Source of the DNA: a virus
Taxonomy: Duplodnaviria > Caudoviricetes
Reading direction: 5' to 3' (one strand)
Virus record (IMG/VR): IMGVR_UViG_3300049007_000012
Location: 1-52,348 of that record
DNA length: 52,348 nucleotides
Shown: in pieces, positions 1 to 52,348 of the stretch
How positions within the stretch are numbered: the stretch's first letter is position 1
Layout: each line of letters starts with the position of its first letter
Program-made: the position numbers and the translations under genes
Notes under the pieces: model-generated
What the model was told of the DNA's origin: nothing
The model's input: the letters and a program-made list of their open reading frames with translations, nothing else
Database searches by the model: none

Positions 1-54
1 GGGTGGGGGTGGGGCCTCGCGGCGCGCCGCCAGGGCTGGCACGATGGTCGGTCG

Positions 55-729
55 ATGAAGACCGATTGGAACCCGATCCTCCGTGACGAGTTCGCCAAGC
101 CGTACTGGGCCGAGCTGCAGCAGTTCGTGCTCGGCGAGCGGCAGCAGGGGACCGTCTACCCGCCGCACGACGAGGTGTTCGCGGCGCTGCACCTGACGCC
201 GTACTCGGACGTCAAGGCGGTGATCCTCGGCCAGGATCCGTACCACGGCCCGAACCAGGCCCACGGCCTGTGCTTCTCGGTCCGGCGGGGCGTGGCGCTG
301 CCGCCGTCGCTGCAGAACATCTACAAGGAGCTCGAGCAGGACCTCGGCTTCCCGCCGGCGCCCCACGGCAACCTCGACCACTGGGCGCGCCAGGGCGTGC
401 TGCTCCTGAACGCGTCGCTGACGGTCCGGGCCGGGCGGGCGGCGTCGCACCAGGGCAAGGGCTGGGAGACGTTCACCGACGAGGTCCTGCGGGCGGTCGA
501 CGCCAAGCGGGAGCGGGTCGTGTTCATCCTGTGGGGGGCGTCGGCCCGCAAGAAGAAGGCCCTGGTGGATCGCAGCCGGCACGTCATCATCGAGTCGCCG
601 CACCCGTCGCCGCTGTCCGCGTCCAGCGGGTTCTTCGGCAGCCGGCCGTTCTCCCGGGCCAACGAGGCGCTCGTCGAGGCCGGGCGCGAGCCGATCGACT
701 GGCGGGTCCCCGAGGAGCCCGAGGGCTGA
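55..729 (+). CDS. ung: Uracil-DNA glycosylase, family 1 (host)
   Basis: Hallmark motifs GQDPYH, PPSLQNIYKEL, GVLLLN, LWG, HPSPLS. Confidence 0.97.
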   Translation: MKTDWNPILRDEFAKPYWAELQQFVLGERQQGTVYPPHDEVFAALHLTPYSDVKAVILGQDPYHGPNQAHGLCFSVRRGVALPPSLQNIYKELEQDLGFPPAPHGNLDHWARQGVLLLNASLTVRAGRAASHQGKGWETFTDEVLRAVDAKRERVVFILWGASARKKKALVDRSRHVIIESPHPSPLSASSGFFGSRPFSRANEALVEAGREPIDWRVPEEPEG

Positions 730-744
730 CGGGCTCTTGTCGAC

Positions 745-1455
745 CTAGGCGAGCGCCTCGGGCGTCTCGAACGTCCCCCGCATCCGCTCGGTCCACGTCG
801 TGAGCTGGGGCTCGGCGGGCAGCCCGAGCCCGGCCAGCTCCTTGGCGATCGGATGGTCGCCGAGGACGAGCTCGACGCCGTCGCCGCCCACGAGCACCTG
901 CGAGCCGGACCCGCCCTGGCCGAACGCCGTGGCGTGGGGGACGCCGCCGATCGTGGAATAGGTGGTCATGGGCATCGGCGGCATCTCGTCGTCGCCGCCC
1001 CGGGGCAGCGTGAGGCGCAGGACGAGCTGGCCGTCCATGTGCAGGCTCGCGGTCAGGCGGTCGTCGGCGTAGTCGAAGCCGATCCGCTCGACGGACTTGG
1101 GGAACCCCCAGATCGTCCGCCCCGCCTCGCACGTGAACTCCTGGTCGACGGGCAGGTGGATGATGTAGGTCCCCGCCCGGTCGGCCGGCGCCCCCCGGGG
1201 CACGACGAACAGCGCGATGCCGACCTCGAGGTAGTCGCCGAGGTCGTTGTCCCGGTAGTCGATGACGGCGATCGCCAGCTGGCACCGCCCCGGCGCCGTC
1301 TCCACCACCTCGAACGCCCCCGGCACCAGCGCCCGCGCCGCCGCGGCGTCGACCTCGAACATCGCCGTCCCGGCGGACGCGTCCCGCACCTCGCACGGCA
1401 TCGTCACGGTCCGCCCGGCGACCTCGTAGCTGCTCGCGCTCATGTCGGTCTCCAT
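745..1455 (-). CDS. Acetoacetate decarboxylase family protein (host)
   Basis: DLGDYLEVGIA, HLPVDQEFTCEAGRTIWGFPK (GR..WGFPK motif of ADC family). Confidence 0.8.
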   Translation of the reverse strand: METDMSASSYEVAGRTVTMPCEVRDASAGTAMFEVDAAAARALVPGAFEVVETAPGRCQLAIAVIDYRDNDLGDYLEVGIALFVVPRGAPADRAGTYIIHLPVDQEFTCEAGRTIWGFPKSVERIGFDYADDRLTASLHMDGQLVLRLTLPRGGDDEMPPMPMTTYSTIGGVPHATAFGQGGSGSQVLVGGDGVELVLGDHPIAKELAGLGLPAEPQLTTWTERMRGTFETPEALA

Positions 1456-1548
1456 CTCCCACTCGAACGTTCGATTGGGGACAGAATCCTAGGCCTTTCC
1501 GTTTCCGGACGGGCCCTCCGTGCGGCTAGAGTGACTCGTCCTTGCGAT

Positions 1549-1624
1549 GCCCCCATCGTCTAGTGGCCTAGGACACCACCCTCTCAAGGTGGCGACACGG
1601 GTTCGAATCCCGTTGGGGGTGCCA
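1549..1624 (+). tRNA. tRNA-Glu (anticodon CTC), host; prophage integration target
   Basis: 76-nt cloverleaf GCCCCCA...TGGGGGT-G-CCA, anticodon arm CCACC-CTCTCAA-GGTGG, T-loop TTCGAAT. Confidence 0.97.
1581..1624 (+). repeat. attL core (3' half of tRNA-Glu)
   Basis: CTCTCAAGGTGGCGACACGGGTTCGAATCCCGTTGGGGGTGCCA identical to 44138-44181. Confidence 0.95.
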
Positions 1625-1641
1625 GAACAACCAGCAGGTCA

Positions 1642-1666
1642 GAGGCCCCGGCAAGCCCGGGGCCTC
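1642..1666 (+). terminator. GC-rich hairpin after tRNA, probable terminator
   Basis: GAGGCCCCGG-CAAGC-CCGGGGCCTC inverted repeat; no U-tract. Confidence 0.55.
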
Positions 1667-1682
1667 GCCGCGTCCGGGCGGG

Positions 1683-1704
1683 CGTGGAGTCCGCCGTGGA
1701 GTCC
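1683..1704 (+). repeat. Putative integrase arm-type sites
   Basis: CGTGGAGTCC twice (1683, 1695); same 10-mer near attR. Confidence 0.7.
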
Positions 1705-1732
1705 ACGGCCCGGCGGGCCTACCGTGGCCGGC

Positions 1733-3052
1733 ATGGCGGGAGCGGAGCAACTGCCCTCGGGGCGCTGGCGACTGATCGTGCACAGGGGCCGGGACCCCCT
1801 CACCGGCAAGAAGATGTACGACCGCCAGGTGGTCGACGCCACCGGGAAGCGGGACGCCCAGCGGCAGGCCGACGAGTGGGAGGTGGACCTCCGCCGCGGC
1901 GAGGTCACCCACAAGGCCGGCACGTTCGCCCAGCTCACTGAGCAGTGGATCGAGACCCGGGGCCGCCGCTGGTCCCCCACCACCCAGCGCGAGAACCCCC
2001 GCATCGTCGACCGCTACCTCACCAAGTCGCTCGGCGAGCTCGACGTCTCCGACATCGGCACCCACACCATCGACCGGTTGTACGGCGCGCTGCTCGAGCG
2101 GGGCGGGAAGTGCCGCAACCGGCCGTGCCCCCGCCAGCCGTGCAAGGACCACGGACCCCGGTGCGAGCGCAAGAAGTGCACCCGGCCGCCGTGCAAGGCG
2201 CACGAGGGGAAGTGCGCCGGCCTGGTGCCATGCGACCGCGCGCCGTGCCCCCACGGCGGGCCGCTCACCCCGGCGACCGTGCAACGCATCCACACCGTGG
2301 TCCGCTCGGCGCTCGAGCAGGCGGTCAAGTGGGGGTGGATCAGGCGCAACCCGGCGGAGCACGCCGAGCGCGGCGAGGTCATCGAGCAAGAGGTCGACCC
2401 GCCGGCGGCTCCCGACGTGGTGCTGCTGCTCGCCGAGGCCGAGGCGATCGACAAGCGGCTCGCCGTCTACCTGCTGGTGGCGATCGAGGCGGGCGCCCGC
2501 CGGGGCGCGGTGCACGCGCTGCGCTGGTCGCACCTCGACCTCGCCACCGGCACCGCCCGGTTCCCGAACGTGGTCGTGATCGGACCCAAGGGCACCGGGG
2601 TGGTCGAGCGGCCGGCCACGAAGTCGAAGCGCACCGCCCGCAACCCCATCGCTATCTCGCCGTGGCTGGTCGCCGCGCTGGTGGCCCACCATGACGACAT
2701 GTTCGAGCGGGCCCGGGCGGCCGACGGCGTGCTGCCCTCGGACGCCCTGGTGTTCTCCGACGACCCGCTCGGCGCCCGCCCGTGGCGCCCGGACTCGACG
2801 AGCCGGAAGTTCCGGACGCTCCGGTGGGCCGCTGGCCTGGACGAGACCCGCCTGCACGACCTGCGCCACTTCATGGCCACCGTGCTCCTCGGGAACCAGA
2901 TCGACCCGAAGGTCGTCGCCGGTCGGGGCGGCTGGTCGAAGGTGGCCACGATGCTCGACCGGTACGCGCACGTCATCCCAGCGAACGACCGGGCCGCCGC
3001 CGACGTGATGGGCCGAGCACTCCGGCCCGCCGAGGATCAGCCCTCGGGGTAG
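1733..3052 (+). CDS. int: Tyrosine integrase with Cys/His-rich insert
   Basis: GARRG (R), HDLRH, GW, YAH catalytic residues; N-terminal arm-binding SGRWRL...DPLTGK; start at ATG 1733, 7 nt after TACCGT (-10-like). Confidence 0.95.
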   Translation: MAGAEQLPSGRWRLIVHRGRDPLTGKKMYDRQVVDATGKRDAQRQADEWEVDLRRGEVTHKAGTFAQLTEQWIETRGRRWSPTTQRENPRIVDRYLTKSLGELDVSDIGTHTIDRLYGALLERGGKCRNRPCPRQPCKDHGPRCERKKCTRPPCKAHEGKCAGLVPCDRAPCPHGGPLTPATVQRIHTVVRSALEQAVKWGWIRRNPAEHAERGEVIEQEVDPPAAPDVVLLLAEAEAIDKRLAVYLLVAIEAGARRGAVHALRWSHLDLATGTARFPNVVVIGPKGTGVVERPATKSKRTARNPIAISPWLVAALVAHHDDMFERARAADGVLPSDALVFSDDPLGARPWRPDSTSRKFRTLRWAAGLDETRLHDLRHFMATVLLGNQIDPKVVAGRGGWSKVATMLDRYAHVIPANDRAAADVMGRALRPAEDQPSG

Positions 3053-3585
3053 TTGATCGCAACCACCGTGTCGATCATCGACACGTGCTGCGGGCACAAG
3101 ACCTGAGCGCCCGTCTCCAGGATGGCGGCGGTCACCCCGTCGGGGGTGCCGCCGGCGGCCGACGCGCCCCAGACCTGCGTCAGCCCGGTGATGGCGATCG
3201 AGCGACCCATCTCCGGCGAGTCTGAGAGGGCGTCGACCGTGTCCAGGGCGTCGCACCCGCCGGCGGCGACCTCGAGCGACGCCTGGAACCACTGCGGGGT
3301 CGGCGGGGCCCCGTTCGAGTCGACCCGGCCCGCGATCTCGGTGACCCACGCGGCCGCCTGCTCCGGCGTGTAGCCGGGCGGCGGGGTGACGGCGGGCAGC
3401 GTGGTGGTCGTGGTCGTGGCGACGATGGGCTCCGTGTCGTCGCCGCCCTGGCCGACGAGCGCCACCACTCCGACCGTGGCGCCGGCGACCACCAGGACGA
3501 GCGCCAGCCAGATGCCGTTCCGGGTGTACCACGGCCTGCGCCGGGGCGCGTGCGCCGGGGGCGCGCCGTAGGGGTCGTAGCTCAT
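3037..3585 (-). CDS. Membrane-anchored protein (TM, Thr-rich linker, two-Cys C-terminal domain)
   Basis: MSYDPYG start after GGAG-like SD; hydrophobic IWLALVLVVAGATVGVVALV; TTTTTT linker; C...CPQH. Confidence 0.75.
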   Translation of the reverse strand: MSYDPYGAPPAHAPRRRPWYTRNGIWLALVLVVAGATVGVVALVGQGGDDTEPIVATTTTTTLPAVTPPPGYTPEQAAAWVTEIAGRVDSNGAPPTPQWFQASLEVAAGGCDALDTVDALSDSPEMGRSIAITGLTQVWGASAAGGTPDGVTAAILETGAQVLCPQHVSMIDTVVAINYPEG

Positions 3586-3674
3586 CGTCCCGCCTGCTCC
3601 CTGTCCGCCGTGGACCTGTCCTGCCGGCCGACACCGTAGTCGGCCCAGCACGCGGGGTCTGGTCGGTGGTGCAG

Positions 3675-3875
3675 CTAGCGGCGCGATCGGCGGTCCCGGT
3701 CGATGTCCCGGGCCCGCTCCACGGCGTCGTCGGGCACCCAGGTCTCGCCCTCGGCGGCAAGCTGCCCGAGCGCTTCGAGGAGCGCGGTGAGGGTGACGCC
3801 TCGGCGGGTGCAGAGGCGGTCCCATGCCTGGGCGGATGCGTCCGTGAGGCGGACGTTTCGGTGCTGCCAGGCCAT
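3675..3875 (-). CDS. Small ribbon-helix-helix-like DNA-binding protein
   Basis: RNVRLTD beta strand then AWDRLC..RGVTLTALLEAL helices; CACCGT 7 nt upstream of ATG. Confidence 0.6.
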   Translation of the reverse strand: MAWQHRNVRLTDASAQAWDRLCTRRGVTLTALLEALGQLAAEGETWVPDDAVERARDIDRDRRSRR

Positions 3876-4138
3876 ACCCGCCACGGTGTCTCGCCCGGCG
3901 AGGTGCCCGGTGGTACGCCACTGTGCACCACCGACCAGGTGTTCTGACCTGGCCGTCGCGCGGTGGCGTTAGCCGAGCGCTACTCAACGAAGTGGCAAGA
4001 ATTACTATTCGTGAGGGCTTGACGCCACTGTAGGTGAGCCAGTACTACGGGTGGTGGCGGGGTTCGCATAGGCGAACCAGGTAGAGGGACAGGCGCCCGG
4101 GGCCGGTCGGCCGCGGGGGCGGGAGGGAGGCGGGACGC

Positions 4139-4531
4139 ATGGCCGTCATCGCGGACGGGATCAGGGTCGGGGTAACGGAGGCGCTCACGTCTCGGAGGTG
4201 CCTGGCCGCCGTCGTCATCGGCGTGCTGTGGATCGTCCTCGGCGTGCTCGGCGACGGCAAGTGGTGGGCCTGGGCCATGCTCATCAGCGGCAACGTGTCC
4301 GTCACCCTGGGCGTGTTCGTGCCGGTCCTCGGCTACCAGATGTCGCGCAGCCCCCAGGACGCCGCCCCCGACCCGTCGCTCGAGCCCGAGGTGCTGGCCC
4401 TGGTCCACGACCGCATCGCCCGCCTGGACGGGCGAATAACCCGGATCGTCGTAGCGCAAGACCAGTGCTTCGCCGGCCAGATCCGAACCGTCCGGTCCGA
4501 ACTGTCCGAGGTGCTCGCTCAGCTGCGCTGA
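4139..4531 (+). CDS. Two-TM membrane protein with C-terminal helical region
   Basis: Two hydrophobic segments, SD GGGAGG, high GC3. Confidence 0.65.
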   Translation: MAVIADGIRVGVTEALTSRRCLAAVVIGVLWIVLGVLGDGKWWAWAMLISGNVSVTLGVFVPVLGYQMSRSPQDAAPDPSLEPEVLALVHDRIARLDGRITRIVVAQDQCFAGQIRTVRSELSEVLAQLR

Positions 4532-4911
4532 GCGGTCCGTTCCTCGAGCAGCCGGCGTAGCTCGGCGATCTCGGCCCGCATGGCGGACACCTCCGCATGC
4601 GTGGCCGGGGTCAGGTCGGCCGCCGCAGTGTGCGCGGCCTCGGCGGGCTCGCCGCCGGCGAGGATGCGCTCGATGCTGTCGTGGGTCCACCCGAGGGCCA
4701 GGGACAGCGAGGCGAGCTTGCTCTGTAGGTAGCTGGTCTGCCGGGCGTTCTCGATGAGGCTGAGCAGGCTGAGCGAGATCGCCCCGTTGGCGCGCTCGAC
4801 CAGCTCGGCGGCCCTGAGCCCGCCCGGTGCGAGGGCGAGTCGGCGCGCCGCAACAGCGTCGGCGACGCGGCCCCAGGCCTCCTCGTCGCCCGTGACCCTG
4901 CGAGCGGGCAT
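4519..4911 (-). CDS. Immunity repressor (XRE-family HTH), leaderless
   Basis: AELVERANGAISLSLLSLIENA...LALGW HTH; divergent from cro-like gene. Confidence 0.8.
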   Translation of the reverse strand: MPARRVTGDEEAWGRVADAVAARRLALAPGGLRAAELVERANGAISLSLLSLIENARQTSYLQSKLASLSLALGWTHDSIERILAGGEPAEAAHTAAADLTPATHAEVSAMRAEIAELRRLLEERTAQRS

Positions 4912-4917
4912 GTGCAC

Positions 4918-4946
4918 ATGATGCACGACCGCGGGAGGTCCGGCAA
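4918..4946 (-). promoter_or_regulatory. Repressor promoter
   Basis: Minus strand TTGCCG-17 nt-CATCAT-6 nt-ATG. Confidence 0.65.
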
Positions 4947-5011
4947 CACCTAGCAACACCTTGCCTGATCCTGGCCTACGTGTAGCTGGGTGTTGCTAGA
5001 TGTGACAACAC
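4943..5011. promoter_or_regulatory. Operator cluster of genetic switch
   Basis: CTAGCAACACC (4950-4960) / GGTGTTGCTAG (4989-4999) perfect inverted repeat plus further CAACAC half sites. Confidence 0.65.
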
Positions 5012-5021
5012 GTGGCAGGAT
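4993..5021 (+). promoter_or_regulatory. Early lytic promoter
   Basis: TTGCTA-17 nt-CAGGAT-7 nt-GTG. Confidence 0.65.
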
Positions 5022-5028
5022 GCGGGAC

Positions 5029-5244
5029 GTGCAGATCAACCCCGCAGCCCTCCGAGCGATCCGTGAGCGCTCCGGCATGTCCGTCACCCGGCTGGCCGAG
5101 GCCGCCGGCGTCGACCGGTCGCACCTCTCTCTGATCGAGGCCGGGCGCCGCAAGGCCAGCGAGGAGACGACCGTCGCTCTGGCCCGGGCGCTCAAGGTCG
5201 AGCTGCCGGCGATCCTCACGGACCCCGCCGAGGTGCCGGCGTGA
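5029..5244 (+). CDS. Cro-like XRE HTH protein
   Basis: LRAIRERSGMSVTRLAEAAGVDRSHLSLIEAG. Confidence 0.9.
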   Translation: MQINPAALRAIRERSGMSVTRLAEAAGVDRSHLSLIEAGRRKASEETTVALARALKVELPAILTDPAEVPA

Positions 5245-5465
5245 CGGCCGACGCCCTGACCGTCTCGGTGCCCGAGGCCGCCGTGCTGCTCGGCTACTCG
5301 GACACCGCCATCTACGACTTGCTCGACAAGGGCGTGCTGCCCGAGCTGCCGAGGGTCAACCGGCGCCGGCTCATCCCCCGTCGGGCCATCGACCAGATGG
5401 TCGACCACGCCATGGCCGGGTTCGACCCCGCCGCAGCGTTCGACCGCCTCAAGGCGGCGTCGTGA
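5241..5465 (+). CDS. Excisionase-like HTH_17 protein
   Basis: TVSVPEAAVLLGYSDTAIYDLLDKGVLP...RRLIPRRAI. Confidence 0.85.
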   Translation: MTADALTVSVPEAAVLLGYSDTAIYDLLDKGVLPELPRVNRRRLIPRRAIDQMVDHAMAGFDPAAAFDRLKAAS

Positions 5466-5809
5466 CGCCGACCGGCGGCGTGTGGGAGCCGGGCGGCTGG
5501 CGCTACGCCGTCGGCACCTTCCTGCTCATCGCCGCCATGTGCGGCGCCCTGGCCTCTGGCGGGTTCGCCCGTCGGGCCGATGTCGCTCCGGCCGGCTCGC
5601 TGCCGGTCGTCGTGCTCAACGACGTCACGTTCGTGCCGGCCCAGCCCGGCCGCCCTGCGCCCGCCAGGGGCGGCGGCCTGGTCGCTGGCACTGCGTCGGA
5701 GGCGGCCGGCCCCGTCTCCGGCGCCCCCTCTCACAACGGAAGCGACCCCGATCCATCGCCCGGCAAGGAGCGGATCGGGGCCACCAACCACCAGGAGCGT
5801 AACCCATGA
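5462..5809 (+). CDS. Hypothetical membrane protein
   Basis: GTGA-coupled ORF with N-terminal hydrophobic stretch. Confidence 0.5.
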   Translation: MTPTGGVWEPGGWRYAVGTFLLIAAMCGALASGGFARRADVAPAGSLPVVVLNDVTFVPAQPGRPAPARGGGLVAGTASEAAGPVSGAPSHNGSDPDPSPGKERIGATNHQERNP

Positions 5810-6153
5810 CCACCACCGACCATCGGCCGCGGTCCACCAGGCTCGCCCTCTTCGGCATCGTGCCGGAGGACATCGTCGCCGAGGAGTACGACCCCGAGGG
5901 CGGCGGCATCGGGCTGCGGCTCGCGCCGTACCCGCAGAACGTCGAGGTGCACGACACCCTCGCCGGGCTCCAGTCGATCGTCACCGCCTGCCAGGCGCAG
6001 CTCGACAAGATCCGGGTCGCTCGGGACCTGGCCGCCGAGGCCGCCGACCAGGACGCGGCCGAGTGCGACCGCCTCGGTGCTGAGGCCGATGCCCAGCAGT
6101 CCTCCGAGGCGTACGCCGCCTGGGCGACCAACGCCGACGGGACGCCGTTCTGA
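5806..6153 (+). CDS. Hypothetical phage protein
   Basis: SD AGGAG, high GC3, overlapping neighbours. Confidence 0.7.
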   Translation: MTTTDHRPRSTRLALFGIVPEDIVAEEYDPEGGGIGLRLAPYPQNVEVHDTLAGLQSIVTACQAQLDKIRVARDLAAEAADQDAAECDRLGAEADAQQSSEAYAAWATNADGTPF

Positions 6154-6677
6154 TGGCCGCCACCCTCACCCCGCTCCCGGTCCGCCGGCCCGGCTACTGG
6201 CTCCACGCCGTCGCCCTCGCCCGGACCGCCGAGGAGATCTTCACCGGCCCCGACGGCACCGTCGCCCTCGACCGGCTCCACAAGGTCACCGACCACGGGT
6301 GGGAGCGCATCGCCGCCCGGGCCGCGGTGCACCGCCCGGACGCCGTGACCACCCGGCTGGCCATCTCGCTCGTCGAGCACCGGGCCGCTGTCCCGTGGTG
6401 CGAGGGCGGGATCACCGGCCACGTCCCCGAGTCGCAGGTCGACGGCCACGGCGTCACCAACTGCCCCGAGTGCGGGCGCTACGTGCTCGCCACCGCCTGC
6501 TCCGAGGACGACGGCCGCACCTGGTCACCCGACATGCACCGGGCACCCCGGCAGGACCGCTGGCGCGACGCCGTCTACCAGCTGCCCCGCCAGACCCTCG
6601 ACGGCGACCTCGCCGCGCTGGACCGCATGGCCCGCGACGAGGGCATCGCCTCCCTCGCCGGGGAGCTGGACGGATGA
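6153..6677 (+). CDS. Hypothetical phage protein with CxxC
   Basis: TGATG coupling, CPECG motif. Confidence 0.7.
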   Translation: MAATLTPLPVRRPGYWLHAVALARTAEEIFTGPDGTVALDRLHKVTDHGWERIAARAAVHRPDAVTTRLAISLVEHRAAVPWCEGGITGHVPESQVDGHGVTNCPECGRYVLATACSEDDGRTWSPDMHRAPRQDRWRDAVYQLPRQTLDGDLAALDRMARDEGIASLAGELDG

Positions 6678-7270
6678 CCGGCCTCGACTCCACGGCGCTC
6701 GACGTCCAGCTCGACGAGCTGGTCGACCGCCTCCAGAACGACCCCGAGTCGGTCGCCCCCGACGCCCTCCTGATCCGCGATCTGGACTGGGCCGGCCGAG
6801 CGCTCCGCCGCATCGCCCGCCTCAACCAGCGCATGGCCGAGATCGAGGCCCTGCACGAGGACCGGCTCAACGAGCTGGCGGCGTGGTTCGAGGCCGAGAA
6901 GGCGCGCGACGGGCACGCCCGCACGTACCTGGTCGCCCGGCTGCGCCAGTTCCACGAGGCCCGCCTTGCCGACGACCCCAAGGCCAAGACCATCCGGCTG
7001 CCCGAGGGCGACCTCAAGGCCCGCGCCGGGCAGCCCCGCTGGCAGATCAACGACGAGGCGTTCATCGCCTGGGCCACCGACGTCATGGACGACCTACTCC
7101 ACCGCGAGCCCCGGGTCGACCGGAAGGCACTCAAGGCGGCGTTCGCCGACCAGGTGGCCGACGACGGCCGGGTCGTCACCGCCGCTGGCGAGATCGTCCC
7201 CGGCGTCGTCGTGCTGCCCCCCGAGACCACCTACACGCCCGCCCCCAACCCGATCGGCGGTACCCGGTGA
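6674..7270 (+). CDS. Mu Gam-like host-nuclease inhibitor / DNA end-binding protein
   Basis: Coiled N-terminus then KTIRLPEGDLKAR...VDRKALK...GEIVPGV pattern. Confidence 0.75.
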   Translation: MTGLDSTALDVQLDELVDRLQNDPESVAPDALLIRDLDWAGRALRRIARLNQRMAEIEALHEDRLNELAAWFEAEKARDGHARTYLVARLRQFHEARLADDPKAKTIRLPEGDLKARAGQPRWQINDEAFIAWATDVMDDLLHREPRVDRKALKAAFADQVADDGRVVTAAGEIVPGVVVLPPETTYTPAPNPIGGTR

Positions 7271-8640
7271 GCCGGCTCGACGCCATCCGCACCGCGGCCC
7301 GCCCGAAGATGCACGGGCGGGCCCTGATCTCCGGCCCGTCGGGCGCCGGCAAGACCTGGACCTCGCTGTCGATGGCCAGCGTGCTGGCCGAGGGCGACAT
7401 GACCCGGGTGCTCATGATCGACACCGAGCGCGAGTCGGCGCTCACCTACGCCGACGTGTTCCCCGGGTTCGCCCACCTGCCGTGGCGCCCGCCGTTCGAC
7501 CCCACCGAGCTGTGCGACACCCTCGACAAGCTCGGCGACCAGTTCGCCGTCGTCGACATCGACTCGCTGTCGCACTTCTGGCGCAGCCAGGGCGGCACCC
7601 TCGACATCGCCGACGGGAAGATCGGCGGTTGGAAGACCGCCCGCCCCGTGCAGGAACGGCTCGTCCAGTCGCTGCTCGGCGTGAACGCCCACCTCCTGCT
7701 GTGCGTGCGCTCGAAGATGGAGTACCTCATCGAGGGCGGCCGGACTAACCAGACGGTCACCAAGCTGGGCATGGCCCCGATCCAGGACGACACCCTGGTT
7801 TACGAGGTCAACATCGCCCTCGACATCGACCTGGAGCACCGGATCACGGTGACCAAGTCGCGGACCCCGGCGGTGCCGGTCGGGCGCATGTACCCGGCCG
7901 GGCTCGAGCGCAAAGCGGCCGAGGACTACGCCGGGTGGCTGGCCGGCGGGGTGCCCCCGGCCTCCCGGGACGACGTCGACTCGGTGGTCGCCCAGTTCGG
8001 CGAGATCGTCGACGCCGAGGCCCGGGCCCGGGCCAAGACGATGTTCGTCGAGCTGTTCGGGATGCCGCACAGCCTCACGGCTGAGATGGTCGCCGAGGCC
8101 CGCGCCTGGCTGACCGAGCACCTGGCGACCGCCGCGGCGCAGGGGACGGAGCCCGCACCGGCCCCCGCGAGCGACGGGGCGGGGGAGGAGCCGGCGCCGC
8201 CCGGCCCCTCCCCCGATCCCATCCCCGACGAGCCCGAGTTCCACGACGGCAACCCCGACGACGAGCCCGCTCGGCCGCCGCTCGAGCCCGACGACGAGCG
8301 CCCCCGCTCGCTGCGGGATGTCGCCACCCGGTCGGACCTCGCGTTCCACCGGGCCGGCGAGGAGCAGCGCGCCAACCGGGCCAAGACCACGACCCTCGAG
8401 CGGCTGCGCCACGCCCTGATCCTCCTGGTGACCGGCGGGCAGACGGCGTCCCTCACCGAGTGCGACGCCACCCAGCTCGCCGCCGTGTGGGCCCGCCTCG
8501 GCGACATCTGCGAGGGCCGCACCACGTACCGGTACGACGCCGACGACAACGGATACGTCACCTTCGAGGAGGCGACCGGCGGGTCGGAGACCATCACCTG
8601 GGCCGACCTCGACGCCCAGCCCGAGGCGGTGCCGGCATGA
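7267..8640 (+). CDS. AAA_24/Sak4-like P-loop ATPase (recombination)
   Basis: Walker A GPSGAGKT, IDTE, IDSLSHFW, RSK. Confidence 0.85.
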   Translation: MSRLDAIRTAARPKMHGRALISGPSGAGKTWTSLSMASVLAEGDMTRVLMIDTERESALTYADVFPGFAHLPWRPPFDPTELCDTLDKLGDQFAVVDIDSLSHFWRSQGGTLDIADGKIGGWKTARPVQERLVQSLLGVNAHLLLCVRSKMEYLIEGGRTNQTVTKLGMAPIQDDTLVYEVNIALDIDLEHRITVTKSRTPAVPVGRMYPAGLERKAAEDYAGWLAGGVPPASRDDVDSVVAQFGEIVDAEARARAKTMFVELFGMPHSLTAEMVAEARAWLTEHLATAAAQGTEPAPAPASDGAGEEPAPPGPSPDPIPDEPEFHDGNPDDEPARPPLEPDDERPRSLRDVATRSDLAFHRAGEEQRANRAKTTTLERLRHALILLVTGGQTASLTECDATQLAAVWARLGDICEGRTTYRYDADDNGYVTFEEATGGSETITWADLDAQPEAVPA

Positions 8641-8927
8641 GGGCGCCCCGGTTCGTCCGCCGGCGCCGGCTCGCCCGGGCCACCGCCCGCCGCATCCAGC
8701 GCGTCGCCGCCCTCGTCGGCCAGGCCGCCGACCCCGGGCCCGTGCCCTGCCTCGGCTCCGAGCGGCCCGCAGGCAACCGCGGCTCCGCCCGCTGCCCCGT
8801 GTGCGGCGGCACCGTCCCGGTCGTCCCCGACGGGGCCGGCTGGGGCGGCGCCGTGCTCGCTGTCCACCCCGTCGCTGAGGCCGACCGCCGGGAGCTGGGG
8901 CCCGACGGCCCGGCGGTGACCCCGTGA
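8637..8927 (+). CDS. Hypothetical Zn-ribbon protein
   Basis: ATGA coupling, CPVCG. Confidence 0.55.
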   Translation: MRAPRFVRRRRLARATARRIQRVAALVGQAADPGPVPCLGSERPAGNRGSARCPVCGGTVPVVPDGAGWGGAVLAVHPVAEADRRELGPDGPAVTP

Positions 8928-9143
8928 TCGCTACCTCCGTCCAGGCCACCCTCTACACGGCGTCCGGCTGCCTCATCGCTCTGGCCATGGCCGGCGCCGC
9001 CGCCCTCGGCCGCCGCCGGGGAGGCCGCTGATGCCCCGCGACCTCCTGCTGTTCCTCGGCATCTGCGCCCTCTGGGCCGTCCCCACGGTGCTGCTCGTCA
9101 TCTGGGCCGCCGTCGACGGCGGCCGCCCCCTCGGCGGTGACCA

Positions 9144-9407
9144 GTGACCGGCCCCCGCCCGTGGACGCCCGACGAGCGCATCCAGCGCGACGACGGCACG
9201 ACGGCCAGGCGCATCGTCGTCAAGCAGTGCTGCAACGGCTGCGGCGTCAAGCTCGGCGACACCACCGAGGCCGAGATCGTGGCATCCATCGTCGGCGACC
9301 CGATCGACGTCCGGGCCGAGTGCCCCTACTGCGGGCTGGGCTCGGTCTGGGCGCTCTGCCGTCACTGGGACGACATCGCCAACGACACCGCCGGCGGTGC
9401 CCGATGA
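9144..9407 (+). CDS. Hypothetical Zn-finger protein
   Basis: CNGCG and CPYC pairs. Confidence 0.65.
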   Translation: MTGPRPWTPDERIQRDDGTTARRIVVKQCCNGCGVKLGDTTEAEIVASIVGDPIDVRAECPYCGLGSVWALCRHWDDIANDTAGGAR

Positions 9408-9748
9408 CCCGCACCGCGCTCGCTCAGACCGAGGCCGAGTTCCAGGCCCAGGTCATCGACCTCGCCCGCATCACCGGATGGAAGGCCAACCACACCCGCC
9501 GCTCCATCGGCAAGGGCCGCCAGTGGACCACCGCCACCAGCGTCACCGGCTGGCCCGACCTCACCCTCTGGCGCCCGGGCCGCGGCGGCGTCATCTTCGC
9601 CGAGCTCAAGACCGACACCGGCAAGGTGTCCCTCGACCAGCAGACGATCCTCGCGTCGCTGCGGTCGGCCGGCGCCGAGGTCTACGTGTGGCGCCCCCGC
9701 GACTGGGACGAGATCGTCGCCCGCCTTCAGCGCCGGGAGGCATCGTGA
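9404..9748 (+). CDS. VRR-NUC (PD-D/ExK) nuclease
   Basis: EAEFQ..GWPDL..FAELKTDTGKVSLDQ. Confidence 0.88.
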   Translation: MTRTALAQTEAEFQAQVIDLARITGWKANHTRRSIGKGRQWTTATSVTGWPDLTLWRPGRGGVIFAELKTDTGKVSLDQQTILASLRSAGAEVYVWRPRDWDEIVARLQRREAS

Positions 9749-10353
9749 TGTTCCTCGCGACCGCCTCCGGCCCGACCGTCCGCCACGCCATCGCCGGCGG
9801 CCAGCTCGGCCAGATGGTCACCCCGGACGCCGGCAACCGGGTGGTCAACGGTGCCCGCTGGGCGCTCGACAACGGGTGCTTCTCCGACCGGTGGACGCCT
9901 GAGCGGTGGCTCGCCACGCTCGACCGCCACCAGAACGCGCCCGACTGCCTGTACGCCGTCGTGCCGGACGTGGTCGCCGACGCCCGAGCGACGAACGAGC
10001 GGTGGGCACGCTGGCATGGCGCCGCCCGCAACCGCGGCTACCGGTGCGCCTACGTCTTGCAGAACGGCTGCCGGTCCATCCCCGCGTCGGCCGGTGCCGT
10101 GTTCGTCGGCGGTGATGACCGGTTCAAGCTCGGTCCCGAGGTCCGAGCGCTCGTTGCCCTGGCCAAGCGCCGCCGCCTGTGGGTCCACATGGGCCGGGTC
10201 AACAGCCTCCGCCGCCTCCGGTACGCCGCCTGGCTCGGCTGCGACTCCGTCGACGGCACGTTCCTCGCCTTCGGACCTGACCGCAACCTGCCCCAGCTGC
10301 TCCGCTGGCTCCGGCTGGCCGCCGAGCCGACCCTGTTCGGAGGTGCGGCGTGA
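9748..10353 (+). CDS. TGT/DpdA-like transglycosylase-fold protein
   Basis: WALDNGCF, VPDVV, VFVGG, VHMGRVNS, DSVDGT motifs resembling TGT TIM-barrel strands. Confidence 0.65.
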   Translation: MFLATASGPTVRHAIAGGQLGQMVTPDAGNRVVNGARWALDNGCFSDRWTPERWLATLDRHQNAPDCLYAVVPDVVADARATNERWARWHGAARNRGYRCAYVLQNGCRSIPASAGAVFVGGDDRFKLGPEVRALVALAKRRRLWVHMGRVNSLRRLRYAAWLGCDSVDGTFLAFGPDRNLPQLLRWLRLAAEPTLFGGAA

Positions 10354-11867
10354 CGGCCACGGCGACAGACCTGTTCTGCGGGGGCGGCGGCACCAGCCTC
10401 GGCGCCGAGGCCGCCGGGCTGCAGCTCGTCATGGCTGCCAACCACTGGCAGACAGCGATCGACGTCCACCAGGCCCACTTCCCCGAGGCCGGCCACGACT
10501 GCGCCGACATCAGCCAGGCCGACCCGCGCCGCTACCCGGTCACCGACGTCCTGCTCGCCTCCCCCGAGTGCACGAACCACAGCCAGGCCCGCGGCGTGTC
10601 ACGCAAGCGGCAGGACCCGACCCTGTGGGACGCACCGGACCCGGCCGCCGAGCGCAGCAGGGCGACCATGTGGGACGTCGTCCGGTTCGCCGAGCAGATC
10701 CGGTACGCCGCCATCGTCGTCGAGAACGTCGTCGAGGCCACCCGCTGGGCGCTCTGGCCGGCGTGGCTCCAGGCGATGACCGCGCTCGGATACGAGCACC
10801 GGGTCCTCTCGCACAACTCCATGCACCACGGCGTCCCCCAGTCCCGGGACCGCATCTACGTGGTGTTCTGGCGCAAGGGCCTGCGGATCGACCTCGACCT
10901 CGAGCTGCAGGCGTGGTGCCCGCGCTGCGACGCCGCCCGGACCGTGCGCCAGGCGTGGAAGCCCGACCGGTGGGTCGGCCGCTACCGCCAGCAGTGGACC
11001 TGGGCGTGCGGTAGCTGCGGGGTCCGGTGCGAGCCCGGGACCAGCCCGGCCGCCGAGATCATCGACTGGGGCCTGCCGTGCCCGCGGATCGGTGACCGGC
11101 GAACGAAGAAGGGCAAGCCCAAGCCGCTCGCCGACGCCACCCGCGCCCGCATCCTCGCCGGCCTGCAGCGGTACGGCTGGGCTCCGGTCGTCACCGCCGG
11201 CGCCGGCCACGTCTACGAGACCACCCCGGGGAACCGGGCCCGGCCGCTGACCGACCCGCTGTCCGTGCAGGGCGGGACATCGCAGCACGCCCTCGCCACC
11301 CCGCCCGAGGGGATGATCGTGCCGCTGCGCCGCAACGGCCAGGCCCAGGGCGCCGATGAGGTGCTGTCCACCGTGACCGCCGGCGGCAACCACCACGCCC
11401 TCGTCATCACGAACGACCACGCCAACCGGGCCCGCTCGGTCGGCGAGCCGCTGCCGACCGCCACGACCGGCAACCGGCACGGCCTCCTCATGCGGAACAA
11501 CGGCGGCGGCGCCGAGATGGTCACCCCGCTCGACGAGCCCGCCCGCACGGTCACCACCAAGGGCCACCAAAGCCTGCTCGTGCCGTACAACGGCACCGGC
11601 CAGGCCCGCCCCGCCGACCGGCCGCTCGGCGCCCAGCCCGCCACCGACCGGTGGTCGCTCGTCGACATCGAGGCCCTGGTCGACGACTGCGGGTTCCGGA
11701 TGCTCGAGCCCCACGAGATCGCCGCCGCCATGGCGTTCCCCGCTGGCTATATCCCCTCGGCGCTGACCAAGCGCGACCGGGTCAGGCTGGCCGGCAACGC
11801 CGTCACGCCGCCCGTCATGCAGTGGATCACCGGCCGGATCCTCCAAGCGCTCGAGGCGGCAGCGTGA
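10350..11867 (+). CDS. C5-cytosine DNA methyltransferase
   Basis: DLFCGGGG, SPECT, ENV, QSRDR, GNAV. Confidence 0.93.
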   Translation: MTATATDLFCGGGGTSLGAEAAGLQLVMAANHWQTAIDVHQAHFPEAGHDCADISQADPRRYPVTDVLLASPECTNHSQARGVSRKRQDPTLWDAPDPAAERSRATMWDVVRFAEQIRYAAIVVENVVEATRWALWPAWLQAMTALGYEHRVLSHNSMHHGVPQSRDRIYVVFWRKGLRIDLDLELQAWCPRCDAARTVRQAWKPDRWVGRYRQQWTWACGSCGVRCEPGTSPAAEIIDWGLPCPRIGDRRTKKGKPKPLADATRARILAGLQRYGWAPVVTAGAGHVYETTPGNRARPLTDPLSVQGGTSQHALATPPEGMIVPLRRNGQAQGADEVLSTVTAGGNHHALVITNDHANRARSVGEPLPTATTGNRHGLLMRNNGGGAEMVTPLDEPARTVTTKGHQSLLVPYNGTGQARPADRPLGAQPATDRWSLVDIEALVDDCGFRMLEPHEIAAAMAFPAGYIPSALTKRDRVRLAGNAVTPPVMQWITGRILQALEAAA

Positions 11868-12919
11868 CGGCCCGGCTCCTCGTGGGCGACGTGTGGGACC
11901 GCCTGGGCGAGCTGCCCGACGGGTCGGTGCACAGCGTCATCACCTCGCCGCCGTACTGGCGGAAGCGCCGCTACCTCCCGCCGGACCACCCGCTCGCCGA
12001 CCGTGAGATCGGACAGGAGCCGTCGCCCGGCGACTTCCTCGCCACGATGCTGCGCCTCACCGATGAGCTGTGGCGGGTCGTCAGGGACGACGGGACCATC
12101 TGGATCAACCTCGGTGACACAGCCGCGGTCTCCGGTGGCGCCGGCGGCGACTACGACCCCGGCGGCCGCCGGGAGGGCCAGAACCGCTACGAGGGTTCGG
12201 GGCGAGCAAGCCGGCGCCGCGACAAGACCCCGGTCGCTGCCGTGGCGCGAGCAGCCGGGCTGGGTGTCCCGCTCGCCAAGTCGGTGTGCTGGATCCCTGA
12301 GCTGTTCGGCGCGTCGCTCGCCTACGGGCGCAACCTTCTGACCGGTGAGCCCTGCCGGCAGTGGATCACCCGCCCCAAGGTCACGTGGTGCAAGCCGACG
12401 ATCACCCCCGGCAGGTGCGACGACCGGTTCCGGGTCGCGACCGAGCTGTTCGTGTGGGCGTCCAAGCAGCCGGTCTACTACTGGGACCGGGCTTCGATCC
12501 TTGAGCCGCTGGCGGCCTCGCCTGGCAATCGGTACACGCGGCGCATCACGTCGGCCGACCGGGCCATGCGGGACCAGGGCGAGCAGACGGCGAACACGTT
12601 CACCGCTGAGTACGACCCGACGCAGGCTGATGGCGCGCCGCCGATGGACTGGTGGGTGGTCAACACCTCCGGCTATGCCGGCGCCCACTTCGCGACGTTC
12701 CCGCCGGAGTTGATCGTCCGGCCGGTGCTGGCCTCGTGCCCGCCCGGCGGGACGATCCTCGATCCGTTCGGCGGATCCGGCACGACCGCCGTGGTCGCCA
12801 CCGGTCACGGCCGGAACTGCGTCCTGATCGACTTCGATGAGCGCAACGCCGTGCTCGCCGCCGAGCGGGTCGGCATGTTCCTCGAGGTCGACCACCCGAT
12901 CACGGAGGCGGCGTCGTGA
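11864..12919 (+). CDS. N4-C/N6-A DNA methyltransferase (beta class)
   Basis: TSPPY then HFATFP and DPFGGSGTT. Confidence 0.92.
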   Translation: MTARLLVGDVWDRLGELPDGSVHSVITSPPYWRKRRYLPPDHPLADREIGQEPSPGDFLATMLRLTDELWRVVRDDGTIWINLGDTAAVSGGAGGDYDPGGRREGQNRYEGSGRASRRRDKTPVAAVARAAGLGVPLAKSVCWIPELFGASLAYGRNLLTGEPCRQWITRPKVTWCKPTITPGRCDDRFRVATELFVWASKQPVYYWDRASILEPLAASPGNRYTRRITSADRAMRDQGEQTANTFTAEYDPTQADGAPPMDWWVVNTSGYAGAHFATFPPELIVRPVLASCPPGGTILDPFGGSGTTAVVATGHGRNCVLIDFDERNAVLAAERVGMFLEVDHPITEAAS

Positions 12920-13200
12920 CCGGTCTCGTCGTGCTGGTCGTCGCTGCGTGGGCCGGGCTGACGCTCGACGCCTGGTACCGGGAGCACCCGGACCCGGCGC
13001 CGCCGGACCGGAACCTGGGGTGGGTGCTGGAGCGGGCCACCGGCCGCCGCCACCCCGGTATCCCCGCGCCGCCGCGGCCCCGGCCCATCGCGCTCATCGC
13101 CGACCCCATGGCACGACGCGAGGCCGCCGCCGCGCACTGCCGCCGCCGCCACGCCATCGCCAAGACCGACCACCACCCCGACCCGATCGGAGCCTCGTGA
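12916..13200 (+). CDS. Hypothetical membrane protein
   Basis: GTGA coupling, N-terminal TM. Confidence 0.55.
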   Translation: MTGLVVLVVAAWAGLTLDAWYREHPDPAPPDRNLGWVLERATGRRHPGIPAPPRPRPIALIADPMARREAAAAHCRRRHAIAKTDHHPDPIGAS

Positions 13201-14000
13201 TCTTCGACGCTCGCACCATCGCCCGCGGCTGGCTCGCCGCCGCCCTCGCCTCCGGCAAGGACAGCGGCCGCCCCTCCCTCGACCGCACCGTCTACATCGA
13301 GTCCTACGCCGAGGGCGTCCGCTTCGTCGCGACCGACAGCATCACCCTGCTGCACGTCTGGGTCCCGGACATCGAGCACGAGCTCGACCCCGGTCCCACC
13401 CTCGACGAGGCACCGATCAAGACCGCCATCGCGATCGACACCCACGGCCGTGCCAAGGGGTTCCTGCAGCACCTCCTCAAGCTCGCCATCACGGCCCAGG
13501 AGGAGGACCGGGACGCGGTCGAGGTGCGCCTGCGCCTCGACGTGGCGGACCGCCCCGCCGTCCAGGGTCAGGCCACGTTCGAGGGGCTGGAGGCCCGGTT
13601 CGTCGTGCTCGAGCAGCCCGACGTCGGCGACGAGGCCGAGCGCATCAAGCTCGTCACCTGCGAGGGCGTCTACCCGACCTGGCGCACGCTGCTCGAGCAG
13701 TTCACGCCGGAGCTGACGACCCAGCTCGCGCTCGCTCCGAAGGTCGTCGGCCAGCTGGCCAAGATCGGCCAGTGGTACCCCCGGGCCCGGCTCGGCTGGT
13801 CGTTCGGCGGGGAGAACAAGGCCGCCCGGCTCACGGTCATCGACTCCGAGCCGTACGTCGAGGGCGTCGTCATGCCGGTCCGGTGGGACATCGACGCCAA
13901 CGCCCCTCGGGTCGATGACGTAGTCGCTGAGGCCGAGGGCATCGCCCGCGACGCCGCCGACGCCGGGGGAGACGACGAGGAGGGCAGCGCAGATGCCTGA
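13197..14000 (+). CDS. Truncated beta sliding-clamp-like protein
   Basis: RPSL...FVATDS and C-terminal VVMPVR resemble DnaN central and C-terminal domains. Confidence 0.55.
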   Translation: MIFDARTIARGWLAAALASGKDSGRPSLDRTVYIESYAEGVRFVATDSITLLHVWVPDIEHELDPGPTLDEAPIKTAIAIDTHGRAKGFLQHLLKLAITAQEEDRDAVEVRLRLDVADRPAVQGQATFEGLEARFVVLEQPDVGDEAERIKLVTCEGVYPTWRTLLEQFTPELTTQLALAPKVVGQLAKIGQWYPRARLGWSFGGENKAARLTVIDSEPYVEGVVMPVRWDIDANAPRVDDVVAEAEGIARDAADAGGDDEEGSADA

Positions 14001-14400
14001 GACCCTCGCCTACACGGGCCAACTCGTGATCGTCACGTGCTGGTGCGGCATCAACCACGCGATCCCCAGCGACCTCAACGCCTGGGCCAACGCGAGCGCC
14101 AAGAACGCCGTGCACTGCCCCCTCGGCCACGAGTGGGTCCGGCGCGAGTCGGAGGCCGCCAAGGTCCGACGGCAGCTCGAGCGTGAGCGCGAGCGGGCCA
14201 CGTTGCTGCGGAGCCGGGTCGACCAGGAGCGTGCCCGTGGCGACCACGAGGCCGCCCGGGCACGCGGGTACAAGGGCGCGCTGACCAAGGTCAAGAAGCG
14301 GGTGGGGAACGGCGTGTGCCCGTGCTGCCAGCGGTCGTTCCCCGACCTGGCCGCCCACATGGCCGGCCAGCATCCCGACTACGCCGACGGCGCCGCCTGA
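13993..14400 (+). CDS. Zn-finger/coiled-coil protein
   Basis: CWC..CPLGH, coiled coil, CPCC..H...H. Confidence 0.7.
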   Translation: MPETLAYTGQLVIVTCWCGINHAIPSDLNAWANASAKNAVHCPLGHEWVRRESEAAKVRRQLERERERATLLRSRVDQERARGDHEAARARGYKGALTKVKKRVGNGVCPCCQRSFPDLAAHMAGQHPDYADGAA

Positions 14401-14564
14401 TGGCGCAGGTCAGCTATGACGCCGACTACCTGGCCGACGACCTCGCCGGCTGCCTCCTCTGGTTCTGGCCGCCGTACTGGGTCCGGGCCGGCATCCGCCG
14501 GTTCCGGGCCCGGCGGGCGCGCCATGACCCCGCGTGGGTCGACCCCACCACCGGGACCCTGTGA
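14400..14564 (+). CDS. Small hypothetical protein
   Basis: TGATG coupling both ends. Confidence 0.5.
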   Translation: MAQVSYDADYLADDLAGCLLWFWPPYWVRAGIRRFRARRARHDPAWVDPTTGTL

Positions 14565-15016
14565 TGCCGCGCCTGATGTCCGTCGCGCTCACCGAGGCCG
14601 CCGTCGTCGACCGCACGAAGACCGTCACCCGCCGCCTCGGCTGGCGGATGCTCAAGCCGGGCGACCGGCTCACCCTCTGCCGCAAGGTCATGGGCCGCCG
14701 CAAGGGCGAGCCGCTGGTGCGACTCGCCGAGGTCGAGGTCGTGTCCGTCCGCCGCGAACGTGTGTGGGACATCACCGACGGCGACATCGCCCGCGAGGGC
14801 GTGCCGGTCGATCTGTTCGACGAGTGGTGGACCAGCAACGGCCAGCCCACCCCCCGAGCGTGGGTCGCCTGGTTCTGCGATCAGATGCGCTGCCGGCCCG
14901 ACGACGACATCACGCGCATCGAGTGGCGCTACGTCATCGCAGACCCGGGCCGTCCCCAGCCCGCGGCCAGCATCGACCGCTCGCCCTCGTCGACCACCTG
15001 CGGGCGGTCGTCGTGA
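14564..15016 (+). CDS. ASCH-domain protein
   Basis: RTKTVTRRLGW..LKPGD..ITDGDIAREG..RIEW. Confidence 0.8.
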   Translation: MPRLMSVALTEAAVVDRTKTVTRRLGWRMLKPGDRLTLCRKVMGRRKGEPLVRLAEVEVVSVRRERVWDITDGDIAREGVPVDLFDEWWTSNGQPTPRAWVAWFCDQMRCRPDDDITRIEWRYVIADPGRPQPAASIDRSPSSTTCGRSS

Positions 15017-15264
15017 GCCTCGCGGGGCGGGTGCACATCGAGGTGGGCGACCACGTACCGGTCGGCCGCATCCGTCGCATCCTCCGCCGTCGCGTACACC
15101 GTGCCGCCACCCAGCCACAGGCCCCCGGCGTGCGGGCAGCCCCGAGGTTCGATGTACAGGCCGAACCGGCCGGAGCCCTCGGTCACGACGGCGTAGCGGT
15201 GCCCGTCGACGCCGTGGCCGACCCACTCCCGGCCCGGGGTGACCTCGCTCCACTGCAGCCCCAC
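14929..15264 (-). CDS. Hypothetical protein on opposite strand, leaderless, under SOS-like box
   Basis: High GC3 on minus strand; TATGTT 6 nt before GTG. Confidence 0.65.
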   Translation of the reverse strand: MGLQWSEVTPGREWVGHGVDGHRYAVVTEGSGRFGLYIEPRGCPHAGGLWLGGGTVYATAEDATDAADRYVVAHLDVHPPREAHDDRPQVVDEGERSMLAAGWGRPGSAMT

Positions 15265-15268
15265 GACA

Positions 15269-15282
15269 CGAACATACGTCCG
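15269..15282. promoter_or_regulatory. LexA (SOS) box-like operator
   Basis: CGAAC-ATAC-GTCCG, one mismatch to CGAAC-N4-GTTCG, overlapping a -10 hexamer. Confidence 0.6.
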
Positions 15283-15333
15283 CCTGTCGCCGACGTCGAG
15301 CGAGCACCCAGTCGACCCAGTAATCTGGGTCCG

Positions 15334-15510
15334 ATGGGGAATGCGACCACGGTGGTCGACAGCCGGGACCCCGGCGCGCTCGACACCCCGGCCGACGGCA
15401 CCCTCCGCGTCGTCGTCCACCCCCTCTGCAACGCCTGCGGCGACCCCATCGCGGCCCCGACCGCTGGCGATGGCCGCTGCGCCGCCTGCCGGGCGACCGG
15501 GCGGACCTGA
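15334..15510 (+). CDS. Small Zn-finger protein, leaderless
   Basis: TAATCT-7 nt-ATG; CNAC and CAAC. Confidence 0.6.
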   Translation: MGNATTVVDSRDPGALDTPADGTLRVVVHPLCNACGDPIAAPTAGDGRCAACRATGRT

Positions 15511-15784
15511 TGCCCGGCGACGCCGCATCCCACCGCTACGGCCGCCGAGGCGGGGGCTGGCTCCCCGCGGCCCCCGCCGAGCTGCCGCCCGGCCACTGCT
15601 GGACCTGCCGCCGCCGCCCCGCCCGCTGCGAGGCCGTCGCCATCACCCGCCGCCGAGACGGCATGACCGAGACCGACGCCTGGCCCGTCTGCGACGGCTG
15701 CCGGGCCCAGGGCGAGCGCACCCGCGCCGCCTCCGCTACCGGGCGCTCATCGAGCCCCACGAACCCACGGAGACCGCAGCCTGA
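15510..15784 (+). pseudogene. Zn-finger ORF with apparent -1 frameshift near 15725
   Basis: CWTC/CDGC in one frame; plausible C-terminus and TGATG coupling in the -1 frame. Confidence 0.4.
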
Positions 15785-16209
15785 TGGCCAGCTGGTCCTA
15801 TGCCACTCACCGCGAGGAGGCCATGGCCGCCGCCCGAGCCGAGCGCACCGAGCTCGACCCGCCGCCCGCCGCCGCCCTCGACAAACCCCAGCCCGCCGCC
15901 CGGTGGGTCATCAACGCGCACTGCGCCCGCTGCGGCGGACCGCTCGAGCACCAGGCCCAGAGCGTCACCAACGGGGTGACCGCCCAGGCCACCGGCCGGT
16001 GCGTCCCCTGCCGGCGCACCTACAGCGTCGTCGTCCGCCTCCACGACGTCACGAAGGACATCAACCACCGGCCGGCCAAGGTCGCCGGCTCCACCCACGG
16101 CACGTACAGCTGCTACGCCGCCGGCTGCCGGCGCCCCGAGTGCCGCGCCGCCGCTGCCGCCTACCAGCGCGACCGGCGGGCCAGCCAGCGCGCCCAGGTG
16201 CCCGCGTGA
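15784..16209 (+). CDS. Zn-binding hypothetical protein
   Basis: CARC, CVPC and HGTYSCY..GCRRPEC motif. Confidence 0.7.
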   Translation: MASWSYATHREEAMAAARAERTELDPPPAAALDKPQPAARWVINAHCARCGGPLEHQAQSVTNGVTAQATGRCVPCRRTYSVVVRLHDVTKDINHRPAKVAGSTHGTYSCYAAGCRRPECRAAAAAYQRDRRASQRAQVPA

Positions 16210-16550
16210 GCAGCCACGGCGTCTACGACGACGGCCGCCCGTACGAACCCCCCGAGCCCGCCGGCGAGCTGGTCCCCGTGGCGGTCCAGCCCGACCAGGT
16301 GGTCACCGGCACCGGCGAAGTCATCCCCGCCGGCGACACCCCCACCTGCCCCCGCTGCGGGCTCCACGACCGGGCCAGCCGGATCAACCACCCCCACGGC
16401 CGCTACTACTGCAGCTGCGGCCACCTGTTCGAGGGCACCCAGGCCGAGTGGCACCGCCTCGCCAAGACCCGCCGGGCCGCCATCGCGCTCCGCAACGGCG
16501 ACGTCGCCCCGATCAAACCCGAGCCCCGCGTCATCCGGAGAGGCACCTGA
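16206..16550 (+). CDS. Zn-ribbon hypothetical protein
   Basis: CPRC...YCSCGHLF; coupled to both neighbours. Confidence 0.65.
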   Translation: MSSHGVYDDGRPYEPPEPAGELVPVAVQPDQVVTGTGEVIPAGDTPTCPRCGLHDRASRINHPHGRYYCSCGHLFEGTQAEWHRLAKTRRAAIALRNGDVAPIKPEPRVIRRGT

Positions 16551-17272
16551 TGCCCCGCCCGCAGCGCCCCTGGTTCCGGTTCTACGTCGAGGCCCTGTCC
16601 GACCGGAAGCTGCGCCGCCTCACCCCCGCCCAACGCTGGCTCTGGGTCGCCGTGCTCGGCGCCGCCCGCCAGTCCCCCGTCCCGGGCGTGCTGCTCGTCT
16701 CCGACGACGAGCCGATGGACCCCGACGACCTGGCCGACATCGCCGGCATGACCCGACGCGAGGTCGTCAAGGCGCTCCCGCTGTTCGAGCGGGCCGGGAT
16801 GATCGACCGCGACGACGACCTCGACGCCTGGCGGGTGACGAACTGGGGGACCCGCCAGTGGGAGAGCGACGACACGACCGAACGGACCCGGAAGCACCGT
16901 CGTAGGAACGTTCCAACAACGGCCGTAGGAACGCCTCCAGAGACAGAGGCAGATACAGATCCCTCCCCCCAGCCCCCCGGACCCTCACCCGAGCCGACGC
17001 CCACGCCGGCCGGAGGGATCATCGAGCAAGCCGTCGAGCTCGCCGCCAAGCGCTACGGCCAGCACGAGCAGACCCAGGGCCGAGGCCGGGCCGCCGAAGG
17101 GCTCGCCAGCTACTGGCTCCAGCAGAACGCCACCGGCGCCCGAGAGCGTGCCCGAGCCCTGCTCGCCGACTACGACCTCGGACTCACCCAGCTCGCCGAC
17201 GCCCTCACCCAGCCCAACCCCCGCTGGCTGGAGTCGTTCCGCCGTCGCACCCCCGCCGGCGCCGCATCGTGA
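16550..17272 (+). CDS. Phage replication initiator (replisome organiser-like)
   Basis: PWFRFY..LSDRKLRRL..RWLWV..L, NW..RQ..ERTRKHR, Pro-rich linker. Confidence 0.75.
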   Translation: MPRPQRPWFRFYVEALSDRKLRRLTPAQRWLWVAVLGAARQSPVPGVLLVSDDEPMDPDDLADIAGMTRREVVKALPLFERAGMIDRDDDLDAWRVTNWGTRQWESDDTTERTRKHRRRNVPTTAVGTPPETEADTDPSPQPPGPSPEPTPTPAGGIIEQAVELAAKRYGQHEQTQGRGRAAEGLASYWLQQNATGARERARALLADYDLGLTQLADALTQPNPRWLESFRRRTPAGAAS

Positions 17273-17703
17273 CCGGGCACCGCTGGCCGCTCGAGCCGCT
17301 GGCTCGCGCCATGGGCATCACCCTCGGCCGGGTCGGTGGCCAGCAGCCCGGCCAGCTACCCGAGGGCCTGGCCGACATCGCCGACCGCCTCGGCGTCTCC
17401 CACCGCACCGCCCGACGCTGGCACCAGCACGGCCTCTCCGAGACCCTGGCCGACCGCCACGCCGTCGCCGCCAGCCACCTCCCCCGAGACATCTGGCCCG
17501 ACTGGGACGACCCCGTACCCCCCGAAGACCTGGCCGGGACCGCCGCAGCGAACTGGGCCAAGACCACCTGCCCCGCCGGCCATGCCTACGACGGCGTGGA
17601 CGGCCGGGGCTGGCGGACCTGCACCCCGTGCATCGCCGAGCGAGTCCGCCGACATCGCGCAAAGACCCAGGTCGCAACACTCGTTACGGAGACCGCCGCA
17701 TGA
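17269..17703 (+). CDS. HTH protein with C-terminal CxxGH...CxxC motif
   Basis: IADRLGVSHRTARRW HTH; KTTCPAGHAY...CTPC. Confidence 0.75.
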   Translation: MTGHRWPLEPLARAMGITLGRVGGQQPGQLPEGLADIADRLGVSHRTARRWHQHGLSETLADRHAVAASHLPRDIWPDWDDPVPPEDLAGTAAANWAKTTCPAGHAYDGVDGRGWRTCTPCIAERVRRHRAKTQVATLVTETAA

Positions 17704-17900
17704 TCCGAGACGGCTACACCACCATCGTCGGCGGCGGCCTCTGGCTCGCCGGCGCCAGCCTCGGCGTGGCCACCATCCTCGCACCCCTCACCGCCACCCT
17801 CGTGGCAGCCCGCCGCGCCTGGCTCCGCCACGGACGCTGGTGGACCACCCGAACCCGCCTCACCCTCCAGCGCATCCGGCCCAGCCGGACCCCACGATGA
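17700..17900 (+). CDS. Small membrane protein
   Basis: ATGA coupling, hydrophobic N-half. Confidence 0.5.
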   Translation: MIRDGYTTIVGGGLWLAGASLGVATILAPLTATLVAARRAWLRHGRWWTTRTRLTLQRIRPSRTPR

Positions 17901-17904
17901 CCCC

Positions 17905-18381
17905 ATGCCGGCCCCGATCACCGACGAGCAACGACAGCAGGTCATCGACCTCTGCCACGCCGGCAAGAGCCGCAACGCCATCGCCGCCGAGGCCGGCGTC
18001 AGCCCCAGCACCGTCACCAAAGTCGCCAAAGAGATCGGCCACCGGTTCGCCCAGTCGAACCTGGCGCACGCGCATGAGGCTCGGTCGGCGTACTCGGCGG
18101 AGCGGCGGGCGGAGATCGCTGCTCGGCTCACCGTGGAGGTCGAGCAGCTGCTCGACCAGCTGCACGGCGAGTACCTGGTGTTCAACTTCGGCGGGCGGGA
18201 CAACACGTACGAGGAGCACGAGCTGGTCGAGCCGCCGGTCGAGGCCAAGCGCATGCTGATCCAGGCCGCCCGGGAGGGGATGCGCACGGTGCTCGACATC
18301 GACCGGCACGACAACCGCAACGACGAGGGCCTGGCCGCCGTGGACCGGTGGCTGCAGGACATCGTCGGAGGAGCAGCATGA
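17905..18381 (+). CDS. Terminase small subunit (HTH)
   Basis: N-terminal HTH GKSRNAIAAEAGVSPSTV; upstream of terL. Confidence 0.7.
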   Translation: MPAPITDEQRQQVIDLCHAGKSRNAIAAEAGVSPSTVTKVAKEIGHRFAQSNLAHAHEARSAYSAERRAEIAARLTVEVEQLLDQLHGEYLVFNFGGRDNTYEEHELVEPPVEAKRMLIQAAREGMRTVLDIDRHDNRNDEGLAAVDRWLQDIVGGAA

Positions 18382-18947
18382 CCACCCCCGACCCCAACGA
18401 CGTCCTCGACCGGTACGACCGCTACATGCAGGACCCCGACGCCCTCGGCCCCACCGGCCAGAGCGTGCTCATCCGGGACCTGGGTCGTGCCCTCCGCTGC
18501 GCCATCGACACCGACCCGCCGACGTGGTTCGACCAGCAGGAGCCGTGCCCGCGGTGCGGCCACTTCTGCGTGGACCACGCCGCCTGCGCCCCGACGCGCT
18601 ACAGCCCGATCGTGGACTGCGGGTGCACCCACCCGGCGCACTTCGAGGGCGACCTCACGGCCGACGTCGAGCCGCCGGGGACCGGCGTGAGCGGCATCTA
18701 CCCGCGCCTCGAGGTGTTCGAGCGCATCCGCACCGACCACCCCGTCCGCATCCGCCCCACCGACTGGGCCTGCTCAACCTGCCACTTCGAGGTGCTGGTC
18801 TCGCTCATAGCCCCGGACGGCCGCCTCCCGTGCGGCCACGACCTCGGATGCCCACCCCAGGCGTTCCGGGTGCGGGTCGACCAGTGGACCGCCCGCTACC
18901 TCATGGCCAAGGCCACCGTCGCCACGCTCACCGCAGGCCGCTGGTGA
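18378..18947 (+). CDS. Cys/His-rich hypothetical protein
   Basis: SD GGAGGAG, several Cys/His clusters. Confidence 0.65.
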   Translation: MTTPDPNDVLDRYDRYMQDPDALGPTGQSVLIRDLGRALRCAIDTDPPTWFDQQEPCPRCGHFCVDHAACAPTRYSPIVDCGCTHPAHFEGDLTADVEPPGTGVSGIYPRLEVFERIRTDHPVRIRPTDWACSTCHFEVLVSLIAPDGRLPCGHDLGCPPQAFRVRVDQWTARYLMAKATVATLTAGRW

Positions 18948-19105
18948 CCGACCACGCCGCCACGCCGCCCGACCCGCCGCGCAACGAGTGGGCCGAGGCC
19001 CAGGCGCGGCTCGACCAGCTGTGGGCGGACCTCGCCGCCGAGGCCAGGGCCGAGGCCGAGGTCGAGCTGCGGGCGGCGATCACCGGCGAGCCGCCGCCCG
19101 GCTGA
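18944..19105 (+). CDS. Small hypothetical protein
   Basis: GTGA coupling, high GC3. Confidence 0.5.
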   Translation: MTDHAATPPDPPRNEWAEAQARLDQLWADLAAEARAEAEVELRAAITGEPPPG

Positions 19106-19107
19106 CG

Positions 19108-19127
19108 GCCTACCCGCGGCCGATCAT
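19108..19127 (+). promoter_or_regulatory. Late promoter motif copy
   Basis: GCCTACCCG-CGGCC-GATCAT-7 nt-ATG(19135). Confidence 0.7.
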
Positions 19128-19134
19128 GGCCGCC

Positions 19135-19497
19135 ATGAGCGCCGCCGAGCCCGAGCTGCCGCCGCCCGGGGACCGGGTCTGCCGCAAGGTGTTCGAGCAC
19201 GGCTGGGCGCTGTTCGACCGCGAGACCGGTGCTCGGGTCGGCCCGTGGTCGTTCCGCCGGAAGGTGGTCCTCGCCCGGCGTGGCCGTTGCGCGGTCTACG
19301 TGCCGTCGCCGTCCGGCGACTACGGCGAGTCCGGGGTATGCCCCGGCGAGGCGGTGGTGGCCTGCCCGGTCCGGGTCGACCCGGCCACCGGCGAGGACCG
19401 CATCGACGACCTGTGCCAGCACCACTACGACCGCTGGCTCGCGCACCGCCGCCGTCCCCGGCGTCCGATGCAGCTCACCCTCGCCCTGGCATCGTGA
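19135..19497 (+). CDS. Hypothetical protein preceding terL
   Basis: High GC3, LCQHH, GTGA overlap with terL. Confidence 0.65.
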   Translation: MSAAEPELPPPGDRVCRKVFEHGWALFDRETGARVGPWSFRRKVVLARRGRCAVYVPSPSGDYGESGVCPGEAVVACPVRVDPATGEDRIDDLCQHHYDRWLAHRRRPRRPMQLTLALAS

Positions 19498-20897
19498 CCG
19501 CGACGGTCACGCCGCTCGTCGGCAAGCAGCGCCGGTCCGTCGAGCTCGCCACCGCCCGCCTCAACATCTGGGAGGGCAGCGTCCGCTCGTCCAAGACCGT
19601 GTGCTCGCTGCTGCGCTGGCTGCTCTACGTCCGCCAGGGCCCGCCCGGGAACCTGGTCATGATCGGCAAGACCGAGCGCACGCTCAAGCGGAACATCATC
19701 GACCCGCTCGTCGAGATGATCGGGCAGAAGCGGTGCCGGGCGAAGTGGGGCGACGGCGAGCTGATGCTGCTCGGCCGGCGGATCTACCTGGCGGGGGCGA
19801 ACGACGCCAAGGCCGAGGACAAGATCCGGGGCCTCACGTTGGCCGGCGCCTACGTCGACGAGGTCTCGCTGCTGCCGCACGGGTTCTGGTCCATGCTCCT
19901 CACCCGCCTCTCGGTCGAGGGCGCTCAGCTGTTCGGGACCACCAACCCCGACAACCCGCAGCACTGGCTCATGCGGGACGTGCTCAAGAAGGCCCGCACG
20001 TGGCTACGCCACGACGGCCGCCTCGTCCGCTCGGACGCGCCGGGCCGCCTCGACCTCGCCCGGTTCTCGTTCCGGCTGGCCGACAACCCCACGCTCAGCG
20101 CTGCGTACCTCGCCGCGCTCGCCGCCGAGTTCCAAGGCCTCTACCGGCTCCGGTTCATCGAAGGGCTGTGGGTGCTCGCCGAGGGCGCCATCTTCGACAC
20201 CCTCGACGTCGAACCCGGCGGCGCGCACGTCGTCGCCGACGTGCCCCGCTCAGCCAACGGCGCGCCGCTGGCCCGGGAGTGGGTGCTGGCGATCGACTAC
20301 GGCACGGCGAACCCGTTCGTCGCCTTGCTGATCGGCCTGTTCGATGACGTCGACGAGAAGGGCCAGCCGTTCGAGCGCATGTACGTGGCCCGGGAATGGC
20401 GCTGGGACAGCCGGGCCGAGCACGGCCAGAAGACCGACGCCCAGTACAGCAAGGCGCTGGGCACCTGGCTCGACGGGCTCGCCCCGGAGCTGGGCCGGGT
20501 CGAGCTCGACCGCATCATCGTCGACCCCTCGGCCGCGTCGTTCATCGCTCAGCTGTGGGCCGACGGCTGGCACGGCGTGCGCGGCGCCGACAACAGCGTC
20601 ACCGACGGCATCCGGTCCACGGCCACCCTGCTGGCCGCCGACCGGCTGCGCATCCACGAGTCGTGCGCCACCGAACACCGCGCCGCCCGAGCGTCCGAGA
20701 ACGACCTGCTCGGCGAGCTGGCCGGCTACGTCTGGGACCCCACGGCGGCGGCCAAGGGCGAGGAGCGCCCGGTCAAGGACGCGGACCACGGCCCCGACGC
20801 GCTGCGCTACGGCGTGATGGGCACCAGGTTGTGGTGGCGGCACTGGCTGACGATCGACCCGACGGCGGCCGGCGACGGGATGGCCGAGGCGGCCTGA
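19494..20897 (+). CDS. terL: Terminase large subunit (PBSX-like)
   Basis: EGSVRSSKT, YVDE, TTNPD, IDYG, VDPSAASF, DHGPDALRY. Confidence 0.95.
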   Translation: MTATVTPLVGKQRRSVELATARLNIWEGSVRSSKTVCSLLRWLLYVRQGPPGNLVMIGKTERTLKRNIIDPLVEMIGQKRCRAKWGDGELMLLGRRIYLAGANDAKAEDKIRGLTLAGAYVDEVSLLPHGFWSMLLTRLSVEGAQLFGTTNPDNPQHWLMRDVLKKARTWLRHDGRLVRSDAPGRLDLARFSFRLADNPTLSAAYLAALAAEFQGLYRLRFIEGLWVLAEGAIFDTLDVEPGGAHVVADVPRSANGAPLAREWVLAIDYGTANPFVALLIGLFDDVDEKGQPFERMYVAREWRWDSRAEHGQKTDAQYSKALGTWLDGLAPELGRVELDRIIVDPSAASFIAQLWADGWHGVRGADNSVTDGIRSTATLLAADRLRIHESCATEHRAARASENDLLGELAGYVWDPTAAAKGEERPVKDADHGPDALRYGVMGTRLWWRHWLTIDPTAAGDGMAEAA

Positions 20898-20916
20898 CCT
20901 ACCCGCCGCCGATGGT
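20897..20916 (+). promoter_or_regulatory. Late promoter motif copy (upstream of phage tRNA)
   Basis: ACCTACCCG-CCGCC-GATGGT. Confidence 0.65.
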
Positions 20917-20974
20917 GGTGGACGTGGGGACGGCCCGTCCTCCGCCGGCTCCCCGGAGGCGGCCCAACCCACGT

Positions 20975-21048
20975 GTCGGGGTGGAGCAGTTGGTCAGCTC
21001 GCCGGTTTCATAGGCCGGAGGTCGCAGGTTCAAATCCTGCCCCCGCCA
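20975..21048 (+). tRNA. Phage tRNA with CAT anticodon, initiator(fMet)-like body but atypical
   Basis: D arm GAGC/GCTC, anticodon arm CCGGT-TTCATAG-GCCGG, T arm GCAGG-TTCAAAT-CCTGC; 2:71 mismatch; followed by CCT not CCA. Confidence 0.85.
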
Positions 21049-21059
21049 CCTACCCGCAT

Positions 21060-21089
21060 CGCCGCCCCTGGCTCCGGCTGGGGGCGGCG
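21060..21089 (+). terminator. Hairpin downstream of phage tRNA
   Basis: CGCCGCCCC...GGGGCGGCG stem. Confidence 0.5.
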
Positions 21090-21098
21090 CCGCGCCTG

Positions 21099-21118
21099 GC
21101 CTACCCGGGGCGGACCGT
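21099..21118 (+). promoter_or_regulatory. Late promoter motif copy (portal)
   Basis: GCCTACCCG-GGGCG-GACCGT-6 nt-GTG(21125). Confidence 0.7.
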
Positions 21119-21124
21119 GGACCG

Positions 21125-22768
21125 GTGCCGCTCCCCGACAACCCGAACGAGCCGTGGCCCCCGCCGCACTGGGCGCCGATCGCCCGGGACCAGGCCGAGG
21201 CCGCCGTCTGGTACAGCGGCGACCAGGACGCACTCGCCCGCTTCTACGGCGCCCAGACCAACGGCCAGGACCGCCGCCCCTCCGACGGCCTGCGCTCCGT
21301 CGCCGGCAAGGTCTCGGCATGGTTCTGGGGCCGCCGCTACGGCGACGAGCACACCGACCGCCAGCGCATCCACGTCCCCGCCGCCAGCGACGTCGCCGCC
21401 ACGTCGGCCGACCTCCTGTTCGGTGAGCCCCCGTCGCTCGTCATCCCCGAGGCCCACGAGGCCAACGCACCCAGCGACGCCAAGGACGCCGAGGACCGCC
21501 TCAACACGCTGGTCGAGGAGGACGGCATCGCCTCCACGCTCCTCGAGGCCGCCGAGATCTGCGCCGCCATCGGCGACGTCTACCTCCGCCCCCTCTGGGA
21601 CCGCGACGTCGCCCCCGACCACCCGCTACTGACCGTCGTCCACGGCGACCGCGCCCTCCCCGAGTTCCGATGGGGCCACCTCGTCGCCGTCACGTTCTGG
21701 CGGGAGGTGATGCGCAAGGGCGCCGAGGTCTGGCGCCACCTCGAGCGCCACGAGCCCGGCCTCATCCTCCACGGCCTCTACGTCGGCCGCGACAACGTGC
21801 TCGGCGCCAAGGTCGACCTGGCCCGCCACGACGCCACCGCCGGCTTCGACGTCGACGAGCTCGGCGCGATCAACACCCGCGACCTGCTGGGCGTCGACGG
21901 GCTGATCGTCCGGCACGTCCCCAACGTCAAACCGAACCGCCGCCACCGCGGCTACCCGATCGGACGCCACGACACCACCGGGCAAGAGGGACTGATGGAC
22001 GCCCTCGACGAGACGTTCACGTCGTGGATGCGCGACATCAGGCTCGGCAAGGCCCGCCTGGTCGTCCCGAACGAGTTCCTGGTCAGGGCCGGGCGCGGGG
22101 CCGGGGCGCGGTTCGACACCGACCAGGAGGTGTTCTCACCGCTCGACATCGACCCGTCGTCGGCGGAGAAGGCCGGCATCACCCCGGTCCAGTTCCAGAT
22201 CAGGGTCGCCGAGCACGAGCGCACCGCCATGGCGCTGTTCGAGCGGATCGTGTCCGGCGCCGGCTACAGCCCCCAATCGTTCGGCCTAGAGGGCGACGGC
22301 GCCACCCAGACCGCTACCGAGGTCGACGCCCGACAGGACCGCTCGGCCCGCACGAACGGGCGCAAGCAGCGGTACTGGCGGCGCCCGTTCGAGGACGTCG
22401 CCGAGCTGCTGCTCGTCATCGACAACAAGGTGTTCGGCTCCGGCGTGGAGCCGTACCGGCCGCGCCTGGACTTCCCCGACGCCAGCGAGGCCGGCACCCG
22501 GGACATGGCCGAGACGCTGAACCTGCTCACCATGGCCGCGTCGGCGTCGATCGAGACGCGGGTGCGGATGTTCCACCCGGAGTGGGACGAGACCCAGGTG
22601 CAGGAAGAGGTCGAGCGGATCAAGGACGAGCAGCCGGGCGGCGGCGGGTTCTCACCGGACCCGACCGGCCTCCCCCCGGCCGGCGGCGAGCCCGAGCCCG
22701 ACGCCACCAGCGGCGAGCCTGATCCGGCGGACGACCAGCCGCAGGGCGACACCGGCCCGCCGTCGTGA
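21125..22768 (+). CDS. Portal protein
   Basis: Follows terL; DALDETFTSWMRDIRLG, GYSPQSFG, QTATEV, HPEW patterns. Confidence 0.9.
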   Translation: MPLPDNPNEPWPPPHWAPIARDQAEAAVWYSGDQDALARFYGAQTNGQDRRPSDGLRSVAGKVSAWFWGRRYGDEHTDRQRIHVPAASDVAATSADLLFGEPPSLVIPEAHEANAPSDAKDAEDRLNTLVEEDGIASTLLEAAEICAAIGDVYLRPLWDRDVAPDHPLLTVVHGDRALPEFRWGHLVAVTFWREVMRKGAEVWRHLERHEPGLILHGLYVGRDNVLGAKVDLARHDATAGFDVDELGAINTRDLLGVDGLIVRHVPNVKPNRRHRGYPIGRHDTTGQEGLMDALDETFTSWMRDIRLGKARLVVPNEFLVRAGRGAGARFDTDQEVFSPLDIDPSSAEKAGITPVQFQIRVAEHERTAMALFERIVSGAGYSPQSFGLEGDGATQTATEVDARQDRSARTNGRKQRYWRRPFEDVAELLLVIDNKVFGSGVEPYRPRLDFPDASEAGTRDMAETLNLLTMAASASIETRVRMFHPEWDETQVQEEVERIKDEQPGGGGFSPDPTGLPPAGGEPEPDATSGEPDPADDQPQGDTGPPS

Positions 22769-23028
22769 GGCCCCGCACCAACCAGCACCCCGACACCGGC
22801 TACGTCACCCGCAGCAAGGTCACCCGGAACTGCCGGGGCTGCGGCAAGGTCGCCTACTCGTCCCGGAAGCTCGCCGCGGCGGCGGTCGCCCGCATCCGCC
22901 GCCAGACCGGCGACCAGGCGCTCGAGGTGTACCACGACTACGGGTGCCACGCCCTCCACATCGGACACCGGCCGGTGTTCGACCCCGAGAAGGCCCGCGG
23001 CACCGCCCGGGTCAGAGAGGCCAGCTGA
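22765..23028 (+). CDS. Small basic Zn-binding hypothetical protein
   Basis: CRGCGKVAY...C...HIGH. Confidence 0.6.
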   Translation: MRPRTNQHPDTGYVTRSKVTRNCRGCGKVAYSSRKLAAAAVARIRRQTGDQALEVYHDYGCHALHIGHRPVFDPEKARGTARVREAS

Positions 23029-23300
23029 TGCGCCCTGTACCGATCCCCGACGGCGTGGCCGAGGCCATGGGCGGCCGCCGCGTCGTCATCGGCGAGCCCG
23101 GCGACCCCACCCGCACCGACGTGCGCCCGTGCGAGTACGTCGCCACGCTGTCCGAGCTCTACCCCGGCCGGCCGTGCGTGACCGCTCTGGTCGAGCTCGA
23201 CGACGACGACCGAGCGGCCATCGCCGACGGCGCCCGGCTGTCGCTCACCCTCGACGGCGGCGAACTGCCGTGGAGCCTGGCCGTGGAGCCCCGGACGTGA
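23028..23300 (+). CDS. Hypothetical protein (paralog 1)
   Basis: Starts MRPVPIPD; TGATG coupling. Confidence 0.7.
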   Translation: MRPVPIPDGVAEAMGGRRVVIGEPGDPTRTDVRPCEYVATLSELYPGRPCVTALVELDDDDRAAIADGARLSLTLDGGELPWSLAVEPRT

Positions 23301-23584
23301 GGCCGGTCCCGATCCCCGACGACCTCGTGCCCGCAGGGTGCAAGCGGTTCATCATCTCCGCCCCCGACGGCGACCTGACGAGCGACCAGATCCGCCCCGT
23401 CGAGGCCGTGGCCGGCGTCGTCGACGGTCAGGTGCTCATGTCCATGCTCCTGGCCATGGAGCCCGGCGACCTCGACCGGCTCCGCGCCATGGAGACCGAG
23501 CTGGGCGTGGCCGGCGTGTGGCTCACGATGATGACGAACCAGATCCCGGCGTTCTCGGTCGACATCGCCGACGCCGGAGCCTGA
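23297..23584 (+). CDS. Hypothetical protein (paralog 2)
   Basis: Starts VRPVPIPD; GTGA coupling. Confidence 0.7.
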   Translation: MRPVPIPDDLVPAGCKRFIISAPDGDLTSDQIRPVEAVAGVVDGQVLMSMLLAMEPGDLDRLRAMETELGVAGVWLTMMTNQIPAFSVDIADAGA

Positions 23585-23587
23585 CCC

Positions 23588-24673
23588 GTGCCGGCCACGC
23601 CGGACCCCGACCTCGCCCTCCGCCTGGCCAAGACGACCGCCGACATCTACGGCGACGCCGCCGCCCAGATGCTCGACCTCGTCGCGCGCCGCCTCGCCAC
23701 CGGCATCGACCGGCCCGGCTGGGCCGAGGCCAAGCTCGTCGAGCAGATCCGCCTACGCGGCGACCTGCAGGCGATCGTCGACCGGCTCGCCGTGCTCGGC
23801 CCCGACGCCATCGGCGAAGCCCTGGCCGACGCATGGTCCGCCGGCCTCGACGACGCGCTCGAGGACCTGACCGAAGGCGAGGCCCGCGGCGGGTTCGGGC
23901 GGACCAACACGAGGGCGGTCGACGCCCTCGTCACAGAGACCGTCACCGCCGTGCAGTCCACGCACGGCCAGATCATCCGCTCCACCATGGACGCCTACCG
24001 CGCCGTGATCGCCGAGACCAGCGCGCCCGGCGTCGTCACCGGCACCGCCACCCGCCGCCAGGCCGCACAGCGCGCCCTCGACCGCTTCGCAGTCGAGGGG
24101 ATCACCGGGTTCCGCGACCGCGCGGGGCGCCGGTGGGAGCTGGAGTCCTACACCGAGATGGCCGTCCGCACCTCGGCCGGGCGGGCGCAGGTGGCCGGGA
24201 CGCTCGACCGGTTCGTCATCGCGGGCCGCGACCTCGTCATCGTCTCCGACCACGGCCAAGAGTGCCGGGTGTGCCGCCCCTGGGAGCGCAGGGTCCTCTC
24301 CATCTCCGGGCGCACACCGAAGGGCACCGTGCTGTCCGACGGCGTCCGCGTGGCCGGCACGGTCGCCGAGGCCCGAGGCGACGGGCTGCTCCACGCCAAC
24401 TGCCGCCACCGACTCACGGCCTACACCCCCGGCCTGACCCGCCCCGGCCGCCCCCAGTCCGACCCCGAAGGCGACCAGGCCCGCCAGCGGCAGCGGGCGC
24501 TCGAGCGGCAGGTGCGGGCGTGGCGCCGCCGCGAGGCCACCGCGCTCGACGACCCGGCACGGGCACGAGCGCGGACGGGCCTGCGGGACGCACGGGCGCG
24601 GCTACGGGCACACATCGCCGAGCACGACCTCCAGCGTCAGCCCGCCCGGGAGCAGGTCGGCCGGGCCCGTTGA
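23588..24673 (+). CDS. Phage minor capsid protein (min_cap2/MuF-related)
   Basis: DRAGRRWELESYTEMAVRT, CRVCRPW, GLLHANCRH. Confidence 0.88.
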   Translation: MPATPDPDLALRLAKTTADIYGDAAAQMLDLVARRLATGIDRPGWAEAKLVEQIRLRGDLQAIVDRLAVLGPDAIGEALADAWSAGLDDALEDLTEGEARGGFGRTNTRAVDALVTETVTAVQSTHGQIIRSTMDAYRAVIAETSAPGVVTGTATRRQAAQRALDRFAVEGITGFRDRAGRRWELESYTEMAVRTSAGRAQVAGTLDRFVIAGRDLVIVSDHGQECRVCRPWERRVLSISGRTPKGTVLSDGVRVAGTVAEARGDGLLHANCRHRLTAYTPGLTRPGRPQSDPEGDQARQRQRALERQVRAWRRREATALDDPARARARTGLRDARARLRAHIAEHDLQRQPAREQVGRAR

Positions 24674-24692
24674 CCTACCCGGTCGGGACGAT
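24673..24692 (+). promoter_or_regulatory. Late promoter motif copy (scaffold/capsid)
   Basis: ACCTACCCG-GTCGG-GACGAT-7 nt-ATG(24700). Confidence 0.7.
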
Positions 24693-24699
24693 GACCCCG

Positions 24700-25437
24700 A
24701 TGCGAATCGACACCGCCCCCGGGGGCAACGATGACGATCTGACGTTCGACACGGTGCTGGTCGACGGCCGGCGCCTGGTCCACCTGTGGTCCGACGGCAC
24801 CGTGCTGCCCGTGGTCCGCGGCGGCGAGGGCCCCAACGATCCTCCCGCGGATCCGCCCGCTGACCCCCCGGCCGACCCGCCCGCCGATCCCCCCGCGGAT
24901 CCGCCCGCCGACCAGGCCAAGGGCGGCAAGGGCGACCAGCCCGTCAACATGACCCAGGCCGAGCTCGACGACATGATCGAGAAGCGCCTCGCCAAGGCCA
25001 AGGGCAGCTGGGAGTCCGACTCCAAGAAGGCGGCCGACCGGGCCAAGCTCGACGAGACCGAGCGGTTGAAGGTCGAGAAGGCCGACGCCGAGAAGGCCGC
25101 CACCGCAGCGACCGAGGCCGCCGCCTCGCGCATCGTCCGCTCCGACGCCCGCATCGCCGCCGTCGAGGCCAAGGTCAAGGCCGACCGCGCCGTCGCGTTC
25201 GTGAAGCTGCTCGACCTCTCCGACGTGACGGTCAACGACGCCGGCGACGCCGACGCCAAGGCACTCAAGAAGGCCATCGACGCCGGCCTCAAGGACTACC
25301 CCGAGTTCAAGGCCGCCGACGCCGGCAACGGCAACGGCAGGGGCGGCTCGAGCGGCGGGGACATGAACGGCGGCGCCGGCCAGGGCCGCGCCACCAAGAT
25401 CGAAGACGCCGTGGCGGCCCGCCTCAAGGCCGGCTGA
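24700..25437 (+). CDS. Capsid scaffolding protein
   Basis: TQAELDDMIEKRLAK, coiled coil, upstream of MCP. Confidence 0.85.
   Translation: MRIDTAPGGNDDDLTFDTVLVDGRRLVHLWSDGTVLPVVRGGEGPNDPPADPPADPPADPPADPPADPPADQAKGGKGDQPVNMTQAELDDMIEKRLAKAKGSWESDSKKAADRAKLDETERLKVEKADAEKAATAATEAAASRIVRSDARIAAVEAKVKADRAVAFVKLLDLSDVTVNDAGDADAKALKKAIDAGLKDYPEFKAADAGNGNGRGGSSGGDMNGGAGQGRATKIEDAVAARLKAG
24838..24912 (+). repeat. In-frame 12-nt repeat encoding (DPPA)x6
   Basis: DPPADPPADPPADPPADPPADPPAD with synonymous variation. Confidence 0.9.
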
Positions 25438-25447
25438 CCACAGCACC

Positions 25448-25568
25448 CCTCCGACGGGAGGCGAAACACGGGCCCCACGGGGCAGGGGACAGCGCCGGCA
25501 CCCACCGGCCTCCGACGGGAGAGAAACGGGGCCCTCCGGGCCAGGGGAGAACGCTCGCACCCACGAGC
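25448..25568 (+). ncRNA. Tandem ~61-nt structured RNA-like leader of the capsid gene
   Basis: Two units each with three hairpins; conserved loops and linkers, varying stems. Confidence 0.55.
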
Positions 25569-25594
25569 AGGACACCAGACGCACGGAGGCAACC

Positions 25595-26902
25595 ATGCCC
25601 GTCACCCTTGCCCAGGCCGCCCTCAACACGCAGGACGACCTCGACGCCCTCATCATCGACGAGTTCCGCAAGAGCTCGGCGATCCTCGACGCCCTCCCGT
25701 TCCACGACACCGTCAACCCCATGGGCGGCGGGACGACCCTGACGTACGGCTACCACCGGCTGGTCACCCAGCGGTCGGCCGCCTTCCGTCCGATCAACAG
25801 CGAGTACACGGCGGAGGAGGTGACCAAGGAGCGGTTCACGGTCGACCTCAAGCCCCTCGGCGGCTCGTTCCGCATCGATCGTGTGCTCAACGACATCGCC
25901 CGCTCGAGCGAGACGGCACTGCAGCTCCAGCAGCTCATCAAGGCCACCCGCACCCGGTTCCAGGACGAGGTCATCAACGGTGACGTGGCCGTCGACGCCA
26001 ACGGTTTCGACGGTCTCGACAAGGCCCTGACCGGCTCGACGACCGAGGTCAACGCCGCCGGCACCGACGCCCGCGCGGACTGGGTCGACCTGGACGCCGC
26101 GACCTACACGTCGCAGCGGGCCTACGACCTGCTCGACGAGCTGTTCGGTGTGCTCGACGGGCCCCCGTCGCTGCTCATCTCCAACGACCTGGTGGCGGCC
26201 AAGCTGCGGGCGATCGCCCGCCGGGCCAACGTCTACGTCGAGCGCCCGGTCGAGGGCCTGCGCGACAGCTTCGGCAACCCGATCAACCGGCAGATGGTCG
26301 GCAACGCCGTGCTGGTCGACGCCGGCGAGAAGGCCGGCAGCTCGCAGCGGATCGTCCCCGTCTACGACCCCGACAACTCGTCGTACACGATCACGCACTC
26401 GACCGGCACCGACGGCGGCACCTTCCGGGTGCGGGTCGACGTCAACGGCGACGTGGACGAGACCGACGAGCTGGCGTGGAACATCTCCACGGCCGACCTC
26501 GACACCGCGCTCGAGGGCCTGTCCAACGTCCCCGCCGGTGCCGTCACGGTGACGGGCTCGGCCGGCGTCAACTACACCGTCACGTTCGCCGGTGGCCTGG
26601 CCGGCCTCGACGTCGTGCTGTCCGTGGTCGACGACGAGCTGCTGGACACTCCGGTGCTCGAGCCCACCGTCGTGGCCGAGGCCGCCACGACCGGCGGCTA
26701 CTCCGACCTGTACACGGTGCGGATCGACATGGCCGACGGGTTCCACGGCGTCTCGACCACGGGCTCGCTGGTGCGCACCTGGCTGCCCGACTTCACCACG
26801 TCCGGCGCGGTCAAGGACGGCGAGTGCGAGATGGGCCCCGTGGCCGTCGCGCTCAAGTCGACCAAGGCCGCCGCCGTGCTCCGCCGGATCAAGGTCCGCT
26901 GA
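25595..26902 (+). CDS. Major capsid protein with inserted domain
   Basis: SD GGAGG; AFRPINSEY, LGGSFRIDR, FDGL, KAAAVLR; position after scaffold. Confidence 0.9.
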   Translation: MPVTLAQAALNTQDDLDALIIDEFRKSSAILDALPFHDTVNPMGGGTTLTYGYHRLVTQRSAAFRPINSEYTAEEVTKERFTVDLKPLGGSFRIDRVLNDIARSSETALQLQQLIKATRTRFQDEVINGDVAVDANGFDGLDKALTGSTTEVNAAGTDARADWVDLDAATYTSQRAYDLLDELFGVLDGPPSLLISNDLVAAKLRAIARRANVYVERPVEGLRDSFGNPINRQMVGNAVLVDAGEKAGSSQRIVPVYDPDNSSYTITHSTGTDGGTFRVRVDVNGDVDETDELAWNISTADLDTALEGLSNVPAGAVTVTGSAGVNYTVTFAGGLAGLDVVLSVVDDELLDTPVLEPTVVAEAATTGGYSDLYTVRIDMADGFHGVSTTGSLVRTWLPDFTTSGAVKDGECEMGPVAVALKSTKAAAVLRRIKVR

Positions 26903-26904
26903 GC

Positions 26905-27285
26905 ATGCCGGCCGAGACGGTGCGCACCGACCTCGGGATCACCAAGGTCGGCGCGCCCCTCCACGACGCCGCACAGGACCCGGCCGCCCAGGTGGCCGGG
27001 TACCTGGCGGTCATCGCAGACCTGCCGAAGCGGCTCAACCCGGCCCACGCCGACTACGCCACCGCGCTGGCGGCGTGGTCGACCGGGCTCACCTCGCTGG
27101 CCGATGAGGTCGGCGAGATCGACGCCGAGGGCTACGTGGCCCTGGCGCTCGCCGAGCTGCCCGTCGGCGCGGACGAGGACGACTACGGCGCCCTCGTGCA
27201 GCAGATCGTCGATGCCACGTCGGGCATCGACGTCGCGATGGCCACCGAGCTGCGGGCCATCGCCGACGTCCTGGACCCGCCGTGA
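26905..27285 (+). CDS. Hypothetical virion-module protein
   Basis: High GC3, follows MCP. Confidence 0.7.
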   Translation: MPAETVRTDLGITKVGAPLHDAAQDPAAQVAGYLAVIADLPKRLNPAHADYATALAAWSTGLTSLADEVGEIDAEGYVALALAELPVGADEDDYGALVQQIVDATSGIDVAMATELRAIADVLDPP

Positions 27286-27764
27286 GCGTCGATCTCCCCG
27301 GCTGGCTGGTCGTGGCCCCGGTTGCGGGGTTCTCCGGCACCGTGGTGGGCGTCGTCTTCGTGGATGGCGCCGCCCGGGTCGACCCCCGCAACCAGGCCGC
27401 GCTCGGCTACTTCCGGCGGCACGGCTACCACGTCGAGCGCCACGACCTCGTCATCGAGGCGACGAACGTGGTGGTCGAGGAGACGGTCACGACCACGATC
27501 GAGGTGGTCGACCTGCCCGAGCCGGGCCCGGTCCTGGTGACCGGTGACGGCACGGTGGGCGACCTGCTCGCCGGCCAGGGCCACGACGGGCACACGATCG
27601 ACCTCGGCCCCCCGGCGCCCGCCGGCGGCTGGCCGGGCGTGCGGGCGTCCAAGGCCGACCTCATCGCCTACGGCATCACCCAGGGCGGCGACCCCGACGA
27701 CGTGGCCGCCATGTCCAAGGCCGAGCTCGTCGACCGCTACCGGCCCGCCGAGAGCGAGGGCTGA
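27282..27764 (+). CDS. Hypothetical head-region protein with C-terminal helix-extension-helix-like motif
   Basis: ASKADLIAY...MSKAELVDRY. Confidence 0.7.
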   Translation: MSVDLPGWLVVAPVAGFSGTVVGVVFVDGAARVDPRNQAALGYFRRHGYHVERHDLVIEATNVVVEETVTTTIEVVDLPEPGPVLVTGDGTVGDLLAGQGHDGHTIDLGPPAPAGGWPGVRASKADLIAYGITQGGDPDDVAAMSKAELVDRYRPAESEG

Positions 27765-27767
27765 CCC

Positions 27768-28082
27768 GTGCCCTGGTACCGCCTGCGGTCCGGTCAGCCC
27801 TTCCACGTCCACGGCTCTCTCCCCCTGGGCGCCGTGGAGATCCCCGCGCCCGACCAGCCCGAGCCGAAGCCGAAGCGCCGGCGCCGGCGGTCACCCTCGA
27901 GCGCGGGCGTGAGCGATCAGGGCGTCGAGACGCGCGAGAGCGGCGGCGAGGTGGGGGCCGACGTACCGGTCCCTCAGCTCGCCGCGGATCAGCTCGAGGT
28001 CATCGACGGAGAGGCCGGGCCCCAGCTCGTCGATGAGCGTGACGACGTCGTGGTCGGTCAGGACCCCAAGGCTACGCCGTGA
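27768..28082 (+). CDS. Small hypothetical protein (3' part overlaps an antisense ORF)
   Basis: TGACCC-GTG start, GTGA overlap with next gene. Confidence 0.5.
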   Translation: MPWYRLRSGQPFHVHGSLPLGAVEIPAPDQPEPKPKRRRRRSPSSAGVSDQGVETRESGGEVGADVPVPQLAADQLEVIDGEAGPQLVDERDDVVVGQDPKATP

Positions 28083-28474
28083 CCCCGTACGCGGGCGACG
28101 CAGACCTCGTGGCATTCCTCCCCGACGGCGTGGCCGTCGAGGGCGACGCCGCGCGGCTGCTCACCCGCTCCAGCGAGCTGCTGGACGGCTGGGTGCGCCG
28201 CCCGTTCGCTGTCACCGCCGGCGGCCTGCCCGCCGACGCCGACATCGCCGAGGCGATGCGGGACGCCTGCTGTGCACAGGTCGAGTTCTGGCTGCTCGGC
28301 CCCGGCGAAGAGCACGACGTCGAGGGCCTGGCCAACCGGCAGGTGTCCATCGGGCACCTGTCGATGGCAGCGCTCCCCCCGGAGCTGGCCCCCCGGGCCC
28401 GGCGCATCCTGTCCCTGCACGGGCTGCTCCAGATCGGCGACCCCGTGGCGACGCTGCCGGAGGCGTGGACGTGA
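28079..28474 (+). CDS. Head-to-tail adaptor
   Basis: ARLLTRSSELLD...DACCAQVEFW...LAPRARRIL...GLL. Confidence 0.8.
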   Translation: MTPYAGDADLVAFLPDGVAVEGDAARLLTRSSELLDGWVRRPFAVTAGGLPADADIAEAMRDACCAQVEFWLLGPGEEHDVEGLANRQVSIGHLSMAALPPELAPRARRILSLHGLLQIGDPVATLPEAWT

Positions 28475-28800
28475 CGATGCGCGTCCCCCGGTCGCTGCTG
28501 CGTCAGCGGATCGTCGTCGAGGACTACGTCGGCGAGGGCGCACACGGGCCCCTGTTCGACCCCGGGCGCACGGTGCGCGCTCGTGTGGAGGGCGCCCGCC
28601 GGACCGTCCGCCGAGTGCAGGGCGGGTCCGACGTCGGCACCGACATCATCACCTCGGCGGTCGCCTACGTGCGCCCCGAGGTCACCCCGCCCCCCAACCT
28701 CAGCCGGGTCACCCACGCGGGCCGCAGCTACACCGTCGTGGACGTGATCGACGGCGAGGGCCAGGCCCGCCCGTCCCACCGGGAGCTGCTGCTCTCGTGA
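28471..28800 (+). CDS. Head-to-tail stopper/closure protein
   Basis: Size, position and beta-rich sequence (YVGEGAHGP). Confidence 0.7.
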   Translation: MTMRVPRSLLRQRIVVEDYVGEGAHGPLFDPGRTVRARVEGARRTVRRVQGGSDVGTDIITSAVAYVRPEVTPPPNLSRVTHAGRSYTVVDVIDGEGQARPSHRELLLS

Positions 28801-29159
28801 CCACCCACGCCGGCGGGTTCACGTTCCGAGTCGACAACAGGGGCATCCTCGGCCGCAAGGTCCGCGAGGCCGCCGCCCGCGGCCTGTCCGACGCCGCCGA
28901 GATGCTGCTCGACGAGGCCAACCAGATCGTCCCCCACCAGGAGGGGACCCTGGAGGGCTCGGGCACCGCGAGCGTCGACGCCACCAACCTGCGGGCCGCC
29001 GTCTCCTACGACACCCCGTACGCCCTCCGGCAGCACGAGGACACTCGCCTCTCCCACCCGGGTGGCCGGCAGGCCAAGTACCTCGAGCGCACGTTCCAGC
29101 AGCACGGTCCCAAGGCGGCCGAGCACATCGCCGCCGAGATGCGCAAGGCGCTCGACTGA
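28797..29159 (+). CDS. HK97 gp10-like tail completion protein
   Basis: VP..GTL..S, YDTPYALRQHE, AKYLE. Confidence 0.8.
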   Translation: MTTHAGGFTFRVDNRGILGRKVREAAARGLSDAAEMLLDEANQIVPHQEGTLEGSGTASVDATNLRAAVSYDTPYALRQHEDTRLSHPGGRQAKYLERTFQQHGPKAAEHIAAEMRKALD

Positions 29160-29605
29160 TGCTCGCCACAGCGATCGCCAAGCGCCTCGCCGTCGTGGTC
29201 GACGACCTCGTCTACAGCGAGGACGAGCCGGGCGGGAACCTGTTCGTCGCGCACATGCCCGCCGCCCCCGACGTCGCCGTGATGGTGATGCCGACCGGCG
29301 GCCCGGCCCAGCTCACCAAGGCGGCGACCGACACGCCCACGGTGCAGCTGATGGCCCGGGGCGCGCCGACCGACGCCCGCACCCCGTACGCCCTGCTCCG
29401 CCAGGCGTACGACGCCCTCACCTGCCTCGACCTGGTGACGCTCGACGAGGGCGGCCCTGACGAGGTCCACGTCATCACCTGCACCGCCATGCAGTCCGAC
29501 CCGGTGCCGATCGGCCGGGACGAGAACGACCGCCCCGAGTTCTCGCAGAACTACCAGTTCCGCACGCACGCGCCCACCGCGCACCGCCCACAGATCACCG
29601 CCTGA
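29159..29605 (+). CDS. Tail terminator (minor capsid_3-like)
   Basis: LF..MP..PD, VQLMARG, IGRDENDRPEFSQNY. Confidence 0.8.
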   Translation: MLATAIAKRLAVVVDDLVYSEDEPGGNLFVAHMPAAPDVAVMVMPTGGPAQLTKAATDTPTVQLMARGAPTDARTPYALLRQAYDALTCLDLVTLDEGGPDEVHVITCTAMQSDPVPIGRDENDRPEFSQNYQFRTHAPTAHRPQITA

Positions 29606-29618
29606 GGAGGCACCCATC

Positions 29619-30371
29619 ATGGCCGTCGACGAGATCACCGAGATCCCCGCCAGAGAGTTCACGTTCGAGCTCAACACCGGCAGCGTGTCCGTCCCCGTGT
29701 GGGTCGAGGTCGAGGGCATCGACACCCTCGGCCACAGCCCCACGACGAACCGGGCCGACACCCGCCACTTCACCGACGGCGGCCGGCACAAGCACTGGGT
29801 CGCCAGCCGCGGCGACAGCTTCACCATGGCGGGCAAGCGGCAGGAGAACCCCGCCACCGGCGCCCGCGCCCCCGGCCAGGAGGCGTGCGAGACCTGGGCC
29901 GGCCTCGTCGGCCCCGACTCGCTCAAGCAGTTCCGCATCACGTCGCCCGCCGAGGCCGGCGCCGAGGTGCTGACCTTCCTCGCCAGCGTCGAGGCGACGA
30001 AGTTCGGCGGCGGCAACGACGACCCGTCGGCCTGGTCGATCGCGATCGAGGTCACCGGCCCGATCACCGGCGGCTCGACCGACGACCTCCCCGACGCCCC
30101 CACCGCGGTCGCCGGGTCGAACGGCAACACGTTCACGCTCGTCACCTGGACCGGCCCCACCGAGGGCAGCCCGTACCTGCTGTACGAGGTGACCGCCTAC
30201 GACATGGACGACAGCGGCGCGCTGCACGCGACCGTCACGTCGTCGAGCGAGCCGATCCACGTCCCTGGCCTCGTCAACGGCACCGACTACACGGTGCGGG
30301 TCCGGGCGCTGAACGCCGTCGGCTGGGGCCCGATGTCGGCCGCCTCGTCGACCATCACGCCCTCGGCCTGA
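29619..30371 (+). CDS. Major tail tube protein with C-terminal FN3 domain
   Basis: SD GAGGAGG; PDAPT..W..P..Y..GLVNGTDYTVRVRALNAVGWG. Confidence 0.85.
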   Translation: MAVDEITEIPAREFTFELNTGSVSVPVWVEVEGIDTLGHSPTTNRADTRHFTDGGRHKHWVASRGDSFTMAGKRQENPATGARAPGQEACETWAGLVGPDSLKQFRITSPAEAGAEVLTFLASVEATKFGGGNDDPSAWSIAIEVTGPITGGSTDDLPDAPTAVAGSNGNTFTLVTWTGPTEGSPYLLYEVTAYDMDDSGALHATVTSSSEPIHVPGLVNGTDYTVRVRALNAVGWGPMSAASSTITPSA

Positions 30372-30372
30372 C

Positions 30373-30738
30373 GTGGCCGACGTGCTCGACCTCGACGCTG
30401 TCCTGGCCGCCCGCAACGGCGGCCAGGGCACACCGTCGACCCCGGTCACGGCCAAGCTGTTCGGCCAGGACTGGGAGCTGTACGCCTCCCTGCCGGTCGC
30501 CACCTACCGGCGCACCATGGCGTGGGAGCGCGAGGGCGTCACCGACCTCGCCATCCGCCACCTCGCCGAGCTCGTGTTCGACATGGTCCCGGCGCCGGTG
30601 CTCGACGAGTGGACCGCCCGCGGCCTCACCATCGATGACCTGTGGGAGATCGTGCCGCCGATCCTGCAGGCGTACCAGGAGCGAGGCACCGAGGGCACGC
30701 AGGACGTCTGGTCCGCCATACAGCCACCGGCCGGCTGA
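30373..30738 (+). CDS. Tail assembly chaperone (G-like)
   Basis: Between tail tube and tape measure. Confidence 0.75.
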   Translation: MADVLDLDAVLAARNGGQGTPSTPVTAKLFGQDWELYASLPVATYRRTMAWEREGVTDLAIRHLAELVFDMVPAPVLDEWTARGLTIDDLWEIVPPILQAYQERGTEGTQDVWSAIQPPAG

Positions 30739-30740
30739 CC

Positions 30741-31364
30741 GTGGCCACCTTCGCCGACTTCGACGCCGCATGGACCGAGCGCGCCTCGGCCCAGAACGGC
30801 GGCGCCACGGTGGAGGTGACCGTCGCCGGCCAGCACTGGGCGATCCCCACCGTCACCGCCGCCGTGATGCTCCGGGCGCTCCGGTCGCTCGTCGCCAGCG
30901 ACGACGGCGTCACCGGCCAGGAGATGTACCGCATCGCCCTGACCCTCATCCCCGAGCGCACGATCGAGCAGTGGCTCACCGCCGGCCTCGACCCCGGCGA
31001 GCTACGCCAGGCCGTCGCCGACGTGCTCGTCGCCCAGATCACCACCGCGAACCACGACGAGCCTGGCGGACGCGGGCAGGGGTCGGCGACCGAGCCGTCG
31101 TTCGTGCGCACCGTGCTCGTCCGCTGGCGGCTGCTCGAGGCCGACTTCACCCGCGAGTACCGGCTCGACATCAACGAGGCCATCCACGACATGACGTGGC
31201 GCCGGTTCGCCGCCCTCGTCGCCGGCCTGTCGGCGGCGTCGCGGTGGGCCGGGCACCTCCGATCGAAGGCGCCCAAGAGGCCCGTGCGCCGGCTCACCGA
31301 GCCGAAGGCGATCGGGTCGTTCATGCGGTCGCTCCGCACCCCCGTGAGACGTAAGGGGGGCTGA
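30741..31364 (+). CDS. Tail assembly chaperone (G-like domain fused to T-like domain)
   Basis: N-half similar to upstream ORF; C-half WRLLEADFTREYRLD..MTWRRF. Confidence 0.75.
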   Translation: MATFADFDAAWTERASAQNGGATVEVTVAGQHWAIPTVTAAVMLRALRSLVASDDGVTGQEMYRIALTLIPERTIEQWLTAGLDPGELRQAVADVLVAQITTANHDEPGGRGQGSATEPSFVRTVLVRWRLLEADFTREYRLDINEAIHDMTWRRFAALVAGLSAASRWAGHLRSKAPKRPVRRLTEPKAIGSFMRSLRTPVRRKGG

Positions 31365-31365
31365 C

Positions 31366-33906
31366 GTGGGCCTCGACATCGGCACCGTCGCCGGGTTCCT
31401 CGACCTCGACACCGGCCCGTTCGACAAGGCCCTGGCCGGGGCCGAGGGCAAGTTCGGTGGCATCTCCGCCGGCGCCGTCGCCGCGGGCGCGATGGCTGGG
31501 GCGCTGCTCGCCAAGGGGATCTCGGACACCCTCAACATCGAGCAGGCCAACGACAAGCTCGCCGCCCAACTCGGCCTCACCGCCCAGGAGTCCGAGCGGT
31601 ACGGCAACATCGCCGGCTCCCTCTACGCCGACGCCTACGGGTCGTCGATCGAGGAGGTCAACACGGCGCTCGGCGCGGTGTCGTCGTCGCTCGGCGACAG
31701 CCTCGGCGGCAGCGACGCCGCGCTGCAAGAGGCCACCGGCCACGCGATGGATCTCGCCCAGGCGTTCGGTATCGACGTCGCCGACGCCGCCGCCATGGCC
31801 GGCTTCGCGATCCGCACGGGCCTGGCGGACAACAGCGAGCAAGCGTTCGATTTGATCACCGCGTCGATGCAGCAGATGCCCGCTGCGATGCGCGGCGAGC
31901 TGATACCGATGATCGAGGAGTACGGCGTCCACCTCGCCGCCGTCGGCATCACCGGAGAGGACGCGTTCGGGCTGCTCGTGGCGGCCAGCCAAGAGGGCTC
32001 CTACGCCATCGACAAGACCGCCGACTCGCTCAAAGAGTTCGCCATCCGCGCGACCGACGGCAGCGTCACGACCCGCGAGGCCTACCGGGCGATCGGCGTC
32101 GACGCCGACGAGATGGCCGCCCGGATCGTCGAGGGCGGCGACTCCGCCCGCGGCGCGCTCAACCAGATCATCGAGGGCCTGCTGGCGATGGAGGACCCCG
32201 TCGCCCGCCAGCAGGAAGCGATCAAGCTGTTCGGCGCCCCGCTCGAGGACCTGTCGGTCACCCAGGTGCCCCAGTTCCTCCAGTCGATCCTCGACGCCGG
32301 CGAGGGCATGCAGGACACCGAGGGCGCCGCCGACTCCCTGGGCGCCACCCTGGCCGACAACCTCGGCACCAAGCTGACCGCGGTCAAACGCAAGGCCGAG
32401 ATGTTCCTCGTCGACTTCCTGTCGTCGCCGTTCGGGCCCTGGGTGCTCGGCGCCGCCGCGCTGGTCGGCGGGCTGGTGGCCCTCGGCGGGATCGCGACCA
32501 CCGCGGCCGACAAGCTGCGGGGCATCAAGGACTCGTGGTCCGACATGGGGTCCTTCGGCAAGATCAGCGTCGCGACCACGGCCGTGGCCGGGTTCGTCGG
32601 CGCGCTCATCGCCTGGGACGCGGCCAAGGGCGAGGAGCAGGCCAAGGAGACCGCCGAGTCGTTCGTCGCCATGGGCACGGACATCGAGGCCAGCTTCATC
32701 CAGTTCATGAGCACGTGGGGCGGGCAGGCCGCCGGCGGGCAGATCTTCGACCAGCTGATCGAGTCGAACATCGAGGCCGCCACCCGGTTCGTCGACACCG
32801 CCGAGCAGGCCGGCTGGGCGAGCGACGAAATCGCTTCGATGCGCGACCGGATCGAGCAGAAGAGCACCGCGGACGCGCAGGGCCGCAACGACGCCGACGC
32901 CTACAACGCAGCGGTCGACGACCAGGCCGCCGCCATGGAAGGCGCCGCCGGGGCAACCGAGCTGTCCACGGAGGCGATCAAGGAGCAGGCCGACGCGATG
33001 CGGGCGGCGTCGGACCCGCTGTTCGCGCTGAACGACGCCATCCGCTCCCACGAGGAGGCACAGACCGGCGTAGCCGAGGCCGAGCAGGCTGCCGCCGACG
33101 CCCGCAGCGCGCACGGCGCCGGGTCGCTCGAGGCCATGGCCGCCGAGCGCGACCTCGCCGACGCCCGCATCGCCGCCGGCGAGTCGGCGTTCGGGCTCCG
33201 GGACGCCGAGATGCAGCTCGCCGCCGCGATCGCTGAGAACCCGTCGCTGCTGGGCGACGTGAACGACATGCTCGCCGAGTTCGTGGCGACGGGCGCGATC
33301 ACGATGGAGGAGGCGGGCGTGCTGGCCGAGCGGTTCGGGCTGCTCGGCGAGCGCGTCGAGGGCGTCCCCGACGAGCAGAGCACGGACGTGTCGGCCCCTG
33401 GCGCCGACGGCGTCATCACGCACATGGACTGGCTGCGCGGGAAGGTGCTCGCCGTCCCCGACAGCAGCCGCACCAACACGTCGGCCCCGGGGGCGCGCAC
33501 CGCCAGTGACCAGCTGGACGGCGTGGCCAGGGCGGTCGGTCGGATCGACAAGGACGTGCAGATCAACGTCCGCACCAAGCAGTGGGGGCCGATCGTCGGG
33601 AAGATGCACGACGGCGGCCTCGTCGAGGGCCCGCTCGGTGCCGAGGTCCCGAAGATCCTGCAGGCGGGCGAGCGCGTGCTCGCGATCGACGACCCGCTCA
33701 ACAAGGCCATCGCCGCGGCCGAGGCGGGCGTCGACCCTCGTGTCGACGCAGCGTCGATCACCGGGTTCGGTGGCGCCAGCCGTGGGGGAGCGGGCGGTGG
33801 GCGCATCAGGATCGACGTGGCCGGCGGGGACGACATGTTCATGCGCTGGCTCCGCGACCGGATCACCGTGGAGGGCGGCGACGTGCAGCAGGTGCTCGGC
33901 CGATGA
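31366..33906 (+). CDS. Tape measure protein
   Basis: 846 aa Ala-rich helical; DKTADSLKEFAIR, LFGAPLEDL. Confidence 0.93.
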   Translation: MGLDIGTVAGFLDLDTGPFDKALAGAEGKFGGISAGAVAAGAMAGALLAKGISDTLNIEQANDKLAAQLGLTAQESERYGNIAGSLYADAYGSSIEEVNTALGAVSSSLGDSLGGSDAALQEATGHAMDLAQAFGIDVADAAAMAGFAIRTGLADNSEQAFDLITASMQQMPAAMRGELIPMIEEYGVHLAAVGITGEDAFGLLVAASQEGSYAIDKTADSLKEFAIRATDGSVTTREAYRAIGVDADEMAARIVEGGDSARGALNQIIEGLLAMEDPVARQQEAIKLFGAPLEDLSVTQVPQFLQSILDAGEGMQDTEGAADSLGATLADNLGTKLTAVKRKAEMFLVDFLSSPFGPWVLGAAALVGGLVALGGIATTAADKLRGIKDSWSDMGSFGKISVATTAVAGFVGALIAWDAAKGEEQAKETAESFVAMGTDIEASFIQFMSTWGGQAAGGQIFDQLIESNIEAATRFVDTAEQAGWASDEIASMRDRIEQKSTADAQGRNDADAYNAAVDDQAAAMEGAAGATELSTEAIKEQADAMRAASDPLFALNDAIRSHEEAQTGVAEAEQAAADARSAHGAGSLEAMAAERDLADARIAAGESAFGLRDAEMQLAAAIAENPSLLGDVNDMLAEFVATGAITMEEAGVLAERFGLLGERVEGVPDEQSTDVSAPGADGVITHMDWLRGKVLAVPDSSRTNTSAPGARTASDQLDGVARAVGRIDKDVQINVRTKQWGPIVGKMHDGGLVEGPLGAEVPKILQAGERVLAIDDPLNKAIAAAEAGVDPRVDAASITGFGGASRGGAGGGRIRIDVAGGDDMFMRWLRDRITVEGGDVQQVLGR

Positions 33907-36746
33907 CGACGCTCGCCTGGCCGCATCGGGCCCGGGTCCTCGCGGCCCTGGGTGCCGATCTGACCGCCCGGCCGATGACGTGGGAGTGGACCGACATCGG
34001 CGGCGAGATCCCCGACGACACCGGCGACCACCGGCTCGTCTACCAGGGCATCCCGATCAAGCGGGGCCGCGCCGACATGGCATCCCGCTCGGCGCCGGCG
34101 ATCGCCACTGTGGTGCTCGACAACCGCGACGGGGCCGTCACCCCCCGCAACCCGCGGTCCCTCTGGTACCCGCACCTCGGCCGCGGCACCCCCGTGCGCA
34201 TCGACGCCCAGGGTCCGCCCGGGCTGCTGCTCGACGGCACCACCGCCGGCAACGCTTCGACCCCCGACGCCGCCGCGCTGGAGATCACCGGCGACTTCGA
34301 TCTGCGGTGGGAGGGCGAGATCGCCGAGTGGGTCCGCGGCGACGACTGGTGGGGCGAGTGGCCCGCACTGGTCGGGAGGTGGAAGCCCGCCGGCAACAAC
34401 CGGGCCTACATGATGTGGGTCTCCGGCGACATCCTCGCCGTGTCGTGGTCGACCGACGGCACCGACGCCAACGCGCGGTCGTACGCCGCCGGCATCCTCC
34501 CGGTGACGACCGGCCGGTTCGCCGTCCGCGGGGTGCTCGACGTCAACGACGGCGGCGCCCACACCGTCCGCGGCTACTGGGCCCCCAGCCTGGCCGGGCC
34601 GTGGGAGCAGATCGGCGAGCAGACCGAGGCCGGCACCACCTCGGTCTACGGGGGCGGCACCGCGCCGCTCGAGGTCGGCGTCATCACCGGCGAGATCACC
34701 GTGCCGTTCTACGGCCGCTGCTACGCCGCCGAGGTCCGCAACGCGGTCGGGTCCGTCGTCGCCAACCCGGACTTCGAGGACCAGCAGCCGGGGGCGACGT
34801 CGTTCACGGACGCGGCCGGGCGCACGTGGACGCTCAACGGCACGGCCGAGCTCGACGACTGGCACACCCGCCACACAGGCCAGATCGCCGACGTCCGCCC
34901 GGTCTGGCCGGAGGGCGACATCACCGACGGCACCGACCCCGACGCCCCCGGCCTCGCCCGGGTCACGATGACCGTGGCCGGCCTGATCCGCCGGCTCGAC
35001 GCCGGGGCCCCGACGCTCAAGTCGACCCTCACCCGCGTGGTCACCTCCCCCGTCAACGAGGGCGCCGTGATGGCGGCGTGGCCCATGGAGGACGGCCGCG
35101 ACGCCGTGCAGGCCGCGTCTGCGGTCCCGGGCGCCGGGCCGATGCAGGTCGGTGGCGCCTGGTCGTTCGGCTCGGACAGCACCCTCCCCGCTGCCGACTC
35201 GCTCCCCAGCGTCTCGGCGAACCAGTCCGCCGGCTGGTCCGCCCCCGTGCCCCCGCCCGTCCAGGCCGCCGACAACTGGCGGGTCGAGATCTTCGTCAAG
35301 ATCGACGACCCCCACGTCGACCCCGCCTCACAATCGATCTTCGTGGTCCGCACCGACGGCACCGTGCGCACGTGGAACATCGCGTGCAACGACCAGTTCA
35401 TCGCCCTCGCCGGGTTCGCCGACGACGGCGCCTTCCTCATCCTGGAGGACGCGGCCTCAACCGAGTTCTTCGGGAACGGCTGGGTGCGGGTGTGGCTGGC
35501 CGCCGAGCAGTCGGGCGGGAACATCTCCTACACGGTCGGGTGGGGCGTCGTCGGCGGCAACACCTTCGGGTGGACCGACACCGTGGCCGGCACGGTCGGG
35601 AAGGTGACCAGGGTCGACAACCTGTTCACGGCCCCGCCGAGCGGCGTGTCGTTCGGGCACCTGATCGTGTCGCACGACCGGCCCGACTCGTGGCTCGCCT
35701 CCCCCGGGGCGTTCACCGGCGGCGCCGACACCGCCTACGTCGGAGAGACCGCCAAGGCGCGGTTCCGTCGGCTGGCCACCGAGGAGGGCATCACTCACGG
35801 CGTCATCTCGACCCTGGACGACCCCGGCACCCCGATGGGCCCCCAGCGCCCCGCCAAGCTCCTGACGCTGTTCCAGGAGTGTGCCGACGCCGAGCAGGGC
35901 CACCTCACCGAGATGCGCGACGAGCTCGGCCTGATCCTCCGCACGCGGGCGTCGCTGTACAACCAGGAGCCCCGGGAGGTGGCGGCCGACGCCGGGCTCG
36001 TGAACCCGTTCGAGCCGGCGTACGACGACAGCAACCTGCGCAACCACGTCACCGCCAGCCGGCCCAACGGCTCGTCGGCCAGCGTGCGCCGGCGCCCCAA
36101 CATCATCGTCGAGGGCGAGTATCAGGAGAGCGTCACCGTCCCGGTGGCGACCGACGCCCAGCTGCCCGATCAGGCTGGCTGGCGGGTGCATCAGGGCACC
36201 TGGCCCGAGATGCGCTACCCCTCGCTGGCGGTCGATCTGTCGACCGGCTCGCAGGAGGACGTCGACCTGTTCGACCGGTGGCTGGCTGCCCGCGAGGGCG
36301 ACCGCTGGGACGTGACCGGCCTGCCCGGCCAGCACCCCCCGGGCCCGGTGCGGTCGATGATCGAGGGCAGCGTCGAGACCATCTCGCCGGAGCGGTGGAC
36401 CGTCGGGCTGAACTGCTCGCCGGCCGGGCCGTGGGAGGTCGCCGTCCGCGAGGACACCGTGAGCGGCCGCCGCGACATCGGCGTGTGCGAGCTCACCGGC
36501 GACGTCGACGAGGACGACACGGTGCTCGAGGTCGAGACCCTGCTCGGCCCCCGGTGGACGACCAACGCCGCGGACCTGCCGTTCGACATCGACCTGGCCG
36601 GCGAGCAGATCACCGTGACCGGCGTGGCCGACGTGTCCGGCCAGGTGCAAGAGCTGACCGTCACCCGCTCGGTCAACGACATCGTCAAGGCCCACCCGGC
36701 CGAGACGGACCTCGCCCTCTGGCATCCCCCCATCCGCGCGCTCTGA
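33903..36746 (+). CDS. Large minor tail/baseplate protein with lectin-like (LamG) regions
   Basis: Follows TMP; LDNRDG..TPRNP.S..YP; Trp/beta-rich. Confidence 0.8.
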   Translation: MTTLAWPHRARVLAALGADLTARPMTWEWTDIGGEIPDDTGDHRLVYQGIPIKRGRADMASRSAPAIATVVLDNRDGAVTPRNPRSLWYPHLGRGTPVRIDAQGPPGLLLDGTTAGNASTPDAAALEITGDFDLRWEGEIAEWVRGDDWWGEWPALVGRWKPAGNNRAYMMWVSGDILAVSWSTDGTDANARSYAAGILPVTTGRFAVRGVLDVNDGGAHTVRGYWAPSLAGPWEQIGEQTEAGTTSVYGGGTAPLEVGVITGEITVPFYGRCYAAEVRNAVGSVVANPDFEDQQPGATSFTDAAGRTWTLNGTAELDDWHTRHTGQIADVRPVWPEGDITDGTDPDAPGLARVTMTVAGLIRRLDAGAPTLKSTLTRVVTSPVNEGAVMAAWPMEDGRDAVQAASAVPGAGPMQVGGAWSFGSDSTLPAADSLPSVSANQSAGWSAPVPPPVQAADNWRVEIFVKIDDPHVDPASQSIFVVRTDGTVRTWNIACNDQFIALAGFADDGAFLILEDAASTEFFGNGWVRVWLAAEQSGGNISYTVGWGVVGGNTFGWTDTVAGTVGKVTRVDNLFTAPPSGVSFGHLIVSHDRPDSWLASPGAFTGGADTAYVGETAKARFRRLATEEGITHGVISTLDDPGTPMGPQRPAKLLTLFQECADAEQGHLTEMRDELGLILRTRASLYNQEPREVAADAGLVNPFEPAYDDSNLRNHVTASRPNGSSASVRRRPNIIVEGEYQESVTVPVATDAQLPDQAGWRVHQGTWPEMRYPSLAVDLSTGSQEDVDLFDRWLAAREGDRWDVTGLPGQHPPGPVRSMIEGSVETISPERWTVGLNCSPAGPWEVAVREDTVSGRRDIGVCELTGDVDEDDTVLEVETLLGPRWTTNAADLPFDIDLAGEQITVTGVADVSGQVQELTVTRSVNDIVKAHPAETDLALWHPPIRAL

Positions 36747-36762
36747 GGAGGCACACCCCGCC

Positions 36763-37218
36763 ATGTCCGACCTGACCGCCGGCTCGTTGATCCGAGCGCT
36801 CGACACCCCACCCACCGTCACCAGCGAGGTACCCGACACCTTCAACTTCACCAACACCGCCTACGCCACAACAGGGCAGGCCGGCGGCAACTGCGGCGTC
36901 GCGTTCATGGCCCCCACCACGGGCCGGGTCCTGCTCAAATACGGGGCCCAGATCATCAATGGCGCCACCCCGTCGTCGATCGTCGCGCCGGTGATCCGTG
37001 AGGGCGGCACGGTCGGTTCGGGGACGTCGGTGCTCGCCGCCGCGGACGACAACGCGGTGAGCGCGGTGGGCGCGACCGGGGGGAGCCGGTTCCGGGAGAA
37101 GCTCGTCACCGGCCTGACGCCCGGGGCGACGTACAACGTGCGGCTCGAGCACCGGGTGTCGTCGGCGAGCACGGGCTCGGTGCTGCGCCGCGTCGTGATC
37201 GTCGCCCCCTCGACCTGA
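36763..37218 (+). CDS. Minor tail protein
   Basis: SD GAGGAGG; VTGLTPGATYNV. Confidence 0.7.
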   Translation: MSDLTAGSLIRALDTPPTVTSEVPDTFNFTNTAYATTGQAGGNCGVAFMAPTTGRVLLKYGAQIINGATPSSIVAPVIREGGTVGSGTSVLAAADDNAVSAVGATGGSRFREKLVTGLTPGATYNVRLEHRVSSASTGSVLRRVVIVAPST

Positions 37219-37237
37219 CCTACCCGGCCCGCACGAT
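37218..37237 (+). promoter_or_regulatory. Late promoter motif copy (lysis cassette)
   Basis: ACCTACCCG-GCCCG-CACGAT-7 nt-ATG(37245). Confidence 0.7.
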
Positions 37238-37244
37238 CGGGGCC

Positions 37245-38135
37245 ATGGTGCTCACCGGGCCGGACGTCTCCCACTGGCAGAGCCGTGTCGACTGGGCCGC
37301 GGTGGCCGCGGCGGGCCACGACTTCGCGTGGTGCAAGGCCACCCAGGGCGTGGCCCGGGTCGACCCCCAGTTCGAGCGCAACGTCGAAGGCATACGGGCC
37401 GTCGGCCTGGCGCGCGGGGTGTACCACTTCCTCGACGCCGAGCACGACGCCCGAGCGCAGGCCCGCCACCTCGTCGACACCGCCCGGATGGCCGACTGCA
37501 TGTACGCGCTCGACGTCGAGACCGAGGGCACCAGCAACCCGACGATCGCCCAGGCGGAGGCGTTCGCCGCCGAGTTCCGCGAGCTGATGCCCGGCCGGCC
37601 CCTCGTCATCTACACGTCCTGGGGCTGGTGGTCCGGCCGCGACCCGTCAGGCCGAGGGGCCCGCATCTCGCCGCACCTGTGGCACGCCCGCTACCGGCCG
37701 GTCGGCCAGGGGCCCGGGGCGATGTACGGCGGCTGGGACGCCCCCACGTTCTGGCAGCACACCAGCTCCGGCAACTGCCCGGGCATCGACGGCGGCTGCG
37801 ACCTCAACCAGTTCTACGGGACCGTCTCCGACCTCCGGCACCTCGCCGGCGGCCGGGCGCCCGCCCCCAGCCCGCACCCGTCCGAGGAGGACGACGACAT
37901 GCCCGCACCCCGCAAGGTCACCATCGCCAGCACGACCCCGCAGCGGTTCGCCTACGTGCTGCCCGACGGCCTCGTCGTCGACACCGACCACCAGGGCAAG
38001 CACCTCGTCAAGGGCGCCGCGAGCGTCGACGCGTTCGATGCCGTCTACGGCGGCGGCTCGCCCAACGCCGTGCAGGTCGACATCGTGCAGCAGGCGATCG
38101 GGCGCGAGCGCGCCCGCATGCTCCACGCCGGCTGA
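37245..38135 (+). CDS. Endolysin, GH25 muramidase
   Basis: DVSHWQ, KATQG, YHF, LDVE, WQHTS, DLN. Confidence 0.93.
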   Translation: MVLTGPDVSHWQSRVDWAAVAAAGHDFAWCKATQGVARVDPQFERNVEGIRAVGLARGVYHFLDAEHDARAQARHLVDTARMADCMYALDVETEGTSNPTIAQAEAFAAEFRELMPGRPLVIYTSWGWWSGRDPSGRGARISPHLWHARYRPVGQGPGAMYGGWDAPTFWQHTSSGNCPGIDGGCDLNQFYGTVSDLRHLAGGRAPAPSPHPSEEDDDMPAPRKVTIASTTPQRFAYVLPDGLVVDTDHQGKHLVKGAASVDAFDAVYGGGSPNAVQVDIVQQAIGRERARMLHAG

Positions 38136-38137
38136 CG

Positions 38138-38392
38138 GTGCCGCCTCGTGAGCGGTCGCCGGAGGAGCTGGCCGAGGACATCGCCGGCGTCCGCTCCGAG
38201 GTCCAGCGCCTCGCCGACAGGTTCGATAGCGCCCCGTACGTGCGCTCCGACCTCCACACCGAGCAGATCGGCCGACTCCGCGACGATGTCGGCGCCGTAC
38301 GCGCCCTGTCGATGTGGACCCTCGGCCTGATGTGCTCGTCCATCGTCGGGGCGATCATCGTCCTCGTCATCTCCGTGGGACGCGGCGCATGA
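38138..38392 (+). CDS. Lysis-cassette membrane protein
   Basis: Helical N-part, C-terminal TM. Confidence 0.65.
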
Positions 38393-39048
38393 CCAGCCGC
38401 CTCCGCCGCCTGCTCCACGCCCGGCCGGTGCACATCGCAGCCTTCGCCGGTGGCGTGCTCGCGTTCGGCGGCCTCATCGGCACCGTGGTCGTGTCCGGCA
38501 TCGACACCTCCGACGAGCTCGACGGGCTCCGCTCGGAGAACGCGGACCTCCGCGAGAACGACTCCCTGATGCGCGACCAGCTCGAGGCGCTGGGCATCGA
38601 GCCTGCAGCCCCGGAGCCCCCGCCGCCCGGAGAGCGGGGAGAGCCGGGCGAACGAGGCCCCGCTGGCCCCGAGGGCGAGCGAGGCCCCGCCGGCGCCGAC
38701 GGCAGCGCCGGTCCGCTGGGCGCCGCCGGGTCACCGGGCAGTCCCGGTGAGGAGGGCGGCCCGGGCGGCGAGGGCCCGCCCGGCGCTGAGGGCACACCAG
38801 GCGCGGACGGGAGTCCCGGTGCTGACGGCTCGGGTGGCCCGCCCGGCCCGGCCGGTGAGTCGGTCGTCGGACCGCAGGGCCCTGCCGGGCCGGCCGGACC
38901 TGCTGGCCCACCCGGCGCCCAAGGTGAGTCCGGCCCCACTGGCCCGCCCGGCCCCGGCCCGGCGTCGTTCACGTTCACCTACCTGCTGGTCACGTACACG
39001 TGCTCGGACCCCGAGGGGGACCTGACGTACACGTGCCAGCCAGCCTGA
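38389..39048 (+). CDS. Membrane-anchored collagen-like protein
   Basis: N-terminal TM, coiled coil, long Gly-X-Y run, two C-terminal Cys. Confidence 0.85.
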
Positions 39049-39062
39049 CCAGGAGACACACC

Positions 39063-39374
39063 ATGCTGGAGAAGGTCCGCACCCTGTGGGAGAAGGCCAA
39101 GGTTCTCGGCCGCTCCATGCCCGCCCGCGTCGTGGCGGCCTCGACGATCGTGGTGGCCTGCGCCGACCAGATCGCCGCGGTCATCCCGGCCGAGGCGGCC
39201 GAGACCCCGGTCGCCGTGGCGATCCAGGCGCTCGCGTTCGTGGCCGCTGCCATCCAGATCGTCCGCAATGTGGTCCTCGTCCCGGACCGGGCCAAGGGGC
39301 TGACGCTCCCGGCGGGCAAGCAGATGGTCGTCGACGTGGTGGGCCCTCCCCACCGCACGAGCCCCCCGGCCTGA
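39063..39374 (+). CDS. Holin-like membrane protein
   Basis: SD AGGAG; two hydrophobic segments; in lysis cassette. Confidence 0.55.
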   Translation: MLEKVRTLWEKAKVLGRSMPARVVAASTIVVACADQIAAVIPAEAAETPVAVAIQALAFVAAAIQIVRNVVLVPDRAKGLTLPAGKQMVVDVVGPPHRTSPPA

Positions 39375-39377
39375 CCC

Positions 39378-39821
39378 ATGGCCGGCGCAGACATCGCGTT
39401 CAACGTGGCCAAGGGTCGCCACGCCCACTACGGCTCCCTCCCCGGGACGAACGACGCCCTCATCCTCGTGTTCCTCGAGGCGGACGCCCTCGTGGGTGAC
39501 GCCACGATGGAGGACTACGACACGCTCGCCGCCGTCCTCGCCGGGGCCAGCAACGAGCAGTCCACCCTCGGACGCCAGACCCTCACCGGGGCCAGCGTCA
39601 CGGTGAACGACACCGACGACCAGGTCGAGGTCGACGCCGCCGACGTCGTGATCGACCCGGCGAGCGGCGACCCGACCGGCGCGGCGCTCGTCTGCTACGA
39701 CCCGGACACCACCGGGGGCGACGACACCACCATCATCCCGCTGACCAAGCACAGCTACGACATCACCCCGGACGGGTCCGAGCTCACCGTCACGGTCAGC
39801 AACTTCGTCGTCTGCACCTGA
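39378..39821 (+). CDS. Acidic beta-rich virion accessory protein
   Basis: High GC3; first gene of a post-lysis fibre-like module. Confidence 0.6.
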   Translation: MAGADIAFNVAKGRHAHYGSLPGTNDALILVFLEADALVGDATMEDYDTLAAVLAGASNEQSTLGRQTLTGASVTVNDTDDQVEVDAADVVIDPASGDPTGAALVCYDPDTTGGDDTTIIPLTKHSYDITPDGSELTVTVSNFVVCT

Positions 39822-39837
39822 CCGCCAGGGCTGACCG

Positions 39838-41565
39838 GTGGCCCTCGCCAACACCCCGAACGCCCAGCTGCTCCGCAACGCGATCGGAGCGCCGCCGTTC
39901 TTCTCGTGGTGCTGCTGGACGCGGCTCGACCAGGAGCGCGGCGAGGAGTTCACCATCGTCCGCTACGCCGCCGGCAACAGCGTCGGCGGCGGCGGCATGC
40001 AGCCCACCCTCCTCGAAGACAATCAGCTCATCATCTTCGAGGCCAAGGGCGACTTCCCGGACATCTTGGGCGGCGCCGGGCCGACCTGGGACCTGGGCGA
40101 CTGGTGGTTCCTCGGCCTCACCACGATCCTGGCCGACATCGCCGACAACGTGGAGGTCTACTGGGGCCGCCGCGGCGACAGCAGCCTGACGCAGCTCACC
40201 TGCTCATACGACGGCGCCTACCAGCTCCAGAACTGGTACGTCGGCGGCCGGCCCGGCAACGACGGCCAGGACGGCGGCTACCGCCTCCACGGCTCCGTCG
40301 CCCACGACCGCATGTGGCACAGCACCACCCTGACCCCGACGGAGATGCTGGCCGAGTTCCTGTCCCCGACGCCGGTCAAGGCCGGGGCGTGGTCCACCTG
40401 GGCGATGGCCGACAGCGCCACCGCCGGCAATGACACCTCGGGCAACTCCCGGCCGCTCACCGCCCAGGCGGGCACGGGCACGATCACCACGACCGACGGC
40501 CCGTTCGATGGCGGCGGGATCGCCGAGCCGATCGCCCCCGCCACGCAGGCCACCCTCGCCCAGCCCCTCGGCGCCCGGAAGCGACTCGCCCTCGGCACCG
40601 TGGTGGTCGGCTCAGCCGCCAGCGAGCTGACCGCAGCCAAGCGGCTCGCCCTCGGCCCGGCGACCGCCGGCGCCACCCCTGGCACCCTGGCGGCCGGGAA
40701 GCGCCTCGCCCTCGGCGCCGTCACGGCCGGATCGGCCGCCGGTCAGCTCGAGGCGGCGAAGCGCCGTGCGCTCGGCCCGGTCACTGCGGGCGCCACCGCG
40801 GGCGCGCTGGCCGCCCGGAAGCGGCGCGCCCTCGGGACCGCGGCCACCGGCACGGCCGCCGGGCCGACCGGTGCGGCCAAGGCCCGTGCCCTCGCACCGG
40901 TCACCGCGCCGGCCGCCGCCCAGCCGCTCGGGTCGGCGAAGCGGCGCGCGCTCGGCACCGTGGCCGTGGCCGCCGTCGCTGGGGCGCTGGGCCGGGCTAA
41001 GCGTCTCGCCCTCGGCTCGGTCACCGCGGGCACGCACGCGGGCCCGCTCGGCCAGGAGGGCGCCACCACGCAGCCCCTCGGCTCGGTCACGCAGCACACC
41101 GTCGCCCGGCCCCTGGGCGCCCGCAAGAGGCGGCCCCTCGGCACCGCCACCACCGGGACCGGCGCCGGCCCGCTCGGCCGCCGCAAGGCCCGCCCCCTGG
41201 GCACGGCGACAGCGGCCACGTCCGCCAGGCCCGCCGGCCGACGCAAGGCCCGAGGGATCGGCACCGTCACCGTCTCGACGACCGCCGGCACTGCCGGGCG
41301 CCGGAAGGCCCGGTCGCTCGGCTCCGTCGTCACCGGCACGGTGGCCGGCCTGGTCGCCACCGTCCGCCGCCGCAAGGCGATCGGCACCGTCACCGTGCTG
41401 ACGACCGGCCGACCGATCGGGGCCAGCACGCCGCCGGTCGTCACCGACGCCATCGCCACACCGCTCGCCCGCCGCATCGCCGCCAGCCCCCTCACCCGCC
41501 GCAACGCAGGGACGCCGCTGGCCCGCCGCATCGCCGCCACCCGCCTCCGGAGGACACCGCCGTGA
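39838..41565 (+). CDS. Fibre-like protein: N-terminal LamG-like domain plus basic 20-aa repeats
   Basis: GDWWFLGLT, HGSVAHDRMW..LTPTE; repeats xxKRxALGxVT. Confidence 0.7.
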   Translation: MALANTPNAQLLRNAIGAPPFFSWCCWTRLDQERGEEFTIVRYAAGNSVGGGGMQPTLLEDNQLIIFEAKGDFPDILGGAGPTWDLGDWWFLGLTTILADIADNVEVYWGRRGDSSLTQLTCSYDGAYQLQNWYVGGRPGNDGQDGGYRLHGSVAHDRMWHSTTLTPTEMLAEFLSPTPVKAGAWSTWAMADSATAGNDTSGNSRPLTAQAGTGTITTTDGPFDGGGIAEPIAPATQATLAQPLGARKRLALGTVVVGSAASELTAAKRLALGPATAGATPGTLAAGKRLALGAVTAGSAAGQLEAAKRRALGPVTAGATAGALAARKRRALGTAATGTAAGPTGAAKARALAPVTAPAAAQPLGSAKRRALGTVAVAAVAGALGRAKRLALGSVTAGTHAGPLGQEGATTQPLGSVTQHTVARPLGARKRRPLGTATTGTGAGPLGRRKARPLGTATAATSARPAGRRKARGIGTVTVSTTAGTAGRRKARSLGSVVTGTVAGLVATVRRRKAIGTVTVLTTGRPIGASTPPVVTDAIATPLARRIAASPLTRRNAGTPLARRIAATRLRRTPP

Positions 41566-41879
41566 ACGAGACCATCTCCGCCGAGACCGTCGAGCAGCTC
41601 GACACCACGCTCACGATCACCGCCACCGCCGACCCCACCGGTCTCGCCGTCGAGTGGCGGTTCACGTCGGACGACGTCGTCACCGCCTGGGAGGCGGGGG
41701 AGTGGGCCGGCCCGGCTACGGCGGCGCCCGGTGGCCGCTGGCGTGCCCGAGCGCTCACGCCGACGGTCGGCAGCGAGGACGCCGACGTGCCCCTCGACCG
41801 TGGCGTCTGGGCCGCGCACGCCCGGGTCGGCGACGTGATCGTCGGCCCGTCCGACCTCGGCTACATCACGGTCGTGTAG
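41562..41879 (+). CDS. Small beta-sandwich-like protein
   Basis: GTGA coupling; beta-rich. Confidence 0.6.
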   Translation: MNETISAETVEQLDTTLTITATADPTGLAVEWRFTSDDVVTAWEAGEWAGPATAAPGGRWRARALTPTVGSEDADVPLDRGVWAAHARVGDVIVGPSDLGYITVV

Positions 41880-41972
41880 GGCGGGGCCCCGCCACTCGGA
41901 GGACGGGAGGCGGGACCCCGCCGGCACGCCCCGGGGGCGCCGGCTTGGCGGCAGGCCCAGACCCCCGGGGCG
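41880..41972. terminator. Double hairpin between convergent genes
   Basis: GGCGGGGCCCCGCC / GGCGGGACCCCGCC and CGCCCCGGGGG / CCCCCGGGGCG. Confidence 0.5.
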
Positions 41973-41975
41973 CGA

Positions 41976-42167
41976 TCACTCGTCGCCGAGCGGGCCGACG
42001 GCGTCGGCGACGCCCATGCACGACCCGAACGTCTCGGCGCCCTCGTCGCTCATCGCTCGCTCGACCCGGGCGAGCGCGACCTTGCCCAGCTCCTCGGCGG
42101 CCTCCTCGCCGCCGTCGTGGGCGACGTCGACCCCGACCCAGATCCTCGACAGCCGACGGACGGTCAT
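41976..42167 (-). CDS. Small hypothetical protein
   Basis: ATGA-coupled last gene of a leftward operon. Confidence 0.6.
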   Translation of the reverse strand: MTVRRLSRIWVGVDVAHDGGEEAAEELGKVALARVERAMSDEGAETFGSCMGVADAVGPLGDE

Positions 42168-42304
42168 GACCAGCGGCCGTCTCGCAGCTGCTCCTCGAGC
42201 TGGCGCTCCTGCCGGGCCACGACGTGACGGCACGCCCAGTCCCACAGAGCGAACGCCCCGCCCGACGCCAGCAGCGCCGACCCGATCACCAGGACCGCCG
42301 TCAC
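42164..42304 (-). CDS. 46-aa protein with hydrophobic N-terminus
   Basis: MTAVLVIGSALLASGGAFALWDW...; 4-nt overlaps at both ends. Confidence 0.55.
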   Translation of the reverse strand: MTAVLVIGSALLASGGAFALWDWACRHVVARQERQLEEQLRDGRWS

Positions 42305-42453
42305 CGCCCCGCCTCCACGGCAGCGAGCGCATCCTCGGCCCGCCGGCGGGCCCGGAAGAGCCGGGACTGGTTCGGCATCGTCGGCCCCTCCAGCCGGTTC
42401 GCCTCCTCGGCGTCGAGCAGCTCCCGCACGACCGCGGCCTCGTCGGGCGTCAT
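42301..42453 (-). CDS. Small hypothetical protein
   Basis: SD GGGAGGG, ATGA coupling. Confidence 0.6.
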   Translation of the reverse strand: MTPDEAAVVRELLDAEEANRLEGPTMPNQSRLFRARRRAEDALAAVEAGR

Positions 42454-42638
42454 GCGCTGTTCCCTCCCTTGTCCAAAGCCGGGGTGCCGTCGGGCAGCGT
42501 CCCGCTCCCGCAGATCACCAGCCGGCCCGGCGCCCCCGGGCTCAGCGGCGGGTCGCAGTGCTCGACCTCGGCCGGCGGCCCGTCGTCGGCGCTCGATGTC
42601 TCCTCGACCTTCAGCGGTAGGTCGTCGGCGGCGGTCAT
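42450..42638 (-). CDS. Small acidic hypothetical protein
   Basis: First of four coupled leftward ORFs. Confidence 0.55.
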   Translation of the reverse strand: MTAADDLPLKVEETSSADDGPPAEVEHCDPPLSPGAPGRLVICGSGTLPDGTPALDKGGNSA

Positions 42639-42773
42639 GCCCGGGAGTGAACGACGTCACGGGGTGCCGGAGCGAGAGCGGTCCTTGCGCGGCCTGCGCG
42701 GTGACTGGGCGTTCGCTGCGCGTCGGCATCGCTACGCTGGGCGGACGCACCGCCGCGAAACCGTGGGGACGGG

Positions 42774-44003
42774 ATGGCACGTGACGGCCTCGTAGCACGC
42801 AGACGGCAGCTCGGTCTCAGCCAGGCCGACCTCGCCGCCAGGATCAACGTCGCGGTGTCGACCGTCGCCCGGGTCGAGCGGGGCGAGCAGACCCCGCAGG
42901 CGTACAACCGGCGCCGCTGGGCCGAGGCCCTTGAAGCCAGCCTCGGTGAGCTCGACCGGTTGCTCGCCGGCGATGAGGCCGTCGCTGGGCGGTGGGGGTG
43001 GACCACCGTCGAGGCTCCCGACCTCGGCGACGTCGAGGCCATCGAGCTGATCCGTCGGGTCGAGGCGTCCGACGCCGGTCGGGCCACTCTCGACGCGCTC
43101 GAGCGCGGCGTCGACCGACTGTGCCGCTCGTACACGAACACCCCGCCCGCCGATCTCCTCGAACCCCTGCGGGCGTACCGCTCGTATGTCGTCCAGCTGC
43201 TCGACGGGCATGTCACCCTCGCTCAACGCCGCGACCTGATGGTCCTGGCGGGGTGGCTCTCGCTCATGACGGCGATCTGCGCCATCGACGTGCACCGGTA
43301 CCGGACCGCCGCCTCCAACCTCGACGCCGCCCGCGCGCTCGGCCATGAGGCCGGCTATCCCACGCTCGCCGCCTGGGCCGCCGAGACCGAGGCGTGGCAG
43401 GCGGTCACCGACGGCCGTCACGACGTCGCCGCTCGGCTCTGCCGGGCCGGCCGGGACCTGGCGCCGGCGGACACCTCGGTGCACGTGCAGCTGAGCGTGC
43501 AGGAGGCCAGGGCGTCAGCCCGGCTCGGCCTCACCGCCGAGACACACCAGCTGCTCGACGACGCCGCCACGGCGCTCGACCGGATGCCCGCGCCCGAGCA
43601 TCCCGAGCACCACTTCGTGTTCGATCCCCGCAAGCTGATCGGCTACACCGCCACCACGCTGGCGTGGCTCGACGACGACAAGGCGCTCGCCGAGGACTAC
43701 GCCCGCCAGGCGGTCGCTCAGTACGACGTCGGCGCCGCCGATGGCCGGTGGCTGCGACGGCTGGCGGCTGCGCGGGTCGATCTGGCGCTCGTGCTCGCTC
43801 GTGGCGACCAGCCGGCCGAGGCTGGCCAGCTCGGTGGTCTGGCGATCGCCTCCGGGCGCATGGTCCCGTCGAACCTGTGGCGCCTCGACGAGCTCGACCG
43901 GGAGATGACGGGGCGCTACGGCCGCACGGCCGAGGTCGACGAGTTCCACGACGTCTACCTCGACGCTCGCCAGGCGATGGTCGCGCTGCCCCGCGGCAGC
44001 TGA
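42774..44003 (+). CDS. XRE-family regulator with long helical (TPR-like) C-terminal domain
   Basis: LGLSQADLAARINVAVSTVARVERG HTH; Ala-rich helical repeats. Confidence 0.85.
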   Translation: MARDGLVARRRQLGLSQADLAARINVAVSTVARVERGEQTPQAYNRRRWAEALEASLGELDRLLAGDEAVAGRWGWTTVEAPDLGDVEAIELIRRVEASDAGRATLDALERGVDRLCRSYTNTPPADLLEPLRAYRSYVVQLLDGHVTLAQRRDLMVLAGWLSLMTAICAIDVHRYRTAASNLDAARALGHEAGYPTLAAWAAETEAWQAVTDGRHDVAARLCRAGRDLAPADTSVHVQLSVQEARASARLGLTAETHQLLDDAATALDRMPAPEHPEHHFVFDPRKLIGYTATTLAWLDDDKALAEDYARQAVAQYDVGAADGRWLRRLAAARVDLALVLARGDQPAEAGQLGGLAIASGRMVPSNLWRLDELDREMTGRYGRTAEVDEFHDVYLDARQAMVALPRGS

Positions 44004-44005
44004 CC

Positions 44006-44121
44006 GGACTCCGCGTGGAGTCCCGCGTGGTGTCTACTCCACGGGACTCCACGGGAACCACGGGCGGAGCGGGAACGGACACCCTCTCTGACCTGGGCCG
44101 GAGGGCACCACGGGCGCCACG
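44006..44121. repeat. Putative integrase arm-type sites near attR
   Basis: CGTGGAGTCC (44014) and reverse complement GGACTCCACG (44044) plus degenerate CCACGGG copies. Confidence 0.7.
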
Positions 44122-44137
44122 GGGAGCGGTCACCAGG

Positions 44138-44181
44138 CTCTCAAGGTGGCGACACGGGTTCGAATCCCGTTGGGGGTGCCA
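44138..44181 (+). repeat. attR core (duplicated tRNA-Glu 3' half)
   Basis: 44-bp identity with 1581-1624. Confidence 0.95.
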
Positions 44182-46000
44182 CGAACAAGGGAACGGGTGG
44201 CCCTTGTGGTGCTACGGCCTGGTCGATGGTCGTGCGGATCGCCGGGATGCGGTCTGCTCGGACGGTCACGCGCACGATGACCGAGTGGCTGGCTGCCTGG
44301 TAGCGCAGTTCGAGGTTGAAGCTGTCGTAGAGGTCGCGCAGCAGTTGCTCGGGCAGGTCGTCGAGGTCCGTTGGCCTGAGCGTCGGTAGCTCGTCGAGGA
44401 GGGTGGGGTCGTCGGGAGGGCCTTCTTGGCGCGTCGTCAGGGCAGCGAGCTGTTCGGTCTTCGTCTTGTGGTCTCGGGCGAGGCGGACGTAGCGGTCTCC
44501 GAGGCGGCTTCGGAGGTCGCGGTCGATCTCCTCGTCGCCGGTCGACTCGTGCATTTCGATCTGGTCGAGCACGTTCTGGCGCCGCTTGTCGAGGTCTGCC
44601 AACTCGGCGTGCAAACGTGCGACCACGGCGTCCGGCACGGGCGGCGAGTCGTCATCCGCGGGGGCGCGGAGTGCGGCTTCTCGCCGTGGGCCGAGGACGT
44701 GCTCGGCGAAGAACTGGTTGGTGAGGCCGAACAGGTCGTCTTCGCGGATCCACATGGTCTTGGGGTGGGTCTCGTACCAGGCGCGGCGCTGGCTGTGGTG
44801 GCGCATGTCGGGCCGGCAGACGTAGTACGAGGTACTGCGACGGGCCTTCCCGTACATCCGCCGGTCGCAGAGCTCGCAGAACACGTACCCGCGGAGGGCG
44901 TAGCTGCGCTGGGCCTGCCGGTGGCTGTTGGGGCCGGATCCGTTGCGGGATCCCTGCCGGGCTCGACCCATCTCGCTGACCGTCTGGTAGTGCTCCTTGG
45001 TCACTAGCGGTTCGTGGGTGGGACGCGGCGACCAGACCCACTGGCTCGGCGGGTTGACCTTGCCGCCCCTCGAGCTGGTGGCACGCCGGTTCCACACCAT
45101 GTAGCCGGTGTGCTTGGGGTTCACCAGGACCTCCCGCACCGCCGAGCCGCTCCATCGACGCAGCGCCCGCTCGGGGTCCACCGGGGTCGGGGGTGGGTGA
45201 GCCTCGGGATCGGCGTTGAGGATGTCGGCGATCGTGCGGTAGCCGAGGCGTTGCACCGCTCGGAGGCTGAAGATCCGGGTCACCGTCGGTCCCTCGACGG
45301 GATGAGGGACGAGACGAGACTTGGTGCGGCCTTCGGCGCGCTTGGCGGCGACCGGATGTGGGATCTTCTCGGCGCGGTAGCCGTAGCAGGGCTTGCCGAT
45401 GTTCCAGCCTTGCTCCGTGTGCTCCGCCGTGCCGTCCCAGGACAGCTCCAGCATCTGGAGCACATACCACTCGGCGACTGCCTGCTTGACCCGCCGGGTG
45501 AGGATCGGGGTCGCTCGCTTGGGAGCCCGCCCTCCACGCGGCCGGGCGAGGTCGGGGAGGGGCTCGTCGGCGGCCAGGAGCATGACCCCTGCCTGTTCGA
45601 GCTCGTGTTCGACCTTGGTGCCGAAGTAGGTGCGCCGGGCGACGCGCTCGACGGATTCGCAGACGACGGCGACGAACCGGCGGTCGGGACGCTGGGCCTC
45701 GGCGAGCAGGTCCTGGATGCCGCCGTCCCGGGGGATGCGGATGTCGAATGCCTCGTGGGCGTGTCCCTTGCCGCGTTCTGCGAGGTCCATGCGCCCGGAC
45801 TCGACGTCGTAGAAGTGGCCGACGATGGCATAGGGGGCCGGCAGAGCGTCCCTGCAGCTCCGCAGCTGCCGTGGCAACGACAGCGTCGGGTCCTGCTGGT
45901 CTTCGTCCGACGTTCGCCCCCACCAGGCCACCGGGATCTGACCGGCGGCCTCGATCGCGGTCGTGACCTTCTCGTCGGCGTCCTGCCAGGGAAACGTCAC
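44141..46000 (-). CDS. Large serine recombinase
   Basis: GRTS catalytic motif, SG..R, ERVARR, PCYGY, CELC...YYVC zinc ribbon, coiled coil; GTG 46000 coupled to upstream ORF. Confidence 0.93.
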   Translation of the reverse strand: MTFPWQDADEKVTTAIEAAGQIPVAWWGRTSDEDQQDPTLSLPRQLRSCRDALPAPYAIVGHFYDVESGRMDLAERGKGHAHEAFDIRIPRDGGIQDLLAEAQRPDRRFVAVVCESVERVARRTYFGTKVEHELEQAGVMLLAADEPLPDLARPRGGRAPKRATPILTRRVKQAVAEWYVLQMLELSWDGTAEHTEQGWNIGKPCYGYRAEKIPHPVAAKRAEGRTKSRLVPHPVEGPTVTRIFSLRAVQRLGYRTIADILNADPEAHPPPTPVDPERALRRWSGSAVREVLVNPKHTGYMVWNRRATSSRGGKVNPPSQWVWSPRPTHEPLVTKEHYQTVSEMGRARQGSRNGSGPNSHRQAQRSYALRGYVFCELCDRRMYGKARRSTSYYVCRPDMRHHSQRRAWYETHPKTMWIREDDLFGLTNQFFAEHVLGPRREAALRAPADDDSPPVPDAVVARLHAELADLDKRRQNVLDQIEMHESTGDEEIDRDLRSRLGDRYVRLARDHKTKTEQLAALTTRQEGPPDDPTLLDELPTLRPTDLDDLPEQLLRDLYDSFNLELRYQAASHSVIVRVTVRADRIPAIRTTIDQAVAPQGPPVPLFVAPPTGFEPVSPP

Positions 46001-46203
46001 GTGCGCCCCATGCGCTCCTGCCGTTGTAGCCACTGGATGATCTCCTTGATCGTGGCGTTCTGGCGGGCCTCAAGTTCGTCGCCTTCCGCCCCGGCCGCCG
46101 GGGTGAACTCGATGCGAGCGACCCGCAGGCGCTCGCGGCGAACTCCCGCCCGGCCGCCCTCAGCTGCGTCGGCATCCGGGAGCGTCTGACGCTGGCCGGT
46201 CAC
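45997..46203 (-). CDS. Small protein coupled to the serine recombinase
   Basis: GTGA overlap with recombinase start. Confidence 0.6.
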   Translation of the reverse strand: MTGQRQTLPDADAAEGGRAGVRRERLRVARIEFTPAAGAEGDELEARQNATIKEIIQWLQRQERMGRT

Positions 46204-46254
46204 CGATCCGCCCTGACGTCGGGCGCCTGGCGAGCCTTGAGATTCCGCTCAATC

Positions 46255-46291
46255 TGACACGTAATTATATCAAATAATTGGAAACGTGTCA
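46255..46291. promoter_or_regulatory. AT-rich nested inverted repeat
   Basis: TGACACGT-AATTAT-ATCAA-ATAATT-GGAA-ACGTGTCA. Confidence 0.5.
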
Positions 46292-46465
46292 AAAGACCTC
46301 ACTCCAGATGTAGGACCGTCCTGGCCGATCGCCAAAGCGGTGCGCTGCTGCGCCAGGCTGGGTGCCTTTCATCTGGGTAAGTCCGCTACGACCCCCATTT
46401 GTCACGCTTGGACAGCGGGGTCTTTAAGGTGGAGTGAGCGTCAGTCGCGTGCTGTGGGACTCCCT

Positions 46466-46505
46466 CGTGTGCGCCTTCACACGCATACGTGTGAAGGCGC
46501 ACACG
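46466..46505. repeat. Perfect 18-bp inverted repeat (oriT/operator candidate)
   Basis: CGTGTGCGCCTTCACACG-CATA-CGTGTGAAGGCGCACACG. Confidence 0.8.
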
Positions 46506-46738
46506 GGAACGTGTGAACGCCAGACATCCAGGTAGATGGTCTGACGCGGCGTCCCTCAGGGATGTGCCATGTCCGGCGGTTGCACAGTCGTTTCACACCC
46601 ATACCGCGCGACCACGTATGAGTTCTCCTACGCCATCGTCGTCAAGTCGAAACGACGTGTGTCGGTTCGTATGCCGGTATTGGTGCGGCCAGAATCTCAA
46701 CGTGCTTCTCGTCAATCGCGATCCACGAGGAGCAATAG

Positions 46739-47440
46739 ATGGTTCGGGACAATGCACCGTCTCGGTTGGAAGCGGAACTGCGCGTGCAGTCGGGCCGGCG
46801 TGGTCGGCGTGTTCTCGAACAGTGGGGCGATCAGTGCCCGCTGTTGGCAGACGCCGGCCTCGGCTCACCGGGCGAGGTGCCGGCCTGGGTGTGGTCTCTG
46901 GCATCGGCCGACGCCGACGCCGTGCTCCGGGTGCTGGTGGAGCAGGCCCAGGCGGGTGACGCACTGGCGGCCGCTGCCGTGCTGGCGTGCCTGCGGCCGG
47001 GCATGTGTGCGCTCGCCGTCGGTACGCGCCTGCCGGTTGACGAGATCGTGTCGGAGGCCGCGTTCGCCGTGCTGCGGTTCCCCGTGGCGCGCCGGGCGAG
47101 CGTGGCCGGCCAGATCCTCTTGGATGTCCGGCGGGCCGTCCGCCGTCAGCGGGAGCGGCAGCGGGACGTCCTCGACGGCGACACCCGGGTAGCGCTCGAG
47201 GAGACCGAGGCATCGGGTGAACTGGGCGTCGAGCCGTCGACGCCGGAGACGCTGGTTGCGCTGGTGGCCCAGGCGTGGCGGGCCGGGGAGATCGGCGACG
47301 ACGACGCCCGCCTGATCCTGGAGACCCGGGTCGCAGGTGATGCCATGACGGCTGCCGCGGCCCGCCGGTCCGTGAGCCGCACGGCGGCGTACCAGCGCCG
47401 CCAACGTGCCGAGGTCCGGCTCGCCCGGTGGCTGCGGTGA
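46739..47440 (+). CDS. Sigma-70-like (region 2 and 4) DNA-binding protein
   Basis: AQAGDALA, C-terminal HTH AAARRSVSRTAAYQRRQRAEVRL; SD GAGGAG. Confidence 0.6.
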   Translation: MVRDNAPSRLEAELRVQSGRRGRRVLEQWGDQCPLLADAGLGSPGEVPAWVWSLASADADAVLRVLVEQAQAGDALAAAAVLACLRPGMCALAVGTRLPVDEIVSEAAFAVLRFPVARRASVAGQILLDVRRAVRRQRERQRDVLDGDTRVALEETEASGELGVEPSTPETLVALVAQAWRAGEIGDDDARLILETRVAGDAMTAAAARRSVSRTAAYQRRQRAEVRLARWLR

Positions 47441-47593
47441 TTGCCGCGTGGCTGGTCACGGGGCCTGTTGCGCGTGCGGCGTCGAATCCTGTGAGCCGAT
47501 CGGCCTTTACCCGGGTGCAGGGGTCGGGCCGACGCCCGGCCCGCACGACGGCACCGGCCAGGTCCGCTGGCCGACGCGTTCGGAGGACTTGCC

Positions 47594-48490
47594 GTGAGAC
47601 GACCTGATCGTGTTGGGCGAGCCGTCGCCGGTCGGCTAGCAAGCCGGCGGGCTCGGCTGAAGCTGCCGGACGAGACGCGAGTACGGATCGCAGCGACGAC
47701 GTTGTGGCTGCTGGTCGGACTCGCGGCGCTGGGTGGTCTTGTTGGGCTGGTCCGGCCGGCACCGGCGGCACCCCGCCAGGCGGCGCAGACCGAGGCGCCG
47801 TACTCGATCGTCAGCGACGCTTGGGCGGCCGCCGGGTTCGGATCACGGACGGTGGCCGCCTATCTCGGCACCGACGACCGCGGCGAGGGCGGCGGGGACT
47901 TCGCTGGCTTCCTCGGGGATGGCTCCGCTCCGCCGGGTCGTCTTGCCGACGGGGTGCCACAGGTCGCCGTGGTCGCAGTCGAGCGGGCCGGCGAGCACTA
48001 CTGGGCGGTCACCACGGCCGCTCGGGGCGCCGGCGGCGAGGAGTTCTGGCAGGTGGGCGTCGCCAACCGCCGGGGCCGCCTCGTCGCCACCGGCCTGCCG
48101 ACGCCTATCGGGGCACCGCCGGTGGCAGACCGACCCGAGCTGGCGGTGGCTCCGTCGGAGACGCCGCCGGCAGACGACCCGGTGGTCGAGACCGTCAGGG
48201 GCTGGGTCGAGGCGTACGCCTGCGGACAAGGCGACGTGTCGCCGTGGCTGGCCCCGGGCGTGCACATGAGTGGTGTGACGCCACCCCTGTGCTCGGGCGT
48301 TCGTCTGGACCGATGGGGCACGCAGTCCCACGGCGAGCACCGGTTGGTGGTGGTGACCGAGGCGACCCTCGACCGGGCCGCGCCGGAGCGGCGAGTCGCT
48401 TTCGCACTGTCGCTGGCCCGGCGGGATGGCCGCTGGGAGGTCGCCGAGCTGCTACCCGCCCTGCCGCTGAGCGAGGAGGTGGAGGGGTGA
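47594..48490 (+). CDS. TcpC/VirB8-like conjugal transfer protein
   Basis: N-terminal TM, two similar domains, RDGRWEV end; T4SS context. Confidence 0.7.
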   Translation: MRRPDRVGRAVAGRLASRRARLKLPDETRVRIAATTLWLLVGLAALGGLVGLVRPAPAAPRQAAQTEAPYSIVSDAWAAAGFGSRTVAAYLGTDDRGEGGGDFAGFLGDGSAPPGRLADGVPQVAVVAVERAGEHYWAVTTAARGAGGEEFWQVGVANRRGRLVATGLPTPIGAPPVADRPELAVAPSETPPADDPVVETVRGWVEAYACGQGDVSPWLAPGVHMSGVTPPLCSGVRLDRWGTQSHGEHRLVVVTEATLDRAAPERRVAFALSLARRDGRWEVAELLPALPLSEEVEG

Positions 48491-48777
48491 TCGACTGGAC
48501 CAACGACAAGATCAGCGAGCTGATCGCCCTGGTGCGGGGAGCGGCCGTGCTCGGCGCCGTGGCGATGGTGGTCTACGCCTACCTCAAGACCCGCACCCTG
48601 ATCGCCGTGCTGGTGGCCGCGCTCACGGCCGGGATCTTCTTGTGGGCGATCAACAACACCGATTGGTGGGAGCGACGCGTGGGCGAGGAGTCCGGGGCTC
48701 CCGCGCCGGTTGTCCGCCTCGCTCGGCTCGAGCACCCGTCGGTGGTGCTGATCGACGCGACGAGGGCGACCGCATGA
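48487..48777 (+). CDS. Small two-TM conjugation protein (pilin/VirB2-like)
   Basis: Hydrophobic; SD GGAGG; context. Confidence 0.55.
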   Translation: MIDWTNDKISELIALVRGAAVLGAVAMVVYAYLKTRTLIAVLVAALTAGIFLWAINNTDWWERRVGEESGAPAPVVRLARLEHPSVVLIDATRATA

Positions 48778-49271
48778 GCGGCCCCCAGGAGTGGGGCGTG
48801 GACCGGCCCGAGCCGTTGCTGTGCCGCTTCTACACGCACGGGCGGCGTCATCCCATCGTCATCGGGAACATCCAGGGCCTGCGCATCCCGCCGGTCACGC
48901 CGGCCCAGCTGGGGATCGGTGTCGGGACGCTGGTGCTGCTCGCCATGACCCGGGCGCTGTGGGCGCACTTCGGCGCGGCAGCCAACGGCTTCGTCCTGGT
49001 CGCGTTGCCGGTCGGCCTGGCGTGGGCCGCTCGTGCCGTGCGGATGGAGGGCCGAGCTCCCTGGCGGGCCGGGCTGGGCTGGCTGCAACTGGTCGCCGGC
49101 CCCCGCGAGGGCGTCTGTCTGGGGCGCCGAGACCGACCGATGCGCCCAGCCCGCTACCGAGGCCCGGCGTGGATCGTGGGGCTCGACGGCGACCGGCCAA
49201 CCACACGGCGGATGGCACCGACCACCATCCGGACGCGCCCTGGTACGACCCAGAGATCGGCAGCGCCATGA
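48774..49271 (+). CDS. TcpE/VirB3-like membrane protein
   Basis: YTH.RRHP.VIG, two TMs, upstream of VirB4. Confidence 0.6.
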   Translation: MSGPQEWGVDRPEPLLCRFYTHGRRHPIVIGNIQGLRIPPVTPAQLGIGVGTLVLLAMTRALWAHFGAAANGFVLVALPVGLAWAARAVRMEGRAPWRAGLGWLQLVAGPREGVCLGRRDRPMRPARYRGPAWIVGLDGDRPTTRRMAPTTIRTRPGTTQRSAAP

Positions 49272-49570
49272 CACCGGCGCTGATCGACTGCACCGTTCGG
49301 TTCCGCGGCCCGGGCGACTACCGCTACAGCGCAACCTTCCGGATCGCCGGCCAGGACGTGCGGGTGCGCGCGTGCCGTGACGACGACCGCGGCACCGCGT
49401 TCGCCGTTGCCGAGTCGCTCGACGACGCGTTGCGGTGGCGGCAACTACTGCAGGCCGATCCCCCGGCGAGGCCACGCCAGCTGAGCGTCGTCGGCGAGCT
49501 CGAGCACTTCGCCCGGGAGCTGGCCGCCTGCGCTCACGCCGTCCCGCCTGGCGTCGAGGCAGCACGATGA
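49268..49570 (+). CDS. Hypothetical protein
   Basis: ATGA coupling at both ends. Confidence 0.55.
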   Translation: MTPALIDCTVRFRGPGDYRYSATFRIAGQDVRVRACRDDDRGTAFAVAESLDDALRWRQLLQADPPARPRQLSVVGELEHFARELAACAHAVPPGVEAAR

Positions 49571-52149
49571 GGCCGCCCGCCGTAGCGGTGGTCGGCAACC
49601 TGGTCTGGTCACGGACCGGGCGGGTGTGGACGATCTGGCGTGTCCCCACCAGCCCGTACCGGTGGCTGTCGGACCGCCAGAAGCACGCCGAGCACAGCCG
49701 GGTCCGAGCCCTGCTCGCCGCGCTGCCGCCCGAGTCATCGATCCTGTCGGTGTCGGCGCGGGTCGACCCGGGCGAGGTGGCGGAAGCGATGATGGCCGGC
49801 GTCGACCTGGACGCGCAGCCAGGGTGGGTCGACGTCGTGGACGCCGTGCTCGACGGCTTGGAAACGGTCGAGCTGTACCGGCGGCGCCACTACCTCTGTG
49901 TGCAGCTCCCCGAGCGTCGGGACGGCGGCCGGCTGCGGCGGCGGTGGCGAGCAGCCGCCGGGCCGGTGTTGTCCGGCTTCGCTCTGTCCGCACCACCGAT
50001 CCCGCTCGCCGAGGTGCGTGCCGCCCTCCGTCACGCGGACGACCTCCGGTCCCAGCTGCGCACGGTCCGCTTGGAGACTCCGGAACCAGGCGAGGTCGGG
50101 TGGTTGTACGCCCGCGCTGCCCGCCGTGGCCTGGCCGCGGAGCCGCCGTTGAGCGGTTGGCCCGAGCCGCGGCTGCGGTGGCTGCCCCGAAACGGTCGGG
50201 AGCCGGCAGTCGCCGCTCCGTCGCTCGCGCCGCTGATCGAGTCGAACATCCGCAACGGTGGCTCCGCCGGCGACGACGATCGGCCTTGGCATCGCCGCTA
50301 CCTGCGGGTCGAGACCGACGACGGTGTCTCCTACCAGTGCTTCGCCGCGGTCGCCGACGCTCCCGAGCAGTTCGGGTTCCCCGGCGGGTTGTCCGAATGG
50401 CTGCTCGTCGCCGACCAGCTCCCGTTCCCGGTCGACTGGTGCGCCCGCATCCGGGCCGTGCCCAACCAGGCCGCCGCTCGCTCCGCGACGCGCCAGCAAC
50501 GCGAGCTGGCCGGCCAGGTCGCCGAGTACGACGCCGAGCCGGCCGGACCGCCGCCCTCGCTCGCCGCGGCCATGGACGCCGTCGACGACGAACGCGCCCA
50601 GCTGGCGGCCAACCCGAGCGAGCCCGAACTGCACGTGGCGATGGTCTACGCCGTCTGGGCCGACTCCCTCCCGGAGCTGGAGCGCCGGGCCGGCTGGCTC
50701 ACAACGCTCTACCGAGGGTCCGAGTACCACCTCGCCCGACCAACCGGCGGCCAGCTCGACCTCTTCGAGGCCATGCTCCCCGGGGCCGGGACCCCACGGG
50801 TGTGCGACGACTACCGCCAGTACCTGCTTCCCCGCGACCTGGCCGCCGGCATGCCATTCGCGGGTGTCGCCCTCGGTGACACCGAAGGAATGCTGCTCGG
50901 GGCCAGCCGCGACGCGGGCTGCGCCGTCCCCGCGCTCCTCGACCCGGCGGCCGGTCCCCGCCACGACCGCGACGGCTCCGTCGCCGCTTTCGGAACCCTG
51001 GGGTCGGGCAAGAGCTACCTCGCCAAGCGCCTCGCCGCGACCGTGCTCCTGCGCGGCGGCCAGGTGCTCCTCCTCGACCGCACCCAGGCCGGGGAGTACG
51101 TCCGCTTCGCGCACGCCATGGCGAACCTCGGTGTGCGCACACAGGTCCTCGCCATCGACGAGAACGCGAACCTGCTGCTCGACCCGCTGCGCGTCTTCTC
51201 CGGTCCGACCGCGACGCAGACCGCAGCTGGCTACCTCGGCACGGTCTGCGGGACCGATCCCACCAGCCTCGAAGCGGCGACACTCACCCGGGCCGTCCAA
51301 CGCGTGCACGACGACGGCGGACGCCTCGCCGACGTGCTCGGTGTCCTCGACGGTCTCGCCGACGAGGGCACCGAGTACCGCCACGCCCGCGAACTGTCCC
51401 TGCGGTTGGCCTCGATCGCCCAGAACCGTTTCGGCGCCCCGGTGTGGGGCGACACCGGCGACAGCATCAGCACCGACGCCGACTGCACGGTCATCCACCT
51501 CCCGCACCTCGCGATCCCGAGCCGCGACGTCCTGCTGTCGGAGCACCTATCGCGCAAGCTGCTCGCCGAACAGGTGTGCTCGCTCGGGCTTCTGTACCTC
51601 ACCGTCGCGTTGGCGCAGCAGGTCGCCTACGCCCACCCCGGCCGGTTCGCCGCCCTCGGCCTCGACGAGGCATGGGCACTCACCTACACACTGCCCGGAC
51701 AACAACTGCTGCTCGACGTGCTGCGTGACGGCCGCAAGCACAACGCGGCGGCATGGGTGTTCTCGCAGCACCCCAACGACCTCCCCGGCGAAGCCCGTGA
51801 CCTGGTGTCGACCCGGTTCGTGTTCGGACTGACCGGCACGGCCGCCGCCGACGGGCTGCGCTGGCTCGGCGTCGAACCGTCCCGACCCAACCTCGACCTG
51901 CTCGAAGCCTGGGCCGCACGTCGCGGCGCCGACACCGTCGCGGGCGACGGCATCGAGCCGCCCGAGTGCCTCATGCGCGACGCCGCAGGGCGCATCGGCC
52001 GCGTGCAGATCGCGCCCGCCGAGACCCACGCGTTGCATCTCGGTTTCGAGTCCAACCCGGTTCGCCTCGCCGCGGCCGACGACCAGACGCCGCCGGGGGC
52101 CGCCTCGACCGACGGGCCCGCCGCCCTCGCTGAGGGAGCGCCGACGTGA
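49567..52149 (+). CDS. virB4: VirB4-like conjugation ATPase (AAA_10)
   Basis: Walker A GTLGSGKS, LDEAW, RDGRKHN, SQ, MRD..GRIG. Confidence 0.88.
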   Translation: MRPPAVAVVGNLVWSRTGRVWTIWRVPTSPYRWLSDRQKHAEHSRVRALLAALPPESSILSVSARVDPGEVAEAMMAGVDLDAQPGWVDVVDAVLDGLETVELYRRRHYLCVQLPERRDGGRLRRRWRAAAGPVLSGFALSAPPIPLAEVRAALRHADDLRSQLRTVRLETPEPGEVGWLYARAARRGLAAEPPLSGWPEPRLRWLPRNGREPAVAAPSLAPLIESNIRNGGSAGDDDRPWHRRYLRVETDDGVSYQCFAAVADAPEQFGFPGGLSEWLLVADQLPFPVDWCARIRAVPNQAAARSATRQQRELAGQVAEYDAEPAGPPPSLAAAMDAVDDERAQLAANPSEPELHVAMVYAVWADSLPELERRAGWLTTLYRGSEYHLARPTGGQLDLFEAMLPGAGTPRVCDDYRQYLLPRDLAAGMPFAGVALGDTEGMLLGASRDAGCAVPALLDPAAGPRHDRDGSVAAFGTLGSGKSYLAKRLAATVLLRGGQVLLLDRTQAGEYVRFAHAMANLGVRTQVLAIDENANLLLDPLRVFSGPTATQTAAGYLGTVCGTDPTSLEAATLTRAVQRVHDDGGRLADVLGVLDGLADEGTEYRHARELSLRLASIAQNRFGAPVWGDTGDSISTDADCTVIHLPHLAIPSRDVLLSEHLSRKLLAEQVCSLGLLYLTVALAQQVAYAHPGRFAALGLDEAWALTYTLPGQQLLLDVLRDGRKHNAAAWVFSQHPNDLPGEARDLVSTRFVFGLTGTAAADGLRWLGVEPSRPNLDLLEAWAARRGADTVAGDGIEPPECLMRDAAGRIGRVQIAPAETHALHLGFESNPVRLAAADDQTPPGAASTDGPAALAEGAPT

Positions 52150-52348
52150 TGCGTGCGGCCGCTCGAACGGCCGGCGAGCGTCGTGTCCGCTGGTGGCTGG
52201 CCGCCGCGTGTGTCGCCGCCCTCGTCTTCCGGGCCGATGCGGCCGCAGCCCAGGAACCGCCACGCTCTGCCACCGAGCCGCCCGGCGGCTACCAGGTACC
52301 CGCCGGCTGCCCGGGCGGCCCGGCAGGCCCGCCCGCTCCGGGCACACA
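52149..52348 (+). CDS. 5' part of next conjugation gene (signal-peptide-like start), truncated
   Basis: TGATG coupling; WWLAAACVAALVF...AAAAQE. Confidence 0.5.
   Translation, partial: MRAAARTAGERRVRWWLAAACVAALVFRADAAAAQEPPRSATEPPGGYQVPAGCPGGPAGPPAPGT

Follow-up and report, generated by a model that had tools for sequence, protein, structure and literature searches.

The described systems that appear closest to the element reported here are phage activators of late or middle genes, of the Ltr/RinA, Ogr and MotA types. The Ltr superfamily (RinA, ArpU, LtrA/Sigma70_r4, LtrB/DUF1492 and LtrC) and Alt of TP901-1 are presented (PMC3753634, PMC3152322) as late activators of phages of Gram-positive bacteria. 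They are small proteins, whose genes lie just before terS and are transcribed together with the replication genes, and are required to switch on the packaging, morphogenesis and lysis genes; the LtrA family resembles region 4 of sigma factors (PMC3753634, PMC3152322). A position directly before terS, at the end of the early genes, is described as classic for late activators (PMC3753634). The MotA box of T4 is centred at -30 and separated by 12 +/- 1 bp from a -10 element of excellent quality, and MotA acts by sigma appropriation together with AsiA (PMC2988021). How actinobacterial phages control their late genes is poorly understood, and no activator/promoter pair of such a kind was found for them in open-access full texts and bioRxiv.

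The DNA analysed here (the window) is a complete 52,348-base record of a provirus from a soil metagenome, whose host is an uncultured soil actinobacterium; the one sequencing run in which this DNA occurs is of soil-metagenome DNA. A search of both strands of the whole window revealed six exact copies of an 8-bp box, CCTACCCG, all of them on the + strand (Table 1). The number of copies (6 versus 1.64 expected, both strands counted) is in itself weak evidence, as at least six copies occurred in 3 of 100 shuffles, and copies with one mismatch showed no enrichment (78 versus 70 expected). The box is nevertheless a repeated, oriented and positioned motif. Five of the six copies are followed, after 5 nt, by a hexamer whose second base is A and whose last base is T and then, 6-7 nt further, by ATG or GTG. 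When all 8-mers of the window were examined for the geometry 8-mer-N5-NANNNT-N6/7-RTG, CCTACCCG occurred in it five times and no other 8-mer recurred even twice. This geometry is satisfied at 58 of 52,308 + strand positions, which gives a chance probability of ~1e-14 for five of six copies, a value to be read as an order of magnitude only, since the pattern was defined post hoc on data already seen. According to our own ORF model, five of the six copies lie in non-coding DNA, which comprises 7.1% of the window, and CCTACCCG is the only non-repetitive 8-mer with such a distribution. The positions and hexamers listed in a first-pass annotation of this DNA were reproduced at all five full sites, as were the hexamer-to-start distances of 6-7 nt (7, 7, 6, 7 and 7 nt at sites 1-5) and the lack of a hexamer at the orphan copy.

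Table 1. Features of the late-gene region and their coordinates in the window
Feature	Position	Strand	Details
Candidate box-binding regulator (HTH-Zn ORF)	17269..17703	+	Pfam match, position of homologues, divergence
Degenerate terS site	17880..17907	+	CCCAGCCG (two mismatches)-N5-CACGAT-N6-ATG 17905
Site 1	19109..19137	+	Box 19109-19116, hexamer GATCAT 19122-19127, ATG 19135
Site 2	20895..20926	+	TGA + box 20898-20905, GATGGT 20911-20916, predicted +1 ~20924, GTG 20924
tRNA-Met (CAT)	20975..21048	+	ARAGORN; Rfam RF00005, 59.6 bits
Orphan box	21049..21056	+	Adjoins 3' end of tRNA, no hexamer
Hairpin	21060..21089	+	13-bp G+C stem, between tRNA and portal site
Site 3, portal	21097..21127	+	TGG + box 21100-21107, GACCGT 21113-21118, GTG 21125
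Site 4, scaffold	24671..24702	+	TGA + box 24674-24681, GACGAT 24687-24692, ATG 24700
Site 5, endolysin	37216..37247	+	TGA + box 37219-37226, CACGAT 37232-37237, ATG 37245

The full sites precede genes of several late functions. Site 1 precedes an ORF of 120 aa, which continues into terL (19494-20897). The genes following sites 3 and 5 match PHROG families of portal proteins (phrog_533, 2.5e-94) and endolysins (phrog_291, 4.3e-36), respectively. The GTG start of the portal gene is retained in relatives, whose matches begin at residue 1. The first codons of the scaffold gene, ATG-CGA/AGG-ATC (M-R-I), are common to the window and the related locus L038, and the sequence of another relative, L045, departs immediately after the ATG. 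Site 2, placed by the first-pass annotation before a late gene starting at GTG 20924, has the sequence described, but the ORF in question has only 29 codons, overlaps the tRNA-Met gene and is probably not a gene. The site is located 51 nt upstream of the tRNA-Met gene, which is probably transcribed from it; it most likely serves the tRNA rather than this ORF. The orphan box is probably a scar that the insertion of the tRNA would have left. The hairpin that follows (region 21051-21102; MFE -34.9 kcal/mol, z -2.43) is terminator-like, but it lacks a U tract. The two-mismatch copy reported before terS is present with its spacing, hexamer and start codon, but its PWM score (11.9 bits) is no better than that of background matches; it is the positional homologue of a terS site with an exact box in L038 (L038:3146), and its position alone makes it a credible putative site.

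The relatives used for comparison were metagenome loci with the same box (L038 and L039) or with the box CCTAGCT (L001, L002, L037 and L045). The proteins of L038 and L039 share 38-61% identity with those of the window (terL 61%, portal about 53%, terS 38%), and the intergenic DNA is otherwise unalignable. A search for the motif in related phages, proposed in the first-pass annotation, showed that in both loci the box, the 5-nt gap, A2 and T6 of the hexamer and an RTG codon 6-8 nt further on recur before terS, portal and scaffold. All three copies of CCTACCCG in each locus are placed at such sites, and none is present on the minus strand. The composite element may be written as (T-G-N)CCTACCCG, 5 nt, (C/G)A-N3-T, 6-8 nt, ATG/GTG. 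At 12 of 12 distinct sites (window and relatives' loci), (i) the gap between the box and the hexamer is exactly 5 bp, (ii) A2 and T6 are kept, (iii) the hexamer begins with C or G, the first T of TANNNT being absent, and (iv) the start codon, located 6-8 nt past the hexamer, is ATG or GTG and never TTG. The box itself is asymmetric, has one orientation relative to transcription and occupies short gaps, where it is often contiguous with a stop codon.

This arrangement corresponds, at the DNA level, to the geometry of actinobacterial leaderless transcripts, with a -10 element of the ANNNT type 6-8 nt before RTG at 12/12 distinct sites. The distance of 6-8 nt leaves no space for a Shine-Dalgarno (SD) sequence at the full sites, in accordance with the first-pass annotation, and the box, whose end is 17-21 nt from the start codon, contains no GGAGG. 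Other late genes of the window are preceded by GGAGG (25595, 29619 and 36763), and SD sequences of the GGAGG type precede all four orthologues (portal, MuF, scaffold and lysin) in SV1, a cultured relative. The use of ATG and GTG starts only is consistent with leaderless translation, because in mycobacteria this is described as requiring one of these two codons (PMC4633059).

Across the two box types, L002 was compared with L038; the two are 86% identical in DNA overall (88-93% by blastn). At all three sites the two loci are 100% identical from the hexamer into the gene, whereas a patch of 20-25 nt bearing the box differs, and in L002 contains CCTAGCT. All copies of CCTAGCT in L001 (2/2), L002 (3/3), L037 (2/2) and L045 (1/1) are placed at terS, portal or scaffold sites, and no box of one type occurs in the loci of the other. 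At the level of sequence, the box is conserved among relatives and has changed in a coordinated fashion.

The same observations bear on the idea that the element acts on RNA, as a landing or processing signal within a long late transcript (e.g. through cleavage immediately ahead of the start codon or pairing with a host RNA) that enables translation of SD-less cistrons. In every case the box has the sense orientation and is 17-21 nt from an SD-less start codon, and it formally resembles the start-associated sequences (SAS) of Cluster K phages, described as recurring, asymmetric and predominantly of one orientation, just before gene starts (PMC3203893). We consider this explanation very unlikely, as it does not predict the retention of A and T where positions -11 and -7 of a -10 element would fall relative to the start, seen at 12/12 distinct sites, and pairing with a host RNA does not fit phages whose DNA is 86% identical but whose boxes have changed in concert. 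Moreover, site 2 precedes a tRNA and not a cistron, and the only Rfam match in the region is this tRNA. The SAS motif GGGATAGGAGCCC also holds the ribosome-binding sequence (PMC3203893), in contrast to the box, which contains no SD, lies farther upstream and is tied to a hexamer.

The first-pass annotation named the HTH-Zn ORF at 17269-17703 as the first candidate for the regulator, and this choice was strengthened by the finding that its homologue is the most diverged gene between the two box lineages. The start of this gene overlaps the stop codon of the replisome-organiser gene (16550-17272), and it ends 200 nt before terS, with one ORF of 66 aa in between. Its homologues in L038/L039 and L001/L002/L037 are located directly before terS, past the primase/helicase genes. 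In three lineages the early genes ahead of terS end with the HTH gene. The N-terminal ~85 aa of the protein form a helix-turn-helix (HTH) domain of an unnamed family, and a C-terminal Zn-ribbon is present in the window protein and absent from the L038 and L001 homologues. In Pfam, HTH_23 (26.3 bits; cutoff 24.6) was the sole family above the cutoff, and Sigma70_r4 (19.7 bits) remained below its cutoff of 24.1. The only PHROG match was to HNH, in the C-terminal Zn part (residues 91-133), and the only NCBIfam match was to an IS630 transposase (13.8 bits versus a cutoff of 100). The predicted structure (pLDDT 87.8) and the sequence of the protein revealed no significant relative that would hint at contact with RNA polymerase. 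Proteins of this family have 84-144 aa and a pI of 6.27-7.86, and are not basic.

In the 6-kb alignment of L038 with L002, the HTH gene is the stretch of lowest identity (25-67% per 60 nt) and the only gene-sized diverged patch, an indel in MuF aside. Of 79 residues, 34 are common to the two HTH proteins; within the HTH segment the figure is 8 of 29. The window protein and that of L038, which have the same box, have in common the first HTH helix (LAD.ADRL) and the residues H, A, R and R of the recognition helix; at the latter positions the CCTAGCT lineage has E, I, R and S. In a sample of two box types and three lineages, the type of box co-varies in sequence with the HTH gene, and the HTH protein is likely to be the activator of these sites.

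A different reader of true late promoters, either an alternative sigma or transcription factor of the host or a phage protein whose gene is not on the compared contigs, appears unlikely, although several observations speak for it. Overall identity of the HTH proteins scarcely separates pairs with the same box from those with different boxes: residues 1-80 of the window protein are only slightly nearer to L038 (39/80) than to L001 (35/79). A more distant homologue, in L047, precedes a replisome-organiser gene instead of terS and has a replication context. On the upstream side of the HTH gene, 0.8-6 kb of the relatives were sampled, where they are non-homologous, and a regulator encoded elsewhere could therefore be the true partner; L037 encodes an ORF with a WhiB domain. 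On the other hand, L038 and L002 probably share hosts, given their 86% identical DNA and similar G+C content (about 70%), and a host factor would then not explain the coordinated change of the box. The HTH gene is also the one gene-sized patch that diverges between them. The first-pass annotation had found no WhiB or sigma factor in the prophage, and this was borne out by Pfam searches with 40 ORF translations of the window, in which WhiB gave no match at E <= 0.01 and no sigma-factor model reached its curated cutoff; the only sigma-related match was the above-mentioned Sigma70_r4 in the HTH-Zn ORF.

We also inspected the window for other control elements. The immunity switch (4918-5019), next to a Cro-like gene, contains GCAACAC repeats of its own, and no box was found in the region 4850-5060. 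No promoter of the sigma-70 type (-35 and -10 elements 16-18 bp apart) is present in the region 17000-26000; a TTGACC-like string that overlaps the box is 11 bp from the hexamer. Silence of the late genes in the lysogen is most easily explained by dependence on an activator, because the box is missing from the immunity switch and no sigma-70-type promoter occurs in 17-26 kb.

The box might instead be an operator, at which a repressor bound at -29 to -19 shuts constitutive, -10-only late promoters in the lysogen or early in infection, in the manner of stoperators. Actinobacterial promoters often function on a -10 element alone, which is in favour of such an arrangement. So are the asymmetry and single orientation of the motif, its location in short gaps often at stop codons, and its co-variation with the HTH gene between relatives, traits that are also described for the stoperators of Cluster A phages (PMC6550527). 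Stoperators, however, are bound by the immunity repressor, the early lytic operator included, and are many, genome-wide and mostly of one orientation (PMC6550527). Here all six boxes are on the + strand, yet only six exist, confined to the late region (19.1-37.2 kb), and the immunity region has none. The HTH gene lies within the lytic + strand operon, with a start overlapping the preceding stop, and is therefore expected to be silent in a lysogen. The 12 distinct hexamers, all without the first T of TANNNT, weakly suggest feeble promoters. We regard an operator as quite unlikely.

It is moderately probable that the element is a phage-private, factor-dependent late promoter giving leaderless mRNA, with the HTH protein as its likely activator. 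The hexamer would be a weak -10 element, in which the A and the last T are kept and the first T is never present, and the -35 element would be replaced by the asymmetric box, which spans about -29 to -19. The small HTH protein, made from the last gene of the early/replication operon, would bind the box, and the host RNA polymerase would initiate at the first base (A or G) of the start codon. The resulting mRNA would be leaderless, and an SD sequence therefore unneeded. In this way the protein could turn on the packaging genes, tRNA, portal, scaffold/head and endolysin late in the lytic cycle. All elements of the first-pass interpretation that lend themselves to sequence comparison were upheld. 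The closeness of the box to the hexamer, a protein that is not basic and its want of a fold or sequence relative that would explain contact with RNA polymerase speak against the proposed mechanism. We infer promoter activity, the start point, leaderless starts, protein binding, and activation rather than repression, from sequence patterns.

The joint swap of the box and a small DNA-binding gene in related phages suggests that late genes are turned on by a switch private to the phage, and the switch of box between near-identical phages is a clean case of co-evolution of a regulator and its sites at several loci simultaneously. If this promoter reading is true, it offers a simple rule by which late promoters, together with the true start codons, could be located in one clade of soil phages, and shows how lethal late genes may be kept silent in a lysogen without operators for the immunity repressor. 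It would also provide a natural pair of compact, orthogonal activator/promoter modules of ~35 bp, with leaderless mRNAs, as useful parts for high-G+C hosts.

The putative activator differs from each of the described ones. Like P2 Ogr/P4 Delta and Mu Mor/C, it would be a single small activator of several dispersed late promoters, and Ogr is, in addition, zinc-binding (PMC3152322), which recalls the C-terminal Zn-ribbon of the window protein. However, this ribbon is not shared by the L038 and L001 homologues, no sequence relationship of 17269-17703 to Ogr, Delta, Mor or C was detected, and Ogr is described as acting at inverted repeats near -55 through contact with the alpha subunit (PMC3152322), whereas the present box is asymmetric and spans about -29 to -19. 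The likeness to the Ltr activators, as these are described, consists of the place of the gene and the sub-threshold match to Sigma70_r4. The window protein nevertheless falls outside every Ltr family in Pfam, NCBIfam and PHROG, and its family (84-144 aa) is not basic, unlike RinA-type proteins, which are basic and have ~130 aa. The Ltr systems, moreover, have Firmicute hosts and one promoter before terS, compared with an actinobacterium and five or six dispersed sites here, where the box is set close against the -10 element and leaderless transcripts are predicted.

With T4 MotA the system would share a phage-specific asymmetric box that replaces the -35 element, a -10 element of the host type and many promoters (PMC2988021). 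No ORF of the window received the name MotA or AsiA in general Pfam and PHROG scans, and MotA has a double-wing fold (PMC2988021), in contrast to the HTH found here. At MotA promoters 12 +/- 1 bp separate the box from the -10 element, whereas here 5 bp separate the box from a weak hexamer beginning with C or G; a box so near the hexamer is in an unusual position for an activator. Both the HTH protein family and the position of the box are new. We tentatively propose that this small-HTH family, not recognised before and found in phages of uncultured soil actinobacteria, may act as late activators that replace the -35 element, from an asymmetric 11-bp box 5 bp from a crippled -10 element, with initiation at the start codon. 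Such a solution would recall MotA but differ from it in fold and geometry, and it would have no known co-factor. Two orthogonal protein/box pairs at least, CCTACCCG and CCTAGCT, may already exist among phages whose DNA is otherwise 86% identical.

The sequence CCTACCCG (referred to as the box) is present in six copies in the window, exclusively on the + strand. In five cases, a gap of exactly 5 nt separates it from a hexamer whose second base is A and whose last base is T, with ATG or GTG 6-7 nt further downstream; the positions of the boxes, the 5-nt gap, the A2/T6 hexamer and the distance to the start codon reported in the first-pass annotation were all confirmed. The number of boxes is by itself unremarkable, as six copies are reached in 3 of 100 shuffled sequences, and copies with one mismatch are not enriched (78 versus 70 expected). 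It is the arrangement of the boxes, not their number, that is remarkable. The geometry of the full site (box-N5-NANNNT-N6/7-RTG) is satisfied at just 58 of 52308 positions, five of the six copies are located in the 7% of the window left non-coding by our ORF model, and no second 8-mer recurs in this geometry in the window, not even twice. Four of the five full sites have TGA or TGG immediately 5′ of the box. The flanks outside attL and attR contain no copies, although these approx. 9.7 kb are too little DNA for their absence to be meaningful. The site matrix ranks CCCACCCG-N5-CAAGGT (38907-38930; 17.3 bits) next; this sequence lies within a weakly coding ORF of the lysis region (38389-39048), with no start codon at the usual distance.

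The provirus was assembled from a soil metagenome (whole record of 52,348 bases), and its layout was derived from our ORF model (75 ORFs) and family scans (see the table below). Based on the attL/attR repeat, the prophage extends over approx. 42.6 kb, and it is integrated in tRNA-Glu, beside the tyrosine integrase gene. The host flank encodes one UDG-family and one ADC-family protein. Of the 120 matches listed for the latter, the sole named ones are three MAG proteins from Acidimicrobiales (70-76% identity), which makes an uncultured representative of this group the probable host.

Main features of the provirus and their positions in the window
Feature	Coordinates	Strand	Remarks
attL / attR	1581-1624 / 44138-44181		44-nt exact direct repeat; attL is the 3′ part of tRNA-Glu
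Tyrosine integrase	1724-3052
Immunity switch	4918-5019
Cro-like gene	5020-5244		rightward
Early operon		+	long; Gam, AAA_24, two DNA methylases, replisome organiser
Replisome organiser	16550-17272	+
HTH-Zn ORF	17269-17703	+
terS-like gene	17905-18381
terL	19494-20897
tRNA-Met (CAT)	20975-21048
Portal	21125-22768
MuF	23588-24673
Scaffold	from 24700
Major capsid	25595-26902		followed by tail genes
Endolysin	37245-38135

Several other regions deserve mention. The two neighbouring DNA methyltransferase genes of the early operon (10350-12919) are of the C5-cytosine and N6/N4 type, in this order. Three ORFs without family matches (189, 53 and 120 aa) are situated between terS and terL (18378-19497), and none is found there in the related metagenome locus L038. 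The terL frame is open from 18948, long before the probable start of the gene, and in part covers the same DNA as the 120-aa ORF behind the first site. Downstream of the lysis genes, an ORF of 575 aa with no Pfam match (39838-41565) contains diverged tandem repeats (40513-41533; 60/120-nt period, 5-7 copies, 60-79% alike). The end of a serine recombinase gene (44141-46000, - strand) falls within attR, and the DNA to the right of this gene, including that for a HerA/AAA_10-type ATPase (49588-52149), has the appearance of a further mobile element or a host island.

A search for the motif in relatives, which the first-pass annotation had proposed, showed that box, spacing and hexamer type are retained before terS, portal and scaffold in two near-identical loci, L038 and L039, retrieved from metagenomes with the portal protein as query (identity to the window: terL 61%, portal 53%, MuF 56%, terS 38%). 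Each contains three exact copies of CCTACCCG, one before each of these genes, followed after 5 nt by CACCAT, CATCAT or CATACT and, after a further 6-8 nt, by GTG or ATG. The corresponding gaps can be aligned with those of the window solely at the box, the hexamer A and T and the start codon, the rest being unalignable, and these elements constitute a phylogenetic footprint. The two-mismatch copy reported before terS of the window is not above background by score alone, but the exact box before terS in L038/L039 identifies it as a decayed homologue.

A second lineage (loci L001, L002, L037 and L045) is very close to L038, with 88% blastn identity over 5.2 kb and 93% over 0.8 kb (86% in a global alignment). 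In all three cases, the DNA running from the hexamer into the gene does not differ between the lineages. A patch of 20-25 nt located 5′ of the hexamer differs, and here the second lineage carries CCTAGCT at the same distance to the hexamer. All copies of CCTAGCT in the four loci, and all copies of CCTACCCG in L038/L039, belong to such sites; there are no cross-lineage copies and neither box occurs on the minus strand of these loci. Since drift would be unable to write the same 7-8-mer three times per lineage, the replacement of the box represents a coordinated change of specificity. Judged by these sequence comparisons, the element is considered to be real, conserved and regulatory.

Wider searches were less productive. 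In viral contigs, TGACCTACCCG-N5-SACGAT was found in 23 stretches, with single matches only and no further site-like copy; approx. 18 of them represent one common coding context in unrelated phages. The pattern CCTACCCG-NN-CCG-CA-N3-T matched once in each of at least 119 stretches, and neither the late genes of the window nor the HTH gene had a relative among the matches listed. Megablast against cultured phages yielded nothing useful, while distant blastn detected phages of Streptomyces, Gordonia and Micromonospora (64-69% identity, no more than 34% of the query); in SV1, the sole cultured blastn relative examined, there is no homologue of the HTH gene. No 8-mer recurs in the site geometry among the distant portal relatives L003-L013.

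Relatives lend support to the predicted start codons of the portal and scaffold genes. The portal protein of every relative aligns from residue 1, the scaffold protein begins with M-R-I in both the window and L038, and L045 is identical at the scaffold site through the ATG and unrelated beyond it. ATG or GTG is the start codon at all 12 distinct sites identified in the window and its relatives. In agreement with the claim that Shine-Dalgarno (SD) sequences are lacking, the box-associated genes leave no space for one, while GGAGG is present at other late genes; the orthologous genes of SV1 have ordinary SDs. Leaderless translation in mycobacteria is described in PMC4633059 as having a 5′ ATG or GTG as the necessary and sufficient signal, with TTG failing. 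If transcription starts on the start codon, the hexamer A and T coincide with positions -11 and -7 of the actinobacterial -10 element.

One of the proposed gene starts, at 20924, is probably not that of a gene. The 20898 site is located 51 nt upstream of tRNA-Met and, because the 29-codon ORF proposed there overlaps this tRNA, the site is more likely to drive the tRNA than the ORF. The tRNA-Met (CAT) sits in the terL-portal gap, surrounded by three box copies and a hairpin (20895-21127): the orphan box at 21049 adjoins the 3′ end of the tRNA, and next come the 13-bp G+C hairpin and then the portal site. No tRNA is found at this place in L038 and L002. The 20898 and 21100 sites are alike downstream of the box, which points to an ancestral terL-portal gap that probably received the tRNA by insertion, with duplication of the promoter-like site. 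A role of the element at the RNA level is very improbable, as it would leave unexplained the -10-like A/T register, the site before the tRNA and the coordinated box switch.

No sigma-70-type -35/-10 pairs were found in the region 17-26 kb. A Pfam scan of 40 window ORFs (the other approx. 35 of the 75 are for the most part structural genes and small ORFs located at 41.9-42.6 kb or beyond attR) detected no WhiB match at E <= 0.01 and no sigma factor at the cutoff, the lone sigma-related match being a sub-cutoff Sigma70_r4 on the HTH-Zn ORF; for these ORFs, the earlier statement that no sigma factor or WhiB is evident was borne out. In L037, an early-region ORF (2411-3577) has a C-terminal WhiB domain (56.5 bits). 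Three other promoter types were rejected: (i) one with a genuine -35 element formed by the TTGACC-like string that overlaps the box, in view of the 11-bp spacer to the hexamer, (ii) the WhiG/FliA-type -10, which resembles GCCGATAA, as the hexamers of the relatives do not fit, and (iii) a promoter of a single-subunit phage RNA polymerase, as there is no polymerase-sized non-structural ORF.

The divergent immunity region contains several direct and inverted GCAACAC(C) repeats between a leftward 132-aa ORF and the rightward Cro-like gene; these repeats are likely repressor operators. They differ from the box, no copy of which lies near them. A reading of the box as an operator, comparable to stoperators (as described in PMC6550527), would keep the promoters and reverse the sign of regulation; it is disfavoured and quite unlikely, given that the immunity region contains no box and that the HTH gene is situated within the lytic operon. 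The -11/-7 register, the RTG starts, the lack of -35/-10 pairs, the separate immunity operators and the lack of WhiB/sigma matches make the activator model of the first-pass annotation the simplest, with promoter activity, start point, binding and sign all predicted. According to this model, -10-only promoters, weak by themselves, would be activated once a phage protein occupies the box (about -29 to -19), resulting in a late regulon of leaderless transcripts.

The first of the candidate activators proposed earlier is the product of the HTH-Zn ORF. MuF indel aside, the most diverged stretch of the L038/L002 alignment (L038 2921-3175) corresponds to the main part of a small HTH gene extending as far as the terS box; the product of this gene is a homologue of the N-terminal 85 residues of the window protein. 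Of 79 residues, 34 are common to the HTH proteins of L038 and L002, with 17 of 28 at the N-terminus but just 8 of 29 in the HTH segment. The window and L038 proteins, associated with the same box, have the first HTH helix in common, and H, A, R and R in the recognition helix, where the protein of the CCTAGCT lineage has E, I, R and S. A link between these residues and the box type is a soft one, since overall identity barely separates the pairs (39/80 versus 35/79). In all three lineages the HTH gene closes the series of early genes ahead of terS and is preceded, depending on the lineage, by a gene for a replisome organiser, a D5-type primase or an AAA_25 helicase; in the window, its start overlaps the stop of the previous gene. 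The candidate is strengthened in that its homologue is the most diverged gene between box types; box binding and activation are its putative functions. The shortness of the relatives' contigs leaves room for another reader of the box, either a host protein or the product of a phage gene outside the compared contigs, which we consider unlikely.

Approximately 45 relatives of the HTH protein were found among 5.8 billion proteins, none with an informative name (two generic labels, the majority from unnamed assemblies). For the alignment and fold prediction, 25 of them and three references were used, after removal of the entry for the window protein itself, near-duplicates, two sequences with aberrant C-termini and the weakest matches. 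The structure model, which is a confident one (pLDDT 87.8), gave no Foldseek match in the PDB at E <= 0.001, the top ones being weak and XRE/Cro-like; there was no significant PDB sequence relative (best E 0.059) and all protein atlas scores were < 0.9. No homologues were found by tblastn in 50,697 cultured-phage records, or in 404 genomes searched (those of L010, L011 and L013, plus 401 sampled from the class of the L010 genome), and in viral contigs they were limited to L001, L002 and the distant L047. The L047 homologue (7990-8830; 32% identity) has its own Cys-rich tail, and directly precedes a replisome-organiser homologue and a DNA methylase, not terS. The C-terminal Zn-ribbon of the window protein (17540-17703; CxxGH...CxxC), with a weak HNH-family PHROG match, is absent in the L038 and L001 homologues and present in the environmental proteins P0013, P0018 and P0032.

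In function and gene position, the activator model most closely resembles the Ltr/RinA-type late activators of Firmicutes phages, encoded upstream of terS (described in PMC3753634 and PMC3152322), although the HTH protein was found not to belong to these families. The closest promoter logic is that of the T4 MotA-dependent middle promoters, which have a 12-bp gap, as opposed to 5 bp here, and the folds differ (as presented in PMC2988021). P2 Ogr is comparable in that a single small activator acts on several late promoters; its binding position is near -55, compared with about -29 to -19 for the box. No comparable system in actinobacterial phages was found in the main texts of the literature searched. 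Most likely, the element is a novel form of the phage late activator/promoter theme, set apart by an unnamed HTH family, an unusual box position, predicted leaderless late mRNAs and a natural specificity switch.

Follow-up and report, generated by a model that had tools for sequence, protein, structure and literature searches.

An initiator-derived tRNA(CAU) with recurrent changes in its anticodon arm and acceptor end at the terL/portal junction of an actinobacterial prophage

The window (the whole stretch of DNA that was analysed, 52,348 nt) contains a prophage of a high-GC soil actinobacterium. The prophage is delimited by 44-nt direct repeats at 1581-1624, inside a tRNA-Glu gene, and at 44138-44181; with an integrase at 1724-3052 (phrog_1, 1.2e-47) and a size of about 42.6 kb it represents a temperate phage. 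A single tRNA gene, not a member of an array, was found within the late operon. As the original prediction had it, this gene lies between terL, which ends at 20897, and the portal gene, which starts at 21125; including its last three letters the tRNA extends from 20975 to 21051 (Table 1). A role in tRNA-dependent lysogeny was considered and rejected, since the attachment repeat lies in tRNA-Glu, which is kept intact, and the carried tRNA is of another kind (CAU). The minus-strand ORF at 29006-30160, which looked moron-like at first, had no Pfam or PADLOC match and proved to be the shadow of two plus-strand genes (GC3 0.97-0.99).

Table 1. Features of the tRNA locus and its prophage
Feature	Coordinates	Strand	Evidence or remark
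Prophage carrying the tRNA	1581..44181	.	44-nt direct repeats as bounds
terL (terminase large subunit), upstream neighbour	19494..20897	+	phrog_2, 5.2e-37; GC3 0.97
CCTACCCG box, immediately after the stop codon of terL (TGA 20895-20897)	20898..20905	+	
5' leader, two predicted hairpins (20903-20921, 20922-20974)	20903..20974	+	fold
33-codon open frame	20912..21013	+	ATG 6 nt after the 20898 box; GC3 0.79
tRNA(CAU) body, positions 1-73	20975..21048	+	ARAGORN; RF00005; Nonomuraea tRNA-fMet, 64/75 columns
Anticodon arm CCGGU-UUCAUAG-GCCGG	21002..21018	+	read from the sequence; 11-nt core in 32 distinct tRNAs
CCTACCCG box, begins with tRNA C74 C75 U76	21049..21056	+	
3' trailer, 13-bp G+C hairpin (21060-21089) and second hairpin (21090-21113)	21060..21113	+	fold
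CCTACCCG box, 17 nt upstream of the portal start codon	21100..21107	+	
Portal protein gene, downstream neighbour	21125..22768	+	phrog_533, 2.5e-94; start codon GTG 21125

ARAGORN identified a tRNA-Met(cat) at 20975-21050 with the anticodon at gene position 35. The Rfam tRNA family RF00005 matched 20975-21048 over its full model length (1-71; E 1.9e-10), scoring 59.6 bits where the gathering score is 29, and the match contained one non-standard pair, located in the acceptor stem. The intact host tRNA-Glu at the attachment repeat in the same window scores 61.9 bits. Two chance-level matches aside, the tRNA was the sole Rfam match at E<=1 over 20850-21180. The 5' half reads G1 U2 C3 G4 G5 G6 G7, U8 G9, GAGC (with A11), AGUUGGUCA, GCUC (with U24) and G26, and the 3' half CCGGU, UUCAUAG, GCCGG, AGGUC, GCAGG UUCAAAU CCUGC, CCCCGCC, A73 and CCU. 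The anticodon occupies 21009-21011, with U31 at 21006, U32 at 21007, G38 at 21013 and G39 at 21014. All letters engaged in tertiary interactions (U8, A14, G18 G19, U33 and GUUCAAAU) are intact. CCA is not encoded; C74 C75 U76 is found instead and opens a CCTACCCG box at 21049. Each of the letters listed in the original prediction could thus be traced: G1:C72, U2xC71, A11:U24, U31.G39, U32, G38, AGGUC, UUCAAAU and CCT in place of CCA. The gene probably specifies a functional tRNA that would accept methionine.

The second hairpin of the 5' leader ends one base before tRNA position 1. Folding of 20898-20974 gave -45 kcal/mol (z -2.90), which 1 of 200 shuffles equalled; for the narrower leader proposed initially, 20920-20974, the fold stands out less (z -1.71, with 11 of 200 shuffles at its level). 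The trailer, folded as 21049-21124, gave -48.5 kcal/mol (z -2.72), again equalled by 1 of 200 shuffles, and neither of its hairpins is followed by a T run. The presence of a hairpin leader and a 3' hairpin on the two sides of the tRNA was therefore borne out. The 33-codon open frame that runs into the tRNA stops at a TAG formed by U36-A37-G38; its GC3 contrasts with 0.95-0.99 for the genes around, and it is probably not a gene.

The CCTACCCG motif occurs six times, always on the plus strand, compared with a chance expectation of 1.64 (sd 1.45); 3 of 100 shuffles reached six copies. The boxes lie 6-18 nt upstream of start codons and directly after stop codons, and one coincides with the 3' end of the tRNA. 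At gene junctions, where intercistronic elements sit, CCTACCCG is a genuine motif tied to one strand. It had been suggested that the tRNA possesses its own late promoter. This could not be upheld: a search of 18900-21400 yielded no sigma-70-like promoter, and the boxes are at intercistronic positions. Terminator-like sites were likewise absent from this region. Matches to the motif in Micromonospora phage pMLP1 were dismissed as chance, with four matches on one strand against four for a reversed-pattern control (two forward, two reverse). The pMLP1 copies at 2707 and 2722 look coding.

There is little doubt that the tRNA descends from an actinobacterial tRNA-fMet. The cellular references were copies from Nonomuraea and Streptomyces genomes (loci L034-L040), from which the copy of the true host may differ. 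The Nonomuraea copy is identical in 64 of 75 aligned columns, and in the T arm and 3' acceptor strand both references agree with the window tRNA completely or nearly so. Common features comprise the CAU anticodon, A11:U24, G29:C41, G30:C40, AGGUC, the T arm GCAGGUUCAAAUCCUGC, the 3' strand CCCCGC and A73. At the acceptor end C1xU72 has become G1:C72 and G2:C71 has become U2xC71. In the anticodon arm the loop CUCAUAA has become UUCAUAG, and the stem changes are double and compensated (28:42 U:A to C:G, 31:39 G:C to U.G). The D loop reads GGUCA, and CCU rather than CCA is encoded. On a profile that we built from 61 canonical initiator-like tRNAs of phages the window tRNA scored 50.8 bits and the host fMet 76.3 bits; the corresponding values on a profile of 42 elongator-type CAU tRNAs were 33.2 and 31.0 bits. 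The description as a remodelled initiator-like tRNA(CAT) is thus appropriate: it is a real tRNA, derived from an initiator and altered at the positions named beforehand. Typical initiators have no Watson-Crick pair at 1:72 and three G:C pairs at 29:41, 30:40 and 31:39. The window tRNA has A11:U24 and CAU as they do; it carries G1:C72, and the three stem pairs are G:C, G:C and U.G. Among elongator features 1:72 is paired, and 11:24 is A:U, not the pyrimidine 11 : purine 24 of a UAGCUCAG-type D arm.

The closest sequence found was a tRNA(CAU) on a 102,929-bp uncultured actinophage-like IMG/VR contig with 26 tRNA matches (L015). It is identical in 66 of 75 columns, including the entire 17-nt anticodon arm. 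In a second actinophage-like locus with an array of 26 tRNAs (L179) the tRNA agrees with that of the window at every letter from G18 to C48, and the D loop GGUCA is common to all three. Unlike the window tRNA, the L015 and L179 tRNAs retain the initiator mismatch C1xU72 together with G2:C71, and they reside in large tRNA arrays whereas that of the window stands alone in a late operon.

A search with the pattern GTTTCATAGGCNNNAGGTC revealed 17 IMG/VR stretches, 12 of them tRNA-shaped; the pattern extended by GGTTC retrieved 41 metagenome stretches. The variant arm core (U31.G39 with UUCAUAG) was found in 55 occurrences representing 32 distinct tRNAs, the one in the window included, from loci with 24-73% GC; the core letters were fixed by the search pattern, so their identity across matches is by construction and the findings are recurrence and context. 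A metagenome pattern joining the variant arm to the T arm of the window tRNA matched no stretch. In an alignment of 22 initiator-bodied variant-arm tRNAs 96.3% of 461 cells pair, compared with 81.8% in shuffles (0 of 500 reached the observed value) and 33-47% in slid controls. Twelve of 21 pairs change on both sides, and 15 of 21 tRNAs lack a pair at 1:72. The core is not a product of decay peculiar to the window tRNA. The variant arm is also borne by elongator-type bodies (L163, L164, L165, L021 and L196), and in L178 a variant-arm tRNA adjoins a canonical initiator-like one. None of 401 actinomycete genomes possessed the variant arm, whereas the canonical arm was recorded in 85 of 101 in the cellular comparison, and nearly all cellular matches listed read GGCTCATAACCCAGAGGTC. 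Nor did it occur in the 17 records of cultured or deposited phages obtained by megablast with the window tRNA; one of these aligns with 80% or more of the query and has the canonical arm, and the match of the other 16, all Arthrobacter phages, is confined to 32 nt of the 3' half. A literature search found no description of phage initiator-type tRNAs with this arm; the supplements of PMC10264068 may list some.

Positions 32 and 38 covary, and G38 avoids C32. Of the 80 tRNAs listed from 90 phage stretches with G38, 62 have U at position 32, 9 have A, 7 have G and 2 have C. When A38 or G38 was permitted, A38 went with C32 in 76 of 80 loci.

The acceptor end recurs as well. Seven distinct IMG/VR tRNA sequences combine G1:C72 with U2xC71, and so does a tRNA of Mycobacterium phage prophi86-1. 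The prophi86-1 tRNA-Met(cat) (gene 119; MW584160.1, 63461-63536) has an initiator-type body and the same acceptor stem, GUCGGGG/CCCCGCC-A; a few bases of the 5' leader are also alike, and 58 of 75 columns are identical. It differs from the window tRNA in having the canonical loop CUCAUAA, C31:G39 and the variable loop AGAAC, and by hand parse its anticodon stem contains a U30xU40 mismatch. The shift of the mismatch from 1:72 to 2:71, common to prophi86-1, is a second recurrent phage-specific change stacked in the window tRNA.

A lack of conservation in related phages, as in a decaying pseudo-tRNA, had been named as what would refute the original prediction. It was not refuted on this ground, the arm core being present in 32 distinct tRNAs with compensated stems and the acceptor end in prophi86-1 and 7 IMG/VR tRNA sequences. 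Among the closest relatives by portal protein the picture differs. Portal-based searches retrieved four genome loci and nine IMG/VR loci (at most 53% identical), and in none of these 13 was a tRNA present, at the terL/portal position or elsewhere. The two nearest (L006 and L007) have only a gap of about 45 nt between terL and portal, with a similar TGACCGACCCG. Because the odd letters of both the anticodon arm and the acceptor end recur in other phage tRNAs, they suggest selection rather than decay.

The explanation which we prefer, tentatively and at somewhat less than an even chance, is that the gene specifies a working phage-lineage tRNA of fMet descent which supplies methionine and escapes recognition by a factor acting on the anticodon arm of the host initiator. 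The tRNA would be transcribed along with the late (packaging and head) genes and cut out of the late transcript by host tRNA-processing enzymes, and CCA-adding enzyme would supply the missing terminal A. The stretch was located in a single sequencing run, a DNA run, and no RNA run was listed for it. Because a CAU anticodon and A73 are present, host MetRS would be expected to charge it with methionine, and it would probably still be usable at start codons. The letters altered relative to the host type (31 G>U, 32 C>U, 38 A>G, 39 C>G) could then confer escape from a sequence-specific factor acting on that arm, for which VapC-type PIN nucleases, cutting tRNA-fMet between A38 and C39, provide the known model. 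The architecture of the initiator arm is kept: G29:C41 and G30:C40 are present, 31 and 39 still pair, and a wobble-type pair can form between 32 and 38. U32.G38 is an isosteric replacement of C.A+. In E. coli tRNA-fMet a wobble-like Cm32-A38 pair stacks on G31-C39, and A37 forms a triple with G29-C41 (PMC2528185). G30-C40 alone is enough for initiator function in E. coli, and natural initiators of the GC/GC/gu type exist (PMC5389676).

Enteric VapCs cut tRNA-fMet at A38|C39 (PMC4105405). The changed positions 38 and 39 flank this published site. In 9 of 11 cases phage tRNAs are altered in the anticodon loop at, or close to, the place where a nuclease cuts (PMC10264068); here A38>G and C39>G, compared with the Nonomuraea/Streptomyces-type tRNA-fMet, are differences at a known cut site. 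A spare initiator-type tRNA insensitive to the nuclease would fit such an arrangement, with changed letters flanking the VapC cut and pairing kept. Weighing against it, in the account of PMC5175351 tRNA-fMet is a target of enteric and Leptospira VapCs only, and the 12 mapped VapCs of M. tuberculosis act on other tRNAs or 23S rRNA. Likewise, none of 18 unassigned prophage ORFs was recognised by PADLOC as a defence or tRNA-nuclease protein; weak HTH matches were obtained for 42774-44003 only. Codon supply does not explain the gene, because methionine has a single codon and ATG accounts for 14.8 per 1000 codons in 55 rough prophage gene calls. The 2:71 mismatch may reflect escape from a further factor recognising the acceptor end, or an altered dependence on formylation.

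It is also conceivable, though rather unlikely, that an initiator has turned into an elongator. G1:C72 would then yield an unformylated Met-tRNA that binds EF-Tu and reads internal AUG codons, the arm changes being a release from initiator constraints. The 1:72 mismatch is the main formylation determinant, as known from work of the RajBhandary laboratory, and G1:C72 removes it. Among pooled initiator-bodied phage tRNAs 1:72 is mismatched in 110 of 138, a weak U:A or A:U in 21 and G:C or C:G in only 5. The loss of the third G:C pair points the same way, as does a score 25 bits below the host fMet on the initiator profile and not lower on the elongator profile. The initiator profile nevertheless exceeds the elongator profile for the window tRNA itself, and A11:U24, G29:C41, G30:C40 and the wobble geometry of 32.38 are all kept. 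In favour of an elongator, the prophi86-1 tRNA, with the same acceptor end, has lost (by hand parse) G30:C40, which is essential for initiation in E. coli (PMC5389676). Against this, U2xC71 beside a terminal G:C should fray the end of the helix, which may behave as open, and an extra elongator has no obvious use because the single Met codon is not enriched.

Neutral drift in an ordinary spare initiator-type tRNA, serving as a late boost or buffer of Met-tRNA with its letters as tolerated, compensated substitutions, seems unlikely to us. Phage initiator-like tRNAs do show many 31:39 and 32/38 combinations (C31:G39, U31.G39, A31:U39, and U32/G38 with G31:C39), and this variety of arm classes could reflect relaxed constraint. 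It is also in keeping with drift that the stem changes are all compensated and that initiation in E. coli can do without the third G:C pair (PMC5389676). Drift alone would hardly assemble the same four letters in 32 distinct tRNAs over so wide a GC range, nor make G38 avoid C32, when the cellular arm is almost invariant (nearly all listed matches being canonical), and the odd acceptor end is common to an unrelated Mycobacterium prophage.

An improbable alternative is that the sequence has no tRNA role, being either a decaying pseudo-tRNA or a tRNA-shaped processing signal through which RNase P and 3' nucleases would separate the terminase and head-gene messages. Stable hairpins abutting both ends, the exact terL/portal junction (a gap of about 45 nt in L006 and L007), the 2:71 mismatch and the missing CCA could be read in this way, but encoded CCA is absent from many phage tRNAs too. 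A pseudo-tRNA would not be expected to score on a par with the host tRNA-Glu, to keep its tertiary-interaction letters and compensated stems, or to share both odd parts with structurally conserved tRNAs elsewhere. That the tRNA resembles tRNA-Ile2 and decodes AUA by means of a lysidine made from C34 is hardly credible: the variant-arm tRNA adjoins tRNA-Ile(GAU) in arrays L163 (three times), L178, L179 and L197, but the body is of initiator type, L197 has two elongator-type CAU tRNAs besides the variant, and the 55 rough prophage gene calls, with ATA as 5 of 12,017 codons and no ATT, indicate no need for AUA decoding.

Returning to the nuclease-insensitive initiator, a wider hypothesis, possible though doubtful, is that letter-swapped initiator tRNAs form an undescribed class carried by phages of many hosts, in which the letters at 31/39 and 32/38 give way to others that are isosteric or keep the pairing (U.G at both). 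The ribosome would still meet an arm of initiator shape, and VapC-type nucleases, which halt initiation by cutting A38|C39, would be blind to it. By cleaving its initiator tRNA a cell can shut down all translation at little cost. If this were common against phages, phage-borne initiators that cannot be cut would be expected; in a published survey of nuclease-evading tRNAs phages tend not to encode tRNA-fMet (PMC10264068). An arm that preserves geometry and changes letters, together with a recurrent acceptor-end variant, offers a concrete and testable set of substrates. The variant tRNAs break two textbook rules for initiators and yet look selected, which bears on the question of which features are truly needed. 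In annotation, plain labels such as "tRNA-Met" or "tRNA-fMet" need comment for such genes.

The window tRNA belongs, as a variant, with the known phage tRNAs that bear anticodon-arm changes. As in those described by van den Berg et al. (eLife 2023, PMC10264068), letters flanking a nuclease cut are changed, here at 38|39 for VapC. In that study, with VapC-LT2 as the nuclease, phages generally avoid encoding tRNA-fMet. In contrast to the tRNAs of van den Berg et al. (PMC10264068), the present one is initiator-derived and a stem pair is changed as well. The other close parallel is provided by the GC/GC/gu initiators of some mycoplasmas and alpha-proteobacteria (Shetty et al., NAR 2016, PMC5389676), in which, as here, G:C is retained at the first two pairs and a wobble stands at the third. 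Those initiators have G31.U39, with the purine on the 5' side, whereas the window tRNA has U31.G39 together with changed positions 32 and 38 (PMC5389676).

The window (52,348 bases, about 73% G+C) holds a prophage whose limits are 44-nt direct repeats; the principal features are collected in the table. To the right of the prophage, the stretch 44141-52149 may be a second integrated element at the same tRNA-Glu site.

Principal features of the window and their positions
Feature	Position	Strand	Remark
Left direct repeat, 44 nt	1581-1624		prophage limit; 3' half of intact tRNA-Glu
Integrase	1724-3052		
Mu Gam-like protein	6674-7270		prophage early region
Two adjacent DNA methylases	10350-12919		early region; C5-cytosine (PF00145) and N6/N4 (PF01555)
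CCTACCCG boxes	19109-19116, 20898-20905, 21049-21056, 21100-21107, 24674-24681, 37219-37226	+ only	
terL	19494-20897	+	late operon
tRNA-Met(cat)	20975-21050		inside the 227-nt terL/portal gap; ARAGORN
Portal	21125-22768	+	late operon
MuF-like head protein, scaffold, major head protein, tape measure, endolysin		+	late operon
Right direct repeat, 44 nt	44138-44181		prophage limit
Large serine recombinase	44141-46033	-	adjoins right-hand prophage repeat
AAA_10 / HerA-like ATPase	49567-52149		right of prophage

The tRNA is an intact, initiator-derived phage tRNA which joins two recurrent phage-associated departures from initiator rules, one at the acceptor end and one in the anticodon arm. With 59.6 bits on the Rfam tRNA model (gathering score 29) it is practically equal to the host tRNA-Glu (61.9 bits). 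All of the details listed in the original prediction could be read from the sequence: G1:C72, U2xC71, A11:U24, U31.G39, the loop UUCAUAG, the variable loop AGGUC, the T loop UUCAAAU, A73 and CCT in place of CCA. The hairpins claimed on both sides of the gene were likewise predicted by folding. The leader (20898-20974) and the trailer (21049-21124) gave fold z values of -2.90 and -2.72, each equalled by 1 of 200 shuffles; the narrower leader first proposed (20920-20974) was weaker (z -1.71).

In a pool of 138 distinct initiator-bodied (A11:U24) CAU tRNAs obtained from the scans, 1:72 was mismatched in 110, U:A or A:U in 21, G.U in 2 and G:C or C:G in 5. A mismatch at 2:71 was seen in four of them: the window tRNA, L057 and L139 (both U2xC71) and L311. 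That this acceptor end is no private lesion follows from its recurrence. Mycobacterium phage prophi86-1 carries a tRNA-Met whose acceptor, GUCGGGG/CCCCGCC-A, is exactly that of the window tRNA, and a scan with UGUCGGGGURGAGMAG matched 87 IMG/VR stretches, with 69 distinct strings among the 80 loci listed. By hand count 25 of the listed strings were tRNA-shaped; at least seven of these end in CCCCGCC (L412, which stands for four loci, L393, L445, L407, L416, L428 and L451) and at least 17 in CCCCGCA or a close variant, i.e. G1xA72 plus U2xC71. The acceptor 5' pattern had one match in 301 actinomycete genomes, in a genome flagged unpublished.

Three IMG/VR stretches contain the exact 17-nt anticodon arm, and one of them (locus L015) is a tRNA. 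Its 11-nt core (U31.G39 and the loop) together with AGGTC was found in 17 IMG/VR stretches, 12 of them tRNA-shaped, and this pattern with GGTTC added in 41 metagenome stretches. With the window included, the pool came to 55 occurrences; these represent 32 distinct sequences, and their loci range from 24% to 73% G+C. Most occurrences lie in tRNA arrays, and in arrays with more than one CAU tRNA it is usually the variant alone that has an initiator-type body (L197, L179, L167, L175, L188, L191, L202). Exceptions are L178, where it adjoins a canonical initiator-like tRNA, and L163, L164, L165, L021 and L196, where the variant arm sits on elongator-type bodies. In an alignment of 22 initiator-bodied members (the L015 row lacks its first base, from the coordinates used) pairing was found in 96.3% of 461 cells, compared with 81.8% after shuffling (matched by 0 of 500 shuffles) and 33-47% with slid partners. 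Twelve of 21 pairs change on both sides, and 1:72 does not pair in 15 of the 21 rows that have letters there. Core identity across the matches is imposed by the search patterns; the findings are that the core recurs, that its stems are compensated and that the 1:72 mismatch is kept. In actinomycete samples that include genomes flagged unpublished, the variant pattern occurred in 0 of 401 genomes and the analogous canonical pattern in 85 of 101. A chromosomal exception in kind is a Nonomuraea tRNA(CAU) with a GU-UUCAUAG-GC core and the variable loop GAGAUC (L041; G002:C1:11256369-11259421), which belongs to an array of eight tRNAs (Asn, Met, His, Thr, Pro, Gln, Arg, Glu), most without encoded CCA.

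On the low-GC contig L178 (11061-11208) the variant-arm and canonical-arm initiator-like tRNAs stand side by side, with tRNA-Ile(GAU) adjoining, and the pair is a natural test case of whether the two arms have different jobs. On three high-GC contigs (L167 569-641, L175 545-619, L191 2427-2500) the variant-arm tRNA is adjoined by an unusual tRNA(CAU), whose 8-9 junction is non-standard and whose anticodon stem is long and made of G+C (...UCCGCCC CUCAUAA GGGCGG...). The initiator-like tRNA gene of L421 (GUCGGGGUGGAGCAG...GGCUC, at about 130-145) passes into A+T-rich sequence after position 33 and may be interrupted in the anticodon loop.

Three further scans addressed how the arm letters go together. 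When G/U at 31, C/U at 32, A/G at 38 and C/G at 39 were allowed, the 80 loci listed comprised 68 canonical arms, eight with U31.G39 and a canonical loop, three with U32 alone, one with U31 U32 A38 G39, and none with the full variant. The 80 loci with non-C at 39 included initiator-bodied tRNAs with C31:G39 (11), U31.G39 (6) and A31:U39 (3). Among the 80 G38 stretches listed of 90, the base at 32 was U (62), A (9), G (7) or C (2). Changes of the third stem pair are thus frequent in phage initiator-like tRNAs, and where G38 is present the base at 32 is generally not C and mostly U.

U.G is an isosteric replacement of C.A+, and the ViennaRNA fold of the window tRNA pairs both U31.G39 and U32.G38. 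The report on the E. coli tRNA-fMet crystal structure describes a wobble-like (A+.C) Cm32-A38 pair stacked on G31-C39, and A37 in a triple with G29-C41 (PMC2528185). G30-C40, described as sufficient for initiator function in E. coli in a paper that also records natural GC/GC/gu initiators (PMC5389676), is kept in the window tRNA. With an isosteric U32.G38, a paired U31.G39 and the kept G30-C40, the arm therefore alters its letters and keeps its shape.

Nuclease insensitivity is the leading idea for these changes. Enteric VapCs are reported to cut tRNA-fMet between A38 and C39 (PMC4105405; PMC5175351), and both bases are changed in the window tRNA, each with a partner change restoring pairing. 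Anticodon-loop changes at nuclease cut sites are given for phage tRNAs in 9 of 11 cases by a study which also states that, where VapC-LT2 acts, tRNA-fMet is generally not among the tRNAs that phages encode (PMC10264068). Counting against the idea, the M. tuberculosis VapCs mapped so far are described as targeting other RNAs (PMC5175351), and no defence protein was found among the 18 unassigned prophage ORFs. Relaxed constraint, too, would be expected to yield such varied classes of variant. It is plausible that the tRNA may act as an initiator-type tRNA insensitive to a nuclease; the main rival is that it acts as an elongator. Fmt depends mainly on a 1:72 mismatch, and EF-Tu favours a paired end; the paired G1:C72 of the window tRNA may abolish formylation. 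The gene is not accounted for by codon supply: there are 14.8 ATG per 1000 codons and 5 ATA in 12,017 codons (55 rough gene calls).

The original prediction also gave the tRNA its own late promoter. This was not borne out: a sigma-70-like promoter and an intrinsic terminator were looked for in 18900-21400 and neither was found, and the boxes are placed like intercistronic elements. The motif itself is real. CCTACCCG, often extended as TGACCTACCCG, was observed six times against 1.64 expected (3 of 100 shuffles reach six). All six copies lie at late-gene junctions, three directly behind a TGA stop, and one is formed by C74-C75-U76 of the tRNA. Between the end of a box and the start codon that follows (those of terS, a 33-codon frame, portal, scaffold and endolysin) there are 6-18 nt, and no obvious Shine-Dalgarno sequence precedes these starts. 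L006 and L007, the two closest portal relatives, have TGACCGACCCG directly after the terL stop, and no tRNA. The position of CCTACCCG is that of an intercistronic element, possibly one with a control function. Candidate roles are a sequence associated with starts, an operator resembling the stoperators of mycobacteriophages, and the -10 element of promoters that give leaderless messages. As three copies fall within 210 nt, the tRNA cassette may have inserted into one such junction and duplicated it. The 33-codon frame (20912-21013) starts 6 nt past a box and has a GC3 of 0.79, below that of real genes; its TAG stop is U36-A37-G38 of the tRNA and is created by the A38>G change. In PapayaSalad-type Streptomyces phages the interval from terminase to portal contains a small hypothetical gene.

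A different trace of initiator tRNA was seen in 16 Arthrobacter phage records (H62-H77; e.g. Galaxy NC_041876.1 20720-20751). An unannotated mid-genome stretch of 32 nt, 96.9% identical to tRNA positions 41-72 (the 3' half of actinobacterial tRNA-fMet), is probably an attP core, with the initiator tRNA gene of the host as the site of integration.

The initiator tRNAs of Nonomuraea and Streptomyces, both of whose genomes hold distant portal-gene relatives, served as host-type references. BLAST identity to the window tRNA was 84-86%, and in global alignment 64 of 75 columns were identical for Nonomuraea, which has the same T arm and 3' acceptor strand, and 61 of 75 for Streptomyces. Relative to the host type the window tRNA shows C1>G, G2>U, U72>C, C32>U and A38>G, and the D loop and 3' end also differ. 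Two stem differences (28:42 U:A>C:G and 31:39 G:C>U.G) are double and compensated, which argues for selection on the fold. Closest of all sequences was the tRNA of L015 (66 of 75 columns), a 102,929-bp contig with 26 tRNA matches. Because of this, and because the D-loop form GGUCA is common to the window tRNA, L015, the array L179, Streptomyces phage Wakanda, Micromonospora phage pMLP1 and Mycobacterium phage prophi86-1 but absent from the Nonomuraea and Streptomyces copies, the gene would appear to belong to a phage lineage of initiator-derived tRNAs rather than to be a fresh copy of a host gene.

Follow-up and report, generated by a model that had tools for sequence, protein, structure and literature searches.

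To our knowledge, the setting of capsid-protein excess within one late operon is known for few model tailed phages and hardly for actinophages. Small hairpins with conserved loops, sometimes paired, occur in phage and bacterial leaders as boxB/nut, put and guanidine-II (mini-ykkC) elements, where they are recognised by a protein, RNA polymerase or a ligand. In Bacillus, the STAB-SD of the cryIIIA and aprE leaders is a Shine–Dalgarno-like purine run that has no start codon, lies beside a stem-loop and binds the 30S subunit. Multiple hairpins and 5′ stem-loops stabilise mRNA, as in the puf operon, and the Mycobacterium tuberculosis degradosome contains RNase E, RNase J and PNPase (both from excerpts of PMC7509114). 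Among actinophages, Cluster K mycobacteriophages carry the SAS, a 13-bp sequence (GGGATAGGAGCCC) placed 3–7 bp before starts in 11–19 copies per genome and, as far as the excerpted source states, at non-structural genes only (PMC3203893). According to the same excerpts, RNA pairing is not preserved in the inverted repeats of the ESAS, and SAS/ESAS were proposed to act in translation (PMC3203893).

The element described here is an array of hairpins between the scaffold and major capsid protein (MCP) genes of an actinophage-like virus. It resembles the intercistronic stabilisers (puf hairpins of Rhodobacter capsulatus, REP and 5′ stem-loops) in placing GC-rich hairpins between cistrons that need different expression, with no promoter or terminator and with A-rich single-stranded linkers (principle in excerpts of PMC7509114). 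Unlike simple stabiliser hairpins, the array has sequence-conserved loops and linkers across very different phages, two non-identical three-hairpin units, a likely pseudoknot and a sub-module that also occurs at a ribosome binding site. SAS/ESAS are likewise actinophage-specific and strand-specific and lie a few bases before start codons over the ribosome binding site, as does the sub-module in phages of the Phistory and Pitbull type (compared with the excerpted text of PMC3203893). The array differs from them in its sequence, in its single locus per genome, in its position before head genes and in its covarying stems, and identity with Cluster K SAS/ESAS was rejected on the different sequence, the one locus in the sequence analysed, the head-gene position and the covarying stems. 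As in STAB-SD, the gap holding the array has Shine–Dalgarno-like G-runs, no start codon and adjoining stem-loops, whereas its complementarity to the anti-Shine–Dalgarno is interrupted, its G-run is paired in hairpin 2, it has extra conserved parts and it belongs to actinobacterial phages. The small hairpins with conserved loops recall boxB/nut, put and guanidine-II, but the array has a C-rich 5′ arm and a GACG loop, lies mid-operon in late genes and not after early promoters, and has no Rfam match; the guanidine-II and boxB readings were ruled out on sequence.

The gap between the scaffold and MCP genes

The window, that is, the whole stretch of DNA analysed (52,348 b, an IMG/VR virus record), is high in G+C and actinophage-like. 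The only sequencing run listed as containing it, which may be its source, is a DNA soil metagenome; no RNA run is among those listed. By PHROG annotation its gene order is of the temperate-siphovirus type, with integrase, regulators, methyltransferases, large terminase, portal, MuF-like minor head protein, scaffold, MCP, tail genes, tape measure and endolysin. The head scaffolding protein gene (24691..25437, + strand) matches phrog_2303 and other scaffold families. Its start was set at the first in-frame ATG (MTPMRIDT...) and its stop is the TGA at 25435–37; the PHROG scaffold matches cover the C-terminal 230 aa of the open reading frame 23338–25437, and GC3 frame 0 spans 24700–25449. The MCP gene (25595..26902, + strand) encodes 435 aa matching the phrog_212 major head protein (E 4.5e-53), and relatives of this protein are annotated as major capsid protein in the Streptomyces phages SV1, ToastyFinz and others.

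Between the two genes lies an intercistronic gap of 157 nt (25438..25594, + strand), which is non-coding by composition and by the GC3 frame plot. It contains 61 C, 55 G, 37 A and 4 T and zero ATG, GTG or TTG, and its sequence is exactly that given in an earlier, sequence-only reading of this DNA. That reading had called it the longest gap in the structural operon. In the GC3 frame plot of 20.8–30.1 kb, two 150-nt bins have no coding frame, one at the scaffold–MCP gap and one at the terminase–portal gap, and because the latter holds a tRNA-Met gene the statement is right for gaps without a gene; taken over all gaps it is not, as the terminase–portal gap is longer (227 nt). The last part of the scaffold–MCP gap (25569..25594, + strand) is a C/A-rich spacer with no predicted structure, which carries the MCP Shine–Dalgarno GGAGG at 25585–89 in an ACGGAGG context that is similar in homologous loci.

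Transcription signals were searched for in 20500–30500. There were 0 sigma-70-like promoter sites against an E. coli-type consensus, which may not fit actinobacterial or phage promoters, and no sense-strand rho-independent terminator. Two terminator-like sites were counted in total, against 1.5 expected from shuffles; a minus-strand one at 25542–25530 consists of a hairpin of the array (hairpin 2 of its second unit) followed by the complement of GAAAC. The array was thus rejected as an intrinsic terminator, there being no T-run on the sense strand and only 4 T in 157 nt, and as a promoter region, having no sigma-70-type −35/−10 hexamers of the E. coli-type consensus (others may exist).

Architecture of the array

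The array occupies 25448–25568 and consists of two units, of 61 and 60 nt, with six hairpins in total. Both units lie on the + strand and were delimited by sequence, covariance model R1 (described below), pair counts and RNAalifold. In unit 1 (25448..25508), hairpin 1 (25448–25461) with the loop GACG at 25453–56 is followed by a single-stranded GAAAC (25463–67), hairpin 2 (25472–83), the linker AGGGGA (25484–89) and hairpin 3 (25495–25508) with the loop CACCCA. Unit 2 (25509..25568) has the same order, with hairpin 1 at 25509–22, single-stranded GAAAC at 25523–27, hairpin 2 at 25530–42, AGGGGA at 25543–48 and hairpin 3, again with the loop CACCCA, at 25553–68. The stem of hairpin 1 is 4–5 bp long, and the loop of hairpin 2 is variable. 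Tandem Repeats Finder reports 25448–25564 with a period of 59, 2.0 copies, 81% matches and a score of 157; the offset by reading is 61. The pattern CCGACGGG-N3-4-GAAAY has two occurrences in the 52,348-b window, both in the gap, with 0 expected from 100 shuffles, and the array is confirmed far beyond chance.

Across the loci described below, unit 1 has GAAAC followed by AC and a hairpin 3 loop of mostly 7 nt, and unit 2 has GAAAC followed directly by G and a CACCCA loop. As the two units are thus non-equivalent in the loci compared, the pair is old and conserved as a whole, with no recent duplication. The description as a tandem 61-nt element accordingly stands in so far as two related units are present; at the level of the family, the element is one array of ~120 nt whose two non-identical units are conserved as a pair, and a recent tandem duplication does not describe it.

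Related arrays before head genes of other phages

We compared 54 loci encoding relatives of the window MCP (44 viral contigs and 10 genome contigs). The scaffold–MCP gap is short or unrelated in 51 of them, and is long with the same motifs in three (L002 and the pair L017/L018). The element was not found in the named MCP relatives SV1, ToastyFinz, REQ3 and GMA1, whose gaps are 9–51 nt. A strand-specific pattern (hairpin 1, GAAAC and GGG) was then used on viral contigs and gave 94 stretches, and a second pattern gave 51 stretches from metagenome contigs. Eight of these 51 match model R1 at E ≤ 0.01, at least six of the eight duplicating or closely resembling viral-contig arrays, and the remaining metagenome stretches mostly look like chance coding matches. 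By context, the pattern stretches fall into three sets: group A, group B and a coding-like remainder with poor stems, which was taken as chance matches.

Group A comprises 14 distinct loci, namely the window and 13 other viral or metagenomic loci, in which the array lies between the scaffold gene and the MCP gene. Full or near-full arrays are present in eight (the window, L017, L069, L085, L095, L130, L122 and L074), and mini-arrays, in which hairpin 1 and GAAAC occur two or three times, in six (L002, L078, L089, L113, L140 and L161). PHROG searches assigned the group A scaffolds to phrog_2303 and the MCPs to two families, phrog_212, to which the window's belongs, and phrog_267; in group B, the scaffolds are phrog_3760/233 and the MCP phrog_10. 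As the MCP and scaffold families differ between the groups, the element crosses head-gene families. It is always in head-gene orientation and directly upstream of a head gene. In two of the 14 group A loci, the scaffold stop and the array are separated by a tRNA-Met gene; processing of this tRNA should cleave the transcript there, so that the MCP message would begin with the array. The nearest named relatives of the second-family MCP are ≤48% identical (tblastn). A BLAST search of 50,697 named phage records, a weak method for such short elements, did not find the full array and gave only short matches with E ≥ 2. With nine distinct full arrays of related sequence, the family is small.

Conservation of RNA structure

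Folding of the window sequence by itself says little. The folding-energy z-scores are −0.64 (+ strand) and +1.05 (− strand) for the whole gap, −1.04 for unit 1, −0.06 for unit 2 and 0.01 for both units, and minimum-energy folds of the single sequence miss part of the six hairpins. Because the sequence is so GC-rich, folding energy is uninformative either way for this gap, and as the energies are no better than those of shuffles, the support for the structure comes from the comparison with other loci.

Five full arrays were aligned plainly with MAFFT (alignment A4), and the covariance model R1 was built from A4 and run over the compared loci; in the window it gives a single match (25448–25568, 107.1 bits). 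A model-fitted alignment (A5) holds ten arrays, nine of them distinct. In A5, 95.8% of 239 cells are paired compared with a shuffled mean of 80.7%, none of 500 shuffles reaching the observed value, and with the partners slid by 1–3 columns only 30–59% are paired. Fifteen of the 28 pairs change on both sides, and compensatory change is found in all six helices. As A5 is structure-fitted and its sequences are related, these figures lean towards structure and the shuffle statistics overstate independence. Two results are free of this fitting bias. RNAalifold on the unfitted A4 recovers the same 28 pairs and six hairpins, 11 pairs having compensatory change. Furthermore, positions 3 and 4 of the hairpin 1 stem pair in 23 of 23 distinct head-gene instances found with one pattern, using four pair types, whereas in other hits of the same pattern they pair in 40/70 and 22/70, respectively. 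The GACG loop is kept in eight of nine units that were found solely by adjoining a pattern match.

The array lengths (118, 121, 123, 126 and 142 nt) do not differ by multiples of three, which, with the lack of a coding frame in the gap, argues against coding. G–U cells outnumber A–C cells (7 versus 2), and this excess together with the constant head-gene orientation points to a sense RNA, the G–U count alone favouring it slightly. The sequence-only reading had seen in the window's two units a sign of selection on RNA structure, to be checked with a covariance model from related gaps. That view is well supported: arrays recur, homologous gaps carry compensatory changes (the 15 of 28 A5 pairs noted above), the sense orientation is constant, and there is no promoter, sense terminator or start codon. 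In the generic sense, the array qualifies as a structured cis-regulatory RNA, with conserved structure, compensatory changes and a fixed position and orientation.

The comparison also suggests a pseudoknot in each unit, between the linker and the loop of hairpin 3. On pair counts, the candidate partners on the + strand are GGG at 25485–87 with CCC at 25501–03 in unit 1, and 25544–46 with 25560–62 in unit 2. The linker and the loop change together, being GGG–CCC in most arrays, GGCG–CGCC in L095, GGC–GCC in L017 and GAG–CUC in L069 and L074. With three pairs assigned to each unit, pairing is kept in 83.3% of 48 cells, compared with 26–57% when slid, and three of the six pairs show changes in both partners (4 cells); the register does not accommodate two arrays that have AGCGGA and a CACCA loop. 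The putative pseudoknot is thus suggestive, with less support than the hairpins.

A portable module at scaffold ribosome binding sites

In group B (~35 loci, 21 distinct leaders), a single hairpin 1 with GAAAC stands directly before the scaffold gene. The G-run after GAAAC lies 3–8 nt before the scaffold start codon in 21 of 21 distinct non-chance leaders and is their sole Shine–Dalgarno-like sequence, so that the module overlaps the scaffold ribosome binding site. Hairpin 1 with GAAAC is therefore a portable module, which also occurs alone at scaffold ribosome binding sites in other phages. The named, cultivable phages of this group are Gordonia phage Phistory (53 kb, one pattern match) and Arthrobacter phage Pitbull, in whose hairpin 1 an inner stem pair is changed on both sides. 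Upstream of the module, the group B leaders have two further hairpins, the second of which has a loop that pairs with a segment downstream of it; this pairing covaries clearly across four variants. The upstream part of the group B leader is also present in mycobacteriophage Che9d, where hairpin 1 is absent.

Comparison with known RNA families

An Infernal/Rfam scan, one of the checks put forward in the sequence-only reading, placed no catalogued family at the array (Rfam 15): in an E-value scan of 24900–26100, the five weak matches (E 0.66–7.1) all fell outside 25438–25594. A gathering-threshold scan of eight related loci gave 0 matches, and the L062 leader, scanned by E-value, gave a single snoRNA match at chance level. 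No description of such an element was found in the literature searched, supplements and subscription journals lying outside the search. The recurrence with compensating changes and the lack of an Rfam match make it probable that a hitherto undescribed element controls head-gene expression here; judged from sequence, the RNA family appears to be new and rare, and of a known general kind.

The core of a hammerhead ribozyme has CUGANGA and GAAA flanking stem II and an NUH cleavage site. A hammerhead was rejected, as there is no CUGANGA before hairpin 1, no U after hairpin 2 and no Rfam match. The 5′ arm of hairpin 1 (CCUCC) could pair with the MCP Shine–Dalgarno as a switch; this pairing is possible in the window and is not conserved in the homologues, and it was likewise rejected.

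Possible functions

The sequence-only reading had proposed a cis-regulatory RNA, acting by protein binding, processing or antitermination, that sets scaffold:capsid stoichiometry. Its core idea, a cis-regulatory RNA, is supported by the conserved, covarying structure at a fixed place; nothing points to antitermination by the array. We somewhat favour the view that the array is a sense-strand, cis-acting intercistronic mRNA module that sets MCP expression post-transcriptionally, via processing or stability or via a bound factor. Within the late polycistronic mRNA, it would uncouple MCP expression from the upstream genes, acting in cis after transcription. The GC-rich hairpins would be barriers to exonucleases, against PNPase on the upstream fragment and against RNase J on the downstream one, and at the GAAAC segments, the only exposed A-rich ones, an RNase E-type endonuclease would enter or cut, or a factor that recognises their sequence would dock. 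The MCP message would thereby be stable and its strong Shine–Dalgarno accessible. In mycobacteria, RNase E cleaves single-stranded RNA on the 5′ side of cytidines, within the motif RN-cut-CNU (excerpts of PMC10641625). GAAAC in the exposed linker gives purine-N-cut-C without the U at +3 of this motif, which is mycobacterial and may not be that of the host. This preferred reading is supported indirectly, by the tRNA-Met gene upstream of the array in two loci, the preference of RNase E and the known stabilising hairpins. Its main weakness is that exonuclease barriers need no conserved loops. Close relatives of the MCP, with gaps of 9–50 nt, also manage without such an element (51 of 54 loci; SV1, ToastyFinz, REQ3 and GMA1), which speaks against this reading.

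The strict conservation of the GACG loop and GAAAC suggests a specific partner or a tertiary contact beyond the hairpins. Given this weakness of the barrier reading and the near-invariant GACG and GAAAC, which are also used at a ribosome binding site, an operator or switch recognised by its sequence deserves serious weight, even if we think it rather unlikely. Hairpin 1 with GAAAC would then be bound by an RNA-binding protein of phage or host, or the pseudoknotted units would serve as tandem aptamers, either of which would turn translation of the head genes up or down. The loop and linkers are constant while the stems vary, GACG is kept in eight of nine units found by adjacency to a pattern match, and the module sits at the scaffold start in all 21 distinct non-chance group B leaders. 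Aptamers typically show tandem units, a pseudoknot and conserved unpaired bases, a combination that the array, with its putative pseudoknot, would share. However, no candidate binding protein stands out in the PHROG annotation of the window, autoregulation by the scaffold or the MCP is unlikely since both flanking families differ between the groups, there is no conserved alternative pairing with the MCP Shine–Dalgarno, and Rfam gives no riboswitch match. The G-run after GAAAC raises the further reading that the array consists of ribosome-docking or stabiliser sites, Shine–Dalgarno-like and without a start codon, at which a bound 30S subunit would protect the mRNA or feed the MCP start in the manner of STAB-SD. 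The extended Shine–Dalgarno is GAAAGGAGG, which GAAAC plus GGGG resembles; GAAAC with the G-run does serve as the ribosome binding site in group B, and the window gap has no start codon. This reading is nevertheless improbable, as the conserved C, and in unit 1 the AC inserted after GAAAC, interrupt the pairing with the anti-Shine–Dalgarno, the G-run forms the 5′ side of the hairpin 2 stem, where it would be inaccessible, and the GACG loop, hairpin 3 and the pseudoknot are left unexplained.

We consider it very unlikely that the feature acts at the level of DNA or transcription, as a series of sites for a DNA-binding protein, as an attenuator or partial terminator separating the scaffold and MCP genes, or as an antisense terminator. 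Its hairpins are inverted repeats, unit 2 hairpin 2 with the complement of GAAAC forms the minus-strand terminator-like site, and DNA-binding proteins were the authors' preferred explanation for the Cluster K ESAS repeats (excerpts of PMC3203893). Yet the half-sites differ in sequence and still pair, contrary to what palindromes bound by proteins show, the loops lack symmetry and are specific to one strand, the sense strand has no T-run, the two terminator-like sites equal the shuffle expectation (1.5), and a terminator before the most abundant virion protein would be counter-productive. A decoy RNA, made in bulk late and soaking up a host defence nuclease as a CRISPR-repeat mimic (a hairpin and a 3′ handle ending in GAAAC) or as a repeated type III antitoxin RNA, is most improbable. 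Tandem short structured repeats with an exposed A-rich site would suit such a decoy. Type I-C and type III CRISPR repeats have 3′ ends with a hairpin and then a GAAAC-like sequence, which the array recalls, and repeat mimics occur in phages. Among 401 genomes of the class that includes Actinomadura terrae, however, the exact pattern has six single coding-like matches in five genomes, against four matches in three genomes for the reversed pattern; for this one class sample and one exact pattern, the host matches are at the level of the control, which weighs against a mimic of a CRISPR or host repeat. The pattern is thus no host repeat family (5/401 genomes, single coding-like copies), and the array moreover has a fixed place before head genes, merges with the ribosome binding site in group B, consists of diverged units kept as a pair and not of near-identical copies, and lies in a neighbourhood free of toxin and cas genes. 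Small ribozymes of known classes are common in intercistronic contexts of this kind in phages, and a self-cleaving ribozyme of an undescribed class, cutting the late transcript between scaffold and MCP, would account for the conserved unpaired nucleotides, the pseudoknot, the tandem copies and the position. It is extremely unlikely, since there is no Rfam ribozyme match, the hammerhead core CUGANGA is absent beside hairpin 1, and the mini-arrays keep hairpin 1 and GAAAC alone, which is too small for a known catalytic fold.

Beyond the preferred reading of a cis-acting mRNA module, we suggest tentatively, as a possibility with the odds against it, that hairpin 1 with GAAAC is the recognition site of a trans-acting factor, either a protein or a ligand bound by the pseudoknotted units, that switches on the translation or stability of head messages late in actinobacterial infection. 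If so, phages of the Phistory and Pitbull type would use the site once, at the ribosome binding site of the scaffold gene, and others would use it in several copies before the MCP gene, and an undescribed system of late post-transcriptional control would be common to unrelated actinophage head modules. The array and module before head genes of different families offer a mutable target for late post-transcriptional control in actinobacterial phages, and the array could serve as a part with which to tune expression when engineering Streptomyces or Mycobacterium. The core module itself lies on the scaffold ribosome binding site of the cultivable phages Phistory and Pitbull.

Hairpins in the leaders of other head genes

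Some of the compared loci carry further structured elements in the gaps before head genes. In the scaffold-gene leaders of Gordonia phage Phistory, Arthrobacter phage Pitbull and about 35 viral contigs, a AGACTTCC box and two hairpins are conserved (leader regions at L062:4896-5030 on the minus strand, L205:870-955, L206:680-767 and L204:500-571), and these are followed by hairpin 1 plus GAAAC, the GACG-loop hairpin with its single-stranded GAAAC, at the ribosome binding site. A downstream segment pairs with the loop of the second leader hairpin, and four covarying variants of this pairing occur, i.e. CGGUC/GACCG, CGGCA/UGCCG, CGGCC/GGCCG and CGGCU/AGCCG. Only the upstream part of the leader is present in Che9d. 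The scaffold leader element had no match in Rfam.

In two further actinophages, the gap preceding the scaffold gene contains three small hairpins of the phage's own type, whose tetraloop is specific to the lineage; they read GCC-GAAY-GGC in Rhodococcus phage REQ3 (L150:700-845) and CCC-GCAT-GGG in Gordonia phage GMA1 (L151:780-868). Repeated tetraloop hairpins in the leaders of head genes may be a wider theme. Among relatives of the major capsid protein (MCP) from viral contigs and Chloroflexia or Anaerolineaceae MAGs (L006-L015, L035, L047-L049, L053 and L055), the scaffold-MCP gap holds one conserved hairpin of 7-8 bp, which lies about 40 nt 5′ of the MCP start, has a 4-nt loop (e.g. GAAG) and is followed by AGGAG; this hairpin takes the same position as the array of the window but is a different element.

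Extra segments of the capsid proteins

The MCP of the window (25595-26902) has 435 aa, about 100 aa above many relatives (about 325 aa), with an extra part at residues about 265-342. This part matches phrog_5042, and the extra part in the homologue from L069, a locus with a full or near-full array, matches major-tail-protein and tail-sheath families, which together suggest that an Ig-like or decoration domain is inserted in the MCP.

A hydrophobic N-terminal extension of 35-50 aa is conserved at the MCP start in all five mini-array loci examined, where two or three copies of hairpin 1 plus GAAAC precede the gene (reading frames at L089:7677-8648 on the minus strand, L113:643-1602, L161:3656-4612 and L078:663-2075, and in L140 from a GTG start 3′ of the array). 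The extension shares its reading frame with the capsid domain, PHROG matches begin only at residues 34-52, and it is found with both MCP families, phrog_212 and phrog_267. It looks like a transmembrane helix.

Other features of the window

In two related loci, a tRNA-Met (CAT) gene (L017:701-772 and L078:466-540) separates the array from the scaffold stop, whereas the tRNA-Met of the window (20975-21050) lies between the terminase and portal genes. Beyond about 39.8 kb, host flank or a second mobile element may form part of the record. Long imperfect tandem repeats are located in a very GC-rich stretch downstream of the lysis genes (40565-41252 and 41454-41547), with periods of 120 and 60 (2.6-3.3 copies) and 27. 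There are two integrase-like genes, one (1547-3052; phrog_1) adjoining tRNA-Glu (1549-1624) and the other on the minus strand (44141-46033; phrog_95).
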